Shown here piece after piece: positions 1 to 64,000 of a stretch of DNA of 64,000 nt. The number at the start of each line of letters is the position of its first letter. The stretch's first letter is position 1. The notes under the pieces were generated by a model, which saw only the letters and a program-made list of their open reading frames with translations, was not told the origin of the DNA and did not search any database. Origin of the DNA: Heptranchias perlo (lineage: Eukaryota); NCBI RefSeq assembly GCF_035084215.1, contig NC_090333.1, forward strand, positions 60,140,001 through 60,204,000. The letters are read 5' to 3'. The translations under genes were made by a program, and so were the position numbers.

Positions 1-169
1 AACAGTGTAATGATTAATTCTGACCTTGGCTCACTAAAGTGTAAACCGTCTGCCTACTGAAAGATCAGCAAAGCGCACATGAGGGCAAGTGCGAAAGATA
101 CAGTTTCCAGTTCGCACATCAAGGAGGTCACCTTGTTACATTCCCTGGGTTACACTATCACATATTCTA

Positions 170-1110
170 CAAGAAAGATAAACCTGATTAACTGTAGACC
201 AGTTAGTCTAATGTCTAATCTCTTCAAATCCATAATTTGAAATAAACTTAGTGAACATTAGTAACCCATGCATGGGTTAATCAAGGACAGGCAGCATGAT
301 TTTGTTAGAGGCAACTCATATTTGATAAATTTAATAGAATTTTTTGAAAAAAATGACTGATTGTATAGATAAAGGGAATTCAGTGAATTTGACTCTTCAC
401 ACGCCTTCAAAAGGAAGCTGGACCGGTTCTTGACTGGGGCAGAGATCGCATCCGATGGTAAATGGTTTTACAAATATCACATGGTCCATATGATCTCATG
501 GGCTGGTTTTGATTGCCTGAGGGCATCGGAGAGGAATTTTCCAGAGCATTGTTTCCCTTATTGACCCTGCGTTTTTCTCTGTTTTTTTGCCTCTCCCAGC
601 AGATTACCAGGATGCGGGGCGGGGCGGGGCGGCTGGGGGTTTGTAGGAAGTGTCCAGTCATGATGCTGCAGCCATCATGTGTGGGGCAGGCTTGATGGGC
701 CAGCTGGTCTTTTCCAGCCGTCATTTTCGCATATTCATATCTTAGTGGTTGTGGATTTTCAAAAGGTGCTTGTTAAGGTGTCTCACAAGAGGCTTGTTAG
801 AAAAAATTCAGGCAGGTGGTGTAAGAGGAAATGTAGCAACATGGATAGAAAGTTGGTTGACTGACAAGAAACAGAGCTAGTGTACAGATGTGTACCAGAT
901 ATGTTGATGACAAAAAAGTAAGAGGTTTGGCAAACAGTAAAGAAGACTGCAAAGGACTCTATGAAGGTTCAAAGAGCTTAGAAGAATGGGCAGAAAGGTG
1001 TCAGATGCAATTTAATATGGATAAGTAATACATTTTGGGGATAAATAAGGATTGAGAGTACACACCTACTGGAAGACACTGCATGGGATGGATGAACAGA
1101 GACTCCTAGG
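170..1110 (+). mobile_element. Degenerate CR1 LINE RT fragment with a nested ~340 bp retroposon 3' end (about 390-735); paralogous copies at about 11540-12610, 24520-25510, 40600-41290
   Basis: Decayed NYRPVSL, QHGF and [11 protein letters not shown] motifs; best preserved in ORF 40697-41275. Confidence 0.75.
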
Positions 1111-1233
1111 GGGTCACAGATACCTCTTTTTGCATAAGTCAACACATGGCAGTACTATACTAGTTAACAAAATTGTTGCAAGCTTATTTTTTTGGTCTAC
1201 GTAGTACAGTATGTCAGTAAAACAAGGAATTAC

Positions 1234-1494
1234 CTGTTTGAATTTCAACTATTGAACTCTGAGATTGGTTGCATGTGCTGTCAGATGCTATGACATATAC
1301 AGAATATAACTGGCCACACAGTAACATGGGCGTTCTACATGATGTTTCTGATGTTCTGCACGACTGGATGTTCCCATTGGGTCCTTCAGCAACGGCAGTG
1401 TACAAGAGTGCACCTTTACTATAGTCCCACGACACCAAAGCAGTATTTAGGTTACAATCCAGTCTTACATCTACATTCTGTGGGCTGCAAGGGA
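1234..1494 (-). CDS. FN3 exon type T4 ([14 protein letters not shown]...), unit U4
   Basis: 261 nt, AG/GT, phase 1-1, open frame. Confidence 0.92.
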
Positions 1495-4400
1495 CTGTAA
1501 AAAAACAAAACATTTAAAATGAATGTAAGATGATAAGTGTAAGTTCAAATAAATAAAAGGATGGATGAATTTATTAAATAGTTAATAATTCCACTGCATC
1601 TTGTCATTCAGAAAACATAGGAAACAGAATAGAAAAGTAAGCATAAAGAGTGTATCACTCATCAGTTAGTTGTACTGACTAAAACAATAGGATGTTTTGT
1701 CATTATCTGCCAGCATTGACTGAGCAGCTGTAACTGTTCCCATTCGTTTTTCCTCGATCCCACTAACGCTGACATTATGCCGAAACTTATGTCAGTTTCT
1801 ACGCCAAGCTGGCCAGTGGGAATTTACGGCCAAATTTCCTCCGGAGCTCATTTCCAACTGGATGCCGGAACGTAAAGACTGGTGCAAAACAAGTGCAAGT
1901 GCAGCATCACCAATAGGAGTAATAGCGCAAGTATAAAAAGACATGTGCTGGCTTCTCCCATGGCACCTCTTGCCTCTGTTACTCCTCTTCCTCTTCTATT
2001 ATCATGCAGAACAGGGATATGCCCATTAGGAAGGCCATTCCAGATAAGTTATCTTTAGACCCCTTTTTATACATTTGCATTACACTTGGCTTCCTCCTTT
2101 CTTCACATGATTCCCCAAGGATGTCCACTAGGATTTGTGAGTTCAATAGCTACTTCCTTAAGTACCTGGCTGTGTAATCCATATTATGTGAGTCAGGATT
2201 CCAGAATTTTTGGGTAACACTAAAATTTATTGTTTGTCCAGGCAGGTAACCCTAATAATAACATTTGTCATTTCCTTTGGGTTGAGGCGAGGGGGTTGCG
2301 GGGGTGGGGGGGGTGCTGGTGGTGTGGCTTAACCCTGGAAGTTCAGAAAATATTGCGGGAATTATCCATACAGCTTTGGAAAATTTTAGCTCCTTTATCC
2401 AGAACCTGGATCAGAGGAAACATTTTTAGGTTAAAGAGGATACAAAATCAAATGTATTCCTATTGCTGAGTTATCAGTCTAGAGATGTCAACAACATAAA
2501 GAGTAACTCCAACCATGGTCTCTTTGATATGGGTTCTATAATGTAACCTGCACCATTCACAGAGATCCATTTAACAAGAACCTTCATTTGTTAAGATGTC
2601 AAAAAATGTTTTGTAGAAATAAGTGTTACCTGCATGTACATTCACCACTGCACTCTGGGGACTTTTACAGATGTTGTCCGTTGCTACAACAGAGATTGTA
2701 TAAAATTCACCACACTGCAGATGTGGGATTTGAGTCTTTGTATCACTTGTGTTGAATAAAGCTGCGACTTGTTGACTATCTCGAGCGGTCACAGTGTATA
2801 ACTTTGCTCCATCGGTGTCATCCCACGAGAAGGAGACCGCGTTCGAATCACAGTTCAGCTCAGCTGTTAGATTCTCAGGAATGCACGGTGCTAGTTAGAA
2901 AATACAAATAAATATCAATCATCTCTCTTTCTCATAAATATCACAGTAAACTAATGTAAAACTATTTCCATAATGGATATTATTTAAGGAGAAATAGCAT
3001 TACCGGTTTGGATTTGGACAGAAGTACTTGAAATGCCATTCCGACTATAACTCAGTGTTGTTACAGTTATGTTATAGGACTGTCCACAGTGTAAATCCAG
3101 CATTTCATAGCGTGTCTCTGTTGTGTTGTGTGAATGTGTATGTCCATCACTTCCTTCTGCAGTTATATCGTATGACATAGCCCCATTAGACCGTCCCCAT
3201 GATACTACTACTCGATTAGAATTACAGTCCACATTCGCAATTATTTCATCTGGGGCACAGGGTGCTGTAGAAAAAGGAAAAATAAACATTAATATCCACA
3301 AGGTTAATGTGAGAAAATCTTGGACAAATGGTTCTTGTCAACAGCTCATAGAACGTAAATAACCTCAATAAAGCAGTCACCTTTATATTCCACACTGTGA
3401 CTACTCGATCCAGCTGCTATGTATTAGGGCCAACAAATTCCAGCTTGGGATTCTAGATCACTATTGTTGCAGCCAGTTTGACTCCCAAGTCTCTGAATGT
3501 TGAACCTTTGTATCAATGCTGCCAGATGGGCATAGAAGGATGATGATCCTGAAGTCCTTAGATTATTGCTGGTATCCACAGCGATTAGCGAGGATTGCCG
3601 TGTGGAGGCTGAACGGGGATGAAATCAGTGGATCATGGGGCTGCACTCCTGCCACTGTTTACAGTAGTACCCTGGAACCCCAATGAACAACAGAAGCTGT
3701 TCATTTAGGTTGGCAGGACAGTGTTTATGTGTCCAGATTTAGGTATGGCCGAGTTTCTTATTAAACTATGCATTTCTGAATTATCGCCAATTGGACCAGT
3801 CCAGTGGGGGGCTGTAACAGACAAGTCCCTCGCTCTATATTAATATAAGACAACATTGCGGTTGATTTTAACCCTACACATCTGTTGGTAAATAGGTGAG
3901 TGGGCAATTAAAAACTAGCAAGTCAGAAGGTTGTAGGACTCGGTTGATAGGTCAATGCAATACTGAGGCAGGACTGGTTGACCATGTGCTGTTTTTCCAA
4001 TAAGACTTTAAACCTGTGTCTGTCATATCTGTTCCAGTTGAAAGATCCCACAGCACATTTTTTGAAGAGCCAGGCGTTGTCTCACCAGGGAGTTGTCCCT
4101 TACTAACACCATCAAAACAGATTAACTTGTAATTCAGTTCAATGGCTGTTTATGAGAACTTGCTGTGTGTAAATTGGCTGCTCAATTTGCCTACCTAATG
4201 AGAATGACTTCACTTCAAAAGTAATCTCTTGATTGTGAAGTGTCTTGAGATGTCCTGAGGAGATGAAAGGTGTTATATAAATGCAGGTTCTTTCTTTCTA
4301 TATTACCTGTCTGAATCTCATAACTGGAGCCTTGGATGCTGCTGCAATTTTCACCAAAAGCGAGTACAGTGATGTTATATATTTGACTGCAGTGAAGACG

Positions 4401-7400
4401 TGAGATTAGACAGTTTGTTTCAGACGTGGTACACGTGGCTGTGTGTCCATCACTTCCTTCTGCTGTTGCAGTATATGACACTGTGCGATTACTCGGCTCC
4501 CATGTTACAAAGGCAGTGACAATGTCGCAATCAGCTTGAACATTCTGAGGGGGGCATGGTACTTTGGGGAGGGGGGAAAGAGAAATGAGAAATCATGAAT
4601 TAGTGATATCAGTGCAGAGTTCCAATGATTTCCTTTGATTCCAAACTCAGAAAATAAACACCCAAGCAGAGAACCCCAATAACCGTGGAAGAACTAGATT
4701 CCCATTCAGAGACACTGAATTTGAATTCAACATGGACTGTAATTGCTGATTGTGCCCTTACTCCTCAGGTGATTTTCACCAGTTTGTTTGCTTGGCTCTA
4801 GAGAGGCTGCCTCATAGTGGAAGGAACGAAGGGGAAAAATTTTTCTTCCATCCTAGAAAGAGAGCCTTGTAATCACTAATATAAAGTACTAATGTTAGTA
4901 GCTGGATAGAAACACATTCAAAATCTCTGTTGAATGAAGTCACCGTAGAATTGAGAATTGGTTGACAGACAGGAAACAGAGAGTAGGAATAAATGGTTCT
5001 TTTTCTGGGTGGCAGGCAGTGACCAGTGATCAGTGCTTGGTCCCCAGCTATTCACAATATATATCAATGATTTGGATGAGGGAACTAAATGTAACATTTC
5101 CAAGTTTGCAAACGACACAAAGTTGAGGTGGAATGTGAGCTGTGAGAAGGATGCAAAGAGGCTCCAATGTGATTTAGACAAGTTGGGTGAGTGGGCAAGA
5201 ACATGGCAGATGCAGTATAACGTGGATAAAGGTGAGGTTATCCACTTTGGTTGTAAAAACAGAAAGGCAGATTATTATCTGAATGGTGATAGATTGGGAA
5301 AAGGGGAGGTGCAACGAGACCTGGGTGTCCTTGTAAGCCATTCGCTGAAAGTGAGCATTCAGGTGCAGCAAGCAGTTAGGAAGGTGAATGGTATGTTGGC
5401 CTTCATTGCAAGAGGATTTGAGTACAGGAGCAGAGATGTCTTACTGCAGTTATACATTTTCTTCCTATGGACCCACGGCGAAGAATCACTGAGGAGACTA
5501 CACGATAACATCAACAAGTTCCATCCTACCATCAAACTCACCATGGACTACTCCTCAGAATCGGTTTCTTTCTTGGACACACAAATCTCCATCAAAGACA
5601 GGCACCTCAGCACCTCACTCTACCGCAAGCCCACGGACAACCTCACGATGCTCCACTTTTCCAGCTTCCACCCTAACCACGTCAAAGAGGCCATCCCCTA
5701 TGGACAGGCCCTACGAATACACAGGATCTGCTCAGACGAGGAGGAACGCGATGGACACATACAGACGCTGAAAGACGCCCTCGTAAGAACGGGATATGAT
5801 GCTCGACTTGTCGATCGACAGTTCCGACGGGCCACAGCGAAGAATCGCATAGACCTCCTCAGAAGACAAACACGGGACGCAACCAACAGAGTACCCTTCG
5901 TCGTCCAGTACTTCCCCGGAGCGGAGAAACTACACCATGTTCTCCGCAGCCTTCAACATGTCATCGATGACGACGAACACCTTGCTAAGGCCATCCCCAC
6001 GCCTCCACTACTCGCCTTCAAACAGCCACCCAACCTCAAACATACCATCGTTCGCAGCAAGTTACCCAGCTTTCAGGAGAACAGCGTCCACGACACCACA
6101 CAACCCTGCCACGGCAACCTCTGCAAGACATGCCAGATCATCGACACGGATACCACCATCACACGAGAGGACGCCACCCACCAGGTACATGGTTCATACT
6201 CCTGTGACTCGGCCAACGTTGTCTACCTCATACGTTGCAGGAAAGGATGCCCCGGAGCATGGTACATTGGCGAGACCATGCAGACACTGCGACAACGGAT
6301 GAACAGACACCGCGCAACAATCGCCAGACAGGAGGGTTCCCTCCCAGTCGGAGAACACTTCAGCAGTCAAGGACATTCAGCCACCGATCTTCGGGTAAGC
6401 GTTCTCCAAGGCGGCCTTCGAGACACACGACAACGCAAAATCGTCGAGCAGAAGTTGATAGCCAAGTTCCACACCCATGAGGACGGCCTCAACCGGGATC
6501 TTGGGTTCATGTCACGCTACACGTAACCCCACCAGCAAAAAGGGGAAAAAAAAGTTATGTTTTTAATATTCTCTCTCTCTCTCTCTCCCTGCCATTTGGG
6601 TTTCTTTCTGTCTGTCTGTGTAATTGACACAATGTATATCCAGTGTACTGGGACGTGCTGTTCTCCGTGACTGGCCTGTTTGAACATCAACGACACCTTT
6701 TGATTGGTGTGATGCTGTCCCAGCCTAGTATAAGATATGCGATTTGAGAACCTTTTCACTCATTCACCTGACGAAGGGGATAATCTCCGAAAGCTTGTGA
6801 TTTTAAAATAAATTTGTTGGACTATAACCTGGTGTTGTAAGATTCCTTACATTTGTCCACCCCAGTCCATCACCGGCATCTCCACATCATTGCAGTTATA
6901 CAGGGCCTTGGTGAGACCACATCTGGAGTAGTGTGTGCAGTTTTGGTCTCCTTATCTGAGGAAGGATGTCCTTGCCATGGAGGGAGTGCAACGAAGGTTT
7001 ACCAGACTGATTCCTGGGATGGCAGGACTGACGTATGAGGAGAGATTGGGTCAACTAGGCCTATATTCACTAGAGTTTAGAAGAATGAGAGGTGATCTCA
7101 TCAAAACATATAAAATTCTAACAGGACTAGACAGACTAGATGCAGGGAGGATGTACCCAATGGCTGGGGAGACCAGAACCAGGGGTCACAGTCTCAGGAT
7201 ACGGGGTATGCAATTTAGAACCGAGATGAGGAGAAATTTCTTCACTCAGAGGGTGGTGAACCTGTGGAATTCTCTACAACAAAAGGCAGTGGAGGCCAAG
7301 TCATTAGATGTATTCAAGAAGGAGATAGATATATTTCTTAATGCTAAAGGGATCAAGGGATATGGGGAAAAAGCAGGCACAGGGTACTGAGTTAGACGAT

Positions 7401-10400
7401 CAGCCATGATCATTTTGAATGGCGGAGTAGGCCCAAAGGGCCGAATGGCCTACTCTTGCTCCTATTTTCTATGTTTCTATGTTTCTAGAATGGAAAACAA
7501 GTGTCCCTATAACCTAAATTACCAGTGTGAACATCCTTTATCTCAAACCTCATAACAGCACTTCCTACTGCGGCAGCTAACATTTCCCACACATCACAAG
7601 GTTCTTTAGAAATTTTACCTGTTTCAGTTTCAAAGATGGAAGTGTTTATACTCTGACAATAACCATCCATCGCTTTTACAGTTATGAAATATGATTGACT
7701 GCAGTGCAGATCTAGGAAATGACAGCTTGTCTCTGTTGTGTTACACATTGTTATGTGTCCGTCTTGTCCTTCTGCTGTTGTAACGTACCACACCGCACCA
7801 TCACTCTTCTCCCATGACACGGACGTACTCTTGGTGTCACAGTCTAGATTGGTGTAAATATATTGGGGTGCACATGGGGCTGAAAAATACAGAAACACAG
7901 ACCGGCTGTCACAGGACAAGAAATATCTTCAATCCAAGATGTTCAAAACCAGAAGTCACTGTCATTATTTTGTGCTTCTGAACAATATTTAATTCATTCA
8001 GATATTTTCTTTCAATAAAGGAAATCCCCTAACATATTTGACTGCACCTGTTGGAATAGTTACTAAAGAAAATCCTGGATTTTTATCAACAGGAAGTTTT
8101 TCTTTTGAAAATAAATGTCTTAATCTCATTCAAATATGGCGCTGGTCTCACAGAGAATTCCAACTAAAATCTCTGCAACCATCATTGTGTATAAAGATCA
8201 AGGCGCACTTTCACCATTCAGCATTTACACTTTACTCATTTGACTTGTGTTTCTATGGTTACACTTTCGGCTGTTGTATTTACAATCCTTCTCTGCTCTT
8301 ATATTGGATGACTCATGGAACATAGCTGACATGAAGGTGCAAATATTTCCATAGGGCCACTTGTTGACCATTCCTGCTCACTGCACTCACGACTTTCTGT
8401 TGTCGTGGAACTACTTACACTGCAGCTCAATCTAAATATTTTGTGAATTTAATGGAGATTTTTATGCTGTGTAATATTCAACAAGAAATTTTCCGGGAAT
8501 TTTCTCGAAGGTTCTTCCGATCAGCCATTGCAACTTCGGGGAAATGCATGGAACCCTTGGATAGACCCTGTGCACGGGGTTTCTGTAGAACTTCTGCCAA
8601 AGTTGCACCGGCCAATAGGGAGAACCCCTGAGGAAATTCCTGGTGGTTATCTTGGTGCATGAAGTCAGTAAATCTGAAACCAGCACAACCGGGAGGAAAT
8701 TAGACCCATTGTTTATAAAGGAGAATATATTCATGTTTGATGCACCTTTCCTCATTTGTTTCTAAGCATAAATTGTATCAAAAAGCACTAGATGACCACA
8801 TCAATGAAAAGGCATTACAGCCAAATAATTTTATTTAGACAGCAGGCCTCTGCCAAGCATATTATCGACTTCACCACCACTCTCCTCGAGGCCATCCTGC
8901 ATTCCATCCTACAAAATTCCATCTCGCACAGTGCTCCTGTCAGCCCTGTCCTCCGGTGTCTCCCCATCCCCCAAAACATTGATTTCAAATCCATTGATGA
9001 CCTCACTCCATCCTACTTCAGAAAACATCTCTAGTTCTTGATCCCAGTTTTCACCCCCTGCTCTTCTGATTCTCGATTACTTTGTGTTTCCTTAGCCCCC
9101 CTTCCCTCCCACCCACTCGTTCCGATCCACCATTGGAGACAAAGCCTTCAGCCTTCATAGACTTGCTGTCTGTAATTCGCTTTCTAAATAGCTCTGACTT
9201 GCTAACTCTCTACTTATCTTCAAAGGGCTCCTTAAAAGTTACCTCTTACACCTTGCCTTCAGACATGACTTCTAATGCTTCACCCAATTCCTGTTCAGTA
9301 TCCAAATCCTCTGTCACAATGAAGTGTTTGGGGATATTTTATGTGGAAAGTTCTTTTATAAGTGAAATTGTTGTGTTTAATTAGTGGTGCCAGTTTTAAA
9401 TCATCCTCTTCCATACCAAAGACTTACCAGAACTTAATTCAAATTTAGAGCTTTGTGAACTGTCACATACACCATCCAGTGCTGCTACAGTTAAATTATA
9501 CATCTGTCCACACTGTAGATCATTTATTTGACACTCTCTGTTGGCTGTATCACATGATACCGTGTCCCCATCGCTTCCTTCTGCTGTTGCAGAATATGAC
9601 ACTGCACCTTTAGTGTGGGTCCATGACACAGAAGCATCGTTTGTGTTACAGTCCAGCTGGACATCGAGATTCTGTGGGATGCATGATACTGAAAAGAGCA
9701 GAAAGACCAGATGAAGAGCACTTGTCCAGTAGCTTCTAAACTTTATAGAATTGTTTTCTAACGGAAATCTTCATGCAAATGTATTTGATAGATTTTCTGA
9801 TGAGCAAAATTTTGAACAATGCAGAAATCATTGTTCGTGAGATTGATACAGAAATTAGTGATAAGGGAAATTGCACTTCTCTTCAGTTACCTGTTTTCAT
9901 TATGATGGAAGGACTTTCAGCACTGTCACATGAGTCATCCTGTGCATGAACTGTTATAGTGTAGGTCTCTCCACAGCACAGGTCAGTGATATCACACAAT
10001 GTATCATTAGTGCTGCATTGTTGCACATTGCTTCCTTCTGCAGTCGCAGTGTATGATATCGCACCTTCACTTAACTCCCATGAGACTGCCATAAATCCAG
10101 CATCACAGTCCACATGAGCATCAACTTTCTGTGGGACACATGGTACTGCAAGAAGAAAATTCATAAACATCACCTACTGGAAAAATACTGAGTCGCATAA
10201 CTGTCTATAAGATACAAAAATGACAATATTCCAACTAATTCTAGATTCTCGTGCAGAATTACCTGTTTTAATTGTAAAAGCAGAGCTGTGTGAGCTGTTA
10301 CATTGCATGCGGATTGCCTGTACAGTTATATAGTAGTTCCGTCCACAATACACATCTGTGATCTCACATTCAGTGTTTGTGGCATTGCATGAGGCCCTAT

Positions 10401-13400
10401 GGCCATTGCTTCCTTCTCCTGTTACAATGTATGACTCTGTGCCATTACTGGGATCCCAAAACACAGAAACATTATTACTTTCACAGTTTATGTGAGCTAC
10501 CACGTTCTGTGGGATACAAGGCGCTGCAGAAAGGAGAAAACACTTTGTCGATTTAATGCTGCATACAAATGTCTAAAAGCTGCATAATATCAAGCATTAC
10601 TGCGTCAGTACGAGCTTTGATCTGTATCGATAGGATTAACTGCTGGATGCTTGAGTTTGTAACAAAGAATAACTGTAGCAATTATCAATGTACAAAGTGT
10701 GAGGTGGTGCTTATTGATATACAGTTTTGTGACACTGTCAATTTTAAATTTTCCTGTCTTTTAATTACTTTTTTCTGTTTATTTTCATAAAAAGAAAACC
10801 AAGGTTTTACCTGTTTGTATTTCAAAAGCTGGACTTGGTAAACTGGTACAATTCTCATCCATTGCTAATATAGTTATACTGTATATCTGGCCACAAGGGA
10901 GGTCTGTGATCTCACAGTTTGTTTCTGTTGCATTGCATGGATACCTGTCTCCTTCCATTCCTTCTGCAATTGCGGTATAGAACATTGCGCCGTCACTCTG
11001 CTCCCACAATACTGACGTTGTTTGTGTTGTACAGTCCAAATAAGCACTTACATTCTGAGGACTGCAAGGGGCTGAAGATATCAGAGAAACAAGATGGATA
11101 AAGGCACAGTCAGCTTTTTACTGGAATTCAAGAATGTGCATTTACAAGTAGCATTTGAAAAATGTTAACATAAAGTCTGAAAGCTTTTCATTCTGTTGCC
11201 ATGAAAAGGTGCTACGTGCAGGAAAAGTGAAATATCAGAATCTAAATGATCTTATCTGGTGACTATGTAAATTGTCTGCTGCTTTGAACAATGTCCCCTT
11301 CATTAGCACGATAATTCTATTAAGTGAGTCCAATCATCACTATTGCTTTCCATGTTCACTTGCCCTCTGAGAGATAAAACAGTGCAATGATTAATTCTGA
11401 CCTCGGCTCACTAAACTGTCTACTTACTGAAAGATCAGCAAAGCGTATGTGAGGGCACGTGTGAAAGATATAGTATCCAGTTCGTAAGTTAAGGAGGTCA
11501 CCTTGTTACATTTTCTGGGTTACACTATCATATATTGTACAAGAAAGATAAACCTAATTAACTAGAGACCAGTTAGTCTAATGTCAATTGTGGGCAGACT
11601 CTTAGAATCCATAATTTGAGGTAAAATTGGTGAGCATTTAGAAATGCATGGTTTATTCGAGGACAGGCAGCATGGTTTTGTTAAATTTACAACTATGACT
11701 TGCCTTTAACAGTTTTTTCAAGAAATGACTGATTGTATAGATAAAGGGAATTCAGCAAATTTGACACTCTGCACGCATTCAAACGGGAGCTGGACCGGTT
11801 CTTGACTGGGGCAGAGATCGCATCCGATGGGTGAGTGGTTTTACAGATATCACATGGTCCATGTGATCTCCTGGACTGATTTCGATAGCTTGAGGGGGTC
11901 AGAAAGGTATTTTCCAGGGTATTTTTTCCCTTATTGGCCCTGGGTTTTTCTCTTTTTTTTCCTCTCCCAGCAGATTACTTGGCTGTGGGACGATGTTGGG
12001 GGTGGGGGGAGGGGGAGAGGTGTGGTGAGTTGGGGCAGAGGGTTAGTAGGAAGCGTCCAGTCACGATGCTCCAGCCATCATGTGTGGGGCAGGCTTGATG
12101 GGCCAGCTGGTCATTTCCTGATGTCATTTTCATATATAAATATTTTAGTGGATTTAGTGGATGTGAATTTTCAGAAGGTGTTTGATAAGGTGTCTCATAA
12201 GAGGCTTGTTAGAAAAAATTCAGACATATGGTGTAAGAGGAAATGTAGCAACATGGATAGAAAACTGGTTGACTGAAAAGAAACAAAGAGCTAGTGTACA
12301 TGGTATTGGTTGCATTGGAGAAGCGTTGGAAGTGGCACACCCAGAGGTCAGTGCTGGGTCCACTTTTGTCCTCCGTATATATGGATGCTTTGGACTTACT
12401 TTAGTATCATCAACACATCTGCTAAGAGGTTTGGCAAACAGCTAGGAAGACTGCAAAGGACTCCCTGAAGACTTAAAGAGCTTATGCGGATGGGCTGACA
12501 GGTGCCAGATGCAATTTATTATGGATAAGTAATACATTTTGGTGGGAAAATAAGGATTGAGAGTACATAATGGAAGACAGTGAATAATGTGGATGAACAG
12601 AGACACCTGGGGTAACTGATACTTTTTGCATAGTATTATAAGTCAACACACTGCAGTACTATACTAGTTAACAAAAAATGCTGGAAGCTTATTTTTTTGG
12701 TCTACGTAGTACAGTATGTCAGTAAAACAAGGAATTACCTGTTTGAATTTCAACTATTGAGCTCTGAGATTGGTTGCATGTGCTGTCAGATGCAATGACA
12801 TATACAGAATATAACTGGCCACACAGTAACATGGGCGTTCTACATGATGTTTCTGATGTTCTGCACGACTGGATGTTCCCATTGGGTCCTTCAGTAATGG
12901 CAGTGTACCAGAGTGCACCTTTACTATAGTCCCACGACACCAAAGCAGTATTTAGGTTACAATCCAGTCTTACATCTACATTCTGTGGGTTGCAAGGGAC
13001 TGAAAAACACCAAAAAATTTAAAATGAATGTAAGACAATAGAATCAACCATCAGTGTAAGTTCAAATAATTAAAAGGATGGATGAATTTACTAAATAGTC
13101 AATAATTCCACTCACCTTGTCATTGTAAAAACACAGGAAACAGAATAGGAAATTACAGAATAAAGGGTGTAGTCTGTGCATCACTCATCAATTACTGGCA
13201 CTGACTAAAACAATAGGATGTTTTGTCATTATCTGCCAGCATTGACTGGGCCATTTTAATAGTTCCCATTCATTTTTCTTCGATCTCATTGACGCTGACA
13301 TTATGCCGAAACTTACATCAGTTTCTACACTGAGCTGGTCAATGGGAACTAACACCCAAATTTCCTGTGGAGCTCATTTCCACATGCCGGAACATAAAAA

Positions 13401-16400
13401 CTGGTGCAAAACAAGTGCAAGTGCACCATCACCAATAGGAGTGATAGCGCGAGTATAAAAAGACACGTGCTGGCTTCTCCCATTGTGCCTCTTGCATCTG
13501 CTGCACCTCTTCCTCCTCTATTATTGTGCAGAACAGGGATATACCTATTGGGAAGGCCATTCCAGCAACTTAGTCTTTCAGATGGGTTATCTTTAGACCA
13601 CTTTTTATATATTTTCATTACATTTGGCTTCCTCCTTCCTTCACATGAAGCCCCAAGGATGTTCACTAGGATGAGAGTGAGTTCAATAGCCACTTCCTAA
13701 GTACCCGGCTGTGCAGGATGTGACTCAGGATTCCAGAATTTTTGGCTAACACTAAAATTTAGTATTTGTCAAGGTGGGTATCCCAATAATTACATTTGTC
13801 ATTTCCTTTGGGTTGAGGTGAAGGTGAAGGGGGGGGGGGGCAGTGTGCTTAGCCTAGAAGTTGGGAAAATATTGCTGGAACTCTCCATACAGTTTTGGAA
13901 AATGTTAGCAACTTTATCCAGAACCTGGATCAGTGAAAACATTTTAGATTAAAGAGGATACAAAATCAACATAAGAACATAAGAAATAGGAGCAGGAGTA
14001 GGCCAATCGGCCCCTTGAGCCTGCTCTGCCATTCAATAAGATCATGGCTGATCTGATCCTAACCTCAAATCTAAATTCATGTCCAATTTCCTGCCCGCTC
14101 CCCGTAACCCCTAATTCCCTTTACTTCTAGCGTATTCCTATTGCTGAGTTGTCAGACCAAATACATCAACGACATAAAGAGTAACTCCAGCTGTGGTCTC
14201 TAATAGGAGTTCGACTATATAACCTGCACCATGCACAGAGACCCATTTAACAAGACCATAATTAAAAACATTAAAAAACACACATTTAAATATGAGAGTA
14301 AACTAGCAGGGAACATAAAAACTGACGGTAAAAGCTTCTATAAATATGTCAAGAGAAAAAAATTAGTGAAGACAAATGTAGGTCCCTTACAGTCAGAAAT
14401 GGGGGAAATTATAATGGGGAACAAAGAAATGGCAGAACAATTAAACACATACTTTGGTTCTGCCTTCACAAAGGAGGACACAAATAACCTCCCAGAAATG
14501 TTAGGGAACCAAGGGTCTACTGAGAGGGAGGAACTGAAGGGAACCAGTATTAGTTAAAAAAAAGTGCCAGGGAAGTTAATTCTTCACTCAGAGGGTGGTG
14601 AACCTGTAGAATTCTCTACCACAGAAGATAGTGGAGGCCAAGTCATTGGATGTATTCAAGAAGGAGATAGATATATTTTTTAATGCTAAAGGGATCAAGG
14701 GATATGGGGAAAAAGCGGGAACAGGGTACTGAGTTAGACGATCAGCCATGATCATTTTGAATGGCGGAGCAGGCCCAAAGGGCTGAATGACCTACTCTTG
14801 CTCCTATTTTCTATGTTTCTACGTTTAAATAGTGCCTGTGGAACAAAAGAATATTTCTGCTGGATTTCCTGACCTTTATACCTTGTCCATTAGCAACCAA
14901 ATTCGAGATGGTAGCAAGCTGAAAATCCCCGCCCCACATTTAAATACTGCCTGTGGAACAAAAGACTTCATTTATTAAAATGCCACACAATGTCTTGTGG
15001 AAATAAGTGATACCTGCATGTACATTCACCACTGCACTTTGGGGACTTTTACAGATGTTGTCCATTGCGAGAACAGAGATTGTATAAAATTCACCACACT
15101 GCAGATGTGGGATTTGAGCCTTTGTATCGCTTGTGTTGAATAAAGCTGCGACTTGTTGACTATCTCGAGCGGTCACAGTGTATAACTTTGCTCCATCGGT
15201 GTCATCCCATGAGAAGGAGACCGCGTTCGAATCACAGTTCAGCTCAGCTGTTAGATTCTCAGGAGTGCACGGTGCTAGTTAGAAAATACAAATAAATATC
15301 AATCATCTCTCTTTCTCATAAATATCACAATAAATTAATGTAAAACTATTTCCAAAATGGATATTATTTAAGGATTAATAGCATTACCGGTTTGGATTTG
15401 GACAGAAGTACTTGAAATGCCATTCCGACTATAACTCAGTGTTGTCACAGTTATGTTATAGGACTGTCCACAGTGTAAATCCAGCATTTCATAGCGTGTC
15501 TCTGTTGCGTTGTGTGAATGTGTATGTCCATCACTTCCTTCTGCAGTTATATCATATGACATAGCCCCATTAGACCGTCCCCATGATACTTCTACTCGAT
15601 TAGAATTACAGTCCACATTCGCAATTATTTCATCTGGGGCACAGGGTGCTGTAGAAAAGGAAAAATAAACATTAATATCCATAAGGTTAATGTGAGAAAA
15701 CTTTTTGGACAAATGGTCCTTGTCAACAGCTCATAGAACGTAATTAACCTCGATAAAGCAGTCACCTTTATATTCCACATTGTGACCACTCGATTCAGCT
15801 GTTATGTTTTAGGGCCAACAAATTCCAGCTCGGAATTCTAGGTCACTATGGTCAGCAGCCAGTTCGATTCTCAACTCTCCAACTGTTTTCTCTGAATGTT
15901 GAACCTTTGTATCAATGCTGCCAGATGGGATAGAAGGATGATGATTCTGAAATCCTTTGTTTATTGCTGGTATCCGCAGTGACTGGTGAAGGTTACTGTG
16001 TGGAGGCTGAACGGGGATGAAATCAATGGATCATGGGGCTGTACTCATGCCGCTGTCCACAGTAGCACCCTGGAACCCCACTGAAGGATGGAAGCTCCTG
16101 GACAGCAGGCTGGTACATGTGCTATTCATTTAGGTTGGCAGGACAGTGATTCTGTGTCCAGGTTTAGTTTTGGCACAGATTATTATTAAAGTAGGCACTT
16201 CTGAATTACGACCAATTGGGTCGGTCCAGTGGGTGGCTGAAACAGACAGGTGCCTCTCTCTATACTAATACTATAACTCAATATTGGGGTCAATTTTTAA
16301 CCTTACCCATCCGTTGGTAACTAGGTGAGTGGGCAATTAAAAATCAGCTAGTCAGAAAGTTGTATGACTCAGTTGATAGGTCAATGCAATACTGAGGCAG

Positions 16401-19400
16401 GGCTGGTTGTCCAAGTGCTGTCTTTTCAATAAGGGTTTAAACCTGCGTCTGTCATTTCTGTTCCAGTTGAAAGATCCCACAGCACATTTTTTGAAGAGCC
16501 AGGCGTTGTCTCACCAGGGAGTTGTCCCTTACTAACACCATCAAAACAGATTAACTTGTAATTCAGTTCAGTGACTGTTTATGAGACTTTGCTGTGTGTA
16601 AATTGGCAGCTCAATTTTCCTACATAACGACAATGACTGCACTTCAAAAGTAATCTCTTGATTGTGAAGTGCCTTGAGATGTCCTGAGGAGATGAAAGGT
16701 GTTATATAAATGCAGGTTCTTTCTTTTTTACATTACCTGTCCGAATCTCACAACTGGAGCCTTGGAAACTACTGCAGTTTTCACCAAAAGCGACTACAGC
16801 GATGTTATATATTTGGCTGCAGTGAAGATCTGGGATTAGACAGTTTGTTTCTGACGTGGTACAGGTGGCTGTGTGTCCATCACTCCCTTCTGCTGTTGCA
16901 GTATATGACACTGTGCGATTACTCGGCTCCCATGTTACAAAGGCAGTGACAATCTCACAATCAGCTTGAACATTCTGAGGGGGGCATGGTACTTTGGGGG
17001 GGGAGGAAAGAGAAATGAGATGTCATGAATTAGTGATATCAGTGCAGAGTTCCAATGATTTCCTTTGATTCCAAACTCAGAAAATAAACACCCAAGTGGA
17101 GAACCCTAATAACCGTGGAAGAATTAGATTCCCATTCAGAGACACTGAATTTGAATTCAACATGCACTGTAATTCCTGAATGGGCCCTTTGTCCAATGCT
17201 GAGTTTCACCAGTTTGTTTGCTTGGCTCTCGAGAGGCTGCCTCATAGTGGAAGGGAAGAAGGGGAAAATCTCTTCTTCCATCCTAGAAATAGAGCCTTGT
17301 AGTCCCTAATATAAAGTATTAATGTTAGCATCTGGATAGAAACCCATTCAAAATCTCTGTTGAATGAGGTCACCACAGAGGGGAAGCTAAGTGTCCCCAT
17401 AACCTCCTAAATTACCATTGTGACCTTCCTGGATCTCAACCCTCAGAACAGCACTTCCTACCGAGCCAGTGTAATGTTTCCCACACATCACAAAGTTCTT
17501 TAGAAATTTTACCTGTTTCAGTTTCAAAAATGGAAGTGTTTATACTCTGACAATAACCATCCATCGCTTTTACAGTTATGAAATATGTTTGACTGCAGTG
17601 CAGATCTAGGAAATGACAGTGTGTCTCTGTTGTGTTACACATTGTTATGTGTCCGTCTTGTCCTTCTGCTGTTGTAACGTACCACACTGCACCATCACTC
17701 TTCTCCCATGACACTGACGTACTCTTGGTGTCACAGTCCAGATTGGTGTAAATATACTGGGGTGCACATGGGGCTGAAAAATACAGAAACACAGACTTGC
17801 TGTTACTGGGCAAGAAATATCTTCAATCCAAAATGTTCAAAACCAGAAGTCATTGTAATTATTCTTTGCTTCTGAACAATATTTAATTTGTTCAGATATT
17901 TTCTTTCAATAAATAAAATCCTCTAATATATTTGACTGCACCTGTTGGATTAGTTACTAAGGAAAATCCTGGGTTTTTATCAACAGGAGGGTACATCAAG
18001 TTAGATCAAAGCCAAAGCACAGAAACAGGCCATTTGGCCCTACTAATCTATGCTTGTCTTTATGCTCCACACGAGCCTCTTCCCTCCCTACTTCATCTAA
18101 CCGTATCAAGATAGCCTTTTATTCCTTTCTCCCTTATGTGTTTATCTAGCTTCCCCTTAAATACATCCATGCTATTTGCCTCAAATACTCCTTGTTCCAC
18201 ATTCTAACCACTCTCTGGGTAAAGAAGTTTCTCCTGTATTCCCTATTGGATTTATTACCAACTATTTCATTCTTATGCCCTCCAATTTTGGACTCCCCAC
18301 AAGTGGAAACATTTTCTCTATGTCTACCCTATCCAAACCCTATCATTATCTTAAAGACCCCTATAAGGTCACCCCTCAGCCCTCTCTTTTCTGGAGAAAA
18401 GAGCCCCAGCCTATTCAGCCTTTCCTGACAAGGCTATCCTCTCAGTTCTGGTATCACCATTGTGAGTACTTTTTGCATCCTCTCCAATGCCTCTATATCC
18501 TTTCTATAATATGGAGACCAGAACTGTACCCAATACTCCAAGAGTGGTCTAAACAAGGTCCTATAAAAGTTTAACATAACTTCTTTGCTTTTCAATTCTA
18601 TCCCTATAGAATTGGACCCTCGTTCTTGATTTGCCTTTTTTATGGCCTTATTAACCTGTGTCGCTATTTTAGTGATTTGTGTATCTGTACCCCTAGATCC
18701 CTTTGTTCCTTTATCCTGTTTATTATCCGAGCAATATGTAGCCTCCTTATTCTTTCTACCAAAATGCACCACCTCACAATTATCTATATTGAAATTCATT
18801 TGACAATTGCACGTCCATTCTGCAAGTTTATTAATGTCCACTTGCATTTTGACGCATGGTGTTGTCCTCATATTTTGAAATTGTACTTCCGATTCCCAAA
18901 TCCAAATCATTAACATAAATTGTGAGCAACAGTAGTACCAACACCAATCCCTGTGGAACACCCACGTCTCACCTTTTGTCAGTCTAAGTAACTGGGTGGT
19001 GAGTGTCTGGAACGAGCTGCCAGAGGCAGTAGTAGAGGCGGGTACAATTTTGTCTTTTAAAAAGCATTTGGACAGTTACATGGGTAAGATGGGTATAGAG
19101 GGATATGGGCCAAGTGCAGGCAATTGGGACTAGCTTAGTGGTATAAACTGGGCGACATGGACATGTTGGGCCGAAGGGCCTGTTTCCATGTTGTAAACTT
19201 CTATGATTCTATGATTCTACCTTTAGCCCCCACTCTCTTTTCTGTTTTGTAGCCAGCTTTCTATTCATTCTGCTACTTGTCCACTGACTCCACATGCTCT
19301 GACCTTATCCATGAGTCTACAATGTGCTACCTTATCGAAGGAATTTTGAAAATCCAAATATATTACATCCACTACGTTGTCCTTGTCTACTCTTTGTTAC

Positions 19401-22400
19401 TTCTTCATAGAATTCAATAAGTTTGGTCAAGCATAACTTTCCCTTCTGAGATCTGTGCTGACTATTCTTTATTTAATTTTTGTTCTCTAGCTGTCTTTCT
19501 ATTAACTCTTTGAGTAATGATTCCATTATCTTTTCTACCACCGACATTAAGCTAACTGGTCTATTGTTCCCTGGACGTGTTCTATCTCCCCTTTTAAATA
19601 TAGGAATAACATTAGCTGTCTGCCAGTCCTCTGACACTATTCCCTTTTCTAATGAATTTTTATATATATGTAATAGTGCCTCAGCTATCTCCTCCCTAAC
19701 TTCTTTTAATATTCACTGAAGCAATCCATCTGGACCAGGGATTTTATCCGCCTTAACATTGATTAGTTTATCAACGATCTCCCCCCGCTTTCTATCTTAA
19801 ATGTTTTAATATGTTTTTAGATCTCTTCTTTTAATGTCCTGCCCACCATATTAGTCTCCCTGGTAAATACTGAGGCAAAGTATCTATTCAATATTTCTGC
19901 CATTTCGCTATTGTTACCTGTGAGTTTATCTTGTGCATTCCTTAGTGGTCCTATCCCTATTCTGATTATTTTTATGTGTCTGTATAATACTTTACTATTT
20001 CTTTTTATATCTTCCACTTGTTGACTGTCCCTTCCTGCTCACTGCACTCATAACTTTTGTTGTTGTGGAACTACTTACACTGCAGCTCAATCTAAATATT
20101 TTGTGAGTTTAATGGAGGTTTTTTTTATTCATTCATGGGATGTGGGCATCGCTGCCGAGGCCAGCATTTATTGCCCATCCCTAATTGCCCTTGAGAAGGT
20201 GGTGGTGAGCCGCCTTCTTGAACCGCTGCGGTCTGTGTGGTGAAGGTTCTCCCACAGTGCTGTTAGGGAGTTCCAGGATTTTGACCCAGTGACGATGAAG
20301 GAACGGCAATATATTTCCAAGTCGGGATGGTGTGTGATTTGGAGGGGAACGTGAAGGTGGTGTTGTTCCCGTGTGCCTGCTGCTCTTGTCCTTCTAGGTG
20401 GCAGAGGTCACGGGTTTGGGAGGTAGAAGCCTTGGCGAGTTGCTGCAGTGCATCGTGTGGATGGGACACACTGCAGCCACAGTGCGCCGGTGGTGAATGG
20501 AGTGAATGTTTAGGTGGTGGATGGGGTGCCAATCAAGTGGGCTGATTTGTCCTGGATGGTGTCGAGCTTCTTGAGTGTTGTTGGAGCTGCACTCATCCAG
20601 GCAAGTGGAGAGTATTCCATCACACTCCTGACTTGTGCCTTGTAGATGGTGGAAAGGCTGTGGGGAGTCAGGAGGTGAGTCACTCGCCACAGAATACCCA
20701 GCCTCTGACCTGCTCTTGTAGCCACAGTATTTACATGGCTGGTCCAGTTAAGTTTCTGGCCAATGGTGACCCCCAGGATGTAGATGGTGGGGGATTTGGC
20801 GACGGTAATGCTGTTGAATATCAAGGTGAGGTAGTTAGACTCTCTCTTGTTGGAGATGGTCATTGCCTGGCACTTGTCTGGCATCAATGTTACTTGCCAC
20901 TTATGAGCCCAAGCCTGGATGTTGTCCAGGTCTTGCTGCATGCGGGCTTGGACTGCTTCATTATCTGAGGGTTTGCGAATGGAACTGAACACTGTGCAAT
21001 CATCAGCGAACATCCCCATTTCTGACCTTATGATGGAGGGAAGGTCATTGATGAAGCAGCTGAAGATGGTTGAGCCTAGGACACTGCCCTGAGGAACTCC
21101 TGCAGCAATGTCCTGGGGCTGAGATGATTGGCCTCCAACAACCACTACCATCTTCCTTTGTGCTGGGTATGACTCCAGCCACTGGGGAGTTTTCCGCCTG
21201 ATTCCCATTGACTTCAATTTTACTAGGGCTCCTTGGTGCCACACTCAGTCAAATGCTGCCTTGATGTCAAGGGCAGTCACTCTCACCTCACCTCTGGAAT
21301 TAAGCTCTTTTGTCCATGTTTGGACCAAGGCTATATGAGGTCTGGAACCGAGTAATATTAAACAACAAATTTGCCGGGAGTTTGCTTGAAGGTTCTTCCG
21401 ATCAGCCATTGCAACTTCAGGGGAAATGTGTGGAAACCTCAAACAGACCCTGTGCATGGGGTTTCTGTCGAACTTCTGCCAATGTTGTACCGGCAAATAG
21501 GGAGAACCCCCGAGGAAATTCCCGGCGGTTATCTTGGTATATGAAGTCAGTAAATCTGAACACCAGCACAACAGGGAGGAAATTAGACCCATTGTTTATA
21601 AAGGAGAATATATTCATGTTTGATGCACTTTTCCTCATTTGTTTCTAAGCACATGACATTACCGCATAAATCGTATCAAAAAGCCACTGGATGACCATTT
21701 CAATGAAAATGCATCACAGTCAAATAATTTTATTTAGACAGTAGGCTTCTACCAAGCATATTATCAACTTCACCACCACTCTCCTCGAGGCCATCCTGCA
21801 CTCCATCCTACAAAACTCCAGCTCACATTGTGCTCCTGTCAGCTCTGTCCTCCGGTATCTTCCCCATCCCCCAAAACGTTGATTTCAAATCGTTGATGAC
21901 CTCACTTCATCCTAATTCAGAAAACATCTCTAGTTCTTGATCCCAGTTTTCACCCCCGGCTCTTCTGATTCACGATTATTTTGTGTTTCCTTAGCCCCCC
22001 TTCCCTCCCACCCACTCGTTCCGATCCACCATTGGAGACAAAGCCTTCAGCCTTCATAGACTTGCTGCCTGTAATTCTCTTTCTAGATAGCTCTGACTTG
22101 CTAACTCTCTACTTATTTTCAAAATGCTTCTTAAAAGTTACCTCTTACGCCTTGCCTTCAGACACGACTTCTATTGCTTCACGCAATTCTTGTTCAGTAT
22201 CCAAATCCCCTGTCACAATGAAGTGTTTGGGGATATTTTATGTGGAAGGTTCTTTTGTAAGTGAAATTGTTGTGTTTAATTAGTGGTGCCAGTTTTAAAT
22301 CATCCTATTCCATACCAAAGACTTACCAGAACTGAATTCAAATTTAGAGCTTTGTGAACTGTCACATACACCATCCAGTGCTGTTACAGTTAAATTATAC

Positions 22401-25400
22401 ATCTGTCCACAATGTAGATCATTTATTTGACACTCTCTGTTGGCTGTATCACATGATACCGTGTCCCCATCGCTTCCTTCTGCTGTTGCAGAATATGACA
22501 CTGCACCTTTAGTGTGGGTCCATGACACAGAAGCATCGTTTGTGTTACAGTCCAGCTGGACATCGAGATTCTGTGGGATGCATGATACTGAAAAGAGCAG
22601 AAAGACCAGATGAAGAGCACTTGTCCAGTAGCTGCTAAACTTTATAGAATTGTTTTCTAACTGAAATCTTCATGCAAATGTATTTGACAGTTTTTCCAGC
22701 AAGCAATATTTTGGACAGTGCAGAAATCAGGGTTAGTGAGATTGATACAGAAATTAGTGATAAGGGAAATTGCACTTGTCTTCAGTTACCTGTTTTCATT
22801 GTGACGGAAGGATTTTCAGCACTGTCACATGAGTCATCCTGTGCATGAACTGTTATAGTGTAGGTCTCTCCACAGTACAGGTCAGTGATTTCACACAATG
22901 TATCATTAGCGCTGCATTGTTGCACATTGCTTCCTTCTGCAGTCGCAGTGTATGATGTCGCACCTTCACTTAACTCCCATGAGACTGACATAAATCCAGC
23001 ATCACAGTCCACATGAGCATCAACATTCTGTGGGACACATGGTACTGCAAGAAGAAAATTCATAAATATCACCTACTGGAAAATTACTGAGTCACATCAC
23101 TGTCTATAAGATACAAAAATGATAATATTCCAACTAACGTGTGTATATTTTAGAATTTCTTATTCTAAATTCTTGTGTAGAATTACCTGTTTTAATTGTA
23201 AAAGCAGAGCTGTGTGAGCTGTTACATTGCATGCGGATTGCCTGTACAGTTATATAGTAGTTCCGTCCACAATACACATCTGTGATCTCACATTCAGTAT
23301 CTGTTGCATTGCATGAGGCCCTATGGCCATTGCTTCCTTCTGCTGTTACAATGTATGATTCTGTGCCATTACTGGGATCCCAAAACACGGAAACATTATT
23401 ACTTTCACAGTTCATGTGAGCTACCACATTCTGTGGGATACAAGGCACTGCAGAAAGGAGAAAGCACAGTATGGAATCCTTAAACTGTTGTAGATTTAAT
23501 GCTGCATACAGATGTCTAAAAGCTGCATGAGATCAAGCATTACTGCAACAATACAAGCTATGCAACATGTATGAGAGGGACTCAAACTTTGATCGGTATC
23601 TGATAGGATTAACTGCGGGATACCTGAGTTTGTAACAATGAATAACTGTAGCAATTATCAATGTAGAAAATGTGAGGTGGTGCTCATTAATATACAGTTT
23701 TGTAATGCTATGTCAATTTAAATTTATCCTGTCTTTTATGGACTTTGTTCTGTTTACTTTCATAAAAAGAGAACTAAGGTTTTACCTGTTTGTATTTCAA
23801 AAGCTGGACTTGGTAAACTGGTACAATTCCCATCCATTGCTAATATAGTTATACTGTATATCTGGCCACATGGGAGGTCTGTGATCTCACAGCTTGTTTC
23901 TGTCGCATTACATGGATACCTGTCTCCTTCCATTCCTTCTGCAATTGCGGTGTAGAACATTGCGCCGTCACTCTGCTCCCACAATACTGATGTTGTGTGT
24001 GTTGCACAGTCCAAATATGCACTTACATTCTGAGGACTGCAAGGGGCTGAAGATATCAGAGAAACAAGATGGATAAAGGCACAGTTAGCTTTTTACTGGA
24101 ATTCAAGAATGTGCATTTACAAGTAGCATTTGAAAAATGTTAACATAAAGTCTGAAAGCTTTTCATTCTGTTGCCATGAAAAGGTGCTACGTGCAGGAAA
24201 AGTGAAATATCAGAATCTAAATGATCTTATCTGGTGACTATGTAAATTGTCTGCTGCTTTGAACAATGTCCCCTTCATTAGCACGATAATTCTATTAAGT
24301 GAGTCCAATCATCTCTATTGCATTCCATGTTCACTTGCTCTCCGAGAAATAAAACAGCCTAATGATTAATTCTGACCTTAGCTCACTAAACTGTCTACTT
24401 ACTGAAAGATCAGCAAAGCGCACGTGAGGGCACGCGTGAAAGATATAGTATCCAGTGCATAATTTAAGGAGGTGGTGTTTTTACATTACCTGGTTTACAC
24501 CATCATATATTTTACAAGGAAGATAAACCTGATTAACTAGAGACCAGTTGGTCTAATGTCAAATGTGGGCAAACTCTTAGAATCCATAATTTGAGATAAA
24601 ATTGGTGAGCATTTAAAATGCATGGTTTAATCAAGGACAGGCAGCACGGTTTTGTTAAAGTCAAGTGATTTTTGTAAATTGAATAGTTTTTTGAAGAAAT
24701 TACTGATTGTATAGATAAAGGGAATTCAGGGAATTTGACTCTCTGCACGCCTTCAAACGGGAGCTGGACCAGTTCTTGACTGGTGGAGAGATCGCATCCG
24801 ATAGTAAGTGGTTTTAATGATATCACCTGGTCCATGTGATCTCCTGGACTGGTTTTGATTGCCTCAGGGTGTCTGAGAGGAATTTTCCAGAGAATTCTTT
24901 CCCTTATTGGCCCTGGATTTTTCTCTTTTTTCCCTCTCCCAGCAGATTACCTGGCTGTGGGCGATGGGGCAGACCGGCGGCGGGGGGGGGGCGCGGGGAG
25001 TGGGGTTTTTTTATGAGGCATCCAGTCACGATGCTCCTGCCGCCATGTGTGGGCCAGCTGGTCTTTTTCTGCCATAATTTTCGTATATAAATATCTTAGT
25101 GGATGTAATGGATGTGAATTTTCAGAAGGTGTTTGATAAGATGCCTCTGGGTTATGGTGTGAGTGGAAATGTAGCAACATGGATAGAAGGTTGGTTGACT
25201 GACCAAAGAGGAAACAAAGAGCTAGTGTACATGGTATTGATTGCATTGGAGAAGCGTTGGAAGTGGCACACCCAGAGGTCAGTGCTGGGTCCACTTTTGT
25301 TCTCCGTATATATGGGTGCTTTGGAGTTACCTGATGTGTTGTTGATACAAAAGTAAGCGGTTTGGAAAATGACTCCATGCAAACTTAAATAGCTTAGGAG

Positions 25401-28400
25401 ATTGGGCAGACAGCTGCAAGATGCAATTTATTATGGATAAGTAATACATTTTTGGAGAAAAATAAGGATTGAGAGTACACAATGGAAGACAGTTAATAAT
25501 GTGGATGAACAAAGACGACGGAGGTAACTGATACTTTTTGCATAGTATTATAAGTCAACACACTGCAGTAATATATTAGTTAACAAAAAATGCTGGAAGC
25601 TTATTTTTTTGGTCTACGTAGTACAGTATGTCAGTAAAACAAGGAATTACCTGTTTGAATTTCAACTATTGAGCTCTGAGATTGGTTGCATGTGCTGTCA
25701 GATGCAATGACATATACAGAATATAACTGGCCACACAGTAACATGGGCGTTCTACATGATGTGTCTGATGTTCTGCACGACTGGATGTTCCCATTGGGTC
25801 CTTCAGTAATGGCAGTGTACCAGAGTGCACCTTTACTATAGTCCCACGACACCAAAGCAGTATTTAGGTTACAATCCAGTCTTACATCTACATTCTGTGG
25901 GTTGCAAGGGACTGTAAAAAACCAAAAAATTTAAAGTCGATGTAAGATAATAGAATCAACCATCAGTGTAAGTTCAAATAAATAAAAGGATGGATGAATT
26001 TACTAAATAGTCAATAATTCCACTGCACCTTGTCATTGTAAAAACACAGGAAACAGAATAGGAAATTAAAGCAAAAAGTGTATCCATTAATTCACAAAAA
26101 TAAACACCATAAACGTAGAGCACCATTAATTCTGTACCATAATAGCCATAACAAGTAACTAACTGGAGCCTCACCCACATGAAGAAATTAAATTGCTCTT
26201 CAAAATGCAATCGTGTAACTTAAGTATGTTGTTTGCAGGATTATTCCAAACAGTTAGTGATAGCACTGATTCTAGTCTGTGCATCACTCATCTGCTAGTG
26301 GCACTGACTAAAATAATAGGATGTTTTGTCATTATCTTCCCGCATTGACTGAGCAGTTTTAACTGTTCCCACTCGTTTTCCTTGATCCCATTATTGCTGA
26401 CATTATGCCGAAAAAACACACATTTAATTACTGCCTGTGGAACAAAAGACTTCATTTGTTAAAATGCCACACAATGTCTTGTGGAAATAAGTGATACCTG
26501 CATGTACATTCACCACTGCACTCTGGGGACTTTTACAGATGTTGTCCGTTGCTACAACAGAGATTGTATAAAATTCACCACACTGCAGATGTGGGATTTG
26601 AGCCTTTGTATCGCTTGTGTTGAATAAAGCTGTGACTTGTTGACTATCTCGAGCGGACACAGTGTATAACTTTGCTCCATCGGTGTCATCCCATGAGAAG
26701 GAGACCGCATTCGAATCACAGTTCAGCTCAGCTGTTAGATTCTCAGGAATGCACGGTGCTAGTTGGAAAACACAAATGAATATCAATCATCTCTCTTTCT
26801 CATAAATATCACAGTAAACTAATGTAAAACTATTTCCATAGTGGATATTATTTAAGGAGAAATAGCATTACCGGTTTGGATTTGGACAGAAGTACTTGAA
26901 ATGCCATTCCGACTATAACTCAGTGTTGTTACAGTTATGTTATAGGACTGTCCACAATGTAAATCCAGCACTTCATAGCGTGTCTCTGTTGTGTTGTGTG
27001 AATGTGTATGTCCATCACTTCCTTCTGCAGTTATATCAAATGACATAGCCCCAAGGGACCGTCCCCATGATACTACTACTTGATTAGAATTACAGTCCAC
27101 ATTCGCAAATATTTCATCTGGGGCACAGGGTGCTGTAGAAAAGGAAAAATAAACATTAATATCCACAAGGTTAATGTGAGAAAACCTTGGTCAAATGGAC
27201 CTTGTCAACAGCTCATAGAACGTAAATAATCTTGATAAAGCAGTCACCTTTATATTCCACATTGTGACTACTCAATCCAGCTGTTATGTTTTAGGGCCAA
27301 CAAATTCCAGCTCAGGACTCCACGTCACTATGGTCTGTAGCCAGTTTGACTCTCAAGTCTCCAACTGCTTTCTCTGAATGTTGAACCTTTGTATCAATGA
27401 TGCCAGATGGGATAGAACAATGATGATCCTGAAATCCTTACTTTATTGCTGGTATCCATGGTGACTGGTGATGGTTACCGTGTGGAGGCTCAACGGGGAT
27501 GAAATCAGTGGATCATGGGGCTGCACTCCTGCCACTGTCTACAGTAGCACCCTGGAACCCCACTGAAGGATGGAAGATCCAGGACATCAGGCTGGTACAT
27601 GTGCTGTTCATTTAGGTTGGTAGGACAGTGATTCTGTGTCCAGGTTTAGTTTTGGCACAGATTCATATCAAAGTAGGCACTTCTGAATTACGACTAATTG
27701 GGTCGGTCCAGTGGGTGGCTGAAACAGACAGGTGCCTTTCTCTATACTAATACTATAACTCAATATTGGGGTCAATTTTTAACCCTACCCATCCATTGGT
27801 AACTAGGTGAGTGGGCAATTAAAAATCTGCAACTTGTAGGACTCGGTTGATAGGTCAATGCAGTCCAATAATACTTTAAACCTGCATCTGTCATTTCTGT
27901 TCCAGTTGAAAGATCCCACAGCACATTTTTTGAAGAGCCAGGCGTTGTCTCACCAGGGAGTTGTCCCTTACTAACACCATCAAAACAGATTAACTTGTAA
28001 TTCAGTTCAATGGCTGTTTATGAGTCCTTGCTGTGTGTAAATTGGCTGCTCAATTTTCCTACATAATGAGAATGACTTCACTTCAAAAGTAATCTCTTGA
28101 TTGTGAAGTGTGTTGATATGTCCTGAGGAGATGAAAGGTGTTATATAAATGCAGGTTCTTTCTTTCTATATTACCTGTCTGAATCTCATAACTGGAGCCT
28201 TGGAAACTACTGCAATTTTCACCAAAAGCGACTACAGCGATGTTATATATTTGGCCGCAGTGAAGATCTGGGATTAGACAGTTTGTTTCAGACGTGGTAC
28301 AGGTGGCTGTGTGTCCATCACTCCCTTCTGCTGTTGCAGTGTATGACACTGTGCGATTACTCGGCTCCCATGTTACAAAGGCAGTGACAATCTCACAATC

Positions 28401-31400
28401 AGCTTGAACATTCTGAGGGGGGCATGGTACTTTGGGGAGGGGGGAAAAGAGAAATGAGATGTCATGAATTAGTGATATCAGTGCAGAGTTCCAATGATTT
28501 CCTTTGATTCCAAACTCAGAAAATAAACACCCAAGTGGAGAACCCTAATAACCGTGGAAGAATTAGATTCCCATTCAGAGACACTGAATTTGAATTCAAC
28601 ATGGACTGTAATTCCTGATTGGGCCTTTAGTCCACGGGTAGGTTTCACAAGTTTGTTTGCTTGGCTCTCGAGAGGCTGCCTCATTGTGTAAGGAAAGGGA
28701 AAATTTCTTCTTCCATCCTAGAAAGAGAGCCTTGTAGTCCCTAATATAAAGTATTAATGTTAGTAGCTGGATAGAAACCCATTCAAAATCTCTTGAATGA
28801 GGTCACCACAGAGGGTAAGCTAAGTGTCCCCATAACCTCCTAAATTACAATTGTGACCTTCCTGGATCTCAACCCTCGGAACAGCACTTCCTACTGCACA
28901 AGTGTAATGTTTCCCACACATCACAAAGTTCTTTAGAAATTTTACCTGTTTCAGTTTCAAAAATGGAAGTGTTTATACTCTGACAATAACCATCCATCGC
29001 TTTTACAGTTATGAAATATGTTTGACTGCAGTGCAGATCTAGGAAATGACAGTGTGTCTCTGTTCTGTTACACATTGTTATGTGTCCATCTTGTCCTTCT
29101 GCTGTTGTAACGTACCACACCGCACCATCACTCTTCTCCCATGACACTGACGTACTCTTGGTGTCACAGTCTAGATTGGTGTAAATATACTGGGGCGCAC
29201 ATGGGGCTGAAAAATACAGAAACACAGACTTGCTGTTACAGGGCAAGAAACATCTTTAATCCAAAATGTTCAAAATCATAAATCACTGTAATTATTTTTT
29301 GCTTCTGAACAATATTTAATTTATTCAGATATTTTCTTTCAATAAATAAAATCCTCTAACATATTTGACTGCACCTGTTGGAATATTTACTAAGGAAAAT
29401 CCTGGGTTTTTATAAACAGGAGGTTACATCAAGTTAAATCAAAACTTCAGCACAGAAACAGGACATTCGGCCCTACTGGTCGATGCCGGCGTTAACTCCA
29501 CACGAGCCTCCTCCCTCCCTACTTCATCTAACCCCATCAGGATACCCTTTTATTCCTTTCGCCCTCATGTGTTTATCTAGCTTCCCCTTAAATGTATCTA
29601 TGCTAGTCGCCTCAACTACTCCTTGCGGAAGCGCATTCCACATTCTAATCACTCTCTGGGTAAAGAGGTTTCTCCTGAATTCCCTATTGGATTTATTACC
29701 CACTATTTTATACTTATGACCTCCAATTTGGACTCCCCCACTAGTGGAAACGTTTTCTCTATGTCTACCCTATCCAAACCCTATCATTGTCTTAAAGACC
29801 CCTATAAGGTCACCCCTCAGCATTCTCTTTTCTAGAGAAAAGAGTCCCCGCCTGTTCAGCCTTTCCTGATAAGGGTTTCCTATTAGTTCTGGTAACATCC
29901 TTGTGAATCTTTTTTGCACCCTCTCCAATGCTTCCATGTCCTTTCTATAATATGGAAACCAGAACTGTGCACAATACTCCAAGTATGGTCTAACCAAGGT
30001 TCTATACAAGTTTAACATAACTTCTTTGTTTTTTAATTCTATCCCTCCAGAAATGAACCCTAGTGCTTGATTTGCCTATTTTATGGCCTTATTAACTTGC
30101 ATCGCTACTTTTGGTCATTTGTGTATCTGTACCCCTAGATCCATTTGTTCCTCTATCCCATTTATTATCCAAGCGGTATGATGCCTCCTTATTCTTCCTA
30201 CCAAAATGCACCACCTCACACTTATCTATATTGAAATTCATTTGACAATTACACACCCATTCTGCAAGTTTATTAATGTCCTCTTGCACTTTGACGCATT
30301 CTTCCTTTGTATTAACTACACCCCCCATTTTGGTGTTGTCCGCAAATTTTGAAATTACACTTCTGATTCCTGAATCCAAATCATTAATGTAAATTGTGAA
30401 CAACAATGGTACCAACACCAATCCCTGTGGAACACCCACTTCTCACCTTTTGTCAGTCTAAGTAACTCCTTTAGCCCCTACTCTCTGTTCTCTGTTTTGC
30501 AAATATATTAGATTTACTACATTGCCCTTGTCTACTCTATCTGTTACTACTTCAGAGAATTCAATAAGTTTGGTCGAGCATGACTTTCCCTTCTGTTATC
30601 CGTGCTGACTATTCTTTATTTAATTTTTTTCTCTAGATGTCTTTCTATTACATAATGAGTAATGATTGAATTATCTTTCCTACCACCAACATTATGATAA
30701 CTGGTCTATAGTTCCCTGGACTTGTTCTATGTCCCCTTTTAAATATAGAAATAACATTAGCTGTCTGTCGGTCCTCTGACACTATTCCCTTTTCTAGTGA
30801 ATTATTATATATATGTAATAGTGCCTCTGCTATCTCCTCCCTAACTTCTTTTAATATTCGCGGATGCAATCCATCCCTACTAGGGGTCTTATCTTCCTTA
30901 AGTTTGATTAGTTCATCAATTATGTCCCCCCCTTTCTATCTTAAATGTTCTAATATCTTTTTCGATCGCTTCTTCTAATGTCCTGCCCACCTTATTAGTC
31001 TCCCCGGTAAATACTGAGGCAAAGTAGCTATTCAATATTTCTGCCATTTCGCTGTCGTTACCTGTGAGTTAATCTTCTGCATTCATTAGTGGTCCTATCC
31101 CTATTGTGATTATTCTTGTTATTTATGTGTCTGTAGGATACTTTACTATTTCTTTTTATATTCCTTGATAATTTAATCTCATAGTCCCTCTTTGCTTTCC
31201 TAGTTTTTTTTTGACTTCTTTCCTAACCTCTTCGTATTTCCTTTTGTCATCCTCTCCTTTATTGTCCACATACTTAGAGCACGCCTTAGTTTCAATTTTA
31301 CTCTTATCTCTTTATTCATCCATGGTATTTCATTATTGGCTAGTTTGTTCATGCTTTTTAGAGAACTATATTTCTCCTGTACACTATTGATCACCGTTTT

Positions 31401-34400
31401 AAATATTACCCACTGCTGTTCTATTTCTTTGTCTGTCAAATTTTTTCCCCTGTTTACCTGCCATAGTTCCATTCTCATCCCCTCAAAATTAGCCTTATTC
31501 CAATTTGTTAATTTGGTCTTTGGTTTGTCTTTCTCAATTGTTATTTTAAATCTCAATATGCTATGATCGCAGCTGCCTAGATGTTCCCCTTTGCTTATTT
31601 TTCTTATCTGGTCTGGTTCATTTCCTGTTACTAGATCCAGCTTGTTGGGCTTTTTACATACTGGGTAAGAAAGGAATCACTGTAAAAACTCCATTCCCTT
31701 TTTTTCTTTTCTCTACCTCTTGCCAGTTTATTTGGTGGTAGCTGAAATCTCCCATGATTATTATTCAATGTTTTTTTATTAATTTCATAGATTTGTCCAC
31801 ATATTTCATCCTCCATTTCTCTTCCATGGTCTCTAGAATATACCTATTAACATGATTGATCCCTTCTTATCCTTTGTCTCAATCCATACGGATTCTGTTT
31901 CTATTTGAATGTTACCAATGTCCCTTTTTTCTATTGCCATTATGTTGTCACTAATTAATACAGTTACCTCACTCCCCCATCTTTTTCCCTCCCTATCCTT
32001 TCTAAATACATTATATCCAGCAATATTTAACTGCCAGTCTTGTTCCTCATGTAGCCATGTTCCAGTTATCCCTACCACATCTGGCTCCTCGCTATGAATT
32101 ATTGCCTCCAGTTCCCGTGTTTTGTTTCGGATGCTGTGCACTTGGCTGTACGGGCAATTTAAGTTGTTTTTAGTAATTGTTCCCCTCCCTTTGTTTTTAA
32201 CAAATGTAAGGAATCTTACAACACCAGGTTATAGTCCAACAAATTTATTTTAAAATCACAAGCTTTCGGAGATTATCTCCTTCGTCAGATGAATGACTTG
32301 TTTTTAACAGTCATTTTGCACTTATGTTCTACAACCGTATTTGTTCCCTGACCGTTTATGTTACCCTTATTCCTTAATTTGGTCTGACCTTTACTCTCAT
32401 TTCGTATTTTTTTTTCTTCGGACTTATGTTATCATCCCCAGATCACAACCCCCACCCCGACTTACTAGTTTAAAGTCCTATTAACAGCCCTATTTATTTT
32501 TTTCGCGAGGACACTAGTCCCATTCCAGTTTAGGTGGAGCCCATCCCAACGGTACAGCTCCTTCCTGCCCCAGTACTGGTGCCAGTGTCCCATGAAGTGG
32601 AACCCCTCCTTCCCACACCACTCTTTCAGCCATGCAGTCACCTTCCTGATCTGTCCATCCCGATGCCAATTAGCACGTGGCTCAGGTAGTAATCCTGAGA
32701 TTACCACCCATGAGGCCCTGCTTATTAATTTAGTTCCTAACTTCTGATATTCTCTTAGCGGAATCTCCTCCCTTTTCTTCCCTATGTCATTGGTTCCAAC
32801 ATGGACCACGACAAATGGATCTTCCCCCTCCCTTTCCAAGTTCCTCTCTAATTGCTCTGAGATATCCTTTACCTTTGCACCAGGTAGGCAATATACCCTA
32901 CTGGACTCTCGGTTGTGACTGCAGAGGATGCTATCTATCCCCCTAATTATAGGATCCTCTATGACTACCACCTTTCTATTCTGCTCCTCCCCCCTTGGGG
33001 TGCCTCCTGCTCCACGGTGCCATGGATAGCATTCTGGCTGACCTCCCCGCAACCTAAATCTTTATCCTCACATGCATAAAGTACATTGTACCTGTTGGAT
33101 AGGATCTGCATCTGCGGGATGTCGTTCGCTTTTGAAAATAAATGGCTTAGTTTCATTCAAACATGGCGCTGGTTTCACAGAGAATTCCAGCTAAAATCTC
33201 TGCAACCATCATTGTGTATAAAGCTCAAGGAGGACTTTCACCATTCAGCATTTACACTTTACTCATTCGACTTGTGTTTCTGTGGATACACTTTCGGCTG
33301 TTGTATTTAAAGTCCTTCTGTACGCTCATATTGGATGACACATGGAATGTAGCTGACAGAAAGGTGCAAATATTTCCCTAGGGCCACTTGTTGACCATTC
33401 CTGCTCACTGCACTCACAACTATCTGTTGTTGTGGAACTACTTACACTGCAGCTCAATCTAAATATTTTGTAAGTTTAATGGAGATTTTTACGCCGCGTA
33501 ATATTAAACAAGAAATTTGCTGGGAATTTCCTTGAAGGTTCTCCCGGTCAGCCATCGTAACTTCATGGGAAAATGTGAGGAAACTTCGGATAGATCCCGT
33601 GTAGGGGATTTCTGTCGAACTTCTGCTAAAGTTGCACCGGCCAAAAGGGAGAACCCGAGGAAATTCCAGACGGTTATCTTGGTGCATGAAGTCAGTAAAT
33701 CTGAACACCAGCACAACAGAGAAGAAATTAGACCCATTGGCCCCGATATTACCCGGGAGGCGGGTTGGCAGCGAGGGGGCGACTGGGCATGTGGGTAACC
33801 CGCCCAGTAAAATCCGTCCGTTCCCCATGTGATCGCGGGTAAATTGAAGCCACTTACCGTGGCTTCCGGGTTTCCCGTCGGAAACCTGCGCAGTGGGCAG
33901 ACTGCGCACCCACATCACAGGCTGTCAGCTGGAGGAGCCCTATTTAAAGGGGCAGTCCTCCAATGACTGATCCTGCAGCAAAGAACCACACAGCACCATG
34001 GAGCAGCCCAGGGGAAAGGCAGCCCCCAGGTTTAATGATGCCTCACTCCAGGTCTTACTGGATGGGGTGAGGAGGAGGAGAGAGATCTTCTACCCGGCGG
34101 ATGGGAGGAAGTGGCCTGCCTCTGCCACCAAGAAGGCCCGGCTTGAGGTGGCAGAGGAGGTCAGCAGCAGCAGCAACGTCTCCCGCACCTAGATACAGTG
34201 CAGTAAGTGCTTCAATGACCTAACTAGGTCAGCCAAAGTGAGTAAACTTACTCATTCTCCTACACTCCGTCTTCCACATCACCGCCCCCACCCCACAACT
34301 CCTTCTGCACTGCCAACACTACTCTATCACATCACTCCTCACACCCACTCAAAGCTCATCCTCAACTTACCTGCACTTACTCACCTCCCCAATACTCATC

Positions 34401-37400
34401 CCACCACTACCACTCAACCCAATCCTCATACAATGTCATGGCTCTGTCTCATACTAACCCTCTGATTCATCTCTTTCACGGTCAGCCTCACCCAAACCAA
34501 TGCATTCAGTGGTTGGCCATGTCACCATCCCTCACTCACGCCTCTCTACTTTCTCCCGTTATAGGAGAAGAGAGCCCAGAATGCACGGGAGAGGTCGAAG
34601 ACCGGAGTGGGGGCCGCAACATCTGGTCGTCCTCACAGACGCGGAGCAGGAGGCTCTTGAATTGAGCTGCACCCTCGAGTGCCTGTCCATCGGGGACGCC
34701 GAGACTGCCACCCGACAAACGGCTGGTGACAGGACTTCAACATTCAGCACTCACAACAGCAAATGATGTTAACATGCCTTGCCATCTTCAGCACCTCAAG
34801 ATCTGTCATCATGCTTGATATTGCCTTCTGTTCTCTGAGGGGGCATCGTCACATCTGAGCGAGCCATCCACCAGCGCGGATACACACACCTCGGTGGGTC
34901 CCCGTCCTCACTTAGTTGGGGTTGCACATGGTGGGTCACCACACACGTGAGCACGAGCAGACACTGGTGGCAGGGGCAGCTGTGGAGAGCCCACCTCGGT
35001 GGGAGCATTCTTCTCCAGGCTCTGCTCAGCTGGACACAGATGCTGAACCCTGGGGGCCATCTTTTAAAAAGAGAATGATCGAGGGGCAGCAGCACGTTTG
35101 CGAGGTGCTGGAACAGGTGCCACGCGCACTCTCCACAATCGCGCAGAGGATGGAGGAGTCCAACTCCTGCATGAGTGGAATGGTGGCACAGGTACAGGAG
35201 GGGATCTCCGAGATACTGTCACAGGGACGTGAGGGGATCTCTGAGATAGTGTCGCGGGTAAGTGCAGGAATGTCTGCGATAGAGGGAAGGCTAGCCTTAT
35301 ATCGAGCTTCAAGCACGACTCAACAATGAGTCCATTGAGGCCCTGACAACGGCCCTTCGGACTCAGGGTGAACAACTTTCTGCCGCCTTAAACAGGCAGG
35401 CAGATACACTAGCACTTCCCTTACAAGGCTTCACACACGTCTTCCAAACTGTGGCCCAGCAGGGTGGTAGAAGTGATGTGGGCCTGGTCCAGGACAGGGA
35501 TGATGGCGAAAGGGGACATGGAAGTGGAGACGCCACTCAAAGCGCTTCCATGTCTCATCCGTTGCCCCCTCTCGACCAGTACCCACAATGCTGCCTCCTC
35601 TCCAGGTGGTCGAGTCTGCCCCTGCACAGGTGCAGGTGGAGCAGTCTTTGGAGGGGCCCTCATGGGCACCGAAACTCAGAGGGCGTCAGCCCAAAGCCTC
35701 TAATCGGTTAGGGCATGAACAAGAGCAACCTGCCACTACCTGTACTGCAGCCACAGTGGAAGCACCATGTAGGAGTAGTAGGAAGCGTAAGGGTGTTTGA
35801 CGGTTTGTCATGTTTTTTTATTTATATTTGATTTTTGTTCAACTCACATTAAATACTATATTGTCACCACTACTGCCACATCTTGGCCATTCTTGACTGG
35901 CTTGTGTAAGAAGTCCCTTTCATGAGGTTCACCATGAACACCCACACTTGATGCCACCCATTGGGTCACCCTAAAGTGGGTGTATGTGTAGTTGCACGAC
36001 TATTTTGTGCAGTTGCCTGTGGCGCAGCACTGTGTTGTGGAGCGCCACGTGACGGAGGTGGACGGCGTGCCTGGCGAAGCTGGTGATGTTGCCTGTCCTC
36101 GGATGAAGTGATGAATGCAGCCATGGTGCCCCCCATCCTGACGGTGTGAGTTTGAGGGGGTCTGCAAAGTAGGTAAATGTGTTTGCACATCAGAGTTTAG
36201 GGTATAAATTAATAATTTTGAGTGGAAAGATAAAGGGGTTGCAGCCAAAACTTTGTCTGAATAAATTAGGTATTTCCCCCAACTGTCAAAAAATCCTTTG
36301 CATCTCCCACTGGCTGCTGGCTGAAACTCATCTGCTCCAGCAGGGACTGTTTCCCACAGCACAGGAAACACGCTGAGGATCCTTCAAAATTGGACCCCTG
36401 CCAAAATCTCCACTCAATGAGGTCTGTCAAGTGCCTCAGCTAGCTATATAAGAATCTAAATTATCATCCCGCAGGCTTTAATTGCTGGTGGGAGTCCCAC
36501 ATGCGGCAGCTGCACGTGCACCCTAACGCGTCATTGGGGAACCCGGAAGTGAGCGAGTTGGAGCCGGGCTCCGAACCCACTCTGGGATGCCACCATTTTC
36601 GGAGCACCCCCGCCCCCAACGCACCCGCTCGGCCATCCCAAAAATCAGCCCCATTGTTTATAAAGGAGAATGACATTCATGTTTGATGCATTGTTTCTAA
36701 GCACATGACATTACCACATAAATCGTATCAAAAAGCCACTGGATGACCATTTCAAAGAAAAGGCATTACAGTCAAACAATTTTATTTAGACAGCAGGCCT
36801 CTACCAAGCATATTATCGACTTCACCACCACTCTCCTCGAGGCCATCCTGCACTCCATCCTACAAAACTCCATCTCGCACAGTGCTCCTATCAACTCTGT
36901 CCTCAGATGTCTCCCTAACCCCATAAAAATTCATTTCAAATCCGTTCATGGCCTCTCTCCATCCTACTTCAGAAAACATCTCTAGTTCTTGATCCCAGTT
37001 TTCACCCCCTGCTCTTCTGATTCTCGATTATTTTGTGTTTCCTTAGCCCCCCTTCCCTCCCACCCACTCGTTCCGATCCACCATTGGAGACAGAGCCTTC
37101 AGCCTTCATAGACTTGCTGTCTGTAATTCGCTTTCTAGGTAGTTCTGACTTGCTAACTCTCTACTTATCTTCAAAATACTCCTTAAAAGTTACCTCTTAC
37201 ACCTTGCCTTCAGACATGACTTCTAATGCTTCACCTAATCCCTGTTCAGTTTCCAAATCTCTGTCACAATGAAGTGTTTGGGGATATTTTATGTGGAAGG
37301 TTCTATATAAGTGAAATTGTTGTGTTTAATTAGCGGTGCCAGTTTTAAATCATCCTATTCCATACCAAAGACTTACCAGAACTGAATTCAAATTTAGAGC

Positions 37401-40400
37401 TTTGTGAACTGTCACATACACCATCCAGTGCTGCTACAGTTAAATTATACATCTGTCCACAATGTAGATCATTTATTTGACACTCTCTGTTGACTGTATC
37501 ACATGATACCGTGTCCCCATCACTTCCTTCTGCTGTTGCAGAATATGACACTGCACCTTTAGTGTGGGTCCATGACACAGAAGCATCGTTTGTATTACAG
37601 TCCAGCTGGACATCGAGATTCTGTGGGATGCACGATACTGAAAAGAGCAGAAAGACCAGATGAAGAGCACTTGTCCAGTAGCTTCTAAACTTTATAGAAT
37701 TGTTTTCTAACTGAAATCTTCATGCAAATGTATTTGATTGTTTTTCTCGTGAGCAATATTTTGGACAGTGCAGAAATCAGGGTTAGTGAGATTGATACAG
37801 AAATTAGTGATAAGGGAAATTGCACTTCTCTTCAGTTACCTGTTTTCATTGTGATGGAAGGACTTTCAGCACTGTCACATGAGTCATCCTGTGCATGAAC
37901 TGTTATAGCGTAGGTCTCTCCACAGTACAGGTCAGTGATATCACACAATGTATCATTAGCGCTGCATTGTTGCACATTGCTTCCTTCTGCAGTCGCAGTG
38001 TATGATATCGCACCTTCACTTAACTCCCATGAGACTGCCATAAATCCAACATCACAGTCCACGTGAGCATCAACATTCTGTGGGACACATGGTACTGCAA
38101 GAAGAAAATTCATAAACATCACCTACTGGAAAAATACTGATTCACATAACTGTCTATAAGATACAAAAATGACAATATTCCAACTAATGTGTGTATATTT
38201 TAGAATTTCTTATTCTAAATTCTTGTGTAGAATTACCTGTTTTAATTGTAAAAGCAGAGCTTTGTGAGCTGTTACATTGCATGTCGATTGCCTGTACAGT
38301 TATATAGTAGTTCTGTCCACAATACACATCTGCGATCTCACATTCAGTATCTGTTGCATTGCATGAGGCCCTATGGCCATTGCTTCCTTCTGCTGTTACA
38401 ATGTATGATTCTGTGCCATTACTGGGATCCCAAAACACGGAAACATTATTACTTTCACAGTTCATGTGAGCTACCACATTCTGTGGGATACAAGGCACTG
38501 CAGAAAGGAGAAAGCACAGAATGGAATCCTTATACCATTGTAGATTTAATGTTGCATATCTATGTCTAAAAAGTGTATGATATCAAATCTTACAAGAAGA
38601 AAAAGAACAACTATTTGCATTTATATATTGCTTTTGGCATGCAGAAAATGTCCCAAGGTGCTTCATAGAGAAGTAAAGAAAAAAATGAATGCCGAGCCAA
38701 AGAAGGAGCTATTAAACTGACTGACCAAAAGCTTGGTTGATGATGTAACTTTTAAGGAGGGTCTTAAAGGAGGACTGGGTGACTGGAAATGGATTAGAAA
38801 GGAGAAAAGGGCTCGAGAGGCCACGAGGCAAAAAAAAGGAGATACAAGTAATGGGCTCAGGTCCTGATCGGTAGCCAAAATGTGCATGCCAGTGGACACG
38901 TAGGGAATTTGGGTTACATGGGCAAGGCAGTGATTAGAAGAGATATTTCCTGGTATTAAACAAAGGACCTTCGCCCTGATTTCAGGTGTATTGTAATAGA
39001 TGGAGCAAAAATTGTTTCAGTCAGTAAACTTGGTACATTAATCTTACAATAAAATGTTATAATATCTGGTTATCTAACTCTCAGGAGCATGCATTTGGAT
39101 TAGTGGTAGGATTCCCGCCTCTGAGTCAGGAGATGCATGATTTCAAATCTAATCCAGACAGTCCTGCCGAGCAGAGATCAGAGCCCATGCTCCGAATTCT
39201 GTGTTGACATCCAGTGGGATACTCACATTCAGTAGGTGTGGGTGGCTGCCCCTCATCTTATGAGTTGTGAGATCCCATAAAACCGTTGTATAGGACTAAC
39301 CACCCTATCGGTTGGTATAAAGATGGTTACGGCCATGTGCTCTGCTTGATAGACTGTTAATCAGTCTGTGAATCCTTCCACCACTTTATACTGTTCTCCA
39401 AGAGTGTGAAGATACATAAACAACAACCAACTCTCAGCTCATTGAACCAACAAACACTACAGCACTCCAAAAACAAGTGCCACAAATTCAAAGAAGTTGT
39501 CCTTTTTTTAAAGTGAAGTCTCGCTCTGTGAGTTCACTGGAGAAAGGCACTGATTCCTAGTGTGTGTTGATTCCCAGATGGTTTAATAGGTAAGGGCATG
39601 ACCCCTGGTTTGTACCGATTTCCTGATGGTTTCTTGCATTAATATGAGCCAAACAACATGTGAGAGGCATTCAAACTTTGATCAGTATCTGATAGGATTA
39701 ACTGCTGGATACTTGAGTTTATAACAAAGAATAACTGTAGCAATTATCAATGTACAGTTTTGTACATTATTGATGTACAGTTTTGTAACACTATGTCAAA
39801 TCTAATTTTTCCCGTCTTCTAGGGATTTTATTGTGTTTATTTTCATAAAAGGAGAACCAAGATTTTACCTGTTTGAATTTCAAAAGCTGGACTTGGTAAA
39901 CTGGTACAATTCCCATCCATTGCTAATATAGTTATACTGTATATCTGGCCACACGGGAGGTCTGTGATCTCACAGCTTGTTTCTGTTGCATTGCATGGAT
40001 ACCTGTCTCCTTCCATTCCTTCTGCAATTGCGGTATAGAACATTGCACCGTCACTCTGGTCCCAAAATACTGACGTTGTTTGTGTTGCACAGTGCAAATA
40101 AGCACTTACATTCTGGGGACTGCAAGGAGCTGAAGATATCAGAGAAACAAGATGGATAAAGGCACAGTCAGCTTTTTACTGGAATTCAAGAATATGCATT
40201 TACAAGTAGTATTTGAAAAAGTTGAACGTAAAGTCTGAAAGCCTTTCATTCTGTTGCCGTGGAAAGGTGCTATATGCAGGAAAAGTGAAATATCAGAAAC
40301 TAAAAGATCTTATCCGCTGACTATGTAAATCGTCTGCTGCTTTTAACAAGGTTCCCTTCACTAGCACAATAATTCTATTGAGTCCAATCATAACTATTGC

Positions 40401-43400
40401 ATTCCATGTTCACTTGCCCTCTGAGAAATAAAACAGCCTAATGATTAATTTCGACCTCGGCTCACTAAACCATCTATTTACGGAAAGATCAGCAAAGCGC
40501 ATGTGAGGGCATGCGTGAAAGATACAGTATCCAGTTCGTACATCAAGGAGGTCACCTTGTTATATTCCCTGGGTTACTTATCATATACTGTTCAAGAAAG
40601 GTAAACCTGGTTAACTATAGACCAGTTAGTCTAATGTCAATTGTGGGTAAACTCTTAGAACCAATAATTTGAGATAAAATTAGTGAGCCTTTAAAAATGC
40701 ATGGGTTAATCAAGGAACATCAGCATGGATTTGTTAAAGGCAAGTTATATTTGATAGATTTAATAGAGTTTTTTGAAGAAATGATTGTTTGGATAGATTT
40801 GTACTTTCGTATCTTAGTGGATGTAATGTATGTGGATTTTCAGAAGGTGTTTGATAAAGTGTCTCAGAAGAGATTTCTTAGAAAAATTCACGCATATAGT
40901 GTAAGAGGAAATGTTGCAACATGGATAGAAAGTTGTTTGACTGACAGGAAACAAAGAGGTAGTGTACATGGTATTGATTGCATTGGAGAAGTGTTGGAAG
41001 TGGCACACCCAGAGGTCAATGCTGGGTCCACTTTTGTTCTTTGCATATTTGGGTGTTTTGGACTTATCAAATTTATTGTTGATGCAAAAGTAAGAGGTTT
41101 GGCAAACAGTGAGGAGGACTGCAAAGAGCGCCATGAAGACATAAGCAGGTTAGGGAAAAGGGCAGATAGTTGCCAGATGCAATGTATTATGGATAAGTGT
41201 GAGGTAATACATCATTGGAGAAAAATAAGGATTGAGAGTACACAATTAATGGAAGACACTGAACGGTGTGGATAAACAGAGACACCCAGGGGTTACTGAT
41301 ACTATTTGCATAGTCTTATAAGTCAATACACTGCAGTACTATACTGGTTCATAAAACATGCTAGATTACTACTTTTGTTTGGTCCATATGCCATATCAGT
41401 GAAATAAAGAGTTACCTGTTTGAATTTCAACTATTGAACTCTGTGATTGGTTGCATGTGTTATCAGATGCTATGACATATACAGAATATAACTGGCCACA
41501 CAGTAACATGGGTGTTCTACATGATGTTTCTGATGTTCTGCACAACTGGATGTTCCCATTGGGTCCTTCAGCAATGGCAGTGTACCAGAGTGCACCTTTA
41601 CTATAGTCCCACGACACCAAAGCAGTATTTAGGTTACAATCCAGTCTTACATCTACATTCTGTGGGTCGCAAGCAACTGAAAAAAAATTGAAATTGAAAA
41701 TGGATGTAAGACGATAGAATCAACCATCAGTGCAAGTTCAAATAAATAAAAGGATGGATGAATTTACTAAATAATCAATAATTCTACTGCTCCTTATCAT
41801 TCTAAAAACACAGGCAAGTGAACAGAAAATTAAAGTGTAAAGAGTGAATCCATTAATTCACCGTAAATGAAGAGCTGCATTAATTCTGTAGCGTAACAGC
41901 ACAGCATGCCCATGGGCCTGAAAACATTGTAGAGCATTTCCTCAATCCTTAAGTATACAGTAATAAAGCTCCCAACTGCTTTAGGCAGGAGCTTCAGACG
42001 CCCGCCCCAGACCAAACCTGAAGATCGAGCAGGGCTTAAACAAAGGGAGATCTGGTGGGACTGATTTCTGCTGGATTTCCTGACCTTTACACCTTGACCA
42101 TTAGCAACCAAATTCGAGATGGTAGCGAGATGAAAATCCCCCGCCCCGCATTTAATTACTACCTGTGGAACAAAAGACTTCATTTGTTAAAATACCACAC
42201 AATGTTTTGTGGAAATGAGTGATACCTGCATGTACATTCACCACTGCACTTTGGGGACTTTTACAGATGTTGTCTGTTGCTAGAACAGAGATTGTATAAT
42301 ATTCACCACACTGCAGATGTGGGATTTGAGCCTTTGTATCGCTTGTGTTGAATAAAGCTGTGACTTGTTGACTATCTCGGGCGGTCACAGTGTATAACTT
42401 TGCTCCATCGGTGTCATCCCATGAGAAGGAGACCACATTTGAATCACAGTTCAGCTCAGCTGTTAGATTCTCAGGAATGCACGGTGCTAGTTAGAAAATA
42501 CAAATGAATATCAATCATCTCTCTTTCTCATAAATATCATAATAAACTAATGTAAAACTATTTCCATTGTGGATATTATTTAAGGAGAAATAGCATTACC
42601 AGTTTGAATTTGGACAGAAGTACTTGAAATGCCATTCCGGCTGTAACTCAGTGTTGTTACAGTTATGTTATAGGACTGTCCACAGTGTAAATCCAGCACT
42701 TCATAGCGTGTCTCTGTTGCGTTGTGTGAATGTGTATGTCCATCACTTCCTTCTGCAGTTATATCATATGACATAGCCCCATTAGACCGTCCCCATGATA
42801 CTACTAGTCGATTAGAATTACAATCCACATTTGCAATTATTTCATCTGGGGCACACGGTGCTGTAGAAAAGGAAAATAAACATTAATATCCACAAGGTTA
42901 ACGTGAGAAAACCTTTTGGACAAATGGTCCTTGTCAATAGCTCATAGAACGTAAATAACCTTGATAAAGCAGTCACCTTTATATTCCACATTGTGACTAC
43001 TTAATCCAGCTGTTATGTATTAGGGCCAACAAATTCCAGCTCGGAATTCTGAATCACTATAGTCTGACTCCTAAGTCTTCAACTGTTTTCTCTGAATGTT
43101 GAATCTTTGTATTAATGAAGCCAGATGGGCATAAAAGGATGATGATCCTGAAATCCTTAGTTTATTGCTGGCATCCACAGTGACCAGAGAAGGTTGCCGT
43201 GTGGAGGCTGAACGGGGATGAAATCAGTGGATCATGGGGCTGCCCTCCTACCACTGTCTACAGTAGCACCCTGGAACCCCACTGAAGGCTGGAAACTCCA
43301 GGGCAGCAGGCTGGTACATGTGCTGTTCATTTAGGTTGGTAGGACAGTGATTCTATGTCCAGATTTAGTTTTGGCTCAGATCCTTGATGAAGTAGGCACT

Positions 43401-46400
43401 TCTGAATTACAGCCAATTGGGCCAGTCCAGTGGGTGGCTGTAACAGACAAGTCTCTCTCTTTGTACTGATACAAGACATTATTTTGTAAGTCCTTCTAAT
43501 GCTCACTACCTCTGGCTATTTCACTAATAGAAAACCCATATAAAACAGCCCTTGAATGCCCCTTTTATTACATGCTTTTTGTATGTCCTTAAGATAGCAT
43601 TACACAGAGCAGCGGTTGTTCCCAGTGCGGAATCTGGGCTGCTGGCCGAAGGAATTCACCAACCAGCCAATTGGTGGTCCCGCTTATCCATTTTGAGCAA
43701 GGCATCTTATTTGCATTGGGCCAGTGGGTTCCAGCCAGAACCCCTACGCACCGGGGCAGCCCATCAGTTCAGGACCCTGCAATATCTGGGCTGGAGGAAG
43801 GTAGGTTACTGGGGGAGCCCCGATTTGCAGAAGAGGTGGGCCAAAGTGGCAGCGACCCACATTGGGTTTGTGGAGCCTGAAGGAGCACTCACCTTCGGGA
43901 TCCACTTGATGCTGGTCAGCTGGACCGCTACCTGATGCTGGTCGGAGCGAGCATGACACACACTCAACCCAGCTCAGTCCAAAAATGGCAGTCAGGATCC
44001 TAAGTACATCAAAGGAACCCGATTAGCACTTCAAATGTGCCCACCGCACAACTCAGGGCTGCTTCAACTGCCCAGCGGTAGGCCCGGGGCAGCAGTGCCA
44101 CAGCCACAGCAACCACGGCAATGGGGTGGTGGGTCATCTCTCATCATTTGCAGGACACTAGGGCCTTGCTTCCACAAGGCCGGAGGCCTGAAATTTCAGC
44201 CCAAAGAGTCAAATATATATGCAAGGAATTACAAAGCGTGAAACGGATGCTGATATTGTGCGTCAGTTTGGCTCAGTTGGTAGGACTCTGCCTTCAGAGT
44301 CAGAAAGCTGTAGGAGTTGAGCATGTAATCTCAGCTGATCAGTCATTGCAGTACTGAGGTAGTTGCCCATGTGCTGTCTTTCCAATGAGGCTTTCAACCA
44401 GGGTCATATCTGTTCTGGTTGAAAGATCCCACAGCATTCTTTTGAAGAAGAGCTGGGTGTTGCCTCACCAGCATTCATCCCTCAACCAACACCATCAAAA
44501 CAGAATAACATTTCATCCACTTCAATGGCTGTTTGTGAGACCTTGCTGTGTATAAATTGGCTGCTCAGTTTGCCTACAAAACAACAACTGCACTTCAAAA
44601 GTAATCTCTTGATTGTGAAGTGTCTCGAGATGTTTTGAGAAGATGAAAGGTGTTATAAAAATGCAAGTTCTTTCTTTCTTTATTACCTGTCCGAATTTCA
44701 TAACTGGAGCTTTGGATGCTGTTGCAGTTTTCACCAAAAGCGAGTACAGTGATGTTATATATTTGGCTGCAGTGAAGATCTGGGATTAGACAGTTTGTTT
44801 CAGACGTGGTACAGGTGGCTGTGTGTCCATCACTCCTTTCTGCTGTTGCAGTATATGACACTGTGCGATTACTCGGCTCCCATGTTACAAAGGCAGTGAC
44901 AATGTCGCAATCAGCTTGAACATTGTGAGGGGGGCATGGTACTTTGGGGAGGGAGGAAAGAGAAATGAGATATCATGAATTAGTGATAGCAGTGCAGAGT
45001 TCCAAAGGTTTTCTTTGATACCAATCTCAGAAAATAAATACCTATTGAATAGAACCCCAATAACCGTGAAGTAACTAGATTCCCAATCAGTGAGTTTGAA
45101 TTCAACATGGACTGTAATTCCTGATTAGGCCCTTAGTCCAATGGAGAGTTTCACCAGTTTTGAGAAAATCACCAATTCAAGGAGGAAGTGCACCTGAAAA
45201 AATATTCTGATCCTGGTACTGTTCGTCACTAGAGTATTATAAATCAATTGAATTGTCCAACCTGAGTGAACATTTGAGATTAGCAGATGTCTTTCATTTA
45301 TTTTGTTTGATGTGTGTGACAAAGGTTAGGTGTACATTTTGTAATTATGTTATTTTAAACTGATAAAATATCTATGGAATATCACAAAGATAAATACAGT
45401 TGAGGGAGGGTGTTGGGTCCAACATCCTCATCCTTCCATAGAAACCCACGGTTCCACCTATCACAATATCTGATGGTCTCCTGAATTATTTCAGGGTCTC
45501 CTGAATGTTTCCACGATCCTTCCTAAAGGATCACTGCAGATATTGATCACTCTTTGGGCAAAGAAGTGCTTCCTAACAGCAGTCCTGTGCTTGCCTTTTA
45601 TTTGTTGCTACCTATGTCCTTCTGTCCTTCTCTTGTGATTTAACTGAAAATAGTGCACCCATTTCATATCTTATATGTATCTATCAGGCCTCTCTCGTTC
45701 ACCTCTTTTCAATATTGAAGGATCCAAGTTCTTTTAGGCTTTCACAATAGTCAATGGGGGCGATTTTGCTGCCCTGGTGGAAGAGCTGCTGGAACCGGAT
45801 CGTGCTGGCTGCTATGCATGACATCAGAGTGGGGAGCCAGACTCATTGGATGAAGTGAGCCCAGCTCACGAATATCATTTACATAAGCTACCTCCCTGCA
45901 CCACTGGTTCTTTGCACAGGGAGCTTAACACTGCGGGACCAGGACAAGAGAAGTCAAGCCAGCACCCTGCTGCTCAAAATGAAAGGGATGCAAAATTTAA
46001 AGGGAAGTAGCTGCATAGGGGGGTAAAATAAAATGATTGAGCCTTTTTAAATACTCAAAATGCTTTTAACAAGTTTTCAGCTTTTTGCAAGAGCAATAGA
46101 GGGGGAAGGAAGACAGCTGAAAACAGCAGGATAGAAAGCTCAGTAGGGAGGCAGGAAATGGAATCTGTGGGCAAGTGGCAGAATGACATTACCACCAGCT
46201 TGGTGGCTGGCAAAGAGATGTGGAGCACTGCATTGTTGCACCTCCAAGGTACCCTCCCCAGAGGATGGCAGGAGGCAGCGGCGAGCAGTTGCTGGTCAGG
46301 AAGAGCAGCCCATCAGCATTGCCAGCAGCCCAGAACAAGGCAGCACCACACAGCACCCTGCTTTCCTCTCACTAAAGTCTGCAAGCACCAACACAGCCAG

Positions 46401-49400
46401 AAACATCCCAGAGGATGCAGTGAGCATGATGAGTTGCATTGGTTGAGGCAGAGCGCAGAGGTGAGGAGAAGCAAGTGGCGGTGGCCCAGGAAGAACATGG
46501 CAGCACTGCCTCACAAAAGTTTTTAAGCAATCTCATTGCTAAATTTGCAGCAGAACCAACTGGGCATACAGACCTCCACAGCTAATTTCACAGGCCATGC
46601 TTCTGACTAGTGAGGCTCCGCACTGGGAGCAGAACATTGCAAAACTACCACTCATGTTGGATCTGAGAAGCAATAAGGCATTTCTTCATTGGGGATGTAT
46701 TAATTGTCCTGTGATCAGCCACCATTCCTATAGTACAGGAGTGACCCCATGACTTCCTAGACTATCAAAGTTACCTTCCTATACCTCAGAACAGCACTTC
46801 CTACTGTGCCAGTGTAACATTTCCCACACATCACAAAGTTCTTTAGGAATTTTACCTGTTTCCGTTTCAAAAATGGAAGTGTTTATACTCTGACAATAAC
46901 CATCCATCGCTTTTACAGTTATGAAATATGATTGACTGCAGTGCAGATTTAGGAAATGACAGTGTGTCTCTGTTGTGTTACACATTGTTATGTGTCCGTC
47001 TTGTCCTTCTGCTGTTGTAACGTACCACACTGCACCATCACTCTTCTCCCATGTCACTGATGTACCCTTGGTGTCACAGTCTAGACTGGTATAAACATAC
47101 TGGGGCGCACATGGGGCTGAAAAATACAGAAACACAGACTGGCTGTTACAGGGCAAGAAGTATCTACAATCCAAAATGTTAAAAATCAGAAATCACTGTA
47201 ATTATCTTTGTGCTTCTGAAAAGTATTTAATTTTCTTTTAATAACATATACTTAACTCCAACTGATGGAAGAGTTACTAAGGAAAATCCAGGCTCTTTTT
47301 AAAGCAGGAAGTTCCTCTTTTGACAATAGTTTTTTTTTAATAGGAAAGCATTATTGTGCATAAAGACTGAAGTTGACTTTCACCATTGATACCAGTTTTG
47401 ATATTACTATTTTGACATGTGTTGCAGTGTGCAGTTTAGGCCTTTGTAAACTGTTATATGGGCAGCCTTTCTCTGCTCTCCATGCTAGTTAATGCATGGT
47501 GCCTGATACAGAGGAACAAATAAAGGGTTTGAATGTGGATTAATACTCAATTGTATTTCCCCGTGATTAGCACTAGCACTTGGAGGGACCATGCCAGTCA
47601 AAATGTGGGCAGGTCAATGTTTCCCTTTCAGGGCCAGTCAACCTGAAAAATGAAGAGGCGATGAAGCACTTTAGGCTGTCTGTGTATTTATGTGGAAGGA
47701 AACATTTTGAATATTGAACCCTGCCACAGGACAGGGTTTTATCCAACTCAAATCCATATTCTTCCCTTCAAAATAATATATTTTTAAACTTCTCATTTGG
47801 GCACTTACTTTAATGACTTCCACTCCTCCTGAGTGCAGTCAAAAATACTTGCTGTTGTGGAACTATTACACCACAGCCTAATCTATGTAGTGCTGTATAA
47901 AACAGGTCAACACTAGTGCATGAATTCAGTAAAGGTCAGTAACACCACCACAACAGCTTACATTTCTATAGCACTCCTCATGTAAAGATGTCAGAGCGCT
48001 TTACAGGAAAAAAATGGACACATAGCATCCATGGCACAAATGAAAGGTGTGTATTAAAACAATAGGACATATCAACAAAAAGAACAAAAAAAGCTGTAAA
48101 TAAAAACAGCAGCAGCAAATCCCACAGCCAGTGGTCATTTTTATGCCACAGTGAAGGATACAGAATCAGCTCTATTTCCACAGCAATGTTAATGGGGAGC
48201 CATGTCTTCACTGGTTGCATGGATTATTGTGTAGGGGAATTCATGAATTATGATATATAACAAGTTATTATGATCTGGAATGCACTGCCGGAAAGAGTTG
48301 TGGAAGCAGATTCAATAGTAACTTTCAAAAAGGAATTGGATAAATACTTGAAGGGGAGAAAATTGCAGGGCTGTGGGGAAAGAGCAGGGGAGTGGGACTA
48401 ATTGGACAGCTCCTTCAAAGAGTCAAAATAGGCTGAATGGGCTCCTTCTGTGCTGTATGATTCCATGTACTGAAAAATGTACACTGTGCTGCTAATTTTA
48501 AATCACAGAACTGTGCTGATGTGATTAGCAATGGGGTTTTGTGCAGCACATTTTGTGTCGGGCCTGCTTCGATAACAAAAATGCAATACAAAATCAGCAT
48601 AACTGCAGCAATACAAGAATCAGATCCTTTGCAGGACCTGTGGGCTTAAAATGTGTGTTTTAGTAGTCTACATGGTAGTGATAAGTGTAGTTAGTCAAAT
48701 AGTGTTCCTGATCTTGGTCCTTTGTCTGATTTTACTGGAAGGTACCTATGACTGATGCTCAAATAATGACCACATTGGGGAGGAAAATACATACATTGCT
48801 GTAAGCTCAATCCAAGGCTTTATTCACATTAGAAATGTCTCTGCAGTTACCTGTTTTCATTGTGATGGAAGGACTTTCAGCACTGTCACATGAGTCATCC
48901 TGTGCATGAACTGTTATAGTGTAGGTCTCTCCACAGTACAGGTCAGTGATATCACATAATGTATCATTAACGCTGCATTGTTGCACTTTGCTTCCTTCTG
49001 CAGTCGCAGTGTATGATATCGCACCTTCACTTAACTCCCATGAGACTGCCATAAATCCAGCATCACAGTCCACGTGCGCATCAACATTCTGTGGGACACA
49101 TGGTACTGCAAGAAGAAAATTCATAAACATCACCTACTGGAAAAATACTGATTCACATAACTGTTTATAAGATACAAAAATGACAATATTCCAACTAACG
49201 TGTGTATATCTTAGAATTTCTTATTCTAAATTCTTCTGAACTCTAGAATCACCTGTTTTAATTGTAAAAGCAGAGCTTTGTGAGCTGTTACATTGCATGC
49301 GGATTGCCTGTACAGTTATATAGTAGTTCCGTCCACAATACACATCTGTGATCTCACATTCAGTATCTGTTGCATTGCATGAGGCCCTATGGCCATTGCT

Positions 49401-52400
49401 TCCTTCTGCTGTTACAATGTATGACTCTGTGCCATTGCTGGGATCCCAAAACACGGAAACATTATTACTTTCACAGTTCATGTGAGCTACCACATTCTGT
49501 GGGATACAAGGCACTGCAGAAAGGAGAAAGCACAGAATGGAATCCTTAAACTGTTGTAGATTTAATGCTGCATATATATGTCTAAAAACTACATGGTATC
49601 AAGCATTACTGCAACAATACAAGCTATGCAACATGTATGAGAGGGACTGAAACTTTGATCAGTATCTAATAGGATTAACTGCGGGATACTTGACTTTGTA
49701 ACAAAGAATAACTGTAGCAGTTATCAATGGACAAAATGTGAGGTGGTGTTTATTGATTTTGTAACACTGTCAATTTGAATTTTTCCTATCTTTTAATGAC
49801 TTTATTCTGTTTATTGTCATAAAAAGAGAACCAAGGTTTTACCTGTTTGTATTTCAAAAGCTGGACTTGGTAAACTGGTACAAATTTCATCCATTGCTAA
49901 TATAGTTATACTGTATATCTGGCCACAAGGGAGGTCTATGATCTCACAGCTTGTTTCTGTTGCATTGCATGGATATCTGTCTCCTTCCATTCCTTCTGCA
50001 ATTGCGATATAGAACATTGCACCATCACTCTGCTCCCACAATACTGACGTTGTGTGTGTTGGACAGTCCAAATAAGCACTTACATTCTGAGGACTGCAAG
50101 GGGCTGAAGATATCAGAGAAACAAGATGGATAAAGGCACAGTCAGCTTTTTACTGGAATTCAAGAATGTGAATTGACAAATAGCATTTGAAAATGTTTAA
50201 AGTTTAAAAGCCATTCTTTCTGTTACCATGGAAATTAGTTATGTGCAGGAACAATGAAATATCAAAAACTGAAAGATCATGGGGTAGATTTTAACTTGCC
50301 AAAATTGCTGTTAATGGGACCGTAATGGCTTCAAAATGAGGTCAGTAAATTTACCGTCTCGTTAATGCCGACAATTGGCCATTGCCACTTTCACAGGGGC
50401 CTAGCATTGGGTGAGCCAAGAGTCTGCCTGTTTCAGGTGGTGGGCCCCTTTTAATATGGCAATTGGGGTCCTATCAAGTGCATACCTGGGTTAATCAGGA
50501 ACATCCAGAACGGGTTTGTGAAAGGTATATCATGCTCGACAAATTCAATAGAGCTTTTTGATGCAGCGACTGATTGGATACATAAAGCGAATGCAGTTAA
50601 TATAGTGTATATGGATTTTCAGAAGATGTTTAACAAGGTGCCTCAAAAGATGGTTGTTAGAAAAGTTCAGTAATATGGCACAAGAGGAAATGTAGCAGCA
50701 TGGATAGAAAGTCGGTTGATGGACAGGAAACAAGGTAAGGCAAGTCAGGGTAAGTGGGTGTTGCTCGGAGTGGAGAAGGGTTGGAAGTGGTGTACCCTAG
50801 GAGTCAGTGCTGGGTGGACTTTTGTTCTCAGTAAATATAGGTGATTTGCTCTTGAGCATAGTGAACACAATCTCAAAATATGTTGAGGAGAGAAAAGTTG
50901 GAGGTATGGCAAATAGCAAGGAAGACTGTTGAAGATTTCAGGAAGACACTGACAGGCTAGCAGAATGAGCAGGCAGCTGGCAGATATAATTTAAAGTTGA
51001 TAAGTGTGAGGCAATACATTTTGGGAGAAAAATGAAGGAATGGGAGCTGGCACTTAATGAAAAGAAACTGAAGAGTGTGGAAAACAGAGACCTCTAGAGG
51101 TTCAAATAAATAATTCCCTGAAAGTCCGACTGCTAAAGAAAAAAGACTTGCATTTCTATCGTGCTTTTCACGACCTCAGGACATCCCTAAGTGCTTTACA
51201 ATCAATGAAGGACTGCCGGTAGATAAAGCCATAAAAAAGACCAATAGCAATTTAGATTTTATAAACAGGAGCGTAAAGTGCAAGGGTAAAGAAGTGCTGA
51301 TGAATTTATATAAAATATTGGTTAGGCCACAGTTGGAGTACCAGCTGCAGTTTTGGTGACCCATTATAGAAAGGACATTAAAGCCATTGAGCATAGATTC
51401 ACCACAATTATGCCAGGGTTGGGAAACTATAATTATCAGGAGAGATATGAGACACAGAGACTATTTTTGCTAAAGGCGAGAAAGTTAAGGGGGATTTAAT
51501 AAGAGGTTTTTAAAATTAAGAGTTCTGATAGATGAATAGAGAAACATTATTTCCTCTAGTTGGGGAGACAGTGATGAGGGGTCATTAATTTAAATTTATC
51601 ACTCGGAGTGTGTGGATAGAGGTTAGGAGACATTCTTTTCACAGTGAGTCGATGGGGCTTGGAATTTTTTGCCACAGGTAATGATTGAAGCTGAGGCCAT
51701 TGCATCCTTTATGGAAAAACTCAAAAATATTAGAAGCAAGGAAAGATATGGGGCTATGAGGAGAGAGCAAAACCATGGAATTAGTTTTGTATTGTTCTAT
51801 CAAAGAGCTGGCTCACACACAATAGGCTAAATGGCCTCCTTCTGTACTGAATAGTTCTATGGTTCCAAGTGGATATTGGGCAGTGTGAGTCAACTCTAAA
51901 ATGTAAAGAATATTGGATCTGTTTTCAGGATTAACTGACACCACTGAACCTAAGCAGCAAAGCCCGAATGTGTAACAATATCATACAAACTAAATATTCT
52001 TTACATTGCTTGAGGTTTTGGTTTCTTGCTGGTTGGAATGTTGTCCAAATCAGTGAACAATTGGTTTCCAACATTGAATCATATTACTTGAAGAAAAGCA
52101 ATGTGATATGAACAAAAGAGGTTGATTTGATTGCATTGGAGATAAATGTTATTTGACTACATTACATCATCAAAACTTCATACCGATTTCCAGCAGTTTG
52201 CACATGCATTGTACACACAATACTGCACCAATGCTAAATATAGTTTTTTAATATTCTGTACAGCTTGCTAACTTAATATAGTGCTGTGCTATATTGATAA
52301 ATAAAACATGCTGGAAGCTTATTTGTTTGGTCTACGTAGTACAGTATGTCAGTAAGACAAGGAGTTACCTGTTTGAATTTCAACTATTGAGCTCTGAGAT

Positions 52401-55400
52401 TGGTTGCATGTGCTGTCAGATGCAATGACATATACAGAATATAACTGGCCACACAGTAACATGGGCGTTCTACATGATGTTTCTGATGTTCTGCACGACT
52501 GGATGTTCCCATTGGGTCCTTCAGCAATGGCAGTGTACCAGAGTGCACCTTTACTATAGTCCCACGACACCAAAGCAGTATTTAGGTTACAATCCAGTCT
52601 TACATCTACATTCTGTGGGTCGCAAGGGACTGAAAAAAAATTGAAATTGAAAATGGATGTAGGATGACAGAATCAACCGTCAGTGTAATTTGAAATGAAT
52701 AAATGGACAAATTAATTCACTAAATAATTTACTAAATAACAATTCGATAGCAACTTTTCATTCTAACAGGTGGAAAGCAAACAGAAAATTAAAGTATACG
52801 TAGTGTATCAATTAATTGACAATAAATACCATAAATGTAAAAGTATTTGATAGCTCTTATAGAGTTGCATTAATTCTGGACCATGACAGCCTTAACAAGT
52901 GAGTATCAGACTAAAACAATAGGATGTTATGTCATTATGTTATGATAGCATTGAGCATTCTAACTGTTCCCATTCATTTTTCCTTCTGTAGTTGATATTA
53001 ATGTACATAGAATCATAGAAAGGTTACAGCACGGAAGGAGGCCATTCCGCCCATCGAGTCCATGCAGGCTCAATGCAAGAGCAATCTAGCTAGTCCCACT
53101 CCCCCGCCATATCCCCATACCCCTCCAAATTTTTTCCTTTCAAGTACTTATCCAGTTCCCTTTTGAAAGCCATAATTGAATCTGCCTCCACCACCCTCTT
53201 AGGCAGTGTATTCCAGATCCCAACCACTGTGTAAAAAAGTTTTTCTTCATATCACCTTTGGTTCTTTTGCCAATCACTTCAAATCTATGTCCTCTGGTTC
53301 TTGACCCTTCTGCCAATGGAAACAGTTTCTCTCTATCTACTCTGTCTAGACCCTTCATGATTTTGCATACCTCCATCAAATCTCCTCGCAACCTTCTCTG
53401 TTCCAAGGAGAACAACCCCAAGAAGAACCTTCTCCAGTCTATCCACATAACTGAAGTCCCTCATCCCTGCAATCATTCTGGTAAATCTCTTCTGCAACCT
53501 CTCTAAGGTCTTCAGATCTTTCCTAAAGTGCAGTGCCCAGAACTGGACACAATACTCCAGTTGTAGCCGAACCAGTGTTTTATAAAGGTTCATCATGACT
53601 TCCATACTTTTGTACTCTGTGCCTCTATTTATAAAGCCCAGGATCCCGTATGCTTTGTTAACCGCTTTCTCAACCTGCCCTGCCACCTTCAACGACTTGT
53701 GCACATATACCCCCAGATCTCTCTGTTCCTGTACCCCTTTTAGAATTGTGCCCTCTAGTTTATATTGCCTCTCCTTGTTCTTCCTACCGAAATGTATCAC
53801 TTTGCATTTTTCTGCGTTAAATTTAATCTGCCACGTGTCCACCCATGCCACTAGCCTGTCTATATCCTCTTGAAGTCTATCACTATCCTCCTCACTGTTC
53901 ACTACTCTTCCAAGTTTCGTGTCATCTGCAAATTTTGAAATTTGCCCTGTACACCTAAGTCCAAGTCATTAATATATATCAAGAAAAGCAGTGGTCCCAG
54001 CACCAACCCCTGGGGAACACCACTGTGCACCTCCCTTCGGTCCGAAAAACAACCGTTCACCACTACTCTGTTTCCTGTCCCTTAGCCAATTCTGTATCCA
54101 TGTTGCTCCTGCCCCCTTTATTCCATGGGCCGCAATCTTGATGACAAGCCTACCGTGCGGCACTTTATTAAACATGAAATATAATTTGCAAACTTTATCT
54201 GTTGATCAGATCATTTCTAATTTTGATCGTGTGTGTGAACTGGGGACGGGGCAGGACAGGAATATTATTGTTTAATTGCTCAGTCGTGACTAGTTGTATT
54301 AAGTGACAAAAAGTATGAAGATACTTTGGGCTCAATTTTGAAATGGTGGCGGGTTGGCAGCGGGGGGGGTGAAGGTGCGTGTGGCAAACCCGAATATAAA
54401 AAAAACTTATCTTTCCCGATGAGATTGTAATGTAATTGATGGTGATTAAAGTTGTTTCCAGGATTCGCGCCCGGCAGCCAGCCTGATTGACAGGCTGGCT
54501 GCTGACAGGAGCTGCAACGCCGAGGTGGGCGGGGAGGGGGGGGGGTGGAAAGAGAAAAAGAGGGAGAGCGAGACGTCATCTGGTGCTGGAACAGAGAGTG
54601 GAGGGCACTGAAGATCGGGGGGGGGCGGGCGGAGGGAGAGGAAGATTGGGGGGAGGGAGAGAAAGATCGGGGGAGGGAGGGGAAGATTGGGGGTAGGGAG
54701 AGTGAGAGGAAGATTGGGGGGAGGGAGAGAGGGGGAGATCCGGGGAGGGGGAGAGGAGGGAGGGGAAGATCAAGGGGGAACGGTGAGGGGAGATCCGGGG
54801 GGGCAGAGAGGGAGACATCGGGAGCAGAGAGAGACGTCGGAGAGGGGGGACATCGGGGGCTGAGAGGGACATCAGACATCAGAGCAGGGGGATGCAGGTG
54901 ACACCAGTGGAAAGGTAGGTTCATTTCATTTTTTAAACTTTGTGCAATGGTTTTTTATTTAATTTATTTACTTTATTTTTGCTTGATCCGGCCAGGCGTG
55001 AATCGGAAGCCATGGGAAAGCCGCCCAGGAAAGTTTAAAATCGTTTTAACTACCTACTATGTCAGAAATAAAGTACCTTAAGTACCTCAAATAGGTACAT
55101 TTGGTTCTTTAACTATCATCCCGCTGGCTTTAATTGCTGGCGGGGCTTCTGCATTCGGGAAGCACGCACGCACACAGGCGCGTCTGTGGGAAACCCAGAA
55201 GTCGGCGGGTTGGGGCCGGTTTCCTCACCTGCTCGGGATTTTCCCAATTTTTGCAGCCCCCCCTGCTCCCAACGCACCCGCAATTCCATTTGAAAATCGG
55301 GGTCTTTGTCTCGGCACTGAACGTATTGTAAGAACAAACTATCTTTACCTGTGTCAGTTGTAACACTTGAACCTATGGAACTGGTGCATTTCTCATTCAT

Positions 55401-58400
55401 TGCTGCCACATTCATAGTCAATGTCTCTCCACATTCTACCTCTTTCACTTCATAGCTTGTGTTAGTTGTGTTGTATGAAGATTTGTAACTATCACCTCCT
55501 TTAGCTGTGACAATGTATGACTCTGCTCCTTTACTCTGGTCCCAGTGCAATGAGATAATGTTATTAGCACAATCCAGATCAGCTTTAGCAGATTGAGGGG
55601 GGCAAGGGACTGGAGAGAAAATTAATAAAAAATGTTAAAAACAAAACACATTATCTCTCATTTCAACACTGATGTACTTAATTCCCTGTTCACATTTAAT
55701 TCAAGGATTTTGCTTACTGGTTTGTGTAATGGTAATAAACTATAATGTCTAAAATAGGTCATCGAAATGTTTAAAAAATGAAGACTCTGTGTGAAATAAA
55801 TTGAGTTTTCTTTAAATTGCAATTTCTGAAATCACAGGCAATGAGGAATGTCACAATATCAAAATAACAGTTGAAATTCTGACCCTGCACATTTGATTTG
55901 CACATCGAGCAAATGTTCGGATAATTAGAGGGTTAGTACTTTAATTGTGGGAATAGGCCTTGTGTGCACTGTTTGCTGAACTTCCATGTAGTAAAAATGT
56001 GCTGTAATTTATTTCACATATTTACCTTGTGAAGATCATTACATGGTTTGTAAGTACAGCTACAGCATTTGGAGAACTGAAGGAATTCAGTTCCAATTAT
56101 GTGACTCGGGCTTCAGGAATCTTTGGTCGGCTACAAGTTTGGCTGAGTTGCTTATCAACCAAATACCAACAATAAGGCAATAACTCATGTCTTTTCTCCT
56201 GTGAATCCAGACATTGTCAAGAACACTCAGGCTTGTTTCCTTTGGACCAGTATTGCAGATTAATTACTGGGTAGAGTGCAATAGAGATTTTAATACAAGA
56301 ATACAAGTTGTTAGATTATCTATGATAATGGACATGACCGACGGTTCAAAACAATAAGACAGTAGACAAGATAAATGATGCCAAGATTGGATTTTAAAAA
56401 CACACAGATTTTAGGAGAAGAGAGAGACTGACCGGGATAAAAAGGTCCACAGTTTAATGTTGCTGGGAAAGAATGAGTTAGAGGGGGAGACAGTTCAGAA
56501 TGCAGGAAGGAGAAAGAGCAGTGGGATGGTGCCTTAGGAGGAATGAGAAAAGAAAGTTTAGAGGAGCAACAATAATAGTACTAATAAAATCAAGGCAGAT
56601 TCTTCAACAAGATCTAGATTATTGGGTTGAAAAGGAGATTTGCAGAAGTTTTGAGAAACAACTTTTACAGGAACCAGAAATGGCAAGACGACAGCAGATG
56701 ACACTTCTTTTCAATAAAGTTATGTCTATTAGCTCAATCAGTGGATTTTAAGGATTAATGAGGAGACAAAGTTGCTTTGGGATATTTCAGACTTATCGAA
56801 AAGAAAAGTGGCAGGAGGAGCATAAGCACTGACTGAATGGCTCATTTCTGTGCTGTAAATTCCGTTTAATTCTATGTAAAAGACAGCAGAACTGCAGGGA
56901 TGACTGAACCAAGATGGAGTGCTATGGTCTGGAAAGAGTTAAGTATGAAACTTTCCACGCCAGTTAGAGTGACATTAGTCACTTCATTGACATGAACAGA
57001 AGAATCACAGGAATAAATGCCAATTTGGATTAGGGAAATAATATAAACATATTGGGCTAGATTTTGCTGTAAAAATAATGGTGAGCTATTCATGTGCAAA
57101 TCGGACAGTAACTTCCGACGACCGCATATGCGCAGTTAAACGCGGAAATCCGGGAGTTCTTTCCGAGATGCATTCTCCCTCCGTAAGCTGCATGAAAACG
57201 GCATCTCACGGTCTGGCTCCCCATTTAATTGAATGGCGTGAAGTTTCTGTACTGACCTGATAGATACGAACTAAAATCGTCAACAAAAGTTACATCTAGT
57301 CATTTCAAGTCTAAGTATCCATTTAACGGTGTGGTAAGTCTTAATTACTGCCAAACAACCTCTCTGGCACTGAAAATTAGCTTTAACAAGTGTGGAGCCT
57401 CATTCCTTCAGATTTTAATTATTATTGGACATTTAAAAAAAAAATTAAATAATTTTTTTTGTTACTTTTTCTTTCTGTCTCTTTTATCTCTGTCTCTTGA
57501 TTCAATCTTTTTTAGCCTCTCTATTTTGCTTTCTGTACCTGATTTGACATTGAATTCACAATTCTAATCTACACTTCCTGGTTCAATCTCTGTTCAATCT
57601 CTGTGCTGCTAGTAACGATTCTTCAATCTGATTGGTTAAGGAGATACACAGCTGCTTGCCCTGTTCACACAGGTCCCACATGCCCTGTAGAGGGCGCCGC
57701 GCTGAACGGCTGTCTAATTTCCAGGAACTTGCCGTGCAAAAGCTCATAGAAAGTCTATGGGCAAGTGCAAGTCTAACGAACAGCTGGTGTCCTTCGTTCG
57801 CCGCTCAAAGCAAAATCCGGCCCATTACAGTAATAAAGCACTATGACAAATCATTTGATTGAACATCCTCAAAATTACAGTTAATATGCCATTAACTGGC
57901 ATTTCCTTTGTTGAATTTGTAAGATTCACAGAATACATGAGTACTGTGGTGCCAGTAACTCCAGAAGATCAAAATATTAGGCAGGCTATTTGTTTGAAAT
58001 GTTAGAAGGCTGGTCCTCGGGTATAGGAGTACTGTCCTACCTAGTTCTCACATGGAGATCATGGCTTTGTAAGCAACGACACAGGCAGCAGAGAATTACG
58101 ATTATGTGACTCAAGCTTCAAAGCAATTTTGGCTGACTACAAAATTTAGTGAAGTGTTTGTCCAGGTGGGTACCACCGATAATAAGATTCGTCATTTCTT
58201 TTGGAGAATGCTACCCCATAACTGAGAAAATATTGTCAGTCGTATTCATGCAGCTTTGGGAAATGTTAGCTCCGTTATCCAGGACCTCTTTAATACACCA
58301 AGCCATGTTTCCATTGGATCACTGGAAGTGTAACAGGTTAAAGAGGATACAGAAATACCATGCATTCCTGTAGCTTTGTCAGACCAAAGATATCAGCAAC

Positions 58401-61400
58401 ATAAAGAGTAACTCCAGCTGTGGACTCTCTAACAAGAGTTATGCAATTTATCCTGCATTATGCACAGAGACCCATTTATTCAAGAGCATAAGTTAAAAAC
58501 ACATAGCATTTAAATACTGCCTGTGGAATGCAACACTTCATTTGTTAAGGTGTCACAAAATGCTTTATGGAAATGAGTGTTACCTGCATGTACATTCACC
58601 ACTGCACTCTGGGGACTTTTACAGATATTGTCTGTTGCTAGAACAGAGATTGTATAATATTCACCACACTGTAGGTGTGGGATTTGAGCCTTTGTATCAC
58701 TTGTATTGAATAAAGCTGTGACTCTTTGACTATCTCGGGCAGTCACAGTGTATAACTTTGCTCCATCGGTGTCATCCCACGAGAAGGAGACCGCGTTCGA
58801 ATCACAGTTCAGCTCAGCTGTTAGATTCTCAGGAATGCACGGTGCTAGTTAGAAAATATAAATAAATATCAATCCTCTCTCTGTCCTGTAAGTATAATAA
58901 CAAATGAATGTAAAACTATTTCCATAGTGGATATTATTTAAGGAGAAATAGCATTACCGGTTTGGATTTGGACAGAGGTACTTGCAATGTCATTCCAGCC
59001 ATAACTCAATGTTGTTATGGTTATTGTATAGGGCTGTCCACAATGTAAATCCAACATTTCATGGCGTGTCTCTGTTGTGTTGTGTGTGTGTGTATGTCCG
59101 TCACTTCCTTCTGCAGTTACACCGTATGAAATCGCCCCATTAATCCGTCCCCATGACACTACTACTCGATTAGAATTACAGTCCACATTCGCAATTATTT
59201 CCTCTGGGGCGCACGGTGCTGTGTAAAAGGAAAAGTATAATTTCATGAATACCTGAAGAGATACTATGATAAAATATATTGACAAATAAATGGAATACAT
59301 CATGCTGATCACATAATTAAAATAAAATGATAATCACTTTGACTTTGAACAAACTATCCACTCATTTCATTATTCAGTGCCAGAGGACTATTTTGCTGGT
59401 GTGTGAAACCCTTTTTGAATCTAAACATCTCTATTGAGCTTTCCACATTGTTAAGGAACTGTGGCCATGAGGATAGGTAGGTAGGTCTCTATCAATGCCA
59501 CATAAAATGGCATTCAGTAGAGAATATCCCAGTGATAACCATCTCTTCAATTTTCCCTCCTCCCACCACAATGAGGAAAAAGGCCAGCATCGTCTTAGCA
59601 TCTCCCTACAGTGATGTGGGCAAGATTGTAAATTCAGAAAATTATGGGCAGGCATCCATATCCCACCACATCACAGTTGGTGTACCAGCTCAGTGCATCA
59701 TTGCACTGACTGTCCCTGGATTCTGAATACTAAACACTCTGCATCATCTCATGAAATAATCTCATTAGCCAGCCCAGTTTGGAAACAAAGATATATGTAA
59801 TAGTAGCATTGTCATTACATCATCTTGTTTGATGATCAGCAGTACTATTAAAATATTAGTTCAAACTAGGGAAATACTGACAATATCACTTGGGAAAAGT
59901 TCAGACAAAAGCAATAGCATCTGCTGCCACAGCTACTATTCATCCGAGTGAAGTCTCTGTTCGAGCTGCTCCCAACTTTCCCAGGAGGAGTCTGCTCAAA
60001 CATTTTCTGAACATAATTTGAATTTCAGGAGCTGTATCATTATGTCTTTTAGATCCAGCACACAAGAAGCACTCATACTCCTTTGGTTATGGTTATAACT
60101 GTTACTTATGAAGAGGACTTGACGGAATAAAGAACATCATCCCTCTAACAGCTGCTAGAAGTCTAACAGAAACCAACTTTGGTAAGTTTGGTCTAGTTCT
60201 CATTGGAATTCTCAAGATAAAAGTGCTTTAAAGTTTATATTAAGTAATAAGTCCACACTCACACTCCAAAACATTATATTCATAAAATGTAGCGAATAGA
60301 AAGGTTAATTATTCTGCAACATTTTACATAATGCACTCACGCAATACAACTCTCTTAAAAAATCTCTATTAGTCCACAGCCTTTCATATAAAAGCTATTA
60401 CCTTCTCAGTAACAGAGAATCCATCTTTACCAGCTCCTCATAAGCCATTCCTCTTTTTTACAGGCTTTCAAAGGACTCAAAAATAGCATTCTACAAACGA
60501 TGCAATGTAAGATGTAAGATGTTACAAGCATTAAAAGTAATATGTAATTCATTACCTGTCCCAATATCATAACTGGAACTTTGTTTGCTGTTGCAATTAT
60601 CATCAAAGGCTTGTGCGGTGATGGTATACGTTTGACTACAGTGAAGAGCTGGGATCTGACAATTTATTTCAGACGTGGTACAGGTGGTGGTGTGTCCATC
60701 ACTCCCCTCTGCTGTTACTGTATATGATACTGTGCGATTACTCAGCTCCCATGATATCAAGGCAGTATTATTCTCAATATAGGCTTCCACATTCTGAGGG
60801 GGACATGGCACTTGGTTGGGAAAAAAAACAGAAAAATAAATGTCATGAGTTGTGTCATCAGTGTACAGAAGTTCTAATGAAGTACTCTGAAGACAAAGTC
60901 AGAATAAACAACAAATGGTGAGCACCTTACTGGCTCTAGAGTTTTGAGATCCCATTTAGAGGGATTTCATTTGAATCCTAACATGGACTGTGAAGTGAAT
61001 TTGATTCATGGGGCCCTTCACTAGTTTCTGAACCAGCTACTTTTACTGGTTAACTGGTAGCACTACATTTGAAAAGCGGGGGAGGTAATGGGACAAGTTA
61101 AGAAACAAAAGATGGGTCTAAGAGAGCTGTAAATGGCAACAGCAGAAGCATTACCAGCAGCTGCAGTCCCACACAAAATAAAATTGGGAGCAGTGGTTAT
61201 GATCTGAAGTTATTGAAATCAATTTTGAGTCTGGAAGGTTGTAAAGAGCCTAATTGAAAGATGAGGTGGGCTGTTCCTCATGCTTCTGTTGAGCTTCATT
61301 GGAACAGTGTAAGAGGCCGAGGACAGAGAGGTCAGAGTAGGAGTGGGATGTGGAATTAAAATGACAAGCGATTGGCAGGTCAGGGGCATGCTTGCGGACT

Positions 61401-63551
61401 GAGCGGAGGTGTTCAGCAAAGCGATAACCCGATCTGCATTTGGTCTCTCCAATGTTGAGGAGATCGCATTGTGAGCAGCAAATACAGTATATTAAATTGA
61501 AAGAAATACAAGTAAACCACTGTTTCACCTGGAAGAAGTGTTGGGGCCCTGGATGATGGGAAGGGAGGAGGTGAAAGGGCAGGTGTTGCATCTCTTGTGC
61601 TCACACGGGAAGGTGCCGTGGGGAGGAAAGCGGGTGTTGGGGGTGATGGAAGAGTGGACTAGGGTGTCGCGGACGGAGCAGTCCTTTCAGAATGCTGAAA
61701 GGTGAGGGGAGGGGAAGATGTGTTTGGTGGTAGGATCGCGCTGGAGGTGGCAGAAATGGCGGAGGATGATGCATTGAATGTGGTGGCAGGGGGGGTGGAA
61801 GGTGAGGACAAGGGGAACCCTATCATGGTTCTGGAAGGGAGGGGAAGGGGTGAGGGCAGAAGTGCGGGAAATGGGACGGACACAGTCGAGGGCCCTGTCA
61901 ACTACAGCAAATAATACAAAACAGGCTCAAGAGACAACTAGCTATGTTTCTGGTAGAAAAGAGGATAAACAATTATCACAAGATGGCAAAGATCAATCAA
62001 AAAAGGTGAGGGGTTTGTTGGACCAAATGGCCTTTTCCTGTTCCCAAAATGTTCTTTATTGTTATCTTTACATGTTATTGTTTTCTTACATTTTCTACAT
62101 CCCTTCCAATATATCTTCATTGCTTTTTTTATTCCTTTATCTCTCTCTATGGTTCCAAATCTCTAACTTTCTTTCTCTTATCAGTATTGACTTTTTCTGA
62201 CCTCCCCCCTCTCTATATCTTTCCAACTGTCTGTGTTCCTCTTAGTATCTTTGACCATTATCGATCTGCCAATATTCTGTCACATCTTTGATGAATTTAA
62301 TCACAGGACATGTTTCTCAGTGACCAAAAAAAAGCCACAATATTGGAATGATGACCAGTTATAATGCTATCCTTAAAATCTCATCTCTATTTGAGCAAAA
62401 CTGTTACTCAGAATTGTTTGTAATTAAAACAATATCAGAACTCTATATGATTCAAAGGAAGGCCTTTGGGAATCAGTATGGATTTTTGTTCTGCATCCAC
62501 CTTGTTCTTCTTATTGGTCCTCACAGCACATCACTGACATATTGGGGTAGATCTTCGTCTTTACCTGGGCGTTAAGCATCACCTGGGCAAAGCGCAGATA
62601 GGAAAGTCTGGTGGTGAGGATAACCGATCGGTAACAGAACCGGCCTGATTTTCCTTTCGTTGAAATTGATGCTCAGGGGTAAAGATGGGAATCTAGCCCA
62701 CTGTTAGTGAAAGAAGTGGAAACTCAGGCATGTGTCAGGTGACACTTGAATGATTAATTAGAGTAACTGAGATGGTAAAACATAAGCGTGTGGAAGATGA
62801 ACATGTACTGTTCTATAAACAATTTTGCGGTGGTGCTGAAATATTTGTGAAGTTCAGGAAATTAATCTCCCATGTGGATTGCAAGACAGTGAGTCTAATT
62901 TTAGGGCAGTTGCTTTCTCACTCCCCCATCTAATCATTCCACACTGCTTCCCCTGACCCATCTGAATAATTCAACCTCCAGTGATAAGGTTGGAGCCTGA
63001 TGCCAATCCTTGCGCTACTCTGAATTATTTCACTAGATTCTAAACCTGTATGTGTCCAAAATTAAGAAATTACAAAAATGTAAATAATAAACAGAAGTAG
63101 CTTAGTGATTAGCAATTTACACTATTAACCAAAATAATTTTGAAGCTAATAATTGTGCCCTTCGCATCATGGATTACTTGACTCAATAGCATTTATTTTT
63201 GCATAAAGCACAAATAAACACTGCAACTTACCCTTAACTTATTTAGATTTTCATTATTTTAATAGTCAAATTGGCTTTGAAATTAAATACCTGAATGAAT
63301 TTCCAACCCCGAAGTGTGTAAGCTGCTGCAGTGACCAGCCTGTGCCACTATAGTCACTGAATAATCCTCTCCACATGGGAGATCGGAGATTGCACAGCTC
63401 GAGTCTGTTGTGTTGCATGACAGTCTGTCTCCACTTTTCATCTCCAAAAACGCAATGTATGAATCAGCTCCATCACTTTTCATCCACTCCAATGATGCCA
63501 GATCCAAAGCACAATCCACACGAGCATTAACAAGTACCGGAGCACAGGGAA
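1234..63551 (-). CDS. FNDC7: Large multi-exon FNDC7-like (fndc7-related) extracellular protein with tandem Cys-rich FN3 domains; 41 exons in window, gene incomplete at both ends
   Basis: Each exon translates to the pattern xPCxPxNV..DC...VSW...GA..Y...AEG..G...C......C....L.CG..Y.I.V.A....C.S..S.....T/G that I recognise as FNDC7-type FN3. All have canonical AG/GT sites and phase 1-1. Family assignment only: strict orthology to FNDC7 is not established. Confidence 0.8.
2630..2890 (-). CDS. FN3 exon type T3 ([14 protein letters not shown]...), unit U4
   Basis: 261 nt, AG/GT, phase 1-1, open frame. Confidence 0.92.
3004..3264 (-). CDS. FN3 exon type T2 ([14 protein letters not shown]...), unit U4
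   Basis: 261 nt, AG/GT, phase 1-1, open frame. Confidence 0.92.
3920..4298 (+). mobile_element. DeuSINE (SacSINE1/AmnSINE1-like); paralogous copies at about 16350-16728, 27830-28167, 44262-44680
   Basis: Recognisable Deu-domain and tail (cttgctgtgtgtaaattggctgc...cacttcaaaagta...tatataaatgcag..tctttctttc); tRNA-like A box tggctcagttgg in the 44.27 kb copy. Confidence 0.7.
4307..4561 (-). CDS. FN3 exon type T1 ([12 protein letters not shown]...), unit U4
   Basis: 255 nt, AG/GT, phase 1-1, open frame. Confidence 0.92.
5457..6890 (+). mobile_element. 5'-truncated Penelope-like element (RT C-terminus plus GIY-YIG endonuclease, pLTR)
   Basis: [18 protein letters not shown] region and [23 protein letters not shown] motif; 12-bp TSD tgcagttataca at 5445-5456 and 6891-6902. 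Confidence 0.92.
6764..6800 (+). ncRNA. Minimal type I hammerhead ribozyme motif in the Penelope pLTR
   Basis: tcac-CTGACGA-a-gggga(taa)tctcc-GAAA-gct-t-gtga: stem I tcac/gtga, stem II hairpin, palindromic AGCT helix III. Confidence 0.7.
7619..7879 (-). CDS. FN3 exon type T9 ([14 protein letters not shown]...), unit U3
   Basis: 261 nt, AG/GT, phase 1-1, open frame. Confidence 0.92.
9428..9688 (-). CDS. FN3 exon type T8 ([14 protein letters not shown]...), unit U3
   Basis: 261 nt, AG/GT, phase 1-1, open frame. Confidence 0.92.
9891..10145 (-). CDS. FN3 exon type T7 ([14 protein letters not shown]...), unit U3
   Basis: 255 nt, AG/GT, phase 1-1, open frame. Confidence 0.92.
10263..10523 (-). 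CDS. FN3 exon type T6 ([14 protein letters not shown]...), unit U3
   Basis: 261 nt, AG/GT, phase 1-1, open frame. Confidence 0.92.
10811..11071 (-). CDS. FN3 exon type T5 ([14 protein letters not shown]...), unit U3
   Basis: 261 nt, AG/GT, phase 1-1, open frame. Confidence 0.92.
12739..12999 (-). CDS. FN3 exon type T4, unit U3
   Basis: 261 nt, AG/GT, phase 1-1, open frame. Confidence 0.92.
13968..14130 (-). mobile_element. CR1 3'-end fragment
   Basis: (acataaga)n tail followed by ataggagcaggagtaggcc 3' UTR motif. Confidence 0.65.
14285..14825 (+). mobile_element. CR1 fragments (ORF2 middle joined to 3' UTR)
   Basis: [28 protein letters not shown] peptide; 14578-14825 nearly repeats 7240-7485. 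Confidence 0.8.
15014..15274 (-). CDS. FN3 exon type T3, unit U3
   Basis: 261 nt, AG/GT, phase 1-1, open frame. Confidence 0.92.
15388..15648 (-). CDS. FN3 exon type T2, unit U3
   Basis: 261 nt, AG/GT, phase 1-1, open frame. Confidence 0.92.
16737..16991 (-). CDS. FN3 exon type T1, unit U3
   Basis: 255 nt, AG/GT, phase 1-1, open frame. Confidence 0.92.
17513..17773 (-). CDS. FN3 exon type T9, unit U2
   Basis: 261 nt, AG/GT, phase 1-1, open frame. Confidence 0.92.
17991..20012 (-). mobile_element. CR1 LINE, 5' part deleted; same insertion as 29424-33125
   Basis: RT-region ORFs 18434-18961 and 19817-20017; same left junction as the U1 copy. Confidence 0.85.
18994..19218 (+). mobile_element. 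Short CR1 3'-end insertion nested in the CR1
   Basis: (TTCTATGA)n tail; the paralogous site at about 30465 is empty. Confidence 0.7.
20118..21350 (-). mobile_element. 5'-truncated non-LTR retrotransposon (RT), clade unassigned
   Basis: [18 protein letters not shown] and FADD motifs (ORFs 21245-21592, 20510-21244); A-rich 3' end; empty site in U3 (about 8460) and U1 (about 33490). Confidence 0.85.
22327..22587 (-). CDS. FN3 exon type T8, unit U2
   Basis: 261 nt, AG/GT, phase 1-1, open frame. Confidence 0.92.
22790..23044 (-). CDS. FN3 exon type T7, unit U2
   Basis: 255 nt, AG/GT, phase 1-1, open frame. Confidence 0.92.
23187..23447 (-). CDS. FN3 exon type T6, unit U2
   Basis: 261 nt, AG/GT, phase 1-1, open frame. 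Confidence 0.92.
23786..24046 (-). CDS. FN3 exon type T5, unit U2
   Basis: 261 nt, AG/GT, phase 1-1, open frame. Confidence 0.92.
25651..25911 (-). CDS. FN3 exon type T4, unit U2
   Basis: 261 nt, AG/GT, phase 1-1, open frame. Confidence 0.92.
26498..26758 (-). CDS. FN3 exon type T3, unit U2
   Basis: 261 nt, AG/GT, phase 1-1, open frame. Confidence 0.92.
26872..27132 (-). CDS. FN3 exon type T2, unit U2
   Basis: 261 nt, AG/GT, phase 1-1, open frame. Confidence 0.92.
28175..28429 (-). CDS. FN3 exon type T1, unit U2
   Basis: 255 nt, AG/GT, phase 1-1, open frame. Confidence 0.92.
28946..29206 (-). CDS. FN3 exon type T9, unit U1
   Basis: 261 nt, AG/GT, phase 1-1, open frame. Confidence 0.92.
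29424..33125 (-). mobile_element. Near full-length degenerate CR1 LINE (ORF1 SGNH esterase, ORF2 APE endonuclease and RT)
   Basis: ORF1 HVGTND..DGLH (32465-33052); APE (31833-32141); RT GVPQG/SKFAD (30092-30439); multiple stops and frameshifts. Confidence 0.9.
32203..32297 (-). mobile_element. Solo Penelope pLTR fragment containing a minimal hammerhead motif (32256-32292)
   Basis: Reverse-complement match to about 6760-6855; direct repeat ttgtttttaaca at 32191-32202 and 32298-32309. Confidence 0.8.
33739..36652 (+). mobile_element. Decayed PIF/Harbinger DNA transposon with a Myb/SANT-like gene
   Basis: ORF 33998-34192 ([34 protein letters not shown]) resembles the Harbinger Myb/SANT protein; ATT duplication at 33736-33738 and 36653-36655; empty site gacccattgtttat in U2 and U3. 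Confidence 0.75.
37377..37637 (-). CDS. FN3 exon type T8, unit U1
   Basis: 261 nt, AG/GT, phase 1-1, open frame. Confidence 0.92.
37840..38094 (-). CDS. FN3 exon type T7, unit U1
   Basis: 255 nt, AG/GT, phase 1-1, open frame. Confidence 0.92.
38237..38497 (-). CDS. FN3 exon type T6, unit U1
   Basis: 261 nt, AG/GT, phase 1-1, open frame. Confidence 0.92.
39869..40129 (-). CDS. FN3 exon type T5, unit U1
   Basis: 261 nt, AG/GT, phase 1-1, open frame. Confidence 0.92.
41416..41676 (-). CDS. FN3 exon type T4 (VACDPQNV...), unit U1
   Basis: 261 nt, AG/GT, phase 1-1, open frame. Confidence 0.92.
42226..42486 (-). CDS. FN3 exon type T3, unit U1
   Basis: 261 nt, AG/GT, phase 1-1, open frame. Confidence 0.92.
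42600..42860 (-). CDS. FN3 exon type T2, unit U1
   Basis: 261 nt, AG/GT, phase 1-1, open frame. Confidence 0.92.
44687..44941 (-). CDS. FN3 exon type T1, unit U1
   Basis: 255 nt, AG/GT, phase 1-1, open frame. Confidence 0.92.
46856..47116 (-). CDS. FN3 exon type T9, unit U0
   Basis: 261 nt, AG/GT, phase 1-1, open frame ([14 protein letters not shown]...). Confidence 0.92.
47393..47502 (-). pseudogene. Probable decayed FN3 pseudo-exon (homologues start at 33352 and 8325)
   Basis: tttgttcctctgtatcAG followed by APCI..(frameshift)..[10 protein letters not shown]; contains stops and frameshifts. Confidence 0.45.
48265..48465 (+). mobile_element. CR1 3'-end fragment
   Basis: tggaatgcactgcc..ttcaaaaaggaattggataaatacttg..ggctgaatgggctccttctgtgctgtatgattc. 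Confidence 0.6.
48851..49105 (-). CDS. FN3 exon type T7, unit U0
   Basis: 255 nt, AG/GT, phase 1-1, open frame. Confidence 0.92.
49253..49513 (-). CDS. FN3 exon type T6, unit U0
   Basis: 261 nt, AG/GT (donor GTGATT rather than GTAATT), phase 1-1, open frame. Confidence 0.9.
49843..50103 (-). CDS. FN3 exon type T5, unit U0
   Basis: 261 nt, AG/GT, phase 1-1, open frame. Confidence 0.92.
50485..51865 (+). mobile_element. Degenerate CR1 LINE (RT to 3' UTR)
   Basis: Decayed RT motifs and ggctaaatggcctccttctgt..ttctatg 3' end; longer relative of the T4-T5 intron CR1 fragments in U1-U4. Confidence 0.75.
52369..52629 (-). CDS. FN3 exon type T4, unit U0
   Basis: 261 nt, AG/GT, phase 1-1, open frame. 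Confidence 0.92.
53005..54172 (-). mobile_element. 5'-truncated CR1 LINE
   Basis: ORFs 53969-54175, 53333-53902 and 53140-53448 carry CR1 RT C-terminal motifs; (catagaat)n tail. Confidence 0.85.
54328..55304. mobile_element. Non-autonomous Harbinger-like element (MITE) with G-rich interior
   Basis: Imperfect TIRs gggctcaattttgaaatgg / ccatttgaaaatcggggtc, TTT duplication; right subterminal region 55115-55280 homologous to 36464-36630. Confidence 0.7.
55349..55609 (-). CDS. FN3 exon, single-copy type ([17 protein letters not shown]...), between T3 and T4 of U0
   Basis: 261 nt, AG/GT, phase 1-1, open frame; no counterpart seen in U1-U4. Confidence 0.9.
57054..57823. mobile_element. MITE (Harbinger-type)
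   Basis: 15-bp TIR gggctagattttgct / agcaaaatccggccc flanked by ATT duplication. Confidence 0.75.
58584..58844 (-). CDS. FN3 exon type T3, unit U0
   Basis: 261 nt, AG/GT, phase 1-1, open frame. Confidence 0.92.
58958..59218 (-). CDS. FN3 exon type T2 (diverged copy), unit U0
   Basis: 261 nt, AG/GT, phase 1-1, open frame ([14 protein letters not shown]...). Confidence 0.92.
60556..60810 (-). CDS. FN3 exon type T1 (diverged copy), unit U0
   Basis: 255 nt, AG/GT, phase 1-1, open frame ([15 protein letters not shown]...). Confidence 0.92.
61215..61900 (-). mobile_element. Degenerate Penelope-like element fragment (GIY-YIG)
   Basis: ORF 61250-61591 [32 protein letters not shown]. Confidence 0.8.
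62544..62699. mobile_element. Short MITE
   Basis: Imperfect TIR ggggtagatcttcgtctttacc / ggtaaagatgggaatctagccc; att/act flanks. Confidence 0.55.
63291..63551 (-). CDS. FN3 exon, single-copy type ([17 protein letters not shown]...)
   Basis: 261 nt, AG/GT, phase 1-1, open frame. Confidence 0.9.
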
Positions 63552-64000
63552 CTGCACATTATTAAGCAATGGCAGGGAAAAAAAAGATTAATTTCCATTC
63601 TGTACACTGAAAATTTCTGTCAATGATCAACTGTCAATCAATCACTGTCTAAATTTGCTATTTTATAAATGGATCACACACAATGTTTATGATTATTAAA
63701 GTTATGTTTCTCTAAATATTAATTAAAATGAGATGATTTGCGGTGGCCTTTGCTCATGGATAGTCTGGGATCTAGATAGCAGTGTTTAACCTTGGGCATG
63801 ATCCCATTCTCAGCTGTGCAGCGGCACACAATATGGTGGGCAAGGGGTCAGGAGGTAGAACATTGCAAGTGGAACAGAGGCAGCTAGGAAGTGGAACACA
63901 GCAACACAATGAGTACAGAATTTTAAAATGAAAACCACTAGACCTCAAGAGAAGTGCTTGTCTAATAATATGGGGGGGGGGGGGGGAGGGCGAAGGCAAA

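Follow-up and report, generated by a model that had tools for sequence, protein, structure and literature searches.

The stretch of Heptranchias perlo DNA analysed here (the window; 64,000 nucleotides, G000:C9:60140001-60204000 of a 3.25-Gb genome) very probably forms the middle of one gene for a single secreted protein, a chain of 80 FN3 domains in which a nine-domain block is present about six times. The core of the original prediction, an intact, spliced, predicted-secreted giant related to FNDC7 with a nine-domain super-repeat, was supported. FN3 super-repeats are an already known kind of architecture; new are the reconstruction of the 80-domain chain, an elasmobranch 9-mer that looks to have evolved in concert, and disulfide staples predicted between neighbouring domains. 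In a literature search covering few subscription journals, no paper was found on the size, repeats or disulfides of the giant protein.

Reconstruction of the gene

The window was examined with 100 kb of flank on each side, and FN3 exons were recovered by motif scan and profile search (Pfam label fn3). The window holds 41 of them, spanning 63551 to 1234 of the minus strand, each 255 or 261 nt long, bounded by AG and GT, in phase 1 and free of stops. Their total is 3,549 codons, with 779 in a T1-T9 unit, exactly the exon number, total and unit length that had been predicted. The exon order (X, T1-T3, a unique domain U, T4-T7, T9, three T1-T9 units and T1-T4) was also as predicted, with the first T1 being diverged, as were the lack of stops and frameshifts in the exons and the transposon remains in the introns. 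The predicted continuation past the left edge was found as 17 further repeat exons and six C-terminal FN3 exons. Coordinates of the features are listed in the table.

In the 264 kb searched, the complete gene consists of two leader exons, 80 FN3 exons and a tail exon (83 coding exons over 156 kb), and AG/GT borders, phase 1 and freedom from stops hold for 80 of the 80 FN3 exons. The joined ORF encodes 6,997 aa (756 kDa), and the conceptual protein has a pI of 4.3, 419 Cys, 164 N-glycan sequons and an S/T-rich composition. The layout begins with 16 single-copy domains, X, T1a-T2-T3, U and a unit without T8, and ends with five complete T4-to-T3 units and six C-terminal domains. The first two FN3 domains are basic (+8 and +6, respectively) and the rest of the rod is acidic. 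Annotation of the flanks, which had been proposed as a check, yielded the leader exons at C9:60252576 and 60252365 (located by homology, matching catshark P0012), with a predicted signal peptide, and a stop codon 28 residues past the last FN3 domain in a short tail without a hydrophobic stretch. Hydrophobicity windows over the conceptual 6,997-aa chain revealed neither a transmembrane segment nor a GPI-type tail, and the most hydrophobic 19-mer sits within FN3 domain 6. The RGD motif is absent from the array, and no other domain types were detected.

Three other identities were considered and rejected. A gel-forming mucin was rejected on the absence of VWD, PTS and cystine-knot domains, all but the leader and the 28-residue tail being FN3; a receptor tyrosine phosphatase or other membrane receptor (the name carried by P0012) on the lack of a transmembrane helix or phosphatase domain and the position of the stop; and a titin-like muscle protein on the leader exon, the presence of FN3 in all 80 exons and the sequons.

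Table. Features of the giant FN3 gene in and around the window (positions are those of the window unless prefixed by C9)
Feature	Position	Strand	Remark
Exons 17-57 of the 80 FN3 exons	1234..63551	-	part of 156-kb gene
Exon 17 (X), final single-copy FN3 of N-terminal arm	63291..63551	-	74% match in catshark P0012; covered by X2 contig
Exon 18, diverged T1 (T1a)	60556..60810	-	below 75% class threshold
Exons 19-20, T2 and T3	58584..59218	-
Exon 21, unique domain U	55349..55609	-	covered by X2 contig, flanked by other sequence on both sides
Exons 22-26, T4, T5, T6, T7, T9 (T8 missing)	46856..52629	-	T4-T5 splice in X2 contig
Exons 27-35, full T1-T9 unit	28946..44941	-	779 aa, 49 Cys
Exons 36-44, full T1-T9 unit	17513..28429	-	49 Cys
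Exons 45-53, full T1-T9 unit	7619..16991	-	51 Cys (two extra)
Exons 54-57, T1-T4	1234..4561	-
T1 exons with C13-equivalent Cys, next T2 without C74	44687..44941, 28175-28429, 16737-16991, 4307-4561	-
Longest array intron, 8,170 nt	29207..37376	.	enlarged by transposon remains; homologous introns 532-4,553 nt
Giant gene start (ATG)	C9:60252576	-	beyond right window edge
Giant gene end (last codon)	C9:60096465	-	beyond left window edge

The introns of the window carry retrotransposon remains (RVT_1, GDSL-type ORF1), and a Pfam match was obtained for three of ten intronic ORFs. LINE remains with a GDSL/SGNH esterase-type ORF1 (PF13472) and RVT_1 fragments lie at 31200-33061 (-) and 20510-21244 (-). 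An intronic open frame of 498 codons at 5030-6526 (+) gave no Pfam match at 1e-3 and may be a LINE fragment joined with the terminal part of a Penelope-type element; a GC-rich insertion with several open frames at 33971-36400, likewise without a Pfam match, may be a Harbinger-type DNA transposon. Searches for a T8 remnant in the first, T8-less unit and for dead exon copies within introns found none. The T2-T3 intron is 113 nt long in all six units (e.g. 2891-3003), and its copies fall into two sequence groups, about 4-8% different within and 15-21% between groups, with a mosaic unlike that of the flanking exons.

Splicing was assessed with four contig sets (coded runs X1-X4) presumed to be RNA, a status which is a guess. 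Set X2 comes from a related organism, with exons about 5% different, and its contigs skip the introns at exact exon borders; one contig of 1,223 nt joins T8-T9-T1-T2 and another joins T4-T5. Both U and X are covered by X2 contigs, and X3 covers exons with 0-4 differences. Both sides of at least four of the nine junction types were found among the matches listed for these presumed-RNA contigs. None of the contigs listed spans the whole gene.

NCBI splits the giant into several 'FNDC7-like' models of 729-1,068 aa, some of which skip exons. Models P0001, P0048 and P0174 lie on the same contig and comparable fragments are annotated in other sharks and rays, as would be expected if the array consisted of several independent 'FNDC7-like' genes, each encoding 700-1,100 aa; a full-length transcript is also missing from the contigs. 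Against this, the models both begin and stop within domains, and the leader, first, penultimate and last FN3 and tail exons occur in one copy each in the 264 kb (the penultimate exon is single-copy in a whole-genome search as well), so that separate first and last exons for the units were not found. Since the spliced contigs cross unit borders, the separate-gene reading is further disfavoured, and 19 of the 184 proteins compared are single chains matching the shark's first domain as well as its penultimate one. An assembly duplication was also rejected: the units are at least 4% different throughout the array, and it contains no N gap. A cluster of separate genes or an assembly artefact is thus highly improbable, and the array is treated below as one gene. 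Which domains of the C75-C77 group are left out of the C-terminal models P0001, P0003 and P0006 varies between sharks, by alternative splicing or annotation error.

A short gene, in which nine FN3 exons but no first or last exon were located, lies at C9:60289250-60303500 (-), 37 kb upstream and in tandem with the giant, to which it is 27-36% identical per domain. PRP38-family exons at C9:60057665-60072010 (+) are arranged tail-to-tail with the giant, and a Sec1-family exon at C9:60350087 lies past the short paralogue; these neighbours occupy the strand opposite to that of the two FNDC7-type genes. In human, FNDC7 lies between PRPF38B and STXBP3. The shark flanks, assigned at family level, fit this neighbourhood, and the position is common to the short paralogue. 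FNDC7 and STXBP3 are also adjacent in one SNP row of PMC4488244, in the part of that source available. Based on its position, its size and the human sequence, the short paralogue is probably the FNDC7 orthologue. The giant, at 6,997 aa, is outside the size of FNDC7 proper (about 800 aa, at most nine FN3 domains).

Relatives, age and evolution of the super-repeat

A profile of 21 exons was run against 1.84 billion representative proteins; it retrieved many long chains, from 2,000 to 5,143 aa, in which as many as 57 stretches matched. Thirty clusters, picked by score, were looked up: 28 belong to the family, from bichir, sturgeon, gar, teleosts (several named fndc7rs1 or fndc7b), lungfish, caecilian, newt and frogs, and two are unrelated FN3 giants. 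All 28 family clusters and all named matches are from fishes or amphibians, which suggests that the giant may be absent from amniotes. Searches of a cluster atlas returned generic FN3 or FNDC7 clusters only, with taxa at phylum level, and gave no name for the short paralogue.

Orthologues of 2,500-5,100 aa were found in gar, bichir, teleosts (fndc7rs1), lungfish and amphibians, the 19 both-end matches marking such proteins as orthologues of the giant and not of the short FNDC7. None of the 184 proteins matched the markers of the short paralogue, and 60 of them have the diagnostic penultimate domain followed by a truncated last domain. The first shark domain is 34-47% identical in gar, bichir, newt and lungfish, and the three Cys-free or Cys-poor FN3 domains after the leader are homologous to those of the fish and amphibian giants. 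The fndc7rs1/fndc7b giants (e.g. XP_067309533.1, XP_015211037 and XP_078524471.1) are automatic 'uncharacterized' models. They share with the shark chain the three N-terminal domains, the six-Cys FN3 array, the penultimate domain and a basic motif near the C-terminus, and differ from it in having at most 57 matched stretches against 80 domains with a nine-domain period. No exon for the extra C-terminal FN3 domain of ray-finned fishes was found in 56 kb downstream of the shark gene.

The ends of the chain are thus kept from shark to newt, with a middle of about 24 to 74 domains and periods of 3, 4, 5, 7, 9 or none. Gar, bichir and newt have aperiodic giants, and periods of 3, 4, 5 and 7/16 were found in Pseudorasbora, sturgeon, Brienomyrus and Misgurnus, respectively; from these aperiodic giants and differing periods it follows that giant size is old and that super-repeats arose repeatedly.

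In the shark, a 75% identity threshold sorted the repeat domains into nine classes, with mean identities of 92-96% between same-type domains and 41% between different types. Autocorrelation peaks at lags 9, 18 and 27 (0.89, 0.87 and 0.84, respectively), other lags giving about 0.41. The nine domains recur in unchanged order in ray models, which wrap round the unit: Hypanus P0172 runs from T5 to T4 to T8, Narcine likewise wraps, and Rhinoraja has three T7-T3 runs. Same-type identity within species is 0.94 in H. perlo, 0.90 in Hypanus, 0.86 in Narcine and 0.85 in Rhinoraja, against 0.77-0.78 between H. perlo and the three rays. In single-domain trees (short alignments, modest support) the copies mostly cluster by species, with the exception of the edge copies of T2 and T3, which cluster across rays. 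Judged from sequence, the 9-mer is homogenised within species, the pattern of concerted evolution; unequal crossing-over or conversion would maintain the array in blocks.

The inter-unit dS is 0.09, with values of 0.054-0.100, and dN/dS, a comparison proposed with the original prediction, is 0.31 over 142 same-type exon pairs; the repeat units are under purifying selection. T7 alone gave a dN/dS of 1.16. None of the 142 pairs is identical, introns between units are 10-16% diverged with differing insertions, and no inter-unit stretch of at least 300 nt with more than 96% identity was found. A recent expansion was rejected on the exon pairs and introns, and by these sequence comparisons the 9-mer is old, without sign of fresh expansion. 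The N-terminal arm varies by species: five FN3 domains of catshark P0012 are missing at C9:60211496-60213750, between exons 13 and 14, where a search for their remnants found none.

Two parts of the original prediction were not supported: the protein is not lineage-specific, as giant orthologues occur across fishes and amphibians (the proposed count of orthologue domains yielding the 57 stretches above) and the 9-mer is tandem in rays, and it shows no sign of still expanding by whole-block duplication. Its description as an undescribed system stands insofar as no functional description was found in print, and falls insofar as orthologues of the same architecture already exist as 'uncharacterized' models.

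Cysteine pairing and predicted inter-domain staples

An AlphaFold2 model of P0174 (52 sequences) has eight tandem beta-sandwich domains with a mean pLDDT of 89.8 and a pTM of 0.54. Searches of the PDB by sequence and by fold gave FN3 chains as best matches, none closer than the generic FN3 level. Each domain has six conserved cysteines at positions 2, 13, 45, 52, 59 and 74 (columns 87-95% conserved in 1,806 domains), and the domain junctions are direct, with 13 residues from C74 to the next domain in 1,006 cases.

Joint losses of cysteines were counted in 103 family proteins and the shark exons, with 16 redundant or same-species entries left out; this gave 607 non-redundant of 1,330 domain triples, and the counts below are not fully independent events. 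Loss of C52 was accompanied by loss of C45 in 64 of 64 cases. Loss of C13 was accompanied by loss of C74 in the next domain (C74') in 38 of 39 cases, against a background of 7/568, and never by loss of its own C59 (0/39); where C74 was lost, the previous C13 was also lost in 35 of 38 cases and its own C2 in none (0/38). The paired C13/C74' loss recurs at differing positions in newt, lungfish, gar, bichir and frogs. Within the window, T1a lacks C13, in step with the missing C74 of the following domain. Losses of C59 or of the C2 that follows it are extremely rare, and joint loss was seen in 2/7 cases of the full set, one being shark exon 12 without C59 followed by exon 13 without C2, and in 0/3 of the non-redundant set.

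By this co-variation, disulfide staples are likely to link neighbouring domains encoded on different exons. Each domain would be closed internally by one disulfide, C45-C52, and tied to the following domain by two staples, of which C13-C74' is strongly indicated and C59-C2' weakly, because C59 and C2' are almost never lost. If all disulfides were instead intra-domain (C2-C74, C13-C59, C45-C52), the chain would be a flexible bead string. The strand order of the model and known FN3 topology place both of the former pairs at the same pole of one domain, and the moderate pTM also suits a flexible chain; the joint losses of C13 with its own C59 and of C74 with its own C2 are nil, and mismatched pairs number 89 under the intra-domain model against 12 under the inter-domain one, so that a wholly intra-domain pairing is quite unlikely. 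In a literature search to which subscription journals were mostly closed, no published example of a double disulfide staple between FN3 domains was found. The predicted staples join adjacent exons and would constrain duplication or splicing of the array.

T1 has C13 and T2 lacks C74, which leaves 49 Cys per unit with one unpaired, a predicted spare thiol of each unit. The spare Cys is present in all six T1 copies here, in Heterodontus and in five rays, and missing from the basking-shark and zebra-shark copies compared. Units of Brienomyrus are also odd (29 Cys), and those of sturgeon and Pseudorasbora are mostly even. A seventh Cys was observed in three repeat domains (9891-10145, 16737-16991 and C9:60136904-60137158), the same one in two T7 copies; these are possibly extra free thiols and a trace of inter-unit conversion.

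With an FN3 domain length of 3.5 nm, the stapled 80-domain chain is predicted to be roughly 280 nm long and to resist unfolding. The spare T1 cysteine would permit cross-links about every nine domains, and the first two domains, being basic, would bind acidic glycans or adjacent rods. Titin A-band super-repeats have 7 and 11 domains, and the shark protein resembles them as a giant chain with a multi-domain period, titin being among the top PDB matches. Titin is intracellular, mixes Ig and FN3 domains and has a kinase domain; the shark giant differs in its predicted signal peptide, FN3-only composition, one exon per domain, sequons and predicted staples. Of the titin-like character originally proposed, the periodic layout alone stood, as the predicted inter-domain disulfides would oppose a titin-like stretch. 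The shark chain resembles fibronectin and tenascin as extracellular beads-on-a-string FN3 rods and differs in having no RGD and no other domain types. Fibronectin and tenascin FN3 domains are not known to contain disulfides.

Expression in other species and candidate role

In the available parts of the sources cited here, zebrafish fndc7a and fndc7rs4 mark neuromast support cells, the rs4 ring including mantle cells (PMC6363392), and fndc7a serves as a neuromast marker (PMC11789645; 10.1101/2024.01.29.577871). Zebrafish fndc7a, rs1, rs2 and rs4 fall in module 1, a lateral-line module, with si:dkey-205h13.2 and tnfsf10l3, and the ear matrix genes tecta, tectb, zpld1a and otog in module 4 (PMC9851615). 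si:dkey-205h13.2 is the cupula mucin, the loss of which shortens the cupula (PMC11765562); in neuromast cluster 5, fndc7rs4 is up and the mucin down (PMC6363392). The published fndc7rs4 reverse primer translates to a six-residue motif that lies, in cyprinid giants, within the diagnostic penultimate domain, 113 residues before the C-terminus, and the forward primer has no exact match; from this motif, rs4 may represent the 3' portion of a giant gene. In paddlefish, an 'FNDC7' locus shows 33-fold enrichment in operculum (lateral line) over fin (PMC5429088), and this locus may be the short paralogue. The short mouse Fndc7 has a 138-fold enrichment in supporting cells of the cochlea (PMC5137903).

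By analogy with these patterns, the stapled, secreted, acidic glycoprotein rod might be a fibrous scaffold in the cupula of the lateral line or in a related sensory jelly, a tentative proposal held at somewhat less than even confidence; a cupula or sensory-jelly role as such is held at that level or slightly below. Secretion would be by neuromast support and mantle cells, as expression in other species indicates. The mouse cochlea has no cupula, yet its short Fndc7 is support-cell enriched, which counts against a cupula role. A parallel is the cupula mucin 'Muc5AC' (PMC11765562), a Cys-rich chain of tandem domains secreted by neuromast support cells, as is predicted for the giant, and placed in the same expression module as the zebrafish fndc7rs genes. 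The domain number of this mucin is likewise highest in cartilaginous fishes (skate 27, catshark 19), according to the part of PMC11765562 available. It differs in that its CysD domains are unrelated to FN3 and that its function is established by mutants. Mammalian FNDC7 is likewise a secreted, FN3-only protein with Cys-rich domains, in the same genomic neighbourhood and with support-cell expression (PMC5137903), and is nine times shorter (buffalo, 811 aa and 13 exons; PMC8615036). As far as their available text goes, PMC9750624 and PMC8615036 cover the short mammalian FNDC7 only.

The same stapled rod could be a general surface or matrix glycoprotein of skin, gill, gut mucus or basement-membrane-like layers, with neuromasts as one site among others. 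Low-level spliced contigs in bulk runs of two organisms, the acidic, S/T-rich composition with heavy predicted glycosylation, and orthologues in frogs with terrestrial adults agree with such a role; the zebrafish whole-embryo data, in a table spanning ear and lateral-line cells only, group fndc7rs1/2/4 with lateral-line markers, and the paddlefish enrichment is over fin. We regard the general matrix role, the main rival of the scaffold reading, as doubtful. That the rod is a long spacer between the three N-terminal domains and the C-terminal pair, a tether or ligand presenter in which length alone matters, would suit the ends kept from shark to newt, the variable middle and the basic first two domains on an acidic rod. 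It is improbable, given that the 9-mer of sharks and rays keeps its nine types and their order, with a dN/dS of 0.31, that the spare Cys is kept and that there is no membrane anchor to tether from; in part it is compatible with the scaffold reading.

In its widest form, which is unlikely as a whole, the scaffold reading would make the giant the missing fibrous component of the cupula and ampullary jelly: an FN3 chain that two disulfide staples at almost all junctions make inextensible, cross-linked through a single spare Cys in each unit. Every fish lineage would re-tune its length and mesh size by duplicating blocks of exons whose staples fit together, and amniotes would have lost it along with the lateral line, keeping only the short FNDC7 in the ear.

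The mechanical tuning of the lateral line depends on the cupula, the protein make-up of which is called largely unknown in the available part of PMC11765562. The giant gene is a concrete cupula candidate, hidden by fragmenting annotation or by mucin-, fibronectin- and phosphatase-like names. It further offers a clear example, within one vertebrate gene, of super-repeats forming repeatedly and independently, with periods of 3, 4, 5, 7 and 9, together with concerted evolution.
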